Shown: one piece after another, positions 1 through 64,000 of the stretch
Numbering within the stretch: position 1 is the stretch's first letter
Layout: each line of letters starts with the position of its first letter
Source of the DNA: Paragordius varius
Taxonomy: Eukaryota; Animalia; Nematomorpha
Length of the DNA: 64,000 nucleotides
Direction: 5' to 3'
NCBI GenBank assembly: GCA_964247055.1
Contig: OZ176053.1
Coordinates: 7,254,001-7,318,000 of the forward strand
Made by a program: the position numbers and the translations under genes
The notes under the pieces: generated by a model
What the model was told of the DNA's origin: nothing
The model's input: the letters and a program-made list of their open reading frames with translations, nothing else
Databases searched by the model: none

Positions 1-599
1 TTATATTATTATTTTTTATTATATAATTTATATGACATTGTATGTACAAGTATTCTAATTATAGTTGCCAACTTGATAACCTTAAATTATACGACATTGT
101 ATTTAATAAGTAATCTAATGACTATTATATATATGGATATTTTATATGACATTGTATTTGATACAAATAGTATTCTAATTTATTATTGTAATTTATCCTT
201 GCTAAAATATATAAATACACCTATACCAACACTGAGCTATCAGTTAATAAATGTACTTAATTTGAGTTATTAATTCATATGTCGTCTCTATTCTAAACGC
301 ATTAGTATGGTCCTTTAATATCCTATTTTTTATCACAGGACAAATGTCCTACAACTTTGGAAAAGTTTTTTGAAAGTGATTCTTCAAAAATATGGTTAGA
401 GTCCCTACATGATCAAGCTTCTCTCTTATGTTATTAAATTGATAGAAGGTGACAAAATTTCGGCAATTGAATTAGTCAATTAAGTTAGAACCTAATTTTA
501 ATGTCAAGAAAGGTTAGAAAATAATTTTATAACATTAACCATCCGCATATAAATAATTTAGAAAACCTAGGCATAATAAATCGCCAAGATATCCTGTTC

Positions 600-1116
600 C
601 ATATAAAAATGTTTTATACAATCTGTAAAGATTATTTGGAAGACTGGACGACGCAATTCAATGAAATTGATCATTTTCATTGGATAACATTAAAACCATA
701 ATTTAATTGGTGCGATGTTCAAAAATCATTTGATTATACCTGTCAAAAATTCTTAGTTAAAAGATATTTTAATAATGAAAAACTTAAATTATGGACAAAA
801 AAATATACGGTAGAAAAGAAATGGTTGGAAATATTTCATCATTTTGAAGCCAACTATATTACATACAATAATATTTAAAAAAATATGGAATTTTCACTAT
901 CTTTACCTGGAACCAACGCTGCTACTGAGCGCGTTTTTTCCACAGATCAGGTGTGGACATCGGAAAAATCAAATTTAAATGTTGAACCTTTAAAGGCCGT
1001 TTTATCTGTCAAATATAATTTGACAAATGTATAAAAATTTTTGGTTGTACCCCCCAATGCCCCCCCCCCTTCTCAGATTTGTCCCGCTTTTTCCTTCAAA
1101 AAATCTGGTCACCTTA
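600..1116 (+). mobile_element. Degenerate hAT DNA transposon, 3' part: transposase pseudogene fragment plus right terminal inverted repeat
   Basis: 885-1034 translates MEFSLSLPGTNAATERVFSTDQVWTSEKSNLNVEPLKAVLSVKYNL, the hAT C-terminal dimerisation motif (LPxTNAxxERxFS). The upstream remnant reads LEDWTTQFNEIDHFHWITLK with stops. The terminus AAATCTGGTCACCTTA (1101-1116) is the reverse complement of a TAAGGTGACCAGAT hAT-type TIR. The left boundary is uncertain. Confidence 0.8.
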
Positions 1117-1898
1117 TATATGGCGCTTACTAAATTTTTTTCGGATTCTTAAAGTTTATCATATATTCTATACTTTAAAAATTGAGTCTCTCAAAACTCA
1201 AAACGTACAAAGGGACCTACAAATTTTACACACTATGTTTATATAAATAAATATACTTATATTAAAATGACATTTTGCAGCAATCAGTAATATTTATTAA
1301 TCAATTTTAATGCCAAATATGTTTTTCTTGAAAATAGAAAGGATTAAAAATATTTTTCGGTCGACGATTTTAAAAAAAGTTATTTTTATTTATACTTTCA
1401 ATTAATTTATTCTATATATTTTATGTTTTAAAGTTGTATTGTCAGAGCATAAATATTTATATATATATATATATATAAAAAATAATCTGGAAATTTTGGC
1501 GTATTAAGTTTGAGTTATTAAAATATCAATCTATTAATAACTAAAATTATTATACAAATGTAAAATATAACTTTATTCCCTAAAGACACTGTAGAAGCTA
1601 TTGAAATTAAAGCCTATGTTAAGGATACTTTATTACGAATTATATGAAAAACACTATTAAGTATTTTTGACCACTCCCAAGTTATAACATTTGTTTAACG
1701 AAATTAATTTGCCTTGTAATAAAAAATGATATAATAAATTTATTTTTATCATCAAGGAGATATATGTATTTTTATAATAACTCGTGTCATAGAGGCTAAA
1801 GATACAATATTATAAAGCATTATTTCTTAATGTGCTCAGTACTAATAGGTAGATTGCTGACGTGAGATATTAGGGGTGAAGTGATGTTTCCTCACTAT

Positions 1899-2478
1899 TC
1901 ATGGAGAGAGTGGAGAGAAGGTTAAAAAACCTTCGGTAGAAATTTGATCATGAAGGCCAGAATTTTTATCACTTTGTGATATATCATGTTGTACTGGAGT
2001 ATTTGATGCTGTATTACTTATCATAGTACAACTCACTGTATCCATTAATTCGTGAGATAAAAGAGTATCAGCGTTGTGATCAGGCCTCTCAAGCACAATA
2101 TCCATAGCGTGCTCCTTATGCTTTGTCATATCATGTACTGTTGTTCGTGAATAATCTTCTTCATTATCCAAACAATGAAAATTTTGTATATGTGGAAGCG
2201 GTCGTTTTATTTTAGGTCTGTGAGAGGTGAAAAACCTTTCCAGAGTTGGTGGAAGGGTGGGCGCAGTTATGTGACAATTTGGTTTGCAACGAAAAGGATT
2301 ACCTAAACATCGCCTATGTGGTGGATCACACTCTAAATATAATAATTATTGAATTACAGTAGAAAGTCTTAATCAACTAATAATTTAGCATTCAAAAATG
2401 AAAATTGTTACTGGCTTTGATAGGAGGCCCAAATATCATTCCAAACAATAAGGAACTAATGGAAATAAAAATAATCAT
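1899..2478 (-). CDS. Putative small secreted orphan protein (about 166 aa, two coding exons: 2478-2412 and 2332-1899)
   Basis: Joining across a 79-nt GT-AG intron (2411-2333, phase 1) gives MIIFISISSLLFGMIFGPPIKA-KCDPPHRRCLGNPFRCKPNCH..., continuous with track ORF 1899-2171. The hydrophobic N-terminus looks like a signal peptide. No homolog recognised. Confidence 0.55.
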
Positions 2479-3545
2479 GATCAAAAAAATTTTCTAAAGG
2501 TAGAGATATGATTAACTATAATTAAAACGACACGTTTAAATAAAAAAGGGACCAACTATTATCTAATCTTTTGCCGATTATTTGGCATGTTTTTAGCAAT
2601 AGAAATTTAACTTTTAGTTGTTGTATATACAACTTAAGATAACTTGGTATCAAATGCAATAATTTTGCTTTTTAAAGAAACGTAAACAATGTGTACCTGA
2701 AAAAATGTAAATTACACTTTTCCAAATAAATGCAATTAATGGTTTAATAATTTTTTTCTCAAAAATGCACTTAGGGTTAACTCTCATAAGCAGTATTAAC
2801 AATACTATTTTCTTGAGCAATTAAAATGGGAAAATAAAGGGCACAAATATTATAAATTACGCCACATTTTTCGTATTGAAAAACAGCAGAATTTCTTCTG
2901 GTTTTAAATAAGTACAATCATTTGTAAATAGTGATCAAAAGACGCCTATCATATTCCATCTAAAAAAAGAATAAATTTCAAAACAACTTTAATCTCATAT
3001 AAGGCCCATTTGAGCCCTGAATTATCCTCGTAATTTTGCCACTTAATTATAACTATAATTAGCCTAGCATATAGTAGCGAATAGTATGTCTAACATATTA
3101 AACAAGATTTAGTTTATAAAATATAAAAAATAAAAAAGTTTGTTAATAAAATTATAATTATTGATTTTTATTTAATTAAGGATTAAAAACATAGATAAAG
3201 ATAGAGATGGAAAATTTGAATGGAGTTAATACACCATACAAGATTCAAAAACATTTTACGAATAATATAATTATTTTAAATGACCAAGAATTATTTTAGC
3301 GGAAAAATCAGTTGCTATATTTAATTTTATAAAAGCTATTTAAATTATAAATATGTTAAAAATCTTTTTCTAATTTACATAGAAAGCTTAATTAATTATT
3401 TAGTTAAAATGGAAATAATTGTTTGATAGGGGGAACATCCGTGTTTTTATCGAAATAATATATATAAAATACATAATTCCAAATTTATTATAATAAACCT
3501 AAATTTTAAATTTTGGTTCGTATTTAATCTTTCGTAGGTTTACAT

Positions 3546-4545
3546 CAGGGCTTTGAAGCGGAACCATGGAAAGGAAAAACCCGAATACGAGACATGAGCA
3601 GAAACCGGTTCCATTGGGCTGGAACTAACCTAGTTCAATTCCCACTTTCCTGGAACCAGTTCTACTGTTCCACCTCCAAAATAAGTGGTTCCCATATTTT
3701 TTCATTGTCAAAAAATATTTTACTGTTTATTTAAGCTATTATTTAATATTGATTGGATAATACATTTTCTTTGTATCCATCAAAATGGATAAACTACCAT
3801 GATTTTAAAATTGTTTAAATATTATTTTAAATAAAATTGATCATATGCTAAGATTTTTCGTATCCGATTATAATGGAGTTACGATGTTGACATTTTTTGA
3901 TTATCTTACTTTTAACACTTGAACAAAACCACAGACATCGTAGATTTTGTTTTTATAAAAGAACATTTACCTTATTAATTAATGAATCTGGTAAAAAACT
4001 AATAAGCCTTCATAATCAATTACCCATAACGAAACGCGAGCCACAGGCTATATAAAGCCCTCAAGATTTTTTATGATACAGATTTAAAAATATTAAAATT
4101 TAATCATGTAAGGTTAAATTAAGCGTAACATATTCAGGCTTAAAACATAAATAAAAACTTTACGCTTTTTATGTTTTCAGATTTAAGAAAAAGTCTGACG
4201 ACCGAATTGTTTAGGACAATCATTTACAATTAAATAAAGATTTTCTCCATAGATGCGATAGTTGATAAAAATGCATTTATTACCTTTGTACTTCTATTTT
4301 TTTAAATAAATGTTTTGATTTCCAATAATATTTTGGTTTATATTACAATAAAAATGTTGCATGAAAATCATTAAATAAAAAGTTAGGAACCAAAATAGAA
4401 TCGGTTCAAATGTAAAGAACCGGTTAACCGTTAAATTAAGGAACTAACCCGATTCCAGTTCTACTTGCTTAGGAACCACGCCTTTCCATTTTAAAATCTT
4501 AGGAGCTAGACCGGTTCGACTTTTTTTAACCGGTTCGAAGCCCTG
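3546..4545. mobile_element. Non-autonomous hAT element (MITE), 1000 bp
   Basis: TIRs CAGGGCTTTGAAGCGG ... CCGGTTCGAAGCCCTG. Perfect 8-bp TSD GTTTACAT at 3538-3545 and 4546-4553. Many subterminal GAACC/GGTTC motifs. No transposase ORF. Confidence 0.9.
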
Positions 4546-5376
4546 GTTTACATTTTAAAATCAGTCCAAAAATAAAATAAATCACAATAATAAAATATAT
4601 TTATGCCGTAAAGATTATTTTTATTTTAAACACAAAGATGATCTCACGGTAATGGTCATAGATAATGTCCGCTTTCTAGTCTTATTCGCTGTGCTCGTAA
4701 TTGGATATTTAGATTGCCCTGATTTATTTATACCACGATATTTATGCCAAAATTATTGTTAAATATTTTAACAACATTTTAAAAAATGTAGATAAACTAA
4801 CAGATCATAAATAGGGTATAATATAATAAAAAATCTTAAATTTATCGGTCGGTGCTAATGTCGAAATTATTTTTACCCGTTAATTATTTGGCCATTTAAA
4901 ATATTATATACACATTTTTAGTGGTTAAAATTGAAAGATATAATTTGGAAAACTTTTAAATTTAACAATAATTAAATATATTATCTAACCAATATACTCT
5001 ATAAAATTATAATTAAAAATCAATTTTTTGCAGCTCATGTCCGCTTACCATAAAAAAACGAAAAATACCAAAACAGTTTATCTTTTTGATACCAATAGCG
5101 ATACTTAATTTTTAATGTTTGAAATTCATGATTTGTTAATTATTGAATTTAATCTTTGGTGCCGTAAGGGGATAGCAAAGTAAGTGTGGTAGCAATAGCT
5201 GAAGTTAATATTTCAAATATTTTTTACAAAGTTTTCAATACTTTACCGCGTCAATAATGACGGTGCGCTAATTAAATCTAACCCATGTGTTTAAAAACTA
5301 TTTTGTAACATCTAAACTAAAGCTCATTATATAATGATTCATTTTAAGGATATATTAATGTATATAAACCCATCTC

Positions 5377-6507
5377 CTAATCTGGGTTTAACTCCATGAT
5401 TCTTTCCTTCATGGCTTTGACTTTGCCCCACCCTTTTAAATCTGAGGTTGGCACTGTTGATATCGCAATCATTGGAGGAACCAAAAGTGTTTGATTTGCG
5501 TCGGCACTAAAAGGATTATGTTGTGGTGTGTCACCCATCAGCGATGTACTTTTTGACGATAAGGGTTGTGGTAATAAAGTTTTGGTAAAAATACTTTGAT
5601 TATTCTCCACCACATTGTTAAATTTATTTTTGAAGGATCGTTTAGCCGTTAACAATGCATTACGTTTACCTTTTAAAGGCTGATATAATCTAGATGACGT
5701 GGGATACGAGATTTGATTCGTATCAATCAGAATGCGTAATTCATCTAAATCACGAACTCTGTGTTGTTGTCCTACATTTCTCCCAGCAGCGGCATAATTA
5801 TTGGTTTGTTGTTTATAGTTTTGCCGTAATGTATTAGATTGTAAATTGAGCTCTTTACCCAAATATTTGGTGGATTGTTGAGATTCAGATTCTAATACAG
5901 TAGGCATTTCTTCAGTATTGTAAGCGTTTCTTACAGTCGCATCCCCTTGGACCGAAATCGTAGGAGATGTAGGTTCAATAATTGTCGGTATGTTTGGCGG
6001 TGGGAAAAACATAGAATTTGATATACCATCCCATATAATATCTTGTTGAACGTTTGAGAACTTATTATGCTTGTCATTTGTCTTCCTTTTTGTATTATCT
6101 TTATAAACCAAAAAATAATTATCATTTAGTGGCATATTCATGGTATTAATTTTCTTGCTTTTATAGGATTTATTGTAACGCATTGAGCTGTTGATGTTGG
6201 TGTTGATAATATTATCACGCTTAAACAATAGTAATAATTGTCGAAGTATTGATATGAAATAAGTTAACCATAGCATTAATTTTAACTTGTAGACTTGATT
6301 AATGTATATGAAGAGGAATGTTAGGAGACAAACTATCATAATTAGAGCAGAAGCCCGTATAACTTTAATGGAAAACAGATTTTTGGACATATACACCGGT
6401 TCTTCGTGATCTAACCCCGTATCCTTAATAGTCGTCATTAAATTAATATTTATATATAATTCAAATCCAAAAAAAATTAAAAATGAATATAAATATAAAT
6501 AATACAC
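5377..6507 (-). CDS. Orphan membrane protein with 1-2 N-terminal hydrophobic segments and a long S/T/N/Q/P-rich tail; likely ATG at 6438
   Basis: A 376-codon open frame is far longer than chance in this AT-rich DNA. Hydrophobic stretch VIRASALIMIVCLLTFLFIYIN...LMLWLTYFISIL. No recognisable domain; upstream exons not excluded. Confidence 0.6.
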   Translation of the reverse strand: MYYLYLYSFLIFFGFELYININLMTTIKDTGLDHEEPVYMSKNLFSIKVIRASALIMIVCLLTFLFIYINQVYKLKLMLWLTYFISILRQLLLLFKRDNIINTNINSSMRYNKSYKSKKINTMNMPLNDNYFLVYKDNTKRKTNDKHNKFSNVQQDIIWDGISNSMFFPPPNIPTIIEPTSPTISVQGDATVRNAYNTEEMPTVLESESQQSTKYLGKELNLQSNTLRQNYKQQTNNYAAAGRNVGQQHRVRDLDELRILIDTNQISYPTSSRLYQPLKGKRNALLTAKRSFKNKFNNVVENNQSIFTKTLLPQPLSSKSTSLMGDTPQHNPFSADANQTLLVPPMIAISTVPTSDLKGWGKVKAMKERIMELNPD

Positions 6508-8224
6508 TCTAAATAATATATAATACAGTTAACAAGTATTTTATTTAAAACCTTTAGACCTTATTTTCAAAAACGCTTTTCTATCCTCCATTAATTTATA
6601 TTGGTTTAAGGCAGGAAGGATGGATAAAGTGATTTTTTGATTAAAGTTAGAATGCTTACACGGTCTTATATAACAACATCGTGTAAGCTTTAACTTTGCT
6701 GTGTTGTCAATGTTAAAAAATTTTTAATAAAACGCTACTGCTTTCACATATATATATATATATATATAACTGTAAATCTATTATACTTATTTAATCCCAT
6801 ACTTATTAATTTTTTGTATTTATTTTAATGATGGTGTGTGAAAATTTATGTACATAACTGGTTTCTCAGCGCGAAAACAAAAAAGTGTTAATTTCTTTTG
6901 CTATCACATGTTTTTTGTTATTTTTCGACAAAACTGTTGCATCTTCGATAAAAATCTTTTGGAAATTATATTAAAGCCATTAAAAAATTATATGGCTATT
7001 TTTTCCATGAGCATTTTATTAAGAACCAAGGTTAGTTGTTAACCACACTCTAAGTAACATCTTCCAAAGTTTGTATAAGAAAATACCATAGAATGAAAAT
7101 GAAAAACCGACGAATTGCACAATGTGATTTCGAGATTGGCTAAACTTTCTAGTTAGCGGTAATTAATCAATGCCTTGTACATTTTTGTTTTAGAATTTTA
7201 AGCAGAATGAATGCCTTTGTTTGAATATAACCCGTGTTCTATTAAATACAAAAGTTTTAGCCTTGACAATCCTGCACAAAACAATGAATAATGATTATGC
7301 ATAATATTTTTTATAACATTTGGTTTTTGTATACTAATTTAAGATACCATATTATATAGTAACTAAGAATATAAGCGAATAAGATTAGGTATACTGGAAT
7401 ATTAAAATTTGATTTTTCCTACGAGTACAATAAAAACTTTTTTCAATTTGTGTGGTAGCTATTGTTAATAGTTTTTCAACGAAGCATAGTATATACCCAA
7501 CATTATATTATTTTTAAAATTAGGATTACATTTATCACACAATGAAACTGATAATATAGAGAAAAACGAACTAAAATATAAATAAATATATTTCAAAAAG
7601 ACAACTATATTTTTTGAACCTTGAGATTGAATGGATATACACAATTTTAAAATATATAATTAAAAGTGTTGCCAATTCACATTTCTATTTTTTATTTTTA
7701 GAGCGAAAATGATAGGTTCTTTTTTAAAAAATCAGGGATTAAAAATATGCTTGTTTTAGAAAAAATATATCTTTAATTTTTACCTTTTGTCTATATAATT
7801 CATTGTTAACGTATTTTCCGCATAAATTAATTGACTGCATTTTAAACTTTTTTGGCCAAGAGAGAGGGATAAAGTTTTATTTTTTCCAAAATTCCAATAT
7901 TTTTTACGGGACCCTTTATCGCCTTAATTGGTGTTTTGAGATTGCCTATATACCCTCAATTTACAAGGAATATTCAGTTTATTTTATCAAACCTACTTTT
8001 TTGCTTAAGTTATTTTTGGTAGGAATGGGGAGGCATAGCTTGCGTTTCTTGCGCTTGGTGCGAATCGTGATTGCCCCCCCTCCATGCAAACCCTTTTATT
8101 TTAAAAAAATAATCGAATTCAAACCGTGGTCATAACTACTCATAAATGGGTGATTTTTTTGTGTATGATTAAAAATTATAACCTTTAAATACATATTTTT
8201 TGAAACAAAACTAAAAAATTTTTA

Positions 8225-8296
8225 AAATCCGGCGCCCCTTTGACTATGGCGCCCGACGCCTCAAATCCCATCTCTCCCGCTCTAACTACGCCACTG
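8225..8296. mobile_element. Solitary end of a hAT-type MITE
   Basis: GC-rich GGCGCCC motifs ending in TACGCCACTG, the reverse complement of a CAGTGGCGTA terminus typical of hAT MITEs. The partner end was not found. Confidence 0.45.
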
Positions 8297-8769
8297 GGAA
8301 TGGGTTTTATTATAACTATATAAATAATATGTATTCTTGTTTGGATGGGTTCATGTATCTTCCCCAAATGTTGAATCCAATTGACATATTTGGTTACGAA
8401 AATTCTTTCAGAATCGCATTTCAAATAACATCTTTTAAAAATATCCTTTTTATATAATAACACAGTGTTCGCAAAAAGGTATCCTGATGAGATATATATG
8501 TGGGAAAATTTAGCAGGATTATCACGGTTCATTTGGTTTTGGCCAGTACGAGTGATTTAAGAAAGTTATTTAAACTTTTGCGGTAACTTCTCCATATAAA
8601 AAAGGCTAAATTTGCGAACATTTTGTTAAATGAATTTTTTGATGTAGGCTAAGTGCTTCATTCCAAAAAATATTCTTATGATCAAAACAATATTTTTATA
8701 AAATTTTAATTATAAATGGTGCTTCGAAAGTCCCATTTTTTTCGCTCCTATAAAATGGGCTAACATTTA

Positions 8770-9460
8770 TAACCCTTTCACAGTTTTGCTCACGACGACA
8801 TTTGGGTGGTTTATATCCCTAAACTAAATCTGGAAAATAAAGTACTGTTTCGAAAGCTATTTAGTTAAAATCCATTATAAACATAGTTCAAGAAAGAAAA
8901 ATCTTATATATTCCAAGTTTTGCGAATTTTATAGTCTAAAATTGGGACAGCTTCAAAACTAGTTAATTATTTACATTCTCTAATTATAATATTGCCTATT
9001 TTGCGAATAAACATTTTATTACCTTTTGGGCCTAGTTTTATATTCCAGGGAGATTTAAAATTTGAATATCTTAAAAATTATTTAAGCTATTAAGCCGAAT
9101 TAAGCTCATTGTGTAAGAATTTTTTTTAATGTAAAATTATTTCTCAAACTTGTTCGTCACCATTTTTTACTCTTTTTTTAAATCGCATGAACAGGCATAA
9201 ATGTATATTATTGTTAGTAAATGTAAATAGTTAAAAAAATATTTTACTACATTTTATCAGCAAAAACCTGATATATATTAAGTATCCGCTGTCCCAATTT
9301 TAGTCCCTAGAAGTCACAAAACTGTAAAAAATATGAGTTTTTTTATTTAATTCATGAGATGCTTTTTTAACTAAAAAAACTTTCAAAACAATAGTTTATT
9401 TACCAGATTGAAATCTGGGCAACCCCGATGTGTCGTTGCGGACAAAAAATAAGAAAGTAA
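8770..9460. repeat. Degenerate palindromic (foldback/MITE-like) element
   Basis: The left arm ACGACGACATTTGGGT...AAATCTGGAAAATAAAGTACTGTTTCGAAAG mirrors the right arm (reverse complement CAACGACACATCGGGGT...CAATCTGGTAAATAAACTATTGTTTTGAAAG). Inner pair AAAATTGGGACAGC / GCTGTCCCAATTTT. Confidence 0.6.
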
Positions 9461-10250
9461 AGTGTTTATAGTTTTGTCACTTCTAGAGTCTAAAATTAGG
9501 ACAACCCTTAAACACGATTGTAACAAGCAGCCTATGTTAATTAATTATCAAGTTTTTGCTGGTACCATTTAGCTTGAAGACTTTTAAAGTTAAGTATAAC
9601 ATTTCTTAACCATAAAATACAAAATTTCCCCTGTTGCATTAGCGATTTAAAAAAATTTAAACTAAAAAAATGACGGCCAATTTGAGATGAGAATTTTTTA
9701 CGATTTTACATTTTCTAACAATATTTTTTTGTATTATTATGCACCAAGGCTAAAAAATGTATATTTTTATATTTTTGTCCTAATAGCTCACATACTTTTT
9801 AAGATAATCAAATGCCAAATCGCTTTGGAATATAAAACTATCCCAAATGGTCATAGTGTTAAGAAGCGCAAAAGCGAGATTTTATTATTTGTATATTATA
9901 CATTATGGCATAAAAACCCACATTTTTGAAAAATACATTAGCATTTTGAAGCGTTCATGGTATTTTAAAGCCTGATAAAAATATGTAATCGAAATTTATA
10001 AGTAAAAAAAAAACGTTCAGCATGCTCAAATATATAGATCTGCTTTTACAATATCTTAGAGCGTTTACTGTTTTCCTTATGCTTCAAAATATAATGAAGT
10101 ACGCCTCACAAAATTTTGCAGATAATTAATTTAGAAATATGCATTTTTTAAAATATTTTTAGTTGATATAAAAATTTAGCATATATTTAAAATTTTTATC
10201 GCACAATTTTGGCATCTTTGCTTATATCATAAGAGAACTAGCTCATTTAA

Positions 10251-10822
10251 CACTTGGATACAACACACTCATTTTAGTCCTTCGATTCAAATTGGGGTAG
10301 TTGGATACCCCAGGCCTGTTTAAAATCAAATAGTTTAAAAAGTATGGAAGCAATCGAAATCATGGCAAAATTTTGCACTTATATAACATTAATAAACCGA
10401 AATATATAAAAAAAATTTATTCATAAATACTTGATATTACTTATTTTGAGCTAAAACTGAAAAGTAAAAATTTAGTCAACGTGACATGTGTGCGATGGTA
10501 AAATTAAAAAATAATACAAAATAAACCGCTTTTTCTATTTTTATCAATGTTAGATGTAAATATAAAAATAAGTTTTAGTTTTACCTTTAAAATTAAATGA
10601 AGACGATATTTTGCTAAATTTTTGTAAAAAAAATGGCGTCGAAGTAATTTGAGGTGGAACTTTTTTTTCAAAAAATTTTATCAAGATATTTTGGCATATT
10701 TATATAATATTCATCAGGATAGAAGCATAAATTTGAATTGGGACCGTTTCCCAGTAGTTTTTTAAAAAGTTTAATTTAAATTTAGTCTGGGGTATTTAGA
10801 TACCCCAATTCGAATCGAAGTG
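10251..10822. mobile_element. piggyBac-like MITE
   Basis: TTAA on both sides (10247-10250, 10823-10826). Inverted ends CACTT..CGATTC(A/G)AATTGGGGTA..ATACCCCAG; the left end is interrupted by about 25 extra nt. Confidence 0.6.
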
Positions 10823-12042
10823 TTAAAACGGCAAAAAATTTGTGAGGAAGCCACATCGAAATTTTTTTAAACATTGTTTTTCTTTTTCTATGTAGTTTAT
10901 GATATATTTTAGTAATATTTTTTGGAATTAAGCTTTTAGCTTCACAAAAGTGCAAATTTTGCCATTTTAGATAGGATTTACTAAAAAAGCGAGAATAAAT
11001 TATTATAACACTCGTGATGGTCAAAAGCAAAAGGATCATGATAAAACTGACACATTTTCCTATCAGAATATATATATTCCATGGATATTTTTCTACCGAA
11101 TTTGACGTCACAAAAAATTTGCTGTAAGACTATTGGTTAGATGATGTGTGTGGAAAATGAGGATATATTAGCAATTATATGAGCGTGCCAAGCCGCATTA
11201 AGTTTATCGTACAACTATGTAAAAAATGTAAATTTTTACAATCTTAACACCTTAACATATTCATTTTTTTTGTAGACAATAGATTTTTCAATACTTTTGC
11301 ACCTCTTAACTTGTAAAAAAACTGTTGTTATGAAAATTATTTTGGCTAAAAATTTAGTATCAAGCATTGTTATCATCTAATGTTTTCCGTTTTTTCGAGG
11401 CAGAGATCGAAATTTCTCCGAACGATAAATAAAAGCTGATTTATAATAATACATAAATTTGTTGCTAAAGTGTAATTTTAAATCTGTTTAAAGGTAGTTT
11501 AACTATTTATAAACCATAATATACGTTTATTTGCCTTTTATATTAAAAATTTTAAAAAAACGAAAATGTCGCAGTTGAGGTTAGGATTTCGCATTTTCTA
11601 TTCTTTAGATTTTTTAAATTATCTGTTTTCGAATTCGGCCAATTATGAAAATGATATTCAAATTTTCTCTGGAGTTGGTCTACTGGATTATTACTATTTG
11701 AGCTATTTTAAAAAGGATGTGAAAAAATTAAAAAATGTAAACAAAAAGGGTTTTGACAAAGATATATAAACACATTCGATCGGGAAAGACCCCACCCTAT
11801 ATTTAACACTTATTTTTTATTATATAAGCTTTTAAAAATAAATCTTTTATTATATTTGGGTGCATCAATGTAAAATGGAAATTTTTTTAATGTTTCAATT
11901 TGTTCCATATCTTTAGAAATATTAGATATTTAACAAGCCTAGGGTCCCAAGACTAAAATGCATGTGTTGTTGTATGCAAGTGTTAAAGTTTGATCAACAC
12001 ATATTGTATTTCATTATTTCATTTTAACCGGTTGTTATTGAA

Positions 12043-15000
12043 ATGGTATCACACGAGAACATCAAACTCAACCCTTTTTATCATCGTCCCCATTGGACAT
12101 TTTATGAATATATTAAAGTATTAATATATATTTTATGCAGTTATTTTATATGTCTTTCACAATTTTGCCCTTTAAAATTATTGGGTCTATTGTTATATTT
12201 CTTGTATTGCATTTTTTTGTATGCCTTGCATATTGGTTTGGTTCTCGAGGAAAATCATTAAGCATGAAAAAAGATTATATTGACAGCCATATGATACATG
12301 AAAAACCATTATCCGGATTTATCTATTGGTATATTTTATGTATTATATAAGTTTGTTAGTGGATTACATAATTAATCATTTGGTAAGAGCATTACTGTGG
12401 GTGTGTGGATTTTATAACATAAAAATAAAAGGAAATCCCGATCCAAATGCCAAAGTTTTGGTTTGTGCCCCTCATTCTACATTTGCTGACAGTATAGTGG
12501 TTATGTACCCACGGTTAAAATCTATTGTAGCGAAAAGGGCAGCAAAAAATCTTCCAATTTTCGGAAGTATTTATTTATTATTATAATTATTTTACATTTA
12601 GCCTCCCAAAAGATATATTATTCTTCTTTTATGTTATGTTATATCGTTAGGGTTATTTTTGAATCAGTATTTTACGCCAAAATGTTTATCTCCAATTTAA
12701 CAATTTTTCATTATTTATACAATCGTTTGATTGTTTATGAAAAATGTGGACATGCATTTTAAATTGCTGATAAAAACTTTGTTATCTTTTTTATTAGTTT
12801 TTTCATTTACGATTAATTTAAACAGTATTACAATTGTTCAATATTATAAAGCCTACAGCTTATATTAAACTGTATTTTTTTCTATCCGACTGTTTTATAT
12901 GTATCGAATTAAGCTCTCTTTGTAAAAATATTTGAAAATAATTAACTAATAGTATGATTGCTCATTTTTTAATTGTTCTTTTTGATTTAGCATTATTGAC
13001 TTTTATCCAACCAATATGGGTCGAAAGAGGGGAATCCAAATCCAGAAAAGTTGCTCTTCAAACTATAAGTAATCGTGTACATGCTATGGACATTGAGTCT
13101 GAAAACGAAGAGAATCAAAGCAATGGTACAACAAGTATAAACAAATATTATAGTATTTAATAATTTTTTCCCGCATTAATTATGGTTTTTTGGGTCATTT
13201 TCTATACAATTCTATCAAAGTATTTAAAGTTATTTTCGTAAAATGTTTTTTTAAGATTTGTTTAGTTAAGTTTTTTTGAAGTCAAACAAGGGCTGGTATT
13301 TATCATCATTATTATATCCCAATATAATATTTGCACTATTTATTCATGTAATTATATGAACCCTTATATAATTAATTAATTACGAGCACTCTTTTTACAT
13401 TTGCGAATTGTTAATTGAATGATTGTTGAATTATATACCCAATTATATAAATCAAAAATAATAGAGGTTCATAACGGAAACTTTGACACACATCAATCAT
13501 GTAATGCCCAAATTTTAAAACGACGAAATTCTTTACGTTGTCAAGAGAAATGGCCACAAATTTGTATATTTCCTGAAGGAACTTGTACCAACCGCAAAGC
13601 ACTGATTCCATTTAAAAAAGGTTTTAATTTTTCTCCTCTATCAAAAAAATATTTTATGATTTTTTTTAACTTCCCATTAATGAACATATTTAACCATTTT
13701 GTTTTCACGAATCTATAGTTATTGCAATTTTGGATTAGAAAAACCGGTTTGAATATGAATTAGGGTAAATCAACGAAATTTTGGCTTTTATTTGTCATAA
13801 CTTTTAAACAAATGTTCAAATTTTTATGTTATAATGATTTAGGTGCATTTTTTCCCGGTCATCCAGTGCAACCCGTGTGCATCAGATACACAAACAAATT
13901 TGTAATTTCTAAACTTTACTTTAGAACACTAGATTTTTTAATTTTCTATATACTCTCCAAATTTTATATGCATTCTAGTTATCTTATTTTAAGCTTGTCA
14001 TTATAAATATTGTTTAGAAATAATTGATATCCCAATATAATTACACCAAATTTTTTACTGTGTTGTAATTTGTTTTTAAAAAGTACCATAAAAATATATT
14101 GTTAAAACTATCTATCTAAAATATTTTTCAACATTATCTAGGATTGTTTAACTTGGACGTGGGATGGACCGCATACGTAACGCTTTTATTTTTTATATGA
14201 AAGAGTTATTTTAATAACCATTCATTAATTATAATATTAACTTTTATTTCATGTATGTATTTAACATATAGTTTGTTGGTTATATGGTGGTCCTTATGTC
14301 AATTCCAACTATCCATAACACTTGAGGTAAATTATTTTTATTTTTGTGTGCTATATAAATGGGATGAAAATGTCATGATTTGCCATTAATCCCTGACATC
14401 TTTTTATATTTTTATTAAATAGTTTCTAATATTCATATTTAACATGGTTGCTTTAATCCTACTATATGATTTAGTTATTCATTAAATGATTTTATAATGT
14501 ATTATTTAGTAACTAGTGTATGTTAACGTATTTTAATAAAATTATATCCGAATCATCTTTTTTTTATATGTTCGAAAACTTTTAGGGCAATATAATAGCA
14601 TCTATAACATATATGTATTTATAATTTGATTTAGTATCTTTCAACTTATTATCCTTCCAAAGAAGAACGCCAAGATCCCAATTTATTTGCTCAAAATGTG
14701 CGTGAATTGATGGCTAAGTAAGATAATTAAATACAATGATTTTCTTAAAATGAAGCTTTATTAGGATTAGATTTGACTGTTATCCGTGACTAATTTAAGT
14801 TTAGTATAAATATGTAAAATCTTTAAAATTCCAAGTCATGTTTTCAATATGTTAAAACCACTATTATGATTGCTTATCGTTTTGTTTATGTTCACCATAT
14901 ATTTACATTTCATGTCATAATCGAATGGTTATAACTGTAAATGACTGCATTATAAGCGGTTAGGCTGGTTAATTTTTGACTGGCCGAAACCCATTTCTAT

Positions 15001-16378
15001 TCACTATTTTAATAGCACTATGTATGCTAAATTAATTCCCTAATTCGCTTTGTTTTACATATATTGCATTTTTCGTCGTTGTTTGATTTATTATCGCGAA
15101 TGATTACATTTATAAGCGGTACTACCAGTTATTTAAAAAATTTAATTGGTCAAAACCCAAGCCCTACTAGTAATTATAATTATTTGATTATATTTATACG
15201 ACAGACACCTCAATATCCCTTTAAGTGATTACACCTATGAAGATGTGCGAAATGATTGGGAAAAAACTCAATCAATAAAACGATTTCGTTTGATTCAATC
15301 GGTTAAGGACGATTATACAAACAACAAATATATATCATGTCTTTTAAAGCTCATTACGAAATTTTCGGCTCATATATCTGCATTGACACTATTCAAAAAT
15401 AGACACCACGAGGTGTCTTACGTTATTTCTGAACAAAATGATCTGAATATAACAAATTTTACACACATTAACAATTGTGATAATGATAAAACTGTGATAA
15501 ATTTCATTATAAACCAAAAATGTCTCAATAACCACTCATTAGCTGGTTGTAAAGCCAAAATTGAAAAATGTTTGGATACCTTTTCAGTGCATAAGGCAAT
15601 GCCTCCTGATAAATTACGATCATTATGGATAAAATTTTACCAATCCCTAAACATCTCTAATCCAAAAGTATGATTATCTTGTTTAGAAACTAATTATTTA
15701 TTAGTATGACATGTCTTTTAATATTTTTTCAAATAATGCGACTTTTTAATGTTGTTAAACATGAAAATTAGTCACATCAACCTTACGACCAGATTAATTA
15801 TATTTATGATAAATTAAGTTTTTTTATGTTATATACAAATTATATAATTTGCAATAGATATCATCCATTCATTTAGATCTCATTACTCAAAGTTTTCAAA
15901 TTTTGCAGTTTAGAAAATACCTAAAAACGGTACAATATTATTGATTTTAATTTCATATACATTATTCTATATTTCATTTTTTAAGTGTTTCTTTTTTTAA
16001 AAAAATTATAATAATTAAATTATATTATAATGAAATCATTTAATTTTCATTCCATTGTTAGAAGGATGATAATAGCCAAAGTTCAGTTGCTAAACATATA
16101 AACGGAGAATTAAGCCAATCTTACAGTGATAAAGCTAATCTTGATCTTGATGTATTTTTAGGTTACAACATTAATTATTTTATAACCCCTTGACATATAT
16201 ATATAAATTTATATTACTTATGTGTTTAGCTGATCTTCAAAATCAACTCATAAATATTTTTGGGCAAACAGCTTTCGATCTAATTAGTCAAGAAATGTAT
16301 GATGGTTTAATTGAATACCTATCTAATGATAAACTCCATGGAAATGGTATACTTGACAAAAAAACAAAAGCAGCATAA
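12043..16378 (+). CDS. LPCAT: Lysophosphatidylcholine acyltransferase (LPCAT1/2-like), 13 exons, about 597 aa
   Basis: Exons 12043-12117, 12141-12328, 12352-12566, 12991-13134, 13465-13620, 13843-13901, 14142-14176, 14272-14326, 14635-14717, 15205-15667, 15858-15929, 16062-16161, 16230-16378 join in frame (1794 nt). Motifs PHSTFAD (HX4D), WPQICIFPEGTCTNRKAL, GAFFPGHPVQPVCIRY, DCLTWTW, DPNLFAQNVRELMA, SDYTYED. Confidence 0.93.
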
Positions 16379-16954
16379 TACAACTTTGATTTACATCCAA
16401 AAAATTGATCAAGTCCATTTTTATATGCCAAAAAATTGATTAAATTTTCAATGTGCTTTAAAGGGTGTCACAATATTTTATTTTGATTAGGGTATTATAT
16501 ATAAACATTATAATATAGTTGCATACTTGCAAATCTTGTCTTTATACTATGTTAGCAATTTTTATATCGCTTTTTTATGGTTAGCTTTTGTATATTTATA
16601 TCTAGATAATTAATATATGTAGTCAGTCACCTTACACTATTTTATATTAAGTATAAATATTCACATAAATTACAATTAAATGTGTCTATGATTTATAATT
16701 TTTTAAATAAAATAGTCTATAAATAAATATATTTTTGTTAAAATAATCTTATATCAACCAAAATCTTTTTAGATATATTTATCTATATTTTCAGCATATT
16801 AAGATATAGAAATATGTTGTACTTCCCTAGTAAATTAGAAGATTTTTAAGTAAAATATGTTTCTATTTTAACAGCTAATAATACTAATTTTTTATTTTCA
16901 TTTCTCTTTTAATATTTTTAATTTATACTTTAATTTTTTTAGTTTATTACTTTA

Positions 16955-16994
16955 TTTTTACGTTTGACAAAGATTACTTGTAGTAATCGAAAAT
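16955..16994 (+). repeat. Dispersed hairpin repeat family, copy 1 (TTTTTACGTTTGACAAAGATTACTTGTAGTAATCGAAAA)
   Basis: Near-identical copies at 17830-17872 (inverted), 60054-60092 and a partial copy at 40903-40928. Internal stem GATTACT/AGTAATC. Confidence 0.75.
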
Positions 16995-17829
16995 TCCCTA
17001 AATTAACTCAATTATAGCTGATAATAATTCCAATATTAAAAAGATAATTATTATTATGCATGTTGAAAATTAGCTGTTCAAAGATAAGGCACATTAGAAT
17101 TTGATTAATTCCTCTCAATATTTTGAGTAATGATAAACCCAAAAACATAATTAACAGTGGTTCATAATTTAAAAGAATTTATTTGTTCATCACAAGATTG
17201 CTTATTTTAACTGGGACCGTTTTACCATTAACCTTTCTTAAAACCTATTTAGTACCAAAAATTTCAAAAAAAAATCATTCATAAACCATTTTTAGAAATG
17301 AAATCGCGGATCCGTAATAAATTTATTTTATAATTTTCTTGAAACAAGGTAAACCTTATTTTTTTATTTGAGTCGACATAACCCGAAAATTATTTTGACA
17401 AAATATTTGTTTGGAACCGGAACGTAAATTATTTGAATAAGAACCATTTTTTTTCACTACAAACTAGAACTGACCAAAAACGGGACCAATTCTAGTCACT
17501 GCCTTCTAATTGACCATGAGGTTATTTTTATCTACATTCATTAGTATTTCGGAGTATCATAATGAAATATGAAGGATTGCGTGTGATTTAAATATCGGGA
17601 CATAGAATCCCTTTAAATTGCTTTTTATCCTTTCACGCCGTCTTAAGGTCTTCGGAATATTCGTTAACCCTTTTTCCTATTCTTCTAACTTAAATAAAAT
17701 GTGGAAACGATGCCATACCTTTTTTTTGCATAATTGCTTGTGTTATTTAGAGAAAATATTATAAAAAATAATATTTTGTTTTATTATATTGCAATTATAA
17801 TTTAGCTAAAATTATATGAATTTATTGTA

Positions 17830-17872
17830 AATTTTCGATTACTACTAGTAATCTTTGTCAAACGTAAAAAAA
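17830..17872 (-). repeat. Dispersed hairpin repeat family, copy 2 (inverted relative to 16955)
   Basis: Reverse complement reads TTTTTTTACGTTTGACAAAGATTACTAGTAGTAATCGAAAAT. Confidence 0.75.
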
Positions 17873-20501
17873 TATAATTAAAATATAAATTATGATATAA
17901 ACTAAAATTTAAAGTATAAAGTAAAAATAATTAATGAGATATGAAACTAAAAAAACATGTGTGTATTGTTATTTTTGAACAAACATATATTTTGTTTAAG
18001 CGCTATTCTTTAGCTTTTAACGGTGATTAACATTTTTAACCCATTTATAACTTTATTTTATCAGACAAATTAAACAAAATAAAAGCATATTAAAGTATTA
18101 TGCCATTATTTAAACTTAATTCTAAGATTGGTTTAAACTTTGAAGATAAATTGGCTTTTGCATCGGGATAAAATTTGATTTCCGGTGTTTTTATGTCTGA
18201 TAATAAATATTTTTGACTGTATAAATAATCTTACCATGCTTTAATATTCAAATAGCAGAGATTTTCTAAATTTTGTCTGTATTTTTTTCGGAACGGAAGA
18301 ATTTTTTGGTGTTGCAGGCCATTTCAGGTTTTCATGATAAAATTATTACAATTTATCGATTAAAAAAAGGTTAAATGTAGTTGAACTCCTTTTTGGTTTT
18401 ATCTTAAAACCTAAATAATTCTTAATATTAAATTGTATATTATTTGTCATTATTTTTATCTTGGGGTTCGAAACAATTTTGTTTTTTTAAACCCTTTAAA
18501 AAGCTAATAGAATAAAGAAATAATTATGTTGTCTACAATAATATCCACAACTGATCTGTAAATTTAATTTTTATATTAATATAAATAATAAATGTTACAT
18601 CTAAACTAATTGCATTATCTAAGATTTTTAAATTTTTTTTTATTAAAACTAAAATATGGAAGCTGTGCCCCTGCACGCCTACCTCACTTTAATTAAAATA
18701 ATTTTTTAAGTGCTTTGGAAAATTGGGAACTAAATTAGATTCACGCACTCTTTTAAAATGAAGTTACTATTAGCTTTGCGAGAAAAAGGGAAATCCTGTT
18801 ATTTTCAATTATATTTTATTTTTAATAAAGCTAAAAACAGACAAGTTTTAATAGAATTTCCCCAATTTGGCTATTCAAATTTCACATAATTATTATATTT
18901 CTAATCAAAGCACAAAAGCTGTTTTGATATGTTTATTGCGTACCAATTTATGATTTTTATCATGATTTATTAAAATATTTTATGCATTTTCTATAAAATC
19001 AATCAGAATTCTCGTTTATTGAAAATTAAAATATATCCAAACTTTACGATACAGAAATAAATTAAAAAAAATAAAAAGTATGTTAATCTCCATCTAAAAT
19101 TTAGAACATGTTACGAATTATTTTTACTAAAAATATTGGTTCTCTGGTAATAATTCTAAATATTTTTTTGCTTTGTAAGCTCAATATTTTGGTTTACTAT
19201 ATTATAAACAGCTTTTTCAAAATTAAAACCCTCTTATAACGATTTTAGATATACAAAATATGAAGACTTTAAATGTCGAAATAAGACAATTTTATATCTA
19301 TTAAATCAATCTTCCAAAAATTTAATACTTCCAATCTTGTGATATTGTATGATACATCAGAGGCAAAACTATTATTTAAATTTTTAAATATAAATCTTAA
19401 TATGATATCTTATTTAAGGAGAGTTTTGTTTATTTTCGTTATAGTCATTAAAGAGCTTAAAAAGAGCATTATAATCCTATATGTTTTCGCAAAGGATATT
19501 TTCCGACGCGTCCCCAAAAAATCTAAAAAATTTATATTTAAAATTTTGATAAATACTATAAATTTATTTTGATAATTTTTATCGCATTAAAAAGCTAAAT
19601 CTCAATTTAAAATATAAACTTTTGTATTATACCTCTTGTCACTTTTTACGGGTTAACCGTTGAGTGTGACTTAACCCTAGGTTAGTTAAAAATGTTTTTT
19701 TAGCCATAACGATTAGCAAATATGAATTTTACATGAGTAATAATTTTTAAATAGTATCATTTTTATATTTTTACGCGAAACTTCTTTTTATTAGCGAGTA
19801 TAACGTCTTACAAAAAAATATATATGCTGTATAAGAGTGGCCATAATCCGTGTAAGAATTAATATAAAAAAATTAAATTACGTAATGTTTAATAAAATCT
19901 ATTATCCCACAAACAAAATAATTCCCGTAAAAAAGTACACCTTTTTCCGTTTATTATTTATATTAATTTATGAGGAATAATGGGAATAGGTGTGTATTCT
20001 AAGCGCAATTTTTTACAGGTTAAATCTTAGGAAATCGTTTTAATTGGTAGAGAAAATAAAAGGGTATGTATATGATTATATACAAAAAAATAGTAAATAA
20101 ATTAATAAAATAAGGGATTTTAAGTGTGTTTTTTTTTGCTTTCTTACCTCAACCAACGCAATTAATTTTAATCCCTAAAAAAATAATCTTGGAATTAACA
20201 CATTAACATCATCATCACCTTCCAACTTTCATTAATTTAACTGCAAACCAATTATAAATTATTGGTGTGCCATTTCTATCATAATTTTACCCAAATCTTT
20301 ATTTTATAAAAAAGGTGTAAACTGTGTATGCTAACATGGATTTTTATTCGCTATATTTATCAGTTATTATATGTCGTAAAATACAGAATGAAAAATGCTT
20401 TACCCCAATAATTAGACCAAAAGTTACATATGAAATAAAATTCTAATGATATCATATCTACCACTTCAATATAGACAGATAGATAGATAATTATTTTACC
20501 C

Positions 20502-22019
20502 ATGTATACTAAGGATTCATTATTCGTTCCTCAATCTTGTGTTATTAATGAACGTAATGCACGCATAAATTTCTTTTCCAAACTAATTGCCATTCTGGCT
20601 CCAATTGTGTTAGCGCTTGGCTTGATTGGGAATGGCATTGGTTACTATGCCGCTCAAAAGGATAACAGTGCTTATGTCCGAGTCCTATTAACCAAAGCAT
20701 TTTACGGCGTTAATTTAGTCAATCTAATTTTCATGTTATTGTACCCAATCATAGATGTTATAGGTGAAAACCAAGGAGCCAACTTTCAAAGCTCATATGG
20801 TTGGCAATTTTATATTGCAAACGTACATTTTGTCCTAGCTAAAACGTTGATAAATTTTGCTTTTGGTATCAGTGTTATCTTTACATTGTGCCAAATGATG
20901 GCTACCGTTTATCCCTTCCAATACAAACGCCATTTCACAACAACCCGAATCAGAGTTATGATAGCTTTTTCATTTTTTTATACAGCGTTTTGGTTTATTT
21001 CCTCGGGTTGGTGGTTTGATTTAAAAAGGATATGTACCGCAAATAATTATTCGGGTTTTATCGGGCCTATAAACATTACTAGAGCTAGCACAACTACGTT
21101 AAATGAGGGTCAAACGCTTTCACCCCGATATTCACGGCGATTTTTTATAGCTGAATCGGAGCGAGAAACGAATGGTTGGTTTGCATATGGAGTTATGCGG
21201 GAAAGTTTTACCAAATTTATTCCGTTAGCAGGGATTTTGATATTGAATTACGTTTCAGCGAGACATAAAAAACGGGTTTTGGAATGGAAATGTCGAACGA
21301 CTAAAGGTAATATGCACAGTAATTTAGTTACCATACCTCAACAGCATAAAAGTGTAAAAGGAGAATCAAATGTTTTACCCTTGACTAACAATAAAATTCA
21401 TCCACTTAGCAGCAATAAAGTTTTAAAAACATCAAAAACAAAACGCGAAACAACCTTGAGTAATGGAACTAAAGATGGTTTTACCACAGATATAAGTGAG
21501 AAGAAACCAACAACTAGTTCCTTTTTGAGTATTCCAAACTCATTGATTCCAAACATGGGAGGGAATGTGAATAATGCCGGTTCTTCCTCCATAATGGGAG
21601 ACAATGATAGCAACGTAAGTAACATCACAAACCTTTCCCAATACCAACAATACGAGGAAAAGAATAGAAAGAGATTGAGATCCATCAAAAATGAGTACAG
21701 ACTTAGTGTACGTATGATGATTATCATGTTAATTGAAAGTATCATATTTTTGTTCCCCTTTTCGGTTTACATGATGAGCCTAGACTTTTGGGAATATAAA
21801 TTGAGTGCTACGGCATCAAACTTGGTATTTTCTTGGTGTACCCTATTGGAATATCTTTATGTATCGATGAATTTTTATCTAAATATGATATTCAATCCGG
21901 CTTACAAACTAGATGTAAGGAAACATGTTACTGCCCTAGTGCGAAACTTATGCTCAAAATGCTGTAAAAACAACCAATTTTCATTTTTTCAACCCAGAGA
22001 ATCTCTTTCAACGCCATGA
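20502..22019 (+). CDS. Intronless rhodopsin-like (class A) GPCR, FMRFamide/peptide-receptor-like, 505 aa
   Basis: Seven hydrophobic segments, TM1 GLIGN, TM6 FLFP, TM7 MNFYLN followed by helix 8, and a long S/N/T-rich third intracellular loop. The ligand cannot be assigned. Confidence 0.85.
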   Translation: MYTKDSLFVPQSCVINERNARINFFSKLIAILAPIVLALGLIGNGIGYYAAQKDNSAYVRVLLTKAFYGVNLVNLIFMLLYPIIDVIGENQGANFQSSYGWQFYIANVHFVLAKTLINFAFGISVIFTLCQMMATVYPFQYKRHFTTTRIRVMIAFSFFYTAFWFISSGWWFDLKRICTANNYSGFIGPINITRASTTTLNEGQTLSPRYSRRFFIAESERETNGWFAYGVMRESFTKFIPLAGILILNYVSARHKKRVLEWKCRTTKGNMHSNLVTIPQQHKSVKGESNVLPLTNNKIHPLSSNKVLKTSKTKRETTLSNGTKDGFTTDISEKKPTTSSFLSIPNSLIPNMGGNVNNAGSSSIMGDNDSNVSNITNLSQYQQYEEKNRKRLRSIKNEYRLSVRMMIIMLIESIIFLFPFSVYMMSLDFWEYKLSATASNLVFSWCTLLEYLYVSMNFYLNMIFNPAYKLDVRKHVTALVRNLCSKCCKNNQFSFFQPRESLSTP

Positions 22020-22577
22020 ACTACAATAATAAACCAATACATTGATTTAATATTATTTTTTTTAATAAATGTGTATTATATATTAGCTGGCACTCTTGGG
22101 TTAATACATTTTGGTGTGGGTGATGACTCGTATCTTAATATTAAAGTTTTTGTTTTTTCAAAAAAAATATTCAGTTTCATCCAATAAAATCATCAAACTT
22201 AAATACATTTTACATAGTAAACATTCTTATTTGATTAAAAAGTACTGGTTCTACCTAATTAACCTTGATTCAACAAATATTGATTCTGTTCTGGTAAACA
22301 CATGATGTAAGTGATGTTATTGACATTGATTACAAAACCTTAGCTTTATTATTTGGGAAAACAGGGCTAAAGATTTCATTAATGCATCATAAATAATGTT
22401 TTTAAGATATTTATAAATAATTTATATTTTTTCAATCTTTGTTTATAATAAACATGCGACATGAGTATAAAATTTGTAATAAAATAAATAAATATACATC
22501 TAAGGATAAAAATACAAAGTTACAAACTATATTTAATTATACAAGAAAAAAAATTGCAAACAGAAAGGAATATCAAA

Positions 22578-25500
22578 TTAAATGGTATAAATATGAATGG
22601 CCATGGTTGATTGCACTTCCATTTTGCTTAATTTAAATTGCAGTTTAGTGATCCATTCAAGAAATTTGATGGAAAAATAAAAATCATTCGTATTAAGTTC
22701 AATCTGAGGGGCCCAACTTAGAGCCTTATGTAACCGTATTCTAAGATGACTTGGCATCTAAAAATTATATGAATCAAATATTTTTTATACACATAAATAT
22801 TTCCAATTGTGATTATCAAAAATATGATATGCCTAGTTGTTTTGTTTATTTGAACCATAAAAGATCTATTAAAAAAAATTCAATGCGTTAAAATTAACAG
22901 ATATATATAAATATAATTTTTTATTAATAATAAACGCTCCAGTATGTTATAAAATAATTTTAGTATAAATACTTGGTCTTGATAATGTAACAATGGCCGC
23001 AACAAAGGAAACAATTTAATCAAGGAGGAAGAATTTATTTCTTGAAGCGTTTCTATGATACTTAATAAATGCAAACTGACCATCTCAGGATACTAAAAAA
23101 TTATAATAGTTAAATTATGAAATTATGCAAAAAATAAGCCTCATATAAATAAAAATATTTTATTTTTCTCGAAAACCCGTTGTTTTTTGTTAGCAAAATT
23201 AATGTATCTTTTCTAACCCATTTAATTCATTCATTAGCCAAAATCTAGATAAAGTTCTCCATAAATAACTCATCCATAAATATATACTAGGAAGAAAAAA
23301 CCCCACTTAAACCTAAATTGGCTCTAATAGCCAATTTTTAAACTTGAATTCTTTAATTATACGATCTCTGTTCTTTAAACTATTCTTTAAAAATTACCGA
23401 GAAAAATCGAATATATAAAATTTTTACCTATGAATACTTATTTCACCTTTTAATAGATCAAATATATATCGAAATTCAAAAATGTATGCGTTTAAATTAT
23501 ATTTTAATTGGAATTGAAAGAATTGATTCTATTATGGAAATATATAATCTTAACATATTTAATGACAAAATTACCTCCGGAAAATTATAATTTACAATGA
23601 TATGAAATATTGTATATTATATAAAACTGTTTTTGACATGGTAACAAATTGAATAAGGCCTGGTATTATTTGGCACCAAAAGCTTAAAAGCGAGTTTTCA
23701 GCATGATAGCTGTATTCATTTTCAAAGCCATACAAACCAATGATAAATTCATTGTACACTGTCCAAATCTAAAATCAATGATGAATAATTTTGGTATATT
23801 ATTATAATGCGTGCTCCATTAAACCGATTTTTATGAAAAAACCCATGATTACAAATATATATATATATATATATATATGTATAATGTCAATTCATGAAAT
23901 AAATTAAACTCAATTTATATTCAGAACTTTGCATTTCTATGTTTGTAGTAAAAAACTGATTATCTTTCGCATAAAGATTTTTATTAATTAATTCCTACCC
24001 AATAATATTTAAAAAATACAGAATACTGAAGAACCATATATTAACATACAACTGATTTAAACAAAAAACTGAAAATTATACAAGAAAAAAAAGTAATTAC
24101 CAAACACAAAAAGAACCCAAAGAATAAAGAAGTTGTATGCAATATATTAGAGGATGCATATTCAGGAAACTTGGCAAATAAATTGAGGATTAAATCCGAA
24201 ATTTTAGCATGATGATCCAACAAAAACGGTTGACAGACTAAAGCTCCCCCAGCGTGTGGTTTATTTAAATTCAAAATTTGCAATGTGCCAAGCAATGTCC
24301 AACTGCATAAACGGATATTTGTATTGATGTCATTAAATTCACGAATCCTATGTAAGCAATAAATGTTAAAATGAACAACTTTTTTAAATTTACCAAAATA
24401 ATTAATATTACATAGACAAAAATCAAATATAGTTATATAAAAATGTCATATAGGATGCACTTTTGCTTATTAAAAAGGTTAAAAGGAGTGCTTATCGGGA
24501 AACTCACAATCCGGTCAAAGTTGAATGCTAATTTTAAATTAACTGATAAATTAATTTTATATAGAGAGAGGTTTTATCGTAAATTTCCTAGTATATACAT
24601 ACATAATTGTACAAAAATATTTTTATTTGTGGATTTAATTTATTTATTAATATGACTACCAATTAAATTTTAAAATGTAAAAAATATATTTAAAACATAA
24701 ATAATATATACCCTTGTTGTTCAATGTTGATTGCCGCACTAGATAACAATGGGTTTGAGAGAGAAAACCCATGGGCACCAACTCTAAGCAAATTATTACC
24801 TTTATCACGCATTCCAGCTAGATAGGGAAATATAAAATTAATATATATTTAATTAAAAGTAATTGTCCTTATGGAATTGTTAAATAATTGCAACTATTTA
24901 TTAGGAATAGTCAACCTCTTTTCCGAATTTTGTTACGATAAATATTTGCCGATGCTATAAGAGATGAGCTCCTTTGTTTCCGAACACTAGCATTTTGAGA
25001 TCGCCGATTAGAAATACCAAAATGGGATGTAACATTGTTTTTATTGTTATTGTTGGTATTCGAATTCTGTGGGGGCAATAAAGGACCAGTATTGGGTAAG
25101 AGACCTATATTAGTGGGGGGACTTAGGGTGTGGGACAAAATACGTTTTTGATACAAAAACCCAAAATGATTCCTAAGCCATGCCGGTGTTTGACTAATCA
25201 AGGTTTTAAGGTCTATGTCAACGTAATTATACGATGGTCCACTTACTATAATGTGTAGAGGATAGGTAATACCTGTATAATGTACAAAAAAATATTTGGT
25301 TAATTTATAAATTTATCGGCAGATGCATATGTTTGAGTAATACGCTAATAGTTGAAAGGGTTGGGTACAGAGATTTATGGTCAAGGGTGGTTATCAAAAA
25401 TTAATGTTGTTTATTACTAAACCAAAAAATAAAGTTAACCCTTCAAATTGGGGTTAAAGAGATTTATAATAATTAATGCAAATTTGGTACACATTTTTTA

Positions 25501-28500
25501 CAGAAAAATTCCCATGATTTTATATAAAATTTTACAGTGAGACCCCTAGTTGCAAGTCACTTAAAAAAGTTTGAAATATCAAAGACATACGTTTAGTTGA
25601 TAATTTGGATGTCGCATTTATCCCACTAATAGCGCTTTTGTGTCGATAAAGTTTTTCAGTTTCCTTGGAAAGTTCCCAAGCAATTATTTGTGCGATTCCC
25701 ATTTTAACCATTGAACCGAGATTGTCTTCACTTTCGGTGAGTAACTCCCTAATGTTAGTATAACCATTGATATCATTGTCACTCATATACTGGTTTGAAG
25801 TAATTTGGGCAATCCTCGGGTTCTGTATGCTATCATTAATTATATCTTTTTTGTTGAGATTATCATTAGCAGGGTCTATGAGTTTCGTATAAACCAATTA
25901 AATTAAAAATGATACTAACATTCAATATTTTGTTTAGGTTGATTTTTAAGCGAGCAAGAAGATATTATTAGGCCTGAAAGTCCAAACACATAATGGCATA
26001 GTAAGCCTAATGAAAAACCTTATCTAAAAAGTTATTTTAAAGGTTAATATGTATATTATACCCAATGGAGTATATGGGCTTTGAGTGTTGTCCAATTTTT
26101 TAGAGATAGCTACCATTCGTTCTGGCACAACATAAACTGTTATTTTTTCGTCAATCTTATCCTTGGAAAATGGCGGGAAAAGTTCTGAATCTTTGTTGCC
26201 CATATTGTAGGAGAATGGGAATGCTTTGTAACATCTTGTCAAAACGCTTATATTTTCAATATCGGAGAGAAAATTGATTAAATCGTTGAAAATGTGTTTC
26301 ATACTTTCGCTAATACCCGAATTTATCTATATTATATTAACATGGGAATGTATAAATGGCATTTTTAGTTCTGTAATAATTTGAAGAGTCTATTTTATTT
26401 AAAAGATTAAATATTTTTTAAACTTCAAACCTTAGAAAAGTATTTTATATAGATTGTAAAAAGACTTGATTAACAATGTAAATATCCTTTTAGCCTCCTA
26501 ATGACAAAATGAGCTTCAAATAACACAAAAATGGTTATCAAAATACTGAATAAATAGCTATAATATATTCATGAAATTGTCCGTTTACCAAATTGAAATA
26601 TGATGGCAAAATTTGTAAAAAATATACCAAGGAATGAATGTCAAGCACTTCTTGCTTCCCAAAATCATTTTCGGGGACAAATGGTTTGTGTGTACATACT
26701 TTGGCCCAATAGCTTCCAACGTTACATCCCATATCAATAAGAATTAACTTAAAAATAATAAAAAAAAATGTTTTTAATCAAAAATATCGACAGTAGAATT
26801 TTATGTGTTGTTAATTTTTAGCTCATTGTGTGTGAATATTAATCAATTGATATTTGCGCATTATCAACGTGCCTAAGTGGGAATAAAGTGTTCTTTTAAT
26901 CATTCTAAAAAAATATGGACCAAAATGTTTTTTTTGACAATAAATCCATTTTTTACTTTAGTTTATATTTTCGTAATTACTTTTCATGCAAAGTTTTTAC
27001 CTTTTTATGCTTTAAATTTGGAGTGTTTTAGATATAATATATATATTATATGTTTCGATTGGAATAACTTGGAAAAGTTTATGTAATTTACCTGGATAAT
27101 GGTAAGAAGGTTTAGTGGTGCCATAACCTTTTTAAAAGCTAAAACACTCACAAGTTCAGATATAATTAGTCGAGTGAATAAATGCTTTTCTCTTTCTCGA
27201 ATAAATGATATATTAGTGTTACATAAATAGCACATTTCCCAAAGTTGTTCGATATCAACGGGGCCAATACGTAAACAGGCTGTGAGAATCTTCCCAAAAC
27301 TATCCAATAAATTCTAGGGTAAAACACAATAAATTATTATAATCAATATCTTAACAAACGCATCAAAATTTTTAAAACTTCAATCGAATAAAATTATATG
27401 CTTTATAAACCCTAAAATGCGTGATGGATGGAATCTTTAACAATGCTAGGATAATATTAAGTATGGTGTAATTCGATTTGATTTTAATTTTTTTATTGAG
27501 TGCCTGATTAGTTTGTTGTTTATTCAATGTGGCATTGCTGCTTCCTGGAGCCGAAAACGAGGTGTTTGCAGTTCCTTGTTCCAAATTGGGATTTAAATCT
27601 ATGCTTAAGGCTTCAAAAAATGGTTCAAAATGTGAAAATATGTGAGATTTCCAAACCAATGATAATCGCTCCTTCAAAATGACATATTCCAAGTAATCAG
27701 ACAAATTTTGCAATAATTGATTTAATTTGGTTTTGGATAGACCTGATAGCCCTTTTTCTGATTCAAAGTCCTACAAAGTAAAGAACAATAACCTATATAA
27801 AAAAGACAAAAAGCGTAAAAACATAAAAAGTATTGTGTAAAGCTCTAATGATTTCTTAATGACTTAATTTAAGAATATTCGTTTTATGATAATGAAATGT
27901 ATAGGATTAAATTTAATTATTTTTAGTAATCATGTTTATGATATTCTTTCTTATTTTCTATCATCAATCATTGATTTTTTATTATCACATCTATATTGAG
28001 TAGTTTAAAATAAGGGTAAAATTAAGTTGTAAAAACCTGCAACATATTTAGTAAAGGGTTTAAAGGCCCAAAATCTGGAAAACCCCTTAAAACATCCACA
28101 ATAATTTGAAATAATTTTAATGGTTCGCCAAAATTGTTATCTTTATTATCCATCAAATTATCTTCTGAAAATGTTGAAAACAATCGCAAAAATAATCGAT
28201 TTGGGGCATATTGATGGAGTATACATCGCAACATTTGCTGAGCGATAGATCTAAGAAATTATCAAATATTTGTAAAATAATACCTATATTATTGTAACAT
28301 AATTTCCGGATTAAATTAAAAATGGGGAAACTAATTTTGATTATTAATAAAACTTTACTAAATTAACATTTAACGAATCTTTAGTTTTTAAGTATATATT
28401 CGTTTTTAAACACACATCTTTTTCGAAAGATATGATAGTGTAAAAAGTATTAAATTGTAACCAACAAAATCACATAACAAAAGTAATCACTAAGAGTAAA

Positions 28501-31500
28501 CCTAAATAAATATAAATATATATATGCCCTAACCTACAATGTCCTGGGATAAAAAATGTTTCATTAGATGCCACGTGAAGATTTGCACTTCCTATTGTAT
28601 TTGACGGATACATGAAAGACAATGATGGATTATTGGTTTGATTAGCGTTATTACTATTTGTGACATTACCCCCTCCGGCAATATTAGTAAAAGCTGAATT
28701 AATATTTGACGCTGTATTTTGTTGTTGGTTCGCGGCATCAAATGTAAGAGATGAATTTAGTGATGATATATTTGCTCCACCTTGTTGTATACCTAAAACA
28801 GAGAGGGAGGGAGATCAAAAAAAATTTATTAACAAAGGATTTGTTTCAAGGTTCAATATAGCATACCTTTCAGTCACAATTTTATATATTTTTAATTTAA
28901 AATTGATGCTAAAGTAAAAATCATGATACCAATTCAATTTATTTTTCAAGTATCCCATAATCAAAATTCTCATGTGCCAAATTAGGGGTTATGTCACAGG
29001 TAAAAAAGAATATTAATCAAATATAATAGCATTATTATACAAGAAAAACCCATAATTTTCATTGTCAACAAGAGTTTACATATTCTCAAATTAAAAAAAG
29101 AGAAAATTGCAAATAATATATTGTACATTTTAAAATAATGGTTATTTTAGGCCTTAAAATTGGGCACACAGTGTTTTATATACCTTTTATTGTCATCTTT
29201 ACAGGAATTCTTTTTTGTGGACATTAAGCGTTTAAAAAAATTCACCATATATTTGTTAACAATATTAATGAGACATCTAATACCTGGACTTAATGACATA
29301 GCCAAATTCCCATAAATAGAAGATGAGTGCATATTAGAATTGGAGATTGGGTCTCCACTTTGTTCACAAGGGTAGAAAGAGTATACGCATAACCTTAAAC
29401 AAATAATACATTTGATTGAATGAAATATTAAATTTATGATATATCCTCAAATTAAATGAGATTTATAAAGATAAGTTATAATTAACCTAGTTTCGTTTTA
29501 CACAATTTAAAAATGTATACCGGTTATTTCCTCTTTTTTAGTTATATGCAGGCCGTACTTTTTATTTATTTAAAAAAAGAATACCATTTATCGGTTTAAG
29601 AAAACCACATCAAGTCTAGTCAAATAAAATTTATATCATTTGAATATACATATATATATATATATGTAACCTTGCAGCAATTTGTATGATATCTATGAGA
29701 TGAGGTGTTGCCATAATTTCACAGCGTCGCACAAACACCTCCAAACAAACAAGCGATAATGAGATTGTATCTTCTTGTAAATCTTCAAATGCTTTAATGC
29801 CCTGCATAATCCCTTCGGTTCCAAAGTCTTGTTGTCTTTTCAAACGTTCAATCTGAGAGTTTTTATCCATAACTTGTTCGCTTTTAACAGGTGGAGGTGT
29901 TTTAAGCGAAGATAAATTTGTACTGTTACGTCCAGCATACAACCCGGGTGTCAGAGTAAGAATTGAAGCATCACTTAGCTTAGCTGTTTGAAACGGTTGA
30001 GGTGATAGCCCAAAAGTTGGATTATTACAGTCTTCTAATATAGCATTTTAAACGTGGATAAGAAAAATTAATAATCATATATGATAAATATCAATATTTC
30101 TTTCATAATATAATCGATAGGCATATTTTATAAAGCTGATATAATATATGATAAATTTTTGATATATTACGGAATTAATAATTAATATAATTCCTTTTAT
30201 TTTGTCAAAAGTTAAAATTTTATACCAGATTTTAAATATTACAAATTTTTACCCGTTTTAGTTATAGCTTCGTCTTTATCATTTAGGGATGATGCTTTGG
30301 AACGCTTATGTAACAAAGAGTTTAGCGATTCAAATGACAATGTTGAAAATAAATGTTCGGTTTCAGATCGTTTTTTCCCATTGCCTAATTCACATCAAAG
30401 CAAATGTAATATAAAATGCATAGGAAAGTATAATATTTTGGCAAAAATTTATAAATGATTAATTATACGAGTTTTATCGTTAATCATATCATGATCTGGA
30501 TTAGTGATTGATTCTTTTGTAATATTGGTTTTATCATAGTTGAGTTTTCGTTTTAATGTATTGATTATGATAGAAGCTAGGAGCTCGGCCTTTGCATATA
30601 TAGGTTTGTCATCGATTTCGTACTGCATGTTAATATACATTTAATATATAAAATACGTTAAATTTGATATAATTCATAACAACATCTCCAAACAATTTAA
30701 TAAATTCTAAAGGTTCTCAAAAATATCCAATTATATAAATAAATTTAGCCAATGAATTACTTTTACTAGAGATAATATTTTACAAATGAAAATTAAATAC
30801 ATGAAAATGTTTTAAAGTTTATGGTTATTTTAAAATTGGTCATATTCTCGGTGATTGCATTAATAACCGGTCATTACCATTTTATTTCAATATTTTTATT
30901 GTGATTATTATAATTTTATATAGGATTTACCTTAAAATAGATTATAGTTAGAGCTTTAATCCATAACTTCATTGTGAAGTGGGAAAGGGTATTTAGTGTA
31001 TCTTGGGTAGTCTTTGGGATACTGTCGGAAGAATACGTTGAATTTGTGCAAAAAGAGTAGAGGAGATCGAGAACCAGCACCAAAAGCTTATAACCCATGT
31101 TAACATTAAAATCAAGGAGCTAAATAGAAAATATGAGTTTAAATATTAATTGCCCACGCAATCTTTCGAATAGGCCCAATTGATCATATAATCCAACCAA
31201 AAGACTAAGCTGGTTAGGACACATTGAGCATAGAGATGATGATAAAATTTTGAAACAGATGCAACAATATAAATAAGATTTAACTAACAGGTCGTCCTTT
31301 AAAAACATGGCACAAAACAGGCCCAGAAGGTCTTGAGGAACGAAAAATTAATGTTAAGGACACCTACAACCGCAAAACATGAAAAAAATACATCAGACAC
31401 TCGTTATTGAGTACCCTGATCAAAAATGATGAATTTTTCTCATTATCTTTGAAACAGTTAAAATTAGTATAGTTTAATCAATGCTATTTTAACTGTATTA

Positions 31501-34500
31501 TATATGTTGAAATTTCAAAATTCGTTAAAAGTAGATGACTGAAAATATGGAATTTTTTATATTATAAAAATTATATTAATAAAGTATTCCTTATAGTAAA
31601 ATAAAAGTATACCTGAGTTATTTCAGCCAAAAATGTATTGTGAAGTGAACATTGTCTAAGTAAACCATAAATTAAAAAGTTTTATTTAAATGTATCAATT
31701 AGAATTGATAAAAATAACCAATAATACCTTAACAATCGAGGGGAAAGGGCAAAATAGTTATCTTTGCTTCTATAATACAAAAGTTGACTAAGGTAAGTCA
31801 AAGTTTCATTCCGAAGGCTTGTGACGCGTTTACCATATTTACCCGATTTGGTAGGATCCAAAAAAGTGATAAGCTAATTTCGAATGTAATTTTCAAAATA
31901 AAAATGCAAAGATATTATAACATAAGGCATAAAGAATAAACGAATTCAAATTAATCAAAAACAAGGATTTTAAGTAAATATTTTTAATGAAAAATTTACA
32001 ATAAAATAAAAAAAAGGTGAATAAAACATATTATACATGCATCATAATTTTCATAATCATATTGAAATGGTAAGAAATATCTTCGTTTTGTAGACAACTA
32101 TCATATAGCGTGTTGATTAAACTTGAGACTTGATCATCATCAAATTCTTTCATCATTCCAGCTATTATATATTCATTTATTATAATATCAATAAAAAAAA
32201 GTAATTTTCGATATTATCCATCCATCCATTCATTTTAGGTCCCAGGGTATCTGGGGTTTCCATGCACCAACTTCCTGAACAATGTCCTATCAAAGACTTG
32301 TTCGTGTTCAATATTGAAGTGTGATAGATCTTGGGTCAGCTGTTTGGACCATGTGAGCTTAGGGCGGCCTTTTCTGTTTGGGCCGGGTATATTTAAATGT
32401 TGTATTTTTTGGACCCAGTTATCGGAATTCATACGTTGAATATGTCCGTAATATCGCAATCGATTGCGCTGGATGAATAAAGCTATGGGTTCATCTTCTT
32501 CTATGGTATTATCAAAATTATTGTTGCAGATTTTGAGCATGTGATTTTCAGCTCTAGTAAGTCTATTTAGGTCTGTTGCTGTAAGGGCCCAGGTTTCTGT
32601 AGCGTATGTCATAGCTGGTCTTATTCCCATTTTGTAAATCTTTATCTTGTGATTCGATTTGATATTTTTATTAGTTAAAATATATTTTAATTGATTGAAT
32701 TTGGCCCATCCTTGTTTGATTCTATGAGAAATGGCATCCCTCAAAGAACCATCTGATGCTATATAATCGCCCAGATATGGAAAAGATGTTACAACTTCTA
32801 GTTTATCTCCATTAAAGTTTAAAGTACGTGGATTCGATATTGGCAGTGGTATTGATGAAGCACATGGTGTGCAGATGAAATTATTATTATTAATTAACTT
32901 TCCTTTTATGTTGGAACATTTTTTATGGACCCAATTTCTGCATTTTGTACAACAAAGTGAGTTTAGTTTTACCTCAGTGGTGCACACTGGGCATGGGAAC
33001 TTTATAGTTTTATGTTCATCTCCTGTGATTAGAATTTTAGTTTTGTTTGTATTGATTTTAAGACCGTATTTATGTAATTGTTTTGACCATATAAGATATT
33101 TATTTTCGAGTACTGAAATATCTTCTGCAGTGATTATGAGGTCGTCTGCATAAAGAATTTCATAAGGCAGACCTTCTCTCATATCTTTTGTTATGTAATC
33201 AATTATAGCTATAAAAAGAAGTGGGCTAAGGACAGATCCCTGATGCAGCCCAGTATTTATACTAAAATACTCTGAATTCCCAACAGGAGTAAGAACACAA
33301 CTGATTGAGTTAGTGTAGATTAACATAATTAACTTAATGGTATATTCATCTACGTTGTTGTAGCGCAGTGATTCTATTATTAGTGCTCTAGGTACTGAGT
33401 CGTAAGCCTTTTCTAAATCGACAAAAAGGTGGAATAGTTTACGACCTTTTGCTCGGTATTTATCTTGTAATTGTCTGACTAGGAAAATTGGATCGATTGT
33501 GCTTTTGCCCGCTGAAAAGGCGAATTGCATTGGATTAATTGATATGAGCTGGACGATACGATTTTTGAGGCACATTTCAAAAATTTTTAACCCATGTTCA
33601 AGAAGTTTTAAGGGCCTGTATGAGGAACAGGTTAGGATATCTCCTTTATTTTTGAAAATGGGAAATATAATGCTTTTTTCCCAGTCATTATATATTTATG
33701 AAATTATTTTAAAATTAATATTATGTTTGTTGGCGTATATTTTGATCATAAAGATACGACTTTTAATAAAAATTATATTTAACCTAAATATTTTTCCATA
33801 AAATCAATAGTTGCCCAAAACTCGGTTCATGCGGCCGTGCGAAACTTTTTGTGCGGCCCGCGATAAACTTGGAAATCCATAATTTGCAAAATATGCCATA
33901 AAAATAAAATGATATTTTTTAAACAATTTTTCTGATTAATCTCTTCAATTGGCAACAAACTATATATAATTGTATTTGTGTTTGCATTTTACCGTCTTAT
34001 GTTTAAAATTTGATAAATTGTTTTAAAAATGTGGCGCGCAAAGCCATTTGTGTTAAAGACATTTGGTTTAAATAAATCTTACAATAAGGGGATTCATTTG
34101 TTTGGGATTTGTTGATGATGTTGTGTTTATCTGATGACCGTGAATTAGAAAATTCAGAAGTGCCACCATTCTTAGCCAAAATAAAGCTATCAAGAGAAAA
34201 TTGGATCGAAGTTACAACACTTGATTTAAACAAGAATGGAGGTGAGTTTATTTGGCTGGAAAAACCAATATTATTCTTATTAGTAATATGGTTATTGTTA
34301 GTATCATTTATTTTATCAATTAGAGCAAAACATTTTTTGATGGAAAAAACTGTGTTTGATGTTGTAAGTGAAACCAAAACTTCATTAAAACGTGATATTT
34401 GGTGTTTTCTATCTTTCCGTATGGGACGAAAACCTATTATAAATTTGACATAAATGGAAAAAAATATAAATGTCAAGGCAATAAAATATTTTAAATTTAA

Positions 34501-34574
34501 AAAATTAATTTTGAGAATTAAAATTTTGTTCATAATTAAATTGCTATATATCACTGTTACTACAATTCCAAAAT

Positions 34575-34620
<46 letters not shown>

Positions 34621-37600
34621 TAAATTTTAAAGCAGCTTATTATTAGTAATATAGAATCACCTCGAAAAAAGCTAAAAACTTTAAAAGCGATTCCTAATTC
34701 ATAAAAAATAAATTAAATAAGATACTACCATGCAAGGGCGGATTTTTGTTTTTGTCATAATATGGGATATATTGTTCAATCAATGATTGTTCAGTAACAT
34801 TTAGTATAAGGTCAGCCAAATTGAGATAGAGGTAAACTATGTAAAAATCCCCATTCAAATGTTTCGTTAAACATCGCGTTTTAAATATGTTAAGCAGTGA
34901 ATGTGTTATGTTTAGTATTAACGATCTATCCATGAACGATGCAGAGTATTGCCATTCCAAACAACGGATCGCAGTCTATTTTTATGATAACAGTTATGGT
35001 GCCAAAAAAAATATTAATATTATATCAGATCAAATATCATAAAAATTAAAATATCATTAATATAGTTTAAATATGCATCTTCGATTTTGGTTGCAAACTA
35101 AAATTAATGATAGTTAATGAGCCAAAATATAAAAGTGGTTTGGTGCCATTAGAATTAGAATGTTGTTTTTTGATGATTTTTTATACACGAAGAAGGATAT
35201 ATTATCATGTTATAAATGCACATTGGTAGTATAAATATCAAAACTTGATTTCTTTTTTTGCGCTTTAAAGGGGTATAATGCGATACTCTTTATTAAACGT
35301 AGAATATATAAATGAGCACGTAATAAATATTGGTTAAAATTTTAACAAAATATTTTTAACCAATCTTGTAGTTAGTTCAACAAAAATATATTTCAACATA
35401 TATATATATATATATATATATATGATTTATATTACCTTAAAGGCCGCAAACGGGAGAGTATGAAACGATAAACGAACCAATTGTGACAAATGCAGGTTGG
35501 AATCAAACAAGCTGTAAGCCAAAACACAGAAAGCATATGCTATACAATTTTCGCTTTCTTCCTTTATGTGTGTTTCGTTACCAAAAACATTGATACACTG
35601 AAAAAATGATTGGAGACTGACGACTAAACAAAATGTAGAAAAATTAAATTTTAAAATTATATAATTTAAAAAACAAGACTGACTCTTTGATATATTAGTA
35701 GTATATTAGTAATCATTACCAAAAAAATGGAATAAATTTAAACGTAAATTGCCTAAATTTATGCTGAATCAAGAACTCTTAGGTTATATATATATATATA
35801 CAATATTTTACCTGTATAATAACATTTTTATGCAAAAATTATATAACTCTATTTAAAATGGAAAATGGAAAATATAAAATATATATTTTTATACATAAAT
35901 ACATTTAGCTTTATAATAACACCATACTTGCTTTTTCATCCAATTTCTCATCTATATAATAATACTTTTTGTCCTATTCAAAAAAAATAATTTGCAATCT
36001 TAAAAGCGCAAAGACAATTTCATACAGCTTTAGAGTTTCTATCTTTCTGAAAAGTGTGAAAGTGTTGGATTTAATTAAAATTATAACCCTAATGTAAACA
36101 ATCATTTTGACGTAATACAGAGAGTAAACGGTTAAAATATTAAATATTATTATTTAAAAGTTAAAATTTAAGTTATGAGGTTAATTATATAAGTGACGAG
36201 TTTTATAAAAGTATGGTTGAAAAATAGAGGGATAATTGTAAATATATAGCAAAAAATAAAACAACAGTTTTAAGGAGCGCCCTGCTATGTTTTAAAAACT
36301 TACTGCATGGTAACCGTATTTTCCAATCTTGATTAAAATAACGTAAAAATAGTAATTTCCAAAACTGACTTCGCCCATTCGGATAATTGATGCATCTGTT
36401 AAGCAAGGGTACTGCCAACTATAAAGATTAAAGAAAAAAATTCATATGTTTACCGTTGTTCATAAAAGATTGTGTTAAATTTAGAAATTATTAAGTAACT
36501 TTTTGTGCCATTTTAATCAATAGATTCTTACTTGATTAAGATATGAATCGGATAAAGCAAGTATGTCACACAAGGTAGGGACAACGAGATTTTCTTGGAA
36601 CCAAATTATAAAACCGCGATTTTCACCCCTGATATCTAACATGTACTGACCAGTTATTATGCAATTATTTAAGAAATGTAAACATTGATACATGGCGCGG
36701 ATACGATATTTGAGTAGGACATCAATAGAATTGTTTGATAATTTCCATGCAATTTCTTTCAAGTTTTTTTCAGTATCATTTTTCTCGTTGTTTTTATTGT
36801 TGTGCAAATTTAAATTTTCTTCTTCGGCTGTAATATTTTTACCACCGACTTGCGAGGACAATGGATATAAATCACGTTTTAGGATATGTAAGAGTCGAAA
36901 TGCCGAATATATAACTTTAAATCTTTCCTGCAACTCGGCAAAAATAATTCGAAACTCACCCTTACTCGTTTTCCAAAAGGCGTCATCTGATTCAGCCATT
37001 AAATCTTTGTATAGATACTTGTTGCTGTCAAAAAATCCATCCAACTTAGTTTTGGTTTCTGGTGATTTTTCTTTGGGTGTTTCTAGGCTGTTACTAACAC
37101 CACCTTTTAGTTGATCCCTATCAATGTGTCCCTGATTAACAGCGACAGGTTTAATAACTTCAATCGTATCGTATTTGGGTTCATCTATTACCATGGCATG
37201 ACTAACTTGTTGGGGGAAAACGGTCATCACATCGACCGGATTCAAAGAGTTCCCCGTTTCCAACAGTTCATTTTGTGGTGTAGCCATATACTCATCACTT
37301 TGTTCAAACGGTTTTAATCTGTCCAATATAAACAAGATTTGAAGAATTAGTTAAATATTTTATCTACAATACAAAAAAAATAAATGTTACTCTTCTAAAT
37401 TGTCCATGGGAATCTCTGATAATAAATTTTGTTGAACCGTACTACCATCCACAGTGCTGGCTACAATAGATTGAGGAACAATGTATTCAGGCATATCGGT
37501 AGACTCGGCAACCGGCATTAACGCATCAGTCGATTGTTGTTTTACATGATGAATAAAGGGTACTATAGAAATAGATATAAGTATTGGATATATGATTAAA

Positions 37601-39086
37601 AAAAATTTACAATTTAACATCAATGATGAGTTCAATCGCCCCTTCTGGAAAAGCTATATAAATTAATGTCAAAATTTAAGAGAGTCAATAACTTTATGAA
37701 ACATAAAAAGAAATAATCACTATTTTCCATTTTGGTTGATTCAGTAGAACTCACGATTGATTCGAAATCTTTGCTTGACGATGTTGATGGCATTTGTTCG
37801 AGCTCAAACGTATTACTATATTTTTTGATATATCCCTTTTCCATATCACCAATTTTTTGGGCTTTAGAATCCATCATTATTTCTGTAGAATCTTGTGGTT
37901 CATTATCTGTATCATCAGTAGGACAATACATAGAAACTGTGGCGGTCATAATTTGCAAAGGTGTTTGTCCCATGAGCCCTTTTGTCGTTTCTCTAAATTT
38001 GGAAGATTTGACACTACTCTTTCTCCGATGAATGATTCCACTAAGTCGCTGGATAGAAGTAACAGAACATAAATTGTGAGATCTCTATGACTTAAATTAA
38101 TTGCTACATTGAATTTTAGGCATAAGTTGAATTTCCTTTTAATTTGTTAATATTAATACAGAAAATTTATATGTAGGTTTATACAATCTAATCTATACTA
38201 AAATGTATTATTTAATTGTGGTTATTTATATTCACAAAAACTATACACCAAAGCAAACAAAACTAATATAAATATTGATAGAGAAGAAAGATAATTACAT
38301 CGGGGAAAGATAAACGGGAACTCAGAGACTTTGTCATAGTTTGAGAAGGTCTACCGTGCACATGATCTGATGGCGTCCCTTGTGTTTTGCTTAAAGAACT
38401 TACATCTCCTGACTTTTGCTTATTAACATAACGACTTTTATCTACAAGATATACGAATATGTATAATTTTATTTAGATAAAAAAATCTAATTAATATTTA
38501 TTAAAACACATTATAAGAAAAAATGTTACTTTTTAATTCAGTTTCAGAATCAAAATCCTCGGAAAACACCTGTTCTTCTCCGCTGTCTCGTGAAGAAAAA
38601 TTTTGTGAACTTTGCGTTTCTGAGATGGATTCGGGTTTAGACATAGCAAAAACTTCATATTCCGGACAAACAAATTTACCAATCTCTAAGATACCAGTCA
38701 GTCTAATCCATTAATAAATATATATTAATAGCAGATAAAATATTAAATAATTACTGATGGCTAAAAAAATCATGATACATAAAATTAGAACAAACATTAA
38801 AATTATACATGTAATCTATCAAATGCCAATAGTTATGGAAAGATGTCTCGGAAGTATAAATTAATATATTGTGCTCATAACGTCGTTGAATCGACAAAAA
38901 GGTAATGTCTTGAATGCGCCGAACAATCATAAGCAAATCTTGTACCTTTTTATTATCGGGATCGTAGGGTAGAGTGGGATTTTGCAGCTTTAACTATTAA
39001 AAATTTAGTTATTATTGTAATTTTAATTTTAAGTGTACAATTAAAAATATTATACATTATGAAAAGAAGAAAGCATTAAATTTTAA

Positions 39087-39130
<44 letters not shown>

Positions 39131-42100
39131 TCATATTCACCCTAAAATAAATTAAGTGTTTTTTAAGATTAAAAATTACTTATATTTTTTTATATTTTTA
39201 AAAAATAAAATTTTGTTTAAAAAAACAATATTGAAAAAAATAAACTATGCCATAGGGTTGTATATATTATTGCTGAGTTACAGCACGAAAACACATTTAT
39301 TTTTAGGGTGTTGAATTGTTTAAGGGTGAATTTAAATTGCTTAAGGGTGAATCTGAATTGTAAATGGTGTATATATTATATATCATATGTGAAATATTCC
39401 AAATAAGGCAACCTTAAAAACTTGTGTTTATTTATCTAAAAATACCATTTTTATTTAAATGGCCCTATATTCAAACACAAGGAAAGGTATCACCAAAATA
39501 AGCATCGAACAAGTTTAATAAAATAATTTTCGATGATTGAATAGTTTTGTAATTTTTAAGGCCAATTTAAACACAATTAATCAGTTATGGCTCTATTTTT
39601 TTTTACACATAAATTAAATCATGGTAAAATTGCGCTAGCACCTGACTAACAAGCACACGTATCAATAACGCCACTATACAATTCAAAGGATCCACCATAT
39701 CATGCATGGCAAATCGGGCCAGAAATAAATCTTGAGTCGTCGCGGTGTTAACATTGGAGGTGTGCCAACTCCACCAATCTGCAAATTGTTTATCCGTTTT
39801 TTCACGCATAATGAGTTTGCGTTTAATTTCTTCATTATCAGCTTCATCGTCGTCGTTTCCAGATGAATAAAGGTCTGACAAAGTGGTATTTTCATTATAC
39901 AATTTATTTGGGTTAAGAGAGCTAGGGTAGCCGTACATCATTGTGAAATAATTGTAAATATCAAATAATTTGGGGCTTTTAAAACATTCGGCTTTCAGGG
40001 ATTCCAACAAAGGCAAAAACGCTTTCTTTAGTAAATACTCTAGCGGTAGGGCCACTTTGGATGTTGTGAGAAACTGGGTTATAAAACGTATAAATTAAAA
40101 GGCTATCACAGAATTTTCATTAATATTTAATCAAAAAATTTAAAACAAAGTATTGAAATAATAGTTTAGAGTCTATTTTTCCCTTTTTATAGATTAAAGG
40201 GTAAGTACACAATTATATCAGGACTTGTGAAACCTTTAAGCTCGGCCCAGACTGACAGTGATGAAGCAAAAAATAGGTAGTTTCGGGGTTCGAACCCTGA
40301 CACTACAGTACCTAGTGTAAGAGTTCGACGCCCTATACCATCACACAATATTGCTAAACTAAATTTAAAAGTAAATTCAAACTCGGATCTACAAATTACA
40401 ATTAACCGAACAACTATCATAAAAATTTCTCCAATCACTATCCATGAAAATCACAAAAAGTAAAATTATACTTCGATCCATAGAAAGGCGTAAAAAATAT
40501 TTTCAATTTTTTCAACGCCTCCCACCACATCCCAACAATCTATGAGCAGACGATTCTTAATGAAATCAAACATGGTGTGATTCGGTTCAAATTGGAGTGG
40601 GGACATATCAAGATCAAACGTTTTTTTTAACAAAACTTGTAAGTCAGTATTTTTGCAGGGCAAGGCATCAGAATACCAAACTAAGGCCTGCATCCATTGG
40701 GGCATAAGGAGTTGCCAAGCATCATATTCAATCAAATCGTATGGGATAAGACAAAAAAGACGAAATAGGCCAGCCTCAATAAAATCATAATTCCTTTGTC
40801 GTTTATTTTTGGTGAGGTAGGGGTTCGTTACCAAACCTATCAATAGGGGTTGATACAAATACTTATAATTAAAATGCGTTTACCGGTAAAAATTTAAAAA
40901 TATTTTTTTACGTTCGACAAAGATTACTTTTAAATATCGTAAATTTTTGCTTATAATAAATTTATTGCTAAATTCAATAATCTCAGCATATAAAATATAA
41001 TAATCGGATTGACCCCAAAATGCACGGTCATAATTATTCAATCAATATCGCAAATTAATATATATGTGTGTGTAAATAAGTAAACAATGAAAATTAAAAT
41101 TGGTTGAAATAGAAGTTCTATTTAAAAAAATCAGGAATAATTTATTATTTTAAAATTTAATTTTTAACATTGATTCATTAATATTATAAATTGATAAACA
41201 TCAATTTTAGGAGAAGCCAAGCCCTGTACGCATGCATATAATTTTAAATTAAGGCACAAGAAAAATAAAAATCAATATTTACTATTCAAAAATCTCGAGA
41301 ATTCAAACTAAATATCTTATACCAGATAAAAGATTAGGTTGATTTGCATTACCACTGGAGGTTGAACCAGCTCCACCACCTTCGGCAGCTTTTTTCCTGT
41401 GATAAATGAAAAGATCGTATATGCTTTTAGCAAAATCTGGTGGTCGTGGACTCAAACACAACATAAAAATTTGTTGAAAACGATTGGTAAAAGCCTTGCA
41501 TATGGGTCCATCGAAATCAATATTGGCGGCATTAGGGATAATATTTTTTGCTCCGAAAAGTGCCATGGGATCAAAGCATGTGCCTTTTATACTTGTCCAA
41601 TCAAATTTAAATTGTTCAATTGTGGTTTTCTCCTTAATCCAATCACAAATTTTAGTTGATTTTAGCGTTTCAATAGATGTAGCGACTCCACCCTCAGGCA
41701 AATATGCCGTTGAATCAAACCATTGAAAAAGAGCGGCTAAGAGTCGCCCAAATTCTTCCTGAAAACAAAATATTGGGTATATTAGGGCTAGAAAAAATAT
41801 CATTCTATTTATTCTTTGTATAAAAAAACCCAAATATGATATAACTTTAGATTACATAGGGGGCATTGTCGGTATGCTTAGTTAATCCCATCAAAAGGTA
41901 TAGACCATATCTACTAAGTAGTAATCTTTCATCATACGTAAATGATCTTTGATGATTCTTTTGTTTGATAGATGTCCCGGTAGTATTATTTGCACCAACT
42001 ACATACGTTTTCATAACAAAAATGATATGTTTAACTGGTAAATGGTTTGAATTATTATAAAAAAATATTAAATCTTCCAAAAAAAAGTATTTTACATGAT

Positions 42101-42381
42101 TGATTATTTATGGCGCTAAGTGTCTCCTCTTCATCCTTCAGTGAATGATAAGTCAAAGTATGTTGTTTTTCCAAATGTTTTCGACTCCAAATAGATTTAG
42201 ATTTGTTTCTCGATTTATGCGAAAGGGTTGATTTTTTGCCCCCGCTAAGTTTAACATTGGATGTGGCGGATGTCCCATTAAATTTTTTCTTGCTTCCGAA
42301 ACCCATTTTACGATTGATAGGCTTTACATTACCAAGCAACCTATTGGTAATATAACATACATATATACAATGTCCACAATA

Positions 42382-42413
<32 letters not shown>

Positions 42414-45400
42414 TCTGATAGGAAAACTTATGGTGCTTTTGGTTTTGACCCTTATGAGTGATAATAAAGTTTGTTACACTTTTGTGGTAGAAAATGGCAA
42501 AATTTGCGCATATTTTTTGAACAGAACTTTTTGGTAAAAGCTAAATGCTTCATTTCAAATAATATCACTAATATATATCTTAGTATACATATAAAAAGCA
42601 AAACAAATTTTCTAAAAAAATTTAATTGTTAGATGTGGGCTAGAAAAATCCCATATTTTTTTATTTTCATAAAATGGGCTAGTTCTCTTAAAATAAACGC
42701 AAAAATGCCACGATGCGATGATTTTAAATATATAAGCTAAATTTTGATATCAACTAAAGATTATTTTAAATAAATGCATATCTTATTTAAAAATTTGGTT
42801 GTTTTCAAAATTTGTTGAAGCGTATATTTTACACTATTTTCAACGCTGGAAAGGATATAAAAACACTTTTACTATAAAATAAATTCGATAATGCTGAACA
42901 TTTCTATTACCTAAGATTTTCAATTAAACTATATATTCGACTTTAATTTAATGTTAAAAAAAATTGTGTTTTTTTACAAAAGTTTACCAAATTTTTAAAG
43001 TGCAAACAAACTTTTTTTTATAAATAAAACAAATTTTCGAAAAAACTGCGGTTGTATGGGTTATGTTTTCTAAAAAGGGACAAAACAAAGACGATATATT
43101 TAGAATGTGGTATTATGATAACACGTTTACCTAACGATAGATTCAATCTTAACAAAATTTTGATCTTTAAACAAGCCCTTGAAATCTTCTTCAAACAATG
43201 GAGCATCAGATTCGGCATCAGAAAGATCAGAAAATGATTTTGACGTTGCCGTGGGGGAATTGTTTATCCACAATTCTTGCACTGGACCCTGAAAGCAATG
43301 GTCTTGATGCGTTTTGTGTTTAAAGGTAAAACATTCCGTACAAAATCGAAGTGGTGTATTATCATTCAAATTTCTACATTCCAAACCAAAACAAGTAAAT
43401 TCTGCACGTGATTTCATGTTATCTTTGCAATTCTAACAATATGATAAATATAAATAAATTTAAAACTAATATGAAAATGCCATATATTACATATTTTCTA
43501 ACATAAATCATTACTATTTTTAGTTGCAAACGACCAACGTTTAAACAAGTAAGATTGGGTCACATCTGGGCAATTGTTAATTATTTAAATTTTTTATGTA
43601 AAATCACCAGCAAGTGACTTCTTTAAATTATCTTAATTTCGACCATACTGACAACTATTTTGGATTCCTACCAATGTATCAATAATACCAAAACATTACC
43701 CAACATATGGCGATTGAATCTTTCACATTTCGTGTAATATATTTTTGAGTATTAATTTTTGTCAAAAATAGTATAGTAAAAAAGGCGTGATAGGGGCGCC
43801 AAACTCTTACATAATAATATGTAAAGGGGTAGATTTCTAACCCCAGAACTAAGCAATTTTTCCATCAACTGTCAGCAATGTGCAGGCGAGTTTTGCTTTA
43901 AGTACTAATAGATTAATAATCAACCTTTGATAAAAAAGGTAAAAAGAGGTTCTAAACTGTATAATTTGTATTTTTTAGCATCAATACAGCAAAGTTAATA
44001 TTTATAAGGGATTATAATTATAAAAATATTAATTATTTTTATATGCCATACAGTCGAAACCATGATATAGGGCATATTATAACTGTCGCTTATAATATAT
44101 TAGCATTTCACATTTGTTAAAAAATATATTTATTAAAGTTTAGTTGCCAAATATAGTTTAAAGTTATACTTTCCATTCACACCGAATCGATATATGTTTC
44201 AAGGGAGAAACTAATGGTAAAAACTGTTTTTCCATTAATTTTGCATCTATGCCTTTCATTGAGGACGTTATCAAGTCGTAACATGTGGTACAAAATATTG
44301 TGGGTGGTCCTCGTTCACAATATTTTTGACTTATCAAAGGATTTATGCAAATCTTAACAAAAATAGATCAAACAGAATTATTAAACAATATAAAGTTTTT
44401 TATTAATTCCGTTGTAATTATGACCATAATGCTACCTGGGTTCCTGAAAAGTTTTTCAGCTCTGCACATTTGATATTTTGACATTTGGGCCTTCCCCACG
44501 CTTATGCAAAAATACATTATAATTTTACTAAAATATATATTTTTTAAAAAGAATCAAAGAATCCGTGATATATAGCATCCCCTCCCCCCTTATAGTTAGT
44601 TTTTAGGCGTCAATAAAATAACAGGCTTATGCTATCTATCATGCAAATTTATATAAAATCCTAGGTTTAACGTTATAATCTGTGAGGATTGAGTAATGGC
44701 ATAAATATACTAGTAGATAAGTACTTTGGAGACTTATGATAACCCAAAAATAAAATCTTGTAAATTTTGCAAATAATTATATCAATAGTTTTTTGGAAAA
44801 AATTTCAAAAAACAATTTCAAAATCCCTTAAAAAACGGTCATAATGCACAACATAAGCCATGTATTCCTTTAATAGGCGTCAGTATGGGGAGGTTAGTTT
44901 CATAAAATTATTCATTATAAACTATGTTATTTGATGCAGGTTCTTTAAATCATAGATAACACCGAATTAAAAACTTACATATAAATTTGGATTTTCGATC
45001 AGACGGGTTAGGGTTTAGCGAGGGCCAATACGTAAATAATAATTTTGCACAAGTGTAATGCGCATTTTCGTTTCCATACGCTATAACTGATATCAAGTCC
45101 TAAACAATTTTCGACGATGAATGAAAAAAATATATGAAAGTTTAAAATTAATTTGGTTTTCATACTTTTTAACATGCCAAAATCCAACATATACTTTCAA
45201 AATTTTAACATATATCTTTTAATTTAGCAGGTCAAAATTAATGTATAGCAAATAATAATTATTGCAGAAATAAGAAAGAAAATCGGCATTATTAAACTCT
45301 TGTCGGAAAAGTTACAAAACCAAAAAACGGTTCCGATAAATAATTGTTAAATTTTTTTTATTATCCAAAATTTTTTAATTTTAATGTCATGGTAGTTTTT

Positions 45401-47482
45401 AAATTTATTAAATAAATTAGGGACAATATATTTTCTTAGATCATAAGCCTATATTGAGTCTCTGTACCAAGGCCAAGGCGAGGTCCAGCATCCAGCGGCC
45501 CTCAAAAAAACTGGATATCCATAATTTGTAAAATGCTCATAAAATTTAGTAAAATCAACATTTCAAAAATATGTTTTCTAATTTAGTTTATTCAATTCGC
45601 AAGAATAGAAAAAAATGTTTTATTTGTCTGCATTTCTCAGTCTCTAATTATATAAATGTCTATATTTTTATTTTAAATGCGGCCCGCCGTTTTCTTAAAA
45701 TATTTCGCTCGCGAAGACATTTGCGTTGGGCCCCGTTTTATACTATATCAAAATAATAGACAAATTATAAACTATAAAAAAATAACCATTTGACCAAAAA
45801 AATAATGGAACCGAAACAGTAACTATTTTGGCTAAAATACTGAAATCGAGACCAAAATTTTTTGTCAAAATAAATCTTTAAAATCGAAACCGAGGTCATT
45901 GGGTCAAAAAAGCGCTTTATAAAAATATTGGTAGGAGTGTTTGGAACCAGAAGCAGTAACAAAAAAATTGACCTACCACCATAACCATAGTATATAATAT
46001 ATGAAGTGTAAATGTCAATAAAATCAGAAAATATATACTTTTGTAACATTATATTGTTATTCTATTAGGCAAAAAAGCAAGAAATTATCACTAGAAACTT
46101 TTTAAACCACTTAAATTAATGGGGAAAAAATAATTTAAAAATATGTAAAAATATTTTAATTTAAATCACACAGCTTAAACCACGATTTTATGCATGCAAA
46201 TTACAGTGTCACGAAAGTATTCTTACCAATTTTAAACATATATTGTGGTAAATAAACTTTTTGTTTTTACACCCACACAATATATTTTTAATTTTAGGGC
46301 CCTAATTCTGAGAAAATAATTAGAATGTTAATTAATATAATGTTAAACTAATATATATTTTATATGATAATTTCTTGGTCATCATTTTATATTTAGCAAA
46401 ACAACAATATATATAAATATATACTATTTTAATTATACTGACGACAAAATATATACTACTTAAATACAAATGCATCAAATAAAACACAGAAAATTCCATT
46501 GATCACATTACACATAACTGAATCAATATTTCAAAGAAAATCATATATAACCAACAAAGGAATATATTATAAATTTTTGATGTAATAATTTTAATAAGAA
46601 TAATAAATCAATAATTATGTACATGCAATAGATATATTCATTTTCCGGAGGGATAACAGCGTGCACAACATAAAAGGCATGCATCATCATCTTACAAAAA
46701 CTAAACACTTAAACGCCTTGTGTAGAAATTGTTATACTTCGTAAAAATTAAGTTTATAAGCCATAAATGTTTCACACAATTGTGCTTGATAAGCTATAAA
46801 AAAAACATTGTTAAATAAAATTTTAAACCTTTTTCTTGCATATTATTGAAAGCGTTTGATAAAATGGATGGAACAGCAAAATAGGCATAATTAATATTGG
46901 AATCATCTATGTGATTGTTAAAATTTCAAAAAGCATACTATATACAACTGGGATTATTTTGTAGGTTAAGATGTCCAAAATTTCTTTGTAAAAAATATGA
47001 GGTAAAACCAAAAACAAATTTGACAGTTTAAAGGGGAGTTCTTGTAAATTTTCATAATCCATAAAAATGTAGGAGGTTTCATAAGCAGTAATAATTATTT
47101 TGGCCAGAGCTATATATTATCAAAAAGGCATTACCATATTCATTGTCATTAATATAGGGAAATGTTACAACTATTTTGTCCAAAATATTAGAGAACTGGG
47201 GATAATTTAAATTAGGGAAAACCGATATTCTATCGGTACTTCTTTGCAGATTAAACATATCAAACGTAATTTCATTACAATCCTTGAGAATGCTGATATA
47301 AAAAAAATAAATTATACTTATCAAATGTCAATATAAAATATTTAAGCCCGTTAGCCAACTCAACCCCACTAGGTATGGGTACCACATTGTGAATCACTCG
47401 ATTACAAAGTGCATCCAAATTGTTTAATTTGGAGTTGACTAGAATTAAAATCAAATTTACAAGATATATATTTTGTTCCCAT
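22578..47482 (-). CDS. UNC79: Protein unc-79 homolog (NALCN channel complex subunit), multi-exon, about 25 kb; internal exon structure only partly resolved
   Basis: The spliced N-terminus MGTKYIS|FNSKLNNLDALCNRVIHNVVPIPSGVELANGLKYF matches UNC79 (MSTKAEQFASKI...HNIYPVPSGTDIANTLKYF). Internal matches: EEFGRLLAALFQWFDSTAY, EAGLFRLFCLIPYDLI..MPQWMQAL, MVKMGIAQIIAWELSK, IREFNDINTNIRLCSWTLLGTL, MVSLHLLSIIETLQEINSS. The last exon 22757-22578 ends FLEWITKLQFKLSKMEVQSTMAIHIYTI*. Confidence 0.95.
32217..33689 (-). mobile_element. 5'-truncated RTE-clade non-LTR retrotransposon (family A) in a UNC79 intron, sense orientation
   Basis: An uninterrupted frame from DWEKSIIFPIFKNKGD through RT motifs (FVDLEKAYD, GLHQGSVLSPLLF, LYADDL) to GRPKLTWS...HGNPRYPGT*, followed by an (ATGG/ATGA)n tail. 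No clear TSD. Confidence 0.95.
33806..34075. mobile_element. Degenerate MITE (GCGGCCCGC-type, hAT-like); related copy at about 45465-45740
   Basis: Both loci share GCGGCC(C/G), TGGA(A/T)ATCCATAATTTG(C/T)AAAAT and AAGACATTTG motifs in otherwise AT-rich intron DNA. Confidence 0.5.
34578..34613. repeat. (TA)n microsatellite; others at about 1460, 6750, 23860, 35400, 39090, 42390 and 59277
   Basis: Read directly from the sequence. Confidence 0.95.
39127..39360. mobile_element. TA-target MITE (Tc1/mariner-like), 234 bp
   Basis: TIRs CAATTCATATTCACCCT ... AGGGTGAATCTGAATTG flanked by TA (39125-39126, 39361-39362), with internal repeated AGGGTG(AA) motifs, next to a (TA)n tract. Confidence 0.7.
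45465..45740. mobile_element. Degenerate MITE, same family as 33806-34075
   Basis: Shared motifs GCGGCCC, GGATATCCATAATTTGTAAAAT and AAGACATTTG. Confidence 0.45.
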
Positions 47483-47495
47483 CAAAACTTATGCC

Positions 47496-49402
47496 ATGAG
47501 TTTTCGCATGCGTTCTTTTTATCATGCCTCCGTTTCAAAAAATTTCAAGGAGTTTGGCAAAATAAGAATAAAAAATTATTCTACAAATGGTGGATGTCTG
47601 GAAAATATTCAGCAAATAGTCGGATATAATCCGTCTTTTTTGAGTTTGAGAAATTTGTTCAATGATGAGATATCAAATATGGCTCAAAATTTGGCAAAAA
47701 TTATTGATAGTAAGCATCCTCTGATTCAAAATACCAAGTTTTACCATTAAATAATTTATAGAAATTTAATATATGAAAATAATTTTGTTCAACTTCATGG
47801 TATATCTATTCTTCTCTTTGCCAAATTATTTGGTATCCCTTTGACCGAAAAATACAATTACAAAATGTCAGAAAAGCAGCACGGAATATCCTCAACGTAT
47901 GAACTAGTATCTAAAGTTTTTAGGCAAAGGAGTTTATCAGAAGTTTCTCAATTAATATACATGTCAAATAAAATTCAACAAAATATAATGGAATTCGACG
48001 TTAATAAAGCGCCCGAGGATTCTATCATAACTGGTAATAATTTAGCCATTTTAAGCGGGGATTATTTATTAGCAAATGCGTCACAAAGTTTGGCCAAATT
48101 GGGAAATACTAAAGTAAATCTATAATTTTAATTCTTAAAACAATTTATCACTTAATTTTATTCCATTTTGACTTTATGAATATTATATGATACTTTTATA
48201 GGGTGTTTCTCCAAAGATTAATATGTAATTGAAATAATTTATTTGTACTTTTTAAATAGTATTTTACTATATTATTATACACATAAAGTTTTTTGACCTT
48301 CAGATATTTTTAAATCCAACAGGTAATTAATTATTTTCAGATATTCGGAATGTCAATTATCTCCAAAATAATAAATATACATTACTTTCATGAATACTTA
48401 CGCAAAATATTAAAATGATGTTTTTTATTCAGATAGATATTTTTTAAATATTAAATAATAATCCTTCCGCATAGTCAACCTCATCCCATAACAATTAGTT
48501 TTAAGCGTTATTTAGTGTATATAATATAAAAAATATTAATTGAATGGTTATATTAGGTCGTGGAGTTAATGTCTCAAGCCATTGCTGATATGATGATTTC
48601 CGAATTGCTCTTGTATGAAGATCCAACTCCTATTTCCGGAAATAATCTTACTGATAATAAAAGCGTTGTGCCATCCCATCTTTTAGCTTATAGTGCAAAA
48701 TCTGCCCTCCTTTTAGTCAATCACGATGAACATAGTCAAGCCATAGTTTTTGATTTAGGCAATCGTTTGGGATGTGCTCTAGAAGTTTTTTAAACATTTT
48801 TTGATCCATTTTAAAAAAAAAAAATGCAGTTAGAAATTTTTTAACCAGATAATTTACATTTTTTTGCCCAAGTTTTTATAATGAAATTATTTAAACATAG
48901 GACGGTTTTTTAAAAAATAGCTGTTGATGTTGTTTAAAAGGATAAAAAAATGTATATATAATATAAAGAGGATTATCCTCATAATTATAAATTGAAACAT
49001 AATAATTATTTTATGGTTCTTATAAAAACCATGATGAAAAAATATTTCGAAAGAGCACACGTTTTTTGATGTTATAATAGAAAGAATATGGTGCCGGTTT
49101 TTAACCCTAACAATTTTTTTATTTTTAAGCCAACTATCTCACAAATTAATTTAAGTTTGTATTTTCCATTTTCTATTTATATATGTTTATTGCATATAAA
49201 GGACCTTTACCGAATCAAAGAATTGTCAAGTAGAGATAATGAAAAATCTGAACCCGATTTGAAGAATATGCATGATTTAAAGGACAAATGCAAAAATGAA
49301 TGCTTAAATATTATAAATAGTTTAGAAAATTTGAATAATGTTAATATCGATTCCAAAATAAGTTTTATTTCATTGATAAAATCATTAGCCAAACATTTGT
49401 AA
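47496..49402 (+). CDS. PDSS2: All-trans-decaprenyl-diphosphate synthase subunit 2 (PDSS2/DLP1), 4 exons, about 340 aa
   Basis: Exons 47496-47737, 47762-48113, 48557-48784, 49202-49402 (1023 nt, in frame). Motifs [76 protein letters not shown]. Basic mitochondrial-type presequence. Confidence 0.92.
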
Positions 49403-49829
49403 ATATTGTAAATAAACACATAATTTTATTATTTCCTATTTTTTTCCTAAGTTTATAAATGATTTCATATTCATTTATATACTTATCCATTAACTTATCG
49501 ACACTTAGGCATAATATTTATTGAGCAAAGTATCATAATGAGCTTTGAATTTTTCACCCAATACTTGATCATAACAAAAAATATCATAGTGTTAAAAATG
49601 ACATCTTAATTAAATTTATGAAAATAAATAATTGAGTTGCATTTTAAAAATTTAATAAACTGTAACATAGCTGAATTGAACAAAAAAAGAACAAATTAAC
49701 ATTGCCTAATTTTTGAGCGACGAATTGACAAGTAGTGGGCGTTAGACAAAACCTTAATTTTATTTTGTTCATACACCATATAAAACCGTCATTCTTTCAC
49801 TGGATATCAATTATATTATTTGTAAACAT

Positions 49830-50931
49830 CATCCATTCTTCCGTTTTAGGTCCCAGGGTATCTGGGGTTACCATGCACTAATTTTATGAACAATGTTCTA
49901 TCAAAGACTTGTTCATGTTCAATATTGAATTTAAGATATCTTGGGTCAGCTGTTGTTTCCCCATGTGAGTTAGGGCGGCCTTTTCTGTTTGGCCCGGGTA
50001 TGTTTAAATGTTGTTTTTTTTACCCAATTATCGGAATTCATACGTTGAATATGCCCGTAATATCGCAATCGGTAGCTCTGAATGAACAGAGATATGGGTT
50101 CTATTTCTTTTATGGTATTATCAAGTATATTGTTGCAGATTTTTAGCATGTAATTTTCGGCCCTAGTAAATCTATATAAGTCTGTTGCTATAATCAATGC
50201 ATAAACCTGCAGAAACTATTTCAATACTCGAAAATAAATATTTAACGTGGTGAAAACAATTACAAAAACACATCTTAGGATCAATAACAAACACAAAATT
50301 CTAATCAAGGAGAGGAACATAAAACTATCTAGTTCCATGCCCAGTGTGCACCAATGAAGTAAAACTAAACTCAATTTGTTGTGCAAAATGCAGGAATTGG
50401 GTCAAAAATGTTCCAAAATGAATGGAAAAATAATTAATAATAATAATTTTATCTGCAGATAAGGTGCTTTATCGATACCACCTCCAATATCTAATCTACT
50501 TAAATCTTTAATGGAGACAAACTGAAATCGAAACATCTTTTCCATATCTGGGCGATTATATAGCATGGGCTAAATTCAATCAATTAAAATATATTTTAAC
50601 TAATAAAAATATCAAATCGAATCACAAGATAAAAATTTACAAAATGGGAATAAGACCAGCTATGACAAACGCTACAGAAACCTTGGCGCTTACATCAACA
50701 GAATTAAATAGACTTACTAGAGCTGAAAATCACATGCTAAAAATCTTCAACAATAATCTTGATAATACCATAAAAGAAGTAGAACCCATATCTCTGTCCA
50801 TTCAGCGCAACCAATTGTGCGATATTACGGGCATATTTAACGTATGAATTCCGATAATTGGGTACAAAAAATGCAACATTTAAACATACCCGGCCCTAAC
50901 AGAAAAGGCCGCCCTAAACTCCTATGGTCCA
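49830..50931. mobile_element. Degenerate family A RTE copy with an internal inversion: minus-strand 3' end (49830-50189) joined to a plus-strand segment (50190-50931)
   Basis: Both arms align by eye to the 32217-33689 copy (GGTCCCAGGGTATCTGGGGT; GRPKL; ATETLALT) and carry frameshifts and small deletions. Confidence 0.9.
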
Positions 50932-50933
50932 TA
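50919..50933. repeat. Target-site duplication of RTE family B, 3' copy: CTCCTATGGTCCATA (5' copy at 55455-55469)
   Basis: An exact 15-bp direct repeat; flanking bases differ on both sides. Confidence 0.95.
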
Positions 50934-53900
50934 CTTGATACTTGATGGCTTTTTGACTTCATCTTTGAAGGTTTCCGTGAACGGTCTTATTCCAAAGGTC
51001 CTTATCTAGGCATTTGGTAATGTCGAGGTTTAGTATTTTTATGTCATTTTTAATGTCGCTCCAGGAATGTGTTGGGCGCCCTTTGCGGTTGTTTCCAAAG
51101 GGTTGTATGTGCTTAATGGTTTGGAGTGGGTGGTCGGTTTGTCTTCTTTCAATGTGACCCAAGTATTTAAGCCTGCTTCTTTGTATAAACTTTTCTACTG
51201 TGTCATTTTTGTGTTTAAGATGAATATTGTAGTCAGAACAACAAGCTTTAATTATTTTGTTTTCCGTATTTATCATTTTGTCAAGATTTGTTTTATTTAG
51301 GGGCCATGTTTCGGTGGCGTAAGTAAGAGCTGGCCTGACACCTGCTTTGTATATTAGCCATTTATTATTGTTAGATACATTTTTATTTTTAAGGACAAAT
51401 TTTAGGGAGTTGACTTTACCCCATGCTTGTTGGATTCGTTTCTGTATTGATCCAGTTATATGGCCTTTAAAGTCTATGACGTCTCCTAGGTATGTAAACT
51501 GGTCTACTTTTTCTATTGAGTTTTCGTCGATTGTCATATATGTCGAGCGTGTTTGAGTTGTATTATTGGTTTTACAGTTATTACATTTAAAATTTATTTG
51601 TTCGTTGAGGTTGCCGGTGATTTTGGAGCATTTTTTGTGAACCCAGAATTTGCATTTGTTGCATTTTATTGAATTTGTTTTGACTTCTTTGTCGCAGATA
51701 GCGCATGGATATTTGGGGCGCTGCGTTCTCCTGATATCATTATTTTTGTTTTATTAATATTTATTTTCAGCCCATGGTTCTCTAGACAGATTTTCCATGT
51801 TCTGAATTTGTTTGACATATTTTCCATTGAAGTATCTGTTAGAACAATATCATCCGCGAAGATTAACTCCCAGGGCGGTTGGGTAGATATGTTTTTTGTG
51901 ATACAATCTAATATTATAATGAATAGTAATGGACTAAGTACACACCCTTCGTGTAGGCCAGTGTTTGTCTTGAAAAGTTCCGTGTCTCCTATTTGCGTGC
52001 GTACCATTGTAGTTGTATTTTCATAAAGGAGTAATATTATTTCTATTAAATATTCTTCGATGTAATTTTGTATTAGGGCCCATTTGATTGTTGCCCTAGG
52101 GATATTATCAAAAGCTTTCTCCAGGTCTAGAAATATGTGGAAAGGTTTTTGATTTTATGAAAGGTATTTTTCCTGTAGTTGCCTGATTATGAAGATGGCA
52201 TCTGTAGTGCTGTATTCTTTACGAAATACAAACTAATTATTTGTTATTGTAATGGTTTGTCTAAGGCGGTTGTCAATGATGCTTTCAAATATTTTGAAAG
52301 TGTGTTCTAAAAGTTTTAAGGGGCGGTATGAGGAGCAGACGAGACGATCCCCCTTATTTTTATATATAGGGATCGTTATACTTTTATTCCAATCATGGGG
52401 AATTTCACGTTTGGTAAGAATTTCATTAAAAAAAGTTGTAAGGTAGGATGTTAAGCATGGTATTGGTATAAGCAGATCGATTGATAGTTCGCTGGCAACT
52501 GACGACTTGTTTGGCTTCATTTTTTGTATTGCTTTTATTATTTCATTTTCTGTGATTTCGTGGATGGGTCCGCTTGTGGGTGGTTTTAGTGTTAGAGGGA
52601 TTTTTAAATTGTTGGTTTGGTTCATTGATTCTTCCAAGCTTTCTTTCCATATCTTAATTACTTATTTCTGGGTTAGAGATTATTTCATTCATATTGTTTT
52701 TTATACATTTGGTTTTGATGATGTCTTGTTTGTTTGAGTTTATATTCTTTATGTATTTAAAGATTTTTTTTAACCTGGTCCTCTAGTTTAGGCCGGTTTT
52801 AAGCAATTTTTATTTATAGTTTTTCTAATTTCTTTCTGCGCTTTGTGTTTTGCGTTCAGATATGTTTGTCTGTTTTTATCATTGCTATCCCTTTTCCATG
52901 CTTTGAAGGCGTCGTTTTTTTCTTTGGTAACCTCTTTTAATTCCTTTTTCCACCACCAATTTTTCTTTTTTTTATTGTATGTTTTGCATCTCCCACAAAT
53001 ATTATCTGCTGTTTTAACTATTGTTTTTAGGTTATCCCATTTTGAACCAATGGATTCACTGTTTTGCTGGAGCTTTTCGGATGCCTGGTTGATGTATTTG
53101 TTCCTGATTGTCTGATTTTGTAGTTTATTGTGGTTGATTTTGGCAGGTCTTTGGTATAAGGGTTTATTTTTTAGTTTTTTCAAGACAGCAATCACTATTT
53201 TGTGTTGAGTGAAGCTTGTTTGATGGGTTTTAATGTTAAGTAATTGTGGCCGTTTTATTTTAGGTAAAAGGATATATTCTATCATGGTAGATGAGTTTGC
53301 TGTTTGAAAAGTGGTAAGTTGAGTGTGGTTTTTTGTGAAGTGGGTGTTGGCTATGATTAGTTGGTTTGCTTGGTAATATTCTAACATCTGTTATCCCATT
53401 TTGTCAGTACTGCCATAGCCGTTTCCGCCATGGACTTCTCTGAAATCGTGTTCATTATTACTAATGTGACTAATAGAGTCACCTCCTAAGAAGATGGATT
53501 CCTTGCCTGGTATTGTATTTGTTAGATCTTGGAGTTCCGTCCAAAATTGTTGTTTAATTCGTCTTTTAAACCTGGTTGGGGCGCATATATCGATATTATA
53601 TTTAGGATGTCATCGTGCACAACCTTAAGCTGTATAATTCTTTCATTGTGTCTCGTTACTTGGATAACGTTTTCGCGAAGACAATTTTTAATCGCTATCG
53701 CTACACCAGCCTGACCATTTTCTTGTCCTTGATAATAAAGTGTTTAATTGTTCGTGGTAATTAAGTTGTCTCCTTTTAATCTGGTTTCTTGTAAGCAGCA
53801 GATGTCAACATTCTTAGATTCGAGATAATTAATTATCATGTGTAGTTTTCCATTTAAAGTACCGATGTTCCAGGTAGCAAATTTAAATGTGTTGAGATTA

Positions 53901-55455
53901 TTCATAATTCAGGTGTCGTGTTATAATTGTTATATCAGTTTATTATTATAATTATTCGGTATTGGAATCGTTATGATGAAATAAAAAGTATTAAATTAAT
54001 TGGTAGGAGGATTTTGTAATTAAGATATAATGTTAATAGTAAGAAAAATAAATAAGATATAAATATATTATTGTTATGATAGTAGGTAGAAGTTATTAAA
54101 AATGTAATTTCAATAATTATTACACTAGTCGACAAATTTGGACATTTTTGAGCACCACCACTCAAACTTTTAAATTATGACTAATTTCAGTGTTTTAAAA
54201 CTGAATGTGAAAAAATTTTTGATCCCGCCAATCAGAATTTTGAAATATTATAGGTTTTTCAATTTTTCAAAAACAAGAGAAAATTAAATATAACTTTATA
54301 ATAAAATGTTATTATCTTATAAACTTAATATCATATAATAAGGCGTTTTAAACTCTATCTTTTGAATATAAATATGTCATTTAAATATCAGAGAGAAAAA
54401 AATAGTACGGACTTAAACGTCAAAATTTAGTCTTTTTCTTTCAAGTGAATTTTTAATACGTATAAAAAAATTTTAAAAAAATACTAAAAAAGGCATTCTA
54501 TGGTTTAAACCTTCGGCTTTCAGATAGACTATATTTTTTTGTTAGTTTTTGTTCTTTCGAGTACTTATTAGGCTTTTTTTTCTTGAGTTGGTTCTTACAA
54601 AAAATCCTTTATTTATACCTAGTGGATATACTTTATTTTTTAAAATTATTGGTTGTTTTGTATTTTTAATTTCAGATGGATGTTGTGTAGACACTTTTAG
54701 TAGAATTTACTATTATGGGATTGGACCATTTGTATTTACCTAATCTTTTTATTCAATTTAATTGTAGAATTTATCTAACTTTATTCTGTGAATTGGTTAA
54801 TTTGACATGTCAATTTGCCTGGAGTTTGCTAGCAAGTCTCTCTTATCGGGCTTTACGATTACTTATTGTTATCTTTGCCATATCTGGCATAATTGGATCG
54901 CTTGGGGGATATGCAGAGCTTGTGCAGCCGCCCGGATCTATCACACTATACATAAGCCCCTTTTAGATTTTTAATACTTTGGCTCTTAGCTTGTTTAGTA
55001 TCTTATTTAATACCTAGAATTTTGTTATTCATGCATGGCATATTACTTGTATCGACTTGTTCGTTTGAATATTTAAACATATGTACACGAGGAATGATTG
55101 TTATTTTTGAATTAAATACAAATTTAAAAATTTCGGAAAAATCCTATTGGCGGCCTCAATTTTCTTGTTTGTTTTGGCCTTTCCATGCCATTAGGTATAG
55201 AAAATGCAAAAATAATGGGGTGGTGCAAAACCTTGTTGAGCAGTGCTATCGTTTCGTTAGAGAGTTAGTAGTTTTTGAATAAGACGTGTTCATGGTGTAT
55301 ATGTTGAGGCGAGGTTTTTACTTTTCACATGCCCTTGTGAAAAAACTCCTTACGGAGTAGATGTTTTTGAACATCCAAAACTGGCCACTGCTGTTCGTTC
55401 ACCAAAAGTGATCCGACCAACACCGCGGGGAGGTAGCAGTAGGACTTTGTTGGTC
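50934..55455 (-). mobile_element. Full-length RTE-clade non-LTR retrotransposon (family B, about 4.5 kb), APE-RT ORF disrupted
   Basis: APE begins at 53905 (MNNLNTFKFATWNIGTLNGK...CCLQETR). RT fragments: FLDLEKAFD, GLHEGCVLSPLLF, IFADD, V..FTYLG, ending HGNLQR* at 50959. Tail (ATCAAGT)2, 15-bp TSD, several stops and frameshifts. Confidence 0.95.
55387..55455 (-). ncRNA. HDV-like (delta-like) self-cleaving ribozyme at the element 5' end
   Basis: Minus strand: P1 GACCAAC (55455-49)/GUUGGUC (55421-15); J1/2 AAAGUCCU; P2 ACUGCU (55440-35)/AGCAGU (55392-87); P3 ACC/GGU; L3 UCCCCGC; P1.1 CC/GG; P4 UCAC-UUUUG-GUGA; J4/2 ACGAAC with the catalytic C at 55397. All elements are in the canonical nested double-pseudoknot order. 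Confidence 0.92.
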
Positions 55456-55724
55456 TCCTATGGTCCATATATTTAAAAATAATTAATGACTGAATGTAGT
55501 AAGTAATTATGTTTTAGGTCTAAAAAGTATGGTTGACCTTACAAAAAATAATAGTTTATACCTTTTAATGATTAATCTATTTTAATTTAGCTGATTTCTA
55601 ACATAAAAAAATAACTCTGTTTTCGTTCGATTAATTAAGTCACACAACAATGTGCTTTTATTCTTAAATTTTTACCTTATCTAAGAATTAAAACTCTACG
55701 TATTTATATTCACATTTATTATCT

Positions 55725-58700
55725 TTATACACTATTTTTTTCAATAATATTGTCAGTTTCTTCATCGCTTTGTTCCAAAAATTGTTCCCAATTTTTGAGT
55801 CTTTTAGCTTCGTCTTCTGGTGTTTCGACAATCTAAAAAACATTTCACATAATTAGATTTATACTAAAAATTTATTCGCTTGTGAGTTTTAACAGCGCCT
55901 AAAAAGTAATGCGCTAATGCTAATACACTTTTTAATAGGGTTTTTAACGTCAGGTATTTCGACTCTCATAATAAGCCAAAACAAAAAATTACATTTAATC
56001 ATTTATTTAAATTTGTTTTGATATATATATCATCAAAGCTGTTGTTCTTCAGAGTTGAAGGTAGCTGATTTGAGATAAGTTTTTATTGCTGTTTTCCAAT
56101 TGTTTCTATTTTCCGCATCTTCTATTTTTAATTTGGTCTCAGTAAGATCATCATATATAGTACTGATCCAGCTTTTGAAGGGTCTGCCAGGCTTTGAGCT
56201 AGGTGTGGAGTAGGACATCATTATATGTATATAATTATCTGGTGGTCTACGATGGATGTGACCAGCCCATCTCAGTCTTTTAGCTCTTATAAAGCGATCA
56301 AGAGCAGTGATATTAAAGATTTTATAAGGGCCAAATTGATTATTAAAGTTAAAGAGTTTAGGATTATGTACAAAAAGTATTGTATTGAGTATTTTGGATT
56401 CTGATCTTTAGAATTTACCAAGGTTTGACTTTGTCATGGGCCAACATTCCGTGCCGTAGGTTAGTGCGGGACGGATAATGGTAGAATATAGTTGCGATTT
56501 TGTTTCAAGTTTTATGTATTTATTATTTATTATGTGTTTTAGTGCATGGTATTTTTTCCATGCTTCAGATGATCTGTGTTTGAGGCCATCACTGATACCT
56601 CCTTTTGCGGATATTTCGTCACCCAGATATTTAAAGTGAGTAACAGTTTCGTAATTGTAGGTATTAGGGATTGAGTTTAAATGTTGTTCTGGTATGGGTA
56701 GGTTGTCGATGCAACTTGGGCAAGTAAAGGCATCAACCCTAAGAGATTTTAGGTTTGAGCATTTTTTATGTATCCAGAAATTACATTTAGTACACAATAT
56801 AGAATTTGCCTTTACAGCTAGGCTGCAAATTCTACATGGGTACTTAATGGGCTTTATTATATTGTCGTGCATTAGTTTTGTTTTGCTGGGATTGATTTTA
56901 AGGCCATGACTTTCCAAGCAATTTTTCCATTTGTCAATAGATAAGATGAGATCGTCTTCAGATGAGCCCATTATTACCAGATCATCTGCAAAGAGCAGTT
57001 CCCAGGGTAAGCCCCTGCGAATGTTCTTTGTAATCTCATCAATTATTATGATGAATAGTAAGGGACTCAGGACAGAACCTTGGTGCAGCCCTGAGTGTAT
57101 ATTGATGGATTCTGATAGGCCATAGAAAGTTTTGATTTGGGCTTTGGAGCCGGAATATAGCAACATTATGCTTTGGATAATCCATTCTTCGATTCCCTTT
57201 CTTCTTAGGGCCCATGTTATCATCGATCTTGGGATAGAGTCAAAAGCCTTCTCTAGGTCGAAGAAGGCATAATAGAGAGGTGTATTTCTGAGATGGGCTG
57301 CTTGCATTTGGTGGAGTATGAAAATCGCATCAATTGTGCTTTTGCCAGATTGGAAGCCAAATTGAATGTCGTCTAGATGAACTTTAAGTTTAATCTTATT
57401 GTATAGAATGAGCTCAAAAATTTTAAATGTGTGTTCCAAGATTTTAATGGGCCTAAAAGAGCTAGGTAGGAGTGAATCACCTTTTCCCTTGTAGATGGGT
57501 ATGATGATGCTGTTTTGCCAGTCTTCAGGGATAACTTCCATTTGTATGATGAGGTTAAAAAGTTAGATAAATGATCACTTATTGTAGCAATGGGTTTAAG
57601 AATGTCGACAGTAACTTCCGACAATCCTGGTGTTTTACCGTTCTTTAATTTTAGAATCGCCGATTGAATGCAATTTGCATCAATGAATTCAGGGCACCCT
57701 AATGTTGGCGGTACATAGGGTAGGATTGTGTTATTTTCTTGATTTAAAGTATTTTCAAAGTAGTTTGCAAAGGTTTTATTAACTATGGTAGGAATTTGAC
57801 AGATGTTGTTATTGTCTGTTTTCACCGATTTTATATATGTGGTGGTGTTGGTTGGGTTTGAATGTTTGATGTATTTGTATATTGTGTTATTTTCTGTATG
57901 TTCGTCAATATTTTCTGCAACTTCAAGGGCTTTAATGTTTATAGCTTTACGTATTTCTTTTTGGCAGTTTCGTTTTGCAGATAGGTAGATGTTTTTATTT
58001 TCAATCGATGGATTTTTCCTGTAGTTTAGGCTGGTTTTGCGTTTAAGTTGAGTCAATTTACGGATGTCTTCATTCCACCACCAATTGTGGGTCGAAGGAA
58101 TCCGCCGGTTATGCTTTGAACGTCCAACCAAGGAATCAAGAGTATTGACGCATATAGTTTTTATATTATTCCATATTTCATTTGGGTTTAATAATGTTTC
58201 CTTTGTCCATAGTAGTTTATCAGCTGTGGAAGCGTAGGAATTTTTTATATTATCATCTTTAAGTTTCCGGTATCTGATAGGTTGTTTCTTTGTGGGGGGG
58301 TGAGTAATAGTATGGGTGTTCCTTATTACAAGTTCTAAAATCATTAGTTTATGGTTTAAATTCAAGCAAGGTATTCCTTTGATATTAAAATAATTTTTCC
58401 TTTGAGTTTGTTTGCATAAGAAGTAATCAATCATGGAATTGTTATTTCCTGAGGAGTAAGTGTAACGTTGTTTGAGGGATTTTTTAAAGAAAGTGTTTAT
58501 TATGCTTAGTTGACAGCTGTTGGATAAGTCCAATAAAAATTCACCATTTTCATTTGTCTCGTTTAATCCCCAACCTCCATGTACAGATTGAATAGGATTT
58601 GTGGATATATGTGAATTAAAATCCCCAGAAATTATCAGTTGATGATGATCGGGTACATTTATTATTTGCTCATGTAATTGAGACCAAAAAGCTTCTTTAT

Positions 58701-61700
58701 CTTTTAGTGAATGGCCGTTGTGAGGCGCGTAGATCGAAAATAAATTGTATGTTATATTATTAATAAGGATTGTAATGGATATAATGCGTTCGTTTATATA
58801 ATTAACTGCCTTAATATTGTCATATAATGAGTTGTGGATGAAGAAACCCACACCAGCTGTTTTAACTTTCTTGTTGCCGTTCCAAATTAATTTAAAATCA
58901 AGAATGGATTTGGTTCCGGAATTTAGCCATCTACATTCTTGAATAGCGCAAATTGGAATATTTCTTTCCTTAAGCACGTCAGCAATCTCCAAGCCTTTAG
59001 ATGTTAGCGAATTAATGTTCCAGCTGCCGATGCGAAATTTAGAAGGATAGTTCATTAGTTAAAAGTATGGATAAGTAATTTATGTATTGTAGGATAAATG
59101 AAACACTATTTTTTACAGAGCGGATGTACTTCCTGGCCTCCAACTGCTAAGGAGCAGATAAGATAAAAATATTTTTTTTTTAAAAAAAAAAGGAGCTGAG
59201 CCGCGAACTGCAGCTGATTACATGAATCAATATGAATTTTTCCAAAAATATGAATTTTTCCAAAAATGAATTTTTCATATATATATATATATATATATAT
59301 ATGCAGAACATTTTAAAAAACTGAAAATTAAAAACAGTAAATGTTAGGTATATATACTTTATATTTGGTACGTCCGTCCCACCTTTCAAAATGTACATGC
59401 CGATCTTTAAAACTGAAATTTTCACCCAAATTATCCATACATTCATCGGCTTCCTCAATTGTGGCAAATGTTACAGTTGTTACGCCCTCTGGGTGTCGCT
59501 GTAACAAAAAATTATAAATATTTTTAGCAATTAGCAAAAGTAGCAATGCTAATTTTATATTAAATATTGCCAGATACCATATATTGCAAAGAGCAATCGG
59601 TTTATTATTTTTTTCGTTTTTTCTTGTTCTTAGCCTAATAATAATGTTTGCTGTGTATTCTAATTGGCAATAATAAATGAAAAATTAGCAATATCCTTTT
59701 TTTCAAACTAAAAAACGTAAAATTTTTAAACATCTCGTTCAGTACTTTCATACATAATAAAGTGGTTGATTAGTAAATTTATTTAATATTAAATATTGGA
59801 GAAACCAGGTATATGAAAACAATATTATTAGAATGGAGTCCAACAAAAAAATAATAAATTAAATACTATTGAACAATAGTCTTAACGTGATATGAAATAT
59901 TCAATCATTTGTTTAGGTTTGAAAAAAAATTAAATGAATTTGATTGACTGCATATAAGCATCGGACAAGTTATTATTTCTACCGTCAATAAGCCTCTACT
60001 CATGTAACATCATAACTTGAAAAAACAAAACAAATAGTTTATATTTTATTTTATTTTTACTTTTGACAAAGATTACTTGTAGTAATCGAAATATTATAAT
60101 AAATTTATATTATTTTTGCTGAATTATTCCATATATAATAGTATTTTTATTATTATAGAGTATAATTTGTTTTAATTTAATTAGGCAATTAGGGTTCCCC
60201 TTTTAAGTAATTATAGTATAAAAAATGTTAGTATTTAAGCAAATGTGAAATATATGGGGCAAAATGTTATATATCGGTTTTTTCCCTCAATATTTTGTTT
60301 TTGATGCGAATGTTTTTTCTTAAACAATCAGTATGTCTAAAAGTATATATATAAATTAATAATAAAAGATTGAAGGAAATATTAAATTACTAATGAAATA
60401 AAAGCAAATATAATTGTAATTATGCATCACTTACATCGTAAACTTTAATCTTTTTAACGTTTCCATATTTTGAGAAAATGTCCCTTAATTCTTTTTGATA
60501 TTTGAGTATGAGGGAAGGATCATCCTAAACAAAATTATATATATAAATTGCGTTTCCAATCCGTAACATTTAATTAAAATTTAATTGTTTTCAAAATAAA
60601 AAAACTCACATCAAATAATTTTGGATCAAAAACATTTTTGATGACTAATGTTTTTTCTCGTCCATGCCTTAAACCGGGTATAGGTTCCGGCTTCCATGCT
60701 AACAATCTAATGCAAAATAATTTGGATTATTTTTTAAAAAAGAAATATATGCCACCCTATATTGTATAATTCGAAAATGCTTTTTTTATAATAAATTGTA
60801 TTCTGTTATCCTGCCAAATATTATTTGGGATCTTACGGTATTTGCTAATCAAACATGTAGTGGTTTTAATTTTAACTCATTGATTAAATAATTGTTTTTT
60901 TAATTGAAAATGAGAGATTGTAAATTCAAGTAAAGTAAACATTTTATTTATTAAATAAAGGAAATTTGGGTAAATAATTTTAATAACTAACTTTTCTTGT
61001 TTGCTTTCCTTTGTTTGTTTTTCCGTGCCCTTTTTCTTTTTAGGTTTTAATTCGGGATTATAATCTCCCTTCATAGTAAATTTAGCCCGTTCAACCTTGA
61101 TACATTTATCTCGCAAAATGGTTCCATCAATAATCTGTAAGGCCAAAGTTACTGATTCAACCTAAATTTAATATATGAGAAATAAAAAAATGACAATATT
61201 TGTCAATTTTGTCGTTTTAATTAAAACTTAGTTGATAATTATCTTTCTGTTACATTTAATTATATTTTTTTTTAAAAACCGAATTTTAAGCATAATGAAT
61301 ATAATAAGGTTGTCATAAATTTTAGATAAAATTTGGTTAAAACGAGTAAAAACTTTACTTTTAAATAGCAACAGCGGCCATCACCCTTAACATTGCCATC
61401 GGGATCGAGGTATAATTTAATTTTTAATTGCTTAGTATTTGGATCTTGCATTATTATTCCACATTTCGACATAAGTTCTGTGAATTCATCCAAGGTTATA
61501 TCCTCGGGTAAATTGGAAACGTATACATTCGTATTTTTGCTATCATCCATTTCAAACCATTCTAAACATTCAAAAAGTAGATAAATTTCAAAGTTTTTTT
61601 ACCTTTATCACATACTTATCCTACTTTTAAAACCAATTTATTATAAAGAAGTATTTGTTCAGTATACTATTTATAATTTCTTATATAACACAAAGAATAG

Positions 61701-63207
61701 ACGAATATTCTGCAATCAAAAGCTTAAAGCTATCGTCCATCTGCCTATAAATGATACTATTATAAACAGATGTTAGGACAATTAAGTGAACTTAGTCCGC
61801 TTTTTATAGAAGATGAGGATAAAAGGACTTTAAAGTTTAGTTAATCAAGAAAATAACGATAACTTGTCAGAATCATCCAATTATCATTATTATACCTTGA
61901 AAACCTATACTTTTATAAAAAGCTGAAGTTGATTTTGTAAAGCATTTTTTTAACTTTTAAAATAGCTTAACTCTAAATTGAATATTTAAATGTGCTCATA
62001 TACTTAATTGTGCAATAAGGATTAATGCATCCTATAAATTACTTTAAATTTAAACAAGATTGATGCGACAGTCTCTATGTTGATCAATCTTTTATTTTTT
62101 CTTCAAGAAGTTAGCAATATTATTGAAATCATTTTTATTGGTTAAGTTATTTAAGATTACCGGATGTTAAAAGCTTTAACAAAAAAATTATGGTCGAACC
62201 TTGACCTAAAAAGTGGGCATAAAAAATAGGCTAAAAATAAAAAGTATATTAAGATTCTTTAATATAAGTTAGAGCTGCATGTAAAATAAAAATATGTTTT
62301 AAAATTATATAATAGTGTTAAAAAATCGAATTTGACTTATATGGGAATATTTTTGAGCCATATATAAAGTGTCACATATTTGGAGTTTACCAATTTTATA
62401 TAAAAACAATCGTTGCTTTTTTCACAAAATTTTGGAAAAATAATGTAAATATAGACAATTAAATTTTTTAACGAGATCAATTATATACCAAAACATATTT
62501 ATAACCAAATCAGTATAAGATGGTAAAAAGAACAAATTTAAATAAATTAATTAAAATTCAACTAAAACTCCTTTTTCCCGTTTTCTTAAAAACGTTCGCT
62601 TAAAATTTAGCAAAAATTAATATTATCTTCTAATAAACTAATATAATACCAGGTTTTTTTTCTTCATCTTCTATTTTGGGGTCACTGAAAATTTTTTTTC
62701 GTTTTTTATCAATTTTATTAGTGTTGTTTAAGGCTTTAGGAATAACCCATTTATTAGCAGTGGTATCCCATTCATATATAACATTATGTGTTTCAGGATC
62801 TCTGTATATATAGCATCGCTTTTCAAAATCGAATTCCATATTCTTATCCATATTAGTCACGGATGTATTTATATTAGGAATTAAATTATCTGTGCCTTCA
62901 ATGCACCATTGTTTCAGTTCAGAGTTATATTTTAGCTTTTGTTTGGATATTGGATCAGTGTAAAGATATGATCCGTCATTAGATTGAGATACTCCATAAC
63001 TAGCCTGATAAAATGCTAAATCATTTTCATCAATCTAAATAAATTATAATATACCTTTGGAAAATAGGCTTTTTTGCTATCATCCCAAATATATAAAATT
63101 CCGTCTGAATCTCGATATGATTTGGTATCTTTTTCAAGCTTTCCAGATTTTTCCAATTCCTCAAGTTTTAGCTGGTGTTTAAAATCGGTGTTTTCCGAAT
63201 CAACCAT
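55725..63207 (-). CDS. HTATSF1: HIV Tat-specific factor 1 / Cus2 homolog (U2 snRNP factor), 8 exons, about 448 aa
   Basis: Exons 63207-63055, 63034-62650, 61561-61359, 61161-60992, 60706-60610, 60524-60435, 59498-59358, 55832-55725 (1347 nt). Motifs YIWDDSKKAYFPK|IDENDLAFYQASYG, NTNVYVSNLPEDIT..MSKCGII..KIKLY..KGDGRCCYLKVESV, RHPEGV, WDGRTKYK|IVETPEDEAKRLKNWEQFL. Confidence 0.95.
56031..59276 (-). mobile_element. Near full-length RTE-clade retrotransposon (family C, about 3.2 kb) in the last intron of HTATSF1, sense orientation
   Basis: APE from ATG 59055 (GSWNINSL..AIQECRW, SGDFNSHI, MIDYFL) and RT (FFDLEKAFD, GLHQGSVLSPLLF, LFADDL). Frameshifts near 57540 and 56410; ORF ends at 56033. Flanked by (AT)n on both sides. 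Confidence 0.93.
60054..60092 (+). repeat. Dispersed hairpin repeat family, copy in a HTATSF1 intron
   Basis: TTTTTACTTTTGACAAAGATTACTTGTAGTAATCGAAA matches 16955-16994. Confidence 0.75.
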
Positions 63208-64000
63208 ATGGTTAGCGATAAGGTTATACCGTGTGTTGTAACAGAATGTATTTATATTCAATTTTTGAACCACATCACAACTGAAAAAATCAAAATATTT
63301 TAAATATTATAATAGTGATTTTTTACCCTATGGATTAAATCTTTTTAAAAGAGCTAAAATTGAAATTCGTAGCTTTAACCGATTGGCAAGATTTTTATAT
63401 ATATATATTTTTTTAATAAGCAATTCATTAGTAAATAAATGTATATTAGGGAATTATATAATTTGCTTTAAAAAACCTTAAAATTATATCATGCCTTAAG
63501 GTTTAATATCACAGAGCTGAATTTCTTGAAAATAATTCTAGCAATTTCAGTTAAAAGTTAATCATCAATTGTTCCTATGTATTAAAAAGTTTATTTTTAC
63601 ATTGTGTCTTCTGGTGTGAGTAATCTAAAATTGAGATATTTTAAAATTTAATCAAATGAGATTTAATTGAAATACCATTTTTTGCTGGTAAAATGCAGCC
63701 TTAAAGCTTTAAATGATAATAATTACGTTTTTCAACCATATTATACATTTAATTGTTGCATTAGCGATTTAATCCAATAAATTTAGGGTTTGAGATCCAA
63801 GATTTAAAATTTGTATCTTAAAATGTATATAAGGTATCAGGCCAAATATAAAAATATGCTTTAGCCTTTAAAGTGAATTATACAAAATCACTTTAAAAAA
63901 ATATAAAATTGTAAAAAACCCTCAACTATTTTGCATAACACAAGTCTAAAAATTTATTTTTCGTTTCCCACAATGTCCATTTCTTTTTAATAATTATTTT

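Follow-up and report, generated by a model that had tools for sequence, protein, structure and literature searches.

Very short GT-AG introns, of 22 to 35 nt, lie at the beginning of UNC79 and of a PDSS2-like gene at the codons and in the phases of annotated introns of a second hairworm, and they are very probably U2-type (major) spliceosomal introns, as judged from their ends, the co-linearity of the encoded proteins and the matching intron positions. The segments are located in the window, that is, the whole stretch of 64,000 nt that was analysed, in which five introns shorter than 30 nt are verified by orthology (22, 24, 25, 25 and 27 nt) and three further ones are candidates (20 to 23 nt):

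47439..47460, minus strand: UNC79 intron 1, 22 nt, phase 1, GT..TAG; Gordionus counterpart 46 nt
47293..47317, minus strand: UNC79 intron 2, 25 nt, phase 2, GT..CAG; Gordionus counterpart 43 nt
47110..47134, minus strand: UNC79 intron 3, 25 nt, phase 1, GT..TAG; Gordionus counterpart 41 nt
46907..46938, minus strand: UNC79 intron 4, 32 nt, phase 1, GT..TAG; Gordionus counterpart 49 nt
46794..46828, minus strand: UNC79 intron 5, 35 nt, phase 1, GT..TAG, with a T-run; Gordionus counterpart 2425 nt
45100..46737, minus strand: UNC79 intron 6, 1638 nt, the first long intron; Gordionus counterpart 445 nt
22581..47482, minus strand: UNC79 gene, ATG at 47482, last coding base at 22581
47738..47761, plus strand: PDSS2-like intron 1, 24 nt, phase 2, GTTTTAC..TAG, with an in-frame TAA
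47897..47923, plus strand: PDSS2-like intron 2, 27 nt, phase 2, GT..AG, in frame and stop-free
48114..48556, plus strand: PDSS2-like intron 3, 443 nt; Gordionus intron at the same position 41 nt
12118..12140, plus strand: LPCAT-type acyltransferase candidate intron 1, 23 nt, GT..CAG
12329..12359, plus strand: LPCAT-type candidate intron 2, either 12329-12351 (23 nt, ..AAG) or 12340-12359 (20 nt, ..TAG)
63035..63054, minus strand: HTATSF1 candidate intron 1, 20 nt, phase 0, GT..TAG

A preliminary description of this DNA had proposed ten tiny segments, all of which start with GT and end with AG, as does the newly found 27-nt segment; the proposed lengths of 23, 23 (alternatively 20), 24, 22, 25, 25, 32, 35 and 20 nt were borne out as well. 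Only one of the ten lengths, that of the 24-nt PDSS2-like segment with its in-frame TAA, is divisible by three; the other nine segments separate two different reading frames. The earlier list was incomplete, as it lacked the 27-nt PDSS2-like intron, which was overlooked because an in-frame segment without a stop codon is invisible to frame logic. The proposal that the segments are real introns stands for UNC79 and PDSS2, where orthologous positions, exon lengths and co-linear proteins agree, and is plausible for LPCAT and HTATSF1. It had also been stated that the genome has kilobase introns, and these are present in one and the same gene as tiny ones: UNC79 intron 6 spans 1638 nt, and another UNC79 intron contains a reverse-transcriptase open reading frame at 32238-33695.

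Correspondence with annotated introns of Gordionus

The hairworm used for comparison was Gordionus sp. m RMFG-2023 (G. montsenyensis; GCA_954871325.2; proteins XP_065316536.1 and CAK9295261.1), whose RefSeq UNC79 protein XP_065316536.1 (P0003) was placed exactly on its own locus, giving 49 exons. UNC79 exons 1 to 6 are identical in length in the window and in Gordionus (22, 121, 158, 171, 78 and 56 nt), and UNC79 introns 1 to 5 as well as PDSS2-like introns 1 and 2 coincide in codon and phase with annotated Gordionus introns. Seven of the eleven coordinate sets were thus matched by position and phase to annotated introns of this related species, and four lie outside the Gordionus comparison, namely LPCAT intron 1, both alternatives of LPCAT intron 2 and HTATSF1 intron 1. 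When window boundaries are predicted from the Gordionus UNC79 exon lengths, AG is present at 24 of 25 acceptors and GT at 25 of 26 donors; the ends of intron 6, where Gordionus exons 6 and 7 would place them, are likewise GT and AG. Ten correct dinucleotides at the five tiny UNC79 introns would arise by chance with a probability of about 7.5e-15 (f(GT) 0.041, f(AG) 0.036). Two exon ends are also conserved with Gordionus, namely 'aatatg' before UNC79 intron 3 and 'aaaaag' before intron 5.

The proteins agree with this picture. The spliced UNC79 N-terminus of 202 amino acids aligns with Gordionus from residues 1-202 to 1-202 (49.5% identity, E 3e-68) and with 13 other UNC79 representatives; human UNC79 is matched at E 5.7e-6, with human residue 10 facing residue 10 of the spliced model. 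XP_065316536.1 is co-linear over the entire gene, whose mapped exons are open and conserved, and no additional tiny intron was found between the well-mapped UNC79 segments. Two of the junctions named in the preliminary description, TK|NLIY and DN|ILKD, match Gordionus proteins. In the PDSS2-like gene, intron 1 corresponds to a 40-nt phase-2 Gordionus intron at the same codon, which starts with GTTTAC in both tandem copies, and intron 2 to a 39-nt phase-2 intron; the exon between them measures 135 nt in both species.

The 27-nt PDSS2-like segment might alternatively be a retained coding insertion of nine residues, or be spliced in some transcripts only. Its removal is not forced, as it is in frame and stop-free, and the GC content of its interior is ordinary for an exon. 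However, it has exact GT..AG ends at the phase and codon of the 39-nt Gordionus intron, the preceding exon has the same length in both species, and if the segment is kept, the alignment to P0001 shows a nine-residue insertion exactly at the Gordionus intron point. With the segment retained there are 12 gap positions, and with it removed there are three, the spliced protein being 53% identical. Retention, whether general or in some transcripts, is regarded as improbable.

Agreement with the independent Gordionus gene model exceeds chance. Frame logic by itself does not: a window-wide scan for GT..AG segments of 18 to 36 nt joining two open frames returned 121 candidates, compared with 107 to 187 for nine control dinucleotide pairs.

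As frame changes were the first clue to the segments, and as long-read indel errors are common in the homopolymer runs of this AT-rich genome, the segments could in principle be assembly indel errors, decaying pseudogenes or frame changes dealt with at translation. The sequence was checked against DNA contigs from three samples of two studies, comprising four runs that were all DNA-like, with contigs continuous through every intron. In the RNA-labelled runs of the species, none of the sampled sequence words was found. Frame-restoring indels, which the preliminary description had named as evidence against splicing, were looked for, and the contigs of all three samples cross the UNC79 sites concordantly and without one. 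At UNC79 intron 1, the X1 and X3 contigs are identical to the window and X4/X5 carry A>T at 47448; at intron 2, the X1 contig is identical and the other samples have substitutions at 47302 and 47305; X4 further shows G>A at 47127 in intron 3 and C>T at 46934 in intron 4. The other individual has substitutions inside four tiny UNC79 introns. PDSS2-like intron 1 is covered solely by contigs of this other individual, with an extra T after 47738 in X4/X5 that makes it 25 nt long, and the 24-nt form comes from the window assembly alone. The listed indels are 1 nt long inside tiny and long introns, and the sole one in a PDSS2-like coding exon removes 3 nt. Moreover, at every break a GT..AG pair coincides with a Gordionus intron position, and the UNC79 exons mapped to Gordionus are open and conserved over the whole gene. 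Assembly error is unlikely as the source of the tiny introns, and the wider explanation by errors, pseudogenes or translational frame changes, close to refuted for UNC79 and PDSS2, is exceedingly improbable overall.

Candidate introns of the LPCAT-type and HTATSF1 genes

The two LPCAT candidates and the 20-nt HTATSF1 candidate are less well supported, as they are proposed from the course of the reading frames, from the splice dinucleotides and from a very low GC content. LPCAT candidate intron 1 would link the ATG-led frame at 12043-12117 to the following frame, and its interior contains two G/C in 19 bases (P 0.02 versus exon windows). Around candidate intron 2, the two frames overlap only at 12302-12347, and therefore a short excision is required; the 23-nt and the 20-nt solution are both in frame, and since 14 of the 48 acceptors of Gordionus UNC79 are AAG, both solutions stand. 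In HTATSF1, the downstream frame opens right behind the TAG that ends the segment, the sole nearby GT is at 63054, and the candidate interior has no G/C in 16 bases (P 0.0008). The identity of this gene comes from its RRM exon, which matches human HTATSF1 at E 2.3e-26. The preliminary description had proposed that similarity resumes at the PK|IDEN junction of HTATSF1; a phmmer search with either flanking exon against solved structures, including full-length human HTATSF1, returned no hit to this protein. Exon 1 is similar to a repeat within exon 2 (E 0.013).

It is somewhat unlikely, but a real chance, that the UNC79 and PDSS2 introns are genuine while at least one of the segments LPCAT 12118-12140, LPCAT 12329-12359 and HTATSF1 63035-63054 is mis-modelled, for instance because the upstream 'exon' is an untranslated leader with a later methionine start or because a different splice pair is used. 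Neither homology nor an orthologue spans these junctions, chance GT..AG pairs able to join frames are common in the window, HTATSF1 exon 2 contains internal Met codons, and LPCAT intron 2 can be modelled equally well in two ways. On the other hand, the upstream exons start with ATG and are open as far as the donor, the segment interiors have a much higher AT content than exons (P 0.0008 to 0.05), HTATSF1 exons 1 and 2 share one motif, and one or two tiny introns just past the start are the pattern of the verified genes in the same window.

Intron position, splice signals and splicing machinery

The tiny introns occupy the first one to five intron positions of each gene, and none starts more than about 650 nt from the ATG; those that follow in these genes range from 83 nt to several kb and contain transposon sequence. 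Among the 20 UNC79 introns that were measured, the first five are also the shortest, and in Gordionus UNC79 the same holds for the first four of 48 (P 5e-6). It is possible that intron size in hairworms is position-dependent, with introns in the first ~0.7 kb kept at a lineage minimum and later ones growing by transposon insertion; tentatively, this minimum would be 39-49 nt in Gordionus and 20-35 nt here. A position-dependent regime would be the reverse of the usual rule, by which first introns are the longest, and would, if true, suggest that intron length or splicing mode is constrained close to the promoter or the cap. Introns of 39-49 nt are within the accepted animal range, and 20-35 nt is under the limit assumed for bilaterian spliceosomes.

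The interiors of the tiny introns contain 0 to 6 G/C, about 12% when pooled, compared with 33% GC in exons. Their splice motifs are weak: A or T follows the GT of the donors, which read GTAWWW or GTTTWA, and the base before the acceptor AG is T, A or C. Some introns have T-runs. U12-type (minor) introns have an extended, highly conserved 5' splice-site consensus, which is present in none of the donors. Most of the tiny introns have strings resembling TTAAT, TTAAC or CTAAA some 8-18 nt upstream of AG; such strings are expected by chance at ~12% interior GC, and a branch motif is inseparable from the AT-rich background.

In all likelihood, the segments are ordinary U2-type GT-AG introns that were shortened to 20-35 nt in this nematomorph (horsehair-worm) lineage, and they would be direct counterparts of the 39-49-nt 'minimal' introns of Gordionus, except for one that corresponds to a 2.4-kb intron. 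The shortening may have resulted from deletion bias in a promoter-proximal zone free of transposon insertions, and recognition presumably occurs by intron definition, with the branch point just ~8-18 nt from the 3' end. We infer from the sequence that the tiny introns are excised in vivo; their removal from pre-mRNA would be needed for the production of UNC79, the PDSS2-like protein, the LPCAT-type acyltransferase and HTATSF1.

The preliminary description had suggested a modified spliceosome or recognition mode. Such a change, for instance a cap-proximal or co-transcriptional route for tiny introns apart from that for long ones, would fit the clear separation of two size classes within single genes, the strictly 5' position of the tiny class in two species and the weak splice motifs. 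However, a transposon-free promoter-proximal zone gives the same pattern without any change of machinery, and myxobolids with 22-27-bp introns retain canonical U2 and U2AF components (PMC13644364). A search for snRNAs across the window found none, and the window has no bearing on the machinery. An altered spliceosome or a special route seems quite unlikely, and the evidence does not require one, given that the myxozoan study found canonical components together with introns of this size (PMC13644364).

Relation to other very short introns

The closest likeness is to the minimal introns of Gordionus, which agree in gene, codon, phase and length of the adjoining exons, in donors with GT followed by A/T, in acceptors with T/A/C-AG, and in having short introns first and long ones after; they differ in being about twice as long (39-49 nt), one being 2425 nt. 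This pair could serve as a natural series for the lower limit of intron size.

Lu et al. are said to have found in 2019 that introns of Dicyema japonicum are nearly all tiny and its genome compact. The hairworm differs in that its tiny introns are the first few of each gene and the others measure 83 nt to kilobases and bear retroelements; the Gordionus genome comprises 288 Mb with 64% repeats, compared with the reportedly compact Dicyema genome. Both are parasitic animals with GT-AG introns below 30 nt and reduced splice-site motifs; for the ultra-short Dicyema introns, PMC13644364 cites PMC6736024. Myxobolid myxozoans, which were left out of the earlier list of lineages with such introns, have median lengths of 27 bp (Henneguya salminicola) or 22 bp (Thelohanellus kitauei, Myxobolus rasmusseni), and the authors concluded that conventional U2-dependent splicing is enough (PMC13644364). 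These cnidarians share the size range and the weak motifs with the hairworm; however, their entire intron population is short (median 22-27 bp; PMC13644364), in contrast to the separate, position-dependent classes found here. A population-wide shortness, with a median below 30 bp, does not describe UNC79 in this one window, as 15 of its 20 measured introns span 83-1638 nt.

Chlorarachniophyte nucleomorph introns are also tiny. For the ciliates Paramecium and Nyctotherus, one report gives introns of ~25 nt (PMC5014332). Spliceosomes of ciliates and nucleomorphs excise introns of 15-25 nt that are AT-rich as here; unlike the hairworm, these systems are unicellular, with essentially all introns tiny and no known position dependence.

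If the reading of the hairworm segments is true, many gene 5' ends of this genome would be left broken or truncated by gene prediction and RNA alignment programs whose minimum intron is set at 20-30 nt or above, and stop-free in-frame tiny introns, such as 47897-47923, would be translated unnoticed. Nematomorphs would further be the third independent animal lineage with introns below 30 nt, and a bilaterian one, as well as the first case of tiny and kilobase introns in one gene of a large, repeat-rich genome, in which two size classes could be compared under a single spliceosome. In the literature searched, the animals with such introns are myxobolid myxozoans and Dicyema only. In 2026, a comparison of 51 animal genomes detected introns below 30 bp solely in myxobolid myxozoans and a single dicyemid, each with uniformly tiny introns, and its main text makes no mention of nematomorphs (PMC13644364).

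Genes of the window and the chance level of the proposed segments

Four recognisable animal genes are located in the window, the GC content of which averages 27% (range 23-36% in 2-kb steps) and equals the 26.9% reported for the genome of the related hairworm Gordionus sp. m RMFG-2023 (hereafter Gordionus), where repeats make up 64%.

Recognisable animal genes in the window
from 12043, plus strand: LPCAT-type acyltransferase; Pfam Acyltransferase at 13419-13715, E 1.3e-6
47482 down to 22581, minus strand: UNC79; human UNC79, E 5.7e-6
from 47496, plus strand: PDSS2-like; weak polyprenyl_synt match, 47-53% identity with the Gordionus protein
from 63207, minus strand: HTATSF1; RRM exon matches residues 124-194 of human HTATSF1, E 2.3e-26

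Pfam searches with the short exons returned little beyond the Acyltransferase domain (13419-13715) and RRM_1 in the HTATSF1 exon, and in the whole window no Rfam family scored at or above its gathering threshold. Long non-LTR retroelement ORFs (reverse transcriptase, endonuclease) are found on the minus strand at 32238-33695, inside an UNC79 intron, and, several of them, at 52791-59058, between PDSS2 and HTATSF1; part of the long-intron class is due to such elements. Two single-exon ORFs of 510 residues (20487-22016, plus strand) and 383 residues (5380-6528, minus strand) gave weak chance hits only against Pfam at E values up to 10; the longer one has the look of a multi-pass membrane protein.

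The preliminary description had proposed ten segments of 20-35 nt in these genes as introns, with two alternatives for the second LPCAT intron, on the grounds that conserved proteins stay in frame only if the segments are removed. All ten indeed run from GT to AG and have the length assigned to them; only the 24-nt segment, which contains an in-frame TAA, has a length divisible by three, the other nine do not. A window-wide scan for 18-36-nt GT..AG segments joining two open frames yielded 121 candidates, as compared with 107-187 for nine control dinucleotide pairs. The scan was no better than the controls and was dropped as evidence; as frame logic operates at chance level, the case for the introns must rest on independent evidence.

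Intron positions shared with Gordionus

When one UNC79 exon was searched, profile-free, against 1.84 billion representative proteins, it retrieved the Gordionus protein P0003 (RefSeq XP_065316536.1, 'protein unc-79 homolog isoform X1'). The locus was obtained via a longer ENA product, P0066, and exact mapping of P0003 onto it gives 49 exons. Exons 1-6 measure 22, 121, 158, 171, 78 and 56 nt in both Gordionus and the spliced model of the window, which means that all five tiny introns of UNC79 match Gordionus in position and phase. Introns 1-5 themselves are 22, 25, 25, 32 and 35 nt long in the window and 46, 43, 41, 49 and 2425 nt in Gordionus. The spliced N-terminus (202 residues) aligns from residues 1-202 to residues 1-202 of P0003 with 49.5% identity (E 3e-68) and has 24-30% identity to 13 other full-length UNC79 proteins; among the UNC79 representatives, Gordionus is the closest, followed by the next at 30%, and its exon structure is common to the window. 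When boundaries were predicted solely from the Gordionus exon coordinates, AG was present at 24 of 25 acceptors and GT at 25 of 26 donors, and the chance expectation for the ten tiny-intron boundaries is 7.5e-15. Furthermore, phmmer placed residue 10 of the spliced model opposite residue 10 of human UNC79, so that the spacing to the initiator methionine is also correct once the 22-nt segment is excised. UNC79 exons 3 and 4, searched singly against solved structures, produced chance hits only. Further downstream, unbroken alignments on the minus strand of the window (41417-41758 and 36523-36981) run across the junctions of exons 12/13 and 23/24 of Gordionus. Two introns of the latter, 12 (517 nt) and 23 (346 nt), thus lack an equivalent in the window, which implies either loss here or gain there.

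In the case of PDSS2, a search with the exon downstream of the 24-nt segment led to P0001 (CAK9295261.1), a protein of the same Gordionus genome, and to its locus L001. Both Gordionus PDSS2 copies possess a 40-nt phase-2 intron, which starts with GTTTAC and splits the codon after '...TK', and the 24-nt GTTTTAC... segment of the window interrupts exactly this codon. The next intron follows 135 nt onward in both species and is a 39-nt phase-2 intron in Gordionus and a 27-nt GT..AG segment (47897-47923) in the window; the latter neither shifts the frame nor contains a stop, which made it invisible to the preliminary description. Retaining this segment gives an alignment to P0001 with 50% identity and 12 gap positions, as against 53% and 3 upon its removal, and the retained segment appears as an insertion of 9 residues precisely where Gordionus has its intron. 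A third PDSS2 intron, whose position is common to both species, has a length of 443 nt in the window and 41 nt in Gordionus.

DNA reads and the candidate introns of LPCAT and HTATSF1

Segments that disrupt a reading frame might also be assembly errors, and window positions 44900-49500 were compared with the sequencing runs X1, X3, X4 and X5, which stem from two studies and three samples. RNA-labelled runs had a share of sampled words of 0.00. The word shares of X3-X5 suggested that these might be RNA, which was rejected because the contigs of all four runs are DNA-like and pass straight through every intron without splice joints. X1 contigs equal the window with zero differences over 45360-47343 and 47360-47574, and X3, which belongs to another study and carries another organism label, agrees with it over 46542-47300 and 47403-47615. 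X4 and X5 represent a third sample with a visibly different haplotype. Among the differences listed, their substitutions inside tiny introns are found at 46934, 47127, 47302, 47305 and 47448; within the 46901-47192 record, the differences of which are listed completely, the only exonic ones are those at 46979 and 47036. An extra T after 47738 in X4 and X5, the only two runs covering site 47738-47761, turns the 24-nt PDSS2 intron into one of 25 nt. Again among the differences listed, indels in the tiny and long introns of 44900-49500 comprise 1 nt, and the single one in a coding exon of the PDSS2-like gene, at 48654, is a loss of 3 nt. This pattern fits non-coding segments beside constrained exons, and assembly error is thus an unlikely explanation for the UNC79 and PDSS2 segments. 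In a minor X4 contig (depth 327 of 1053), the two bases at 47762-47763, with which the exon downstream of the 24-nt intron begins, are missing. If real, this deletion would shift the frame; it could reflect an aligner artefact, a path through a repeat or a paralogue.

The remaining segments are judged on internal evidence.

Candidate introns in LPCAT and HTATSF1
12118-12140, plus strand: LPCAT candidate intron
12329-12359, plus strand: LPCAT candidate intron
63035-63054, minus strand: HTATSF1 candidate intron

The upstream exons at these junctions begin with an ATG and are open as far as the donor, and in HTATSF1 the downstream frame opens directly behind the terminal TAG of the segment, with no alternative nearby donor that fits. 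The G+C content of the interiors is far below that of exon windows of the same length, with 0/16 for HTATSF1 (P 0.0008) and 2/19 (P 0.02) and 1/19 (P 0.005) for LPCAT. In addition, a motif ending HTATSF1 exon 1 recurs in exon 2 (E 0.013). Each of the three candidates is, on this evidence, probably an intron. LPCAT intron 2 has a 23-nt (..AAG) and a 20-nt (..TAG) solution, both in frame, and no choice is made between them because AAG accounts for 14 of the 48 acceptors in Gordionus UNC79. Word-index protein searches with HTATSF1 exon 2 and LPCAT exon 3 gave no match. A supposed likeness to a human HTATSF1 peptide across the junction was set aside, as phmmer searches with the first two HTATSF1 exons, in full or trimmed, against solved structures found no HTATSF1 match. 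The 5' ends of Gordionus LPCAT and HTATSF1 were not reached: L001 ends within HTATSF1, and the wider UNC79 locus contains neither gene. The P0001 cluster held no longer member, and exact look-ups of the read-through ORFs, as well as of P0003, returned no record.

Position along the gene, splicing and gene order

In every case, the tiny introns start at most 654 nt from the ATG. The five shortest of the 20 measurable UNC79 introns are the first five, the remainder range from 83 to 1638 nt, and no further tiny introns occur between well-mapped UNC79 segments. Likewise, the first four of the 48 introns of Gordionus UNC79 are the four shortest (P 5e-6), and introns 1-3 of the 5.5-kb Gordionus PDSS2 gene measure 39-41 nt. 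It is tempting to speculate that, in a genome rich in repeats, transposon insertions are kept out of a promoter-proximal zone, and that deletion bias might then push the introns of this zone to minimum length.

Tiny-intron donors consist of GT followed by A or T and acceptors of T/C-AG, possibly A-AG once; the splice motifs of Gordionus are equally weak. The GC content is 32.9% in exons, 23.6% in long introns and about 12% in the pooled tiny-intron interiors (0 to 6 G/C each). Strings resembling branch sites are located 8-18 nt before the AG and are indistinguishable from background. As deduced from genomic DNA, the simplest reading would be conventional U2-type splicing by intron definition with unusually small spacing. 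The same conclusion was drawn in 2026 by the authors of a study on myxozoan introns of 22-27 bp, which coexist with canonical U2 and U2AF components (PMC13644364). The only animals named in that survey for introns below 30 bp are myxobolids and Dicyema japonicum, and nematomorphs are absent from the main text (PMC13644364); no statement on hairworm intron lengths was found in the literature searched. The window adds seven introns with exact exon-length orthology, five of them in one gene, a polymorphism check of tiny introns, an in-frame tiny intron invisible to frame logic, and a 5' restriction stated statistically for two species.

The start codons of UNC79 (47482, minus strand) and the PDSS2-like gene (47496, plus strand) are divergent, separated by only 13 nt and in agreement with the orthologues; their 5' leaders must either reach into the neighbouring gene, be very short or derive from upstream exons. 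UNC79 adjoins PDSS2 in the window only; in Gordionus, the two share a chromosome but are separated by about 5.6 Mb. In both species, the PDSS2-like gene has HTATSF1 as its neighbour in convergent orientation (L001 19046-20371, minus strand, versus window 59331-60726). Together with the UNC79 similarity, the common exon structure and the GC content, this conserved neighbourhood assigns the window to a nematomorph clearly distinct from Gordionus. One PDSS2-like copy is seen in the window; the Gordionus gene is a tandem duplicate (L001 2467-3131 and 10001-10755), and the pair of introns of about 40 nt is kept in both copies.

Follow-up and report, generated by a model that had tools for sequence, protein, structure and literature searches.

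HDV-like ribozymes have been described at the 5′ ends of R2, R4, L1Tc, Baggins and RTE elements, where they cut at the 5′ junction (PMC3774820, citing Ruminski et al. 2011). Cleavage at that junction is listed as known for R4, L1 and RTE (PMC3774820), and the HDV-like ribozymes of RTE, Baggins, R2, R4 and SART are the subject of Ruminski, Webb, Riccitelli and Luptak (2011, J Biol Chem 286:41286), a paper represented here by what PMC3774820 and PMC6765202 relate of it. RTEs bearing such ribozymes have no promoter of their own; they lie in introns or follow other transcription units, and they depend on transcription arising there (PMC6765202). A role in 5′ processing, together with an aid to translation initiation, has been proposed (PMC7761336). 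The premise of the original prediction, that HDV-like ribozymes process the 5′ ends of R2 and of some RTE elements, is thus a matter of published record (PMC3774820, PMC6765202).

The R2 ribozyme releases the element RNA out of a co-transcript and thereby defines where that RNA begins (Eickbush and Eickbush 2010; PMC3774820), as the motif described below would do. R2 itself, however, inserts at a specific site of the 28S rDNA and has an endonuclease of the restriction-like type, whereas the element treated here is of the APE type and occupies a non-rDNA site. Furthermore, in many species the R2 ribozyme cleaves 9–36 nt upstream, within the 28S sequence, whereas cleavage is predicted at the junction here (both comparisons after PMC3774820). 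In Perere-3, an RTE of Schistosoma mansoni, the same job is done by a 5′ variant of the twister ribozyme, not by an HDV-like one, and the target-site duplication (TSD) supplies one of the P1 strands (PMC8501958). In the present element, by contrast, the ribozyme is situated entirely on the 3′ side of the cut and is carried along with the element.

The locus compared with these systems lies in a 64-kb stretch of the genome of Paragordius varius (the window, by which we mean the whole stretch of DNA that was analysed). As in the published RTE ribozymes, the fold occupies the very start of an APE-RT element that has no obvious promoter, the predicted cut corresponds to the 5′ junction, and the insertion is in sense orientation, either within a host transcription unit or downstream of one. 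The differences are that the host is another one, that the element has no close protein relative in the databases searched (best 41–48% identity) and that cleavage is here a prediction. We put the probability at roughly 0.84 that positions 55455–55385 are the 5′-terminal HDV-like self-cleaving ribozyme of an RTE element; the catalysis and the order of events are what we infer. The parts of the ribozyme are as follows.

55385–55455, minus strand: predicted HDV-like self-cleaving ribozyme, 71 nt, from the helices, the strict descriptor and the RF01787 alignment
55449–55455, minus strand: 5′ strand of P1, GACCAAC, with G+1 at 55455, forming seven Watson-Crick pairs with 55415–55421
55435–55442, minus strand: 5′ strand of P2, core ACUGCU, complementary to 55385–55392
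55422–55434, minus strand: P3 ACC, L3 UCCCCGC and P3′ GGU, from reading the sequence
55413–55421, minus strand: 3′ strand of P1, GUUGGUC, then GG, the P1.1 partners of the L3 cytosines, from reading the sequence
55399–55411, minus strand: short P4 hairpin UCACU-UUU-GGUGA, from reading the sequence and the RF01787 alignment
55393–55398, minus strand: J4/2, A-CGAA-C, in which C55397 is the candidate catalytic cytosine

The double-pseudoknot topology is complete, with P1, P2, a 3-bp P3, P1.1 and P4 in canonical order. The core of P2 pairs ACUGCU (55440–55435) with AGCAGU (55392–55387) over 6 bp, and the helix reaches 8 bp at most if U55441-G55386 and C55442-G55385 are added. In P3, ACC (55434–55432) faces GGU (55424–55422) across L3 (55431–55425), and G55414 and G55413, directly after P1, are able to pair with the CC of L3 as P1.1. 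P4 consists of four Watson-Crick pairs and one U-G between UCACU (55411–55407) and GGUGA (55403–55399). J1/2 is AAAGU, five bases long, and J4/2 reads C55397-G-A-A with C55393 as the next base. The conserved core is therefore present in L3 with its two cytosines, in the GG after P1 and in a J4/2 cytosine followed by a purine and A. The opening pair of P1 is G-C, as in the drz-agam-1 consensus, whereas HDV has G-U there. The predicted scission point falls between A55456 and G55455 on the minus strand. By its position C55397, which we take to correspond to C75 of genomic HDV (the cytosine of the J4/2 CGAA in that ribozyme), is a candidate for the catalytic base. The fold had been listed in the original prediction correctly, base for base. 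Read in this way, 55455–55385 is a real HDV-like fold of the drz-Agam-1 type, from which catalysis would be expected.

Among the Rfam families the best match is drz-Agam-1 of Anopheles gambiae (RF01787), matched over its full length and with about 70% identity over the first 44 consensus positions. The alignment spans model positions 1–82, and its first base is exactly 55455. Shared stretches are CAAA-UCC around J1/2, ACC/GGU in P3, UCCnCGn in L3 and GGA after P1; in contrast, P4 has 10 bp in drz-Agam-1 and 5 bp here, and the sequences of P1 and P2 differ with compensation. The score of 29.6 bits (E-value 2.9e-4 in a 261-nt search, 0.072 in the whole window) falls short of the family's gathering threshold of 37 bits; a default Rfam scan of the window at that threshold was accordingly blank, and the match is visible in E-value mode only. 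By these scores the site is classed as HDV-like of the drz-Agam-1 type, outside the RF01787 family proper. The model does not score P1 as base pairs, so the perfect P1 is independent, additional support. Compared with the consensus GGCUGAC/GUCGGCC, two pairs of P1 are changed on both sides and one G-U has become G-C, and all seven positions still pair. Single-strand folding of the 71 nt gave no signal (z −0.28), which is expected because the program cannot represent a double pseudoknot.

A motif of this kind could in principle be a chance resemblance in AT-rich DNA with no ribozyme behind it, and both the blank default Rfam scan and some 30 matches to a looser descriptor in the window might be read in that way. 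All of these looser matches are AT-rich chance matches, however, and none has the L3, GG and CNRA signature; since it is the loosening of the core that lets them in, the discriminating power of the descriptor resides in the conserved core. A strict descriptor, demanding G+1, seven of seven pairs in P1, three of three in P3, an L3 opening with UCC, GG after P1, no fewer than 5 bp in P2 and CNRA ahead of P2′, matched a single time over the two strands of the window, at this site, against no match in 200 windows simulated with a second-order Markov model. The check by descriptor and covariance model that had been suggested for this site thus gave a strict match unique to it and an end-to-end, although sub-threshold, alignment to RF01787. 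In addition, the covariance model and the TSD meet independently at the same base, the local sequence has a GC content of 56% in a window of 28% GC, and a homologue with a compensated P2 exists elsewhere. A chance origin is effectively refuted.

The homologue was found by scanning a metagenome collection with the ribozyme core P3-L3-P3′-P1′-GG, leaving two positions free. Four contigs matched, of which three (L006, L007 and L009) are GC-rich without a convincing P1 or P2 and were rejected as ribozymes. The fourth, VFQN01078218.1 (L008, 40% GC), carries a complete HDV-like ribozyme at about 406–480, scoring 28.5 bits on RF01787. Its P1, P3 and GG are identical to those of the 55385–55455 ribozyme, and L3 differs by one base. 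In its P2 (GUCAUC/GAUGAC) all six pairs are changed on both sides and Watson-Crick pairing is kept throughout. J1/2 is 2 nt, P4 is longer at 7 bp and J4/2 is CUAAC. In the 630 nt after the ribozyme, on what is a short contig, no recognisable RTE coding sequence was found. The homologue backs the fold with the limited support of a single comparator, and helix compensation overall relies on two, this contig for P2 and the RF01787 consensus for P1. Four distant RTE-like contigs (L002–L005) showed no HDV-like motif by Rfam or descriptor, so the motif is not universal in the RTE clade. For P0001, the contig is truncated on the 5′ side.

The element that the motif opens, and its surroundings, comprise the following features.

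55247–55384, minus strand: first part of the RTE 5′ UTR, contiguous with 54120 in other copies
54121–55246, no strand assigned: nested foreign repeat of 1126 bp, flanked by TA, recognised by its depth and by joints that skip 1126 bases
50959–53905, minus strand: decayed single APE-RT reading frame, from Pfam domains and tblastn chains
50932–50946, minus strand: 3′ tail of tandem AUCAAGU units, after the stop codon and a 12-nt 3′ UTR
55455–55469, no strand assigned: 5′ copy of the TSD, an exact 15-mer repeat
50919–50933, no strand assigned: 3′ copy of the TSD, an exact 15-mer repeat
55725–55832, minus strand: last exon of the host gene HTATSF1, from reading the sequence, on the same strand as the RTE

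Several features place the element in the RTE clade of non-LTR retrotransposons as judged from its sequence, namely a single APE-RT reading frame, a compact size (3396 bp without the nested repeat, typical of an RTE), a 3′ UTR of only 12 nt and a tail of short repeats. Pfam identifies Exo_endo_phos at 53744–53905 and RVT_1 at 51666–52007 (minus strand), and by tblastn the reading frame is collinear with APE-RT proteins of 965–1042 aa. The tail is (AUCAAGU)2+ instead of poly(A), and another copy, from the public run X4, has more units and a different flank. Upstream of the coding region no substantial ORF1 is present, the reading frame in the 5′ UTR being 15 codons only, and three adjacent hairpins follow immediately 3′ of the ribozyme in 55247–55384 (fold z-score −1.9). 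Close protein relatives are lacking for the family of this insertion (family B) in the databases searched, in which the best identities were 41–48%. In the best tblastn match, identity in the RT region was 48% across 323 aa. A HMMER search with the C-terminal piece of the reading frame against 1.84 billion cluster representatives gave at best 41% identity, to a filarial nematode. The nearest proteins are VBB35221.1 of Acanthocheilonema viteae and hypothetical proteins of catfish, and an exact look-up of a 199-aa piece returned no record. This genome and its near relatives are therefore absent from the protein collections. Further copies of the family were not found in the 64-kb window, where the sole resemblance, a weak one at RT level, was to two other RTE families.

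That the ribozyme belongs to the family is seen in contigs from public runs X2, X4 and X9. These contigs run from 55247 to at least 55439 and thus into the ribozyme, which makes it part of the RTE family and not of the flank, in at least three organisms of different label. The same contigs connect 54120 directly to 55247, without the 1126 bases in between. Word depth in 54121–55246 is about 500,000, against 3,000–16,000 in the RTE body, and together with the direct joints this shows that a very abundant repeat later became nested in the element. This repeat has a TA duplication at its flanks and imperfect subterminal inverted repeats. The element had been called a full-length RTE insertion; the foreign repeat inside its 5′ UTR had been missed.

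The 15-mer CTCCTATGGTCCATA (plus strand) occurs exactly twice in the window, at the two TSD positions given above. G55455 is at once the innermost base of the TSD and G+1 of the ribozyme, so a 14-bp duplication puts the start of the element at +1, and a 15-bp duplication puts it at +2. A TSD of 15 bp with G55455 innermost had been described before and is an exact repeat, with the caveat that its outer two bases may be part of the (AUCAAGU)n tail, so that its length is 13–15 bp. Contigs from the public runs were compared with the locus over 50650–55750. One contig from run X2, which bears the same species label, has the element-free form of the site and connects 50922 to 55461; the duplicated 15-mer is slightly altered in it. 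With a depth of 199, against about 278 for the unique flank, it is close to single-copy. Whether allele or paralogue, this contig confirms the boundaries of the insertion. In two contigs from run X4 similarity is lost at 55453, after which unrelated flanks follow that differ from each other, and other copies thus end within 2 nt of G+1. The insertion therefore starts at the predicted cleavage site, give or take one base, as was originally proposed, and the TSD, the element-free joint and the X4 ends agree on this. Other copies starting far from this position would have spoken against the proposal; those from X4 stop within 2 nt of it.

Since the TSD, the element-free joint and the X4 ends agree with the predicted cut, processing of the 5′ end by the ribozyme is the best reading of the copied RNA. 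The corresponding claim of the original prediction is upheld at that strength, the boundary lying within 1–2 nt of the predicted cut and similar cases having been published. The element would be transcribed within longer host or read-through transcripts, in which the ribozyme would fold co-transcriptionally and cut 5′ of G+1. The freed RNA would open with the ribozyme and could be translated as well as provide the template in target-primed reverse transcription. A full-length cDNA would then end at G+1, so that genomic copies would start at the cleavage site beside the TSD. In the RNA-labelled runs listed for the species, sampled words of the locus were absent.

The common 5′ end could also have arisen if the motif were a genuine HDV-like descendant that is catalytically weak or dead, and if an internal promoter started transcription at its first base. 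The very short P4 (4–5 bp) and the sub-threshold Rfam score would fit such a descendant, as would the fact that the X4 copies diverge 2 nt inside the motif, that is, that 5′ ends are not all identical. We nevertheless regard it as unlikely, because L3 with its CC, the GG for P1.1 and the CGAA of J4/2 are all intact, and because P2 of the homologue VFQN01078218.1 remains complementary with none of six pairs shared, which points to a constrained fold. Minimal HDV-like ribozymes, moreover, tolerate a short or absent P4.

Processing by an active ribozyme, as preferred here, refers to the RNA from which this copy was made, and the copy itself is aged and dead, with a broken reading frame and a nested repeat. 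The lesions originally reported in the APE-RT reading frame are confirmed: in the tblastn chains it passes through frames −1, −3 and −2 with internal stops, and there are at least five frame-breaking indels (53557, 52790, 52766, 52664 and 51726), at which most other copies differ in length, so that these indels are private to this copy. It had been suggested that the intact ribozyme beside this broken frame may still be active or retained by selection. The coding region, however, is about 2.9 kb, some 40 times the length of the ribozyme, and has roughly 5–7 disabling lesions, so about 0.15 lesions are expected in 71 nt and neutral decay predicts an intact motif. The suggestion is therefore not sustained, and a single copy cannot show selection.

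The surroundings of the insertion bear on the same question. Exons 59498–59358 and 55832–55725 presumably encode the C-terminal part of HTATSF1, by comparison with the human protein. G+1 lies 269 nt downstream of the end of the HTATSF1 stop codon, both being on one strand, and AATAAA signals are found at 55720–55715 and 55662–55657, with the ribozyme 200–260 nt past them. Read-through transcription of HTATSF1 could, from this arrangement, reach the ribozyme. Selection might conceivably preserve the ribozyme of this copy, or the host might have recruited it, for instance to cleave HTATSF1 read-through RNA for 3′ end formation or termination, and its intactness beside a broken reading frame as well as its position downstream of stop codon and AATAAA signals would agree with this. 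A 71-nt target next to a 2.9-kb reading frame with about 5–7 lesions would, however, remain unhit by chance, and the apparent element-free site in the run of the same species label indicates that the insertion is not fixed or essential there, which together make retention or co-option very improbable. The ribozyme is better described as an intact relic in a dead copy, which could cut HTATSF1 read-through RNA without effect on its own mobility.

Other RTEs are found nearby. One of another family (family A, 56081–59055) lies inside the last HTATSF1 intron, also in sense orientation. On its 5′ side (59056–59300) no HDV-like fold was found by Rfam or by a relaxed descriptor, and a word-index protein search with its reading frame gave one match, at 26%. 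The 3′ flank of the family B insertion (50501–50932) represents the 3′ portion of a third RTE family, which is also present at 32262–33689 and 49961–50193. The genome as a whole is AT-rich and has micro-introns.

A ribozyme of the drz-Agam-1 type may mark an RTE lineage that crosses animal phyla; separately, the intact ribozyme of this copy may cut HTATSF1 read-through RNA and influence the 3′ end of that gene. Both are speculations that we hold to be quite unlikely. According to the former, the ribozyme, including the otherwise variable J1/2, may be common to the mosquito, Paragordius varius and the source of VFQN01078218.1, and if this were true the ribozyme would be a compact tracer of horizontal RTE transfer.

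The arrangement has been known for RTEs since 2011, to which the locus adds a good but ordinary example. It conforms to the known pattern in which non-LTR retrotransposons that lack a promoter release their RNA out of host transcripts by means of a 5′ self-cleaving ribozyme, and a single locus displays the ribozyme, the TSD, the element-free form of the site and a later nested insertion. For annotation, the motif is missed by default Rfam, so a descriptor or a family-specific covariance model is needed if the true 5′ ends of RTEs are to be found. The same approach would tell ribozyme-led RTE families from those without the motif, such as family A.

The decayed RTE termed family B has inserted into a fragment of a third RTE family, at the 3' end of that fragment, and further copies of the third family are present in the window:

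50501-50932, strand opposite family B, fragment of the third RTE family
32262-33689 and 49961-50193, further copies of the third RTE family

In other copies of this family the sequence continues beyond the corresponding point with AACAGCTGACCC, which is absent from the far side of the family B insertion in the copy at 50501-50932. The fragment had therefore already been shortened on the 3' side by the time family B inserted. One contig of the public sequencing run X2, which carries the same species label, lacks the family B element and joins 50922 directly to 55461, with a 2-to-1-base difference located inside the duplicated 15-mer. The depth of this contig is near single-copy; either the insertion is polymorphic or the joint stems from an empty site that is paralogous.

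A second RTE, family A, lies in sense orientation within the last intron of the host gene HTATSF1 (intron 55833-59357), with a simple repeat near it:

56081-59055, minus strand, family A RTE
59277-59300, (TA)n tract

Family A is much better preserved than family B, and its ORFs of 560 and 377 aa contain APE, RT and a PHD-like finger. No HDV-like fold was found in 59056-59300 using Rfam and a relaxed descriptor.

A predicted ribozyme homologous to that of family B was identified in a 1.1-kb metagenome contig, L008, by a scan with the ribozyme core:

VFQN01078218.1, 406-480, drz-Agam-1-type ribozyme

The P1 of this ribozyme is identical to the P1 of the family B ribozyme, and no APE or RT coding sequence is recognisable in the 630 nt that follow it.

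The 5' UTR of family B is interrupted by a repeat and encodes further features downstream of its predicted ribozyme:

54121-55246, nested repeat of 1126 bp
55320-55381, minus strand, three short hairpins side by side, immediately 3' of the ribozyme
55292-55247 joined to 54120, upstream reading frame of 15 codons, AUG at 55292

The nested repeat is flanked on both sides by a TA duplication and possesses imperfect subterminal inverted repeats (about 54164-54241 versus 55108-55159). In public runs it reaches a word depth ~30-150x that of the RTE body, and a second copy was not found within the 64-kb window. The repeat has the appearance of a non-autonomous DNA transposon of very high abundance. 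The stop codon of the upstream reading frame straddles its insertion point (55247/54120). The hairpins precede the first AUG of the 5' UTR and have a fold z-score of -1.9, with 12 of 200 shuffled sequences being equally stable. They may constitute a structured leader with a role in translating the uncapped RNA after the predicted cleavage.
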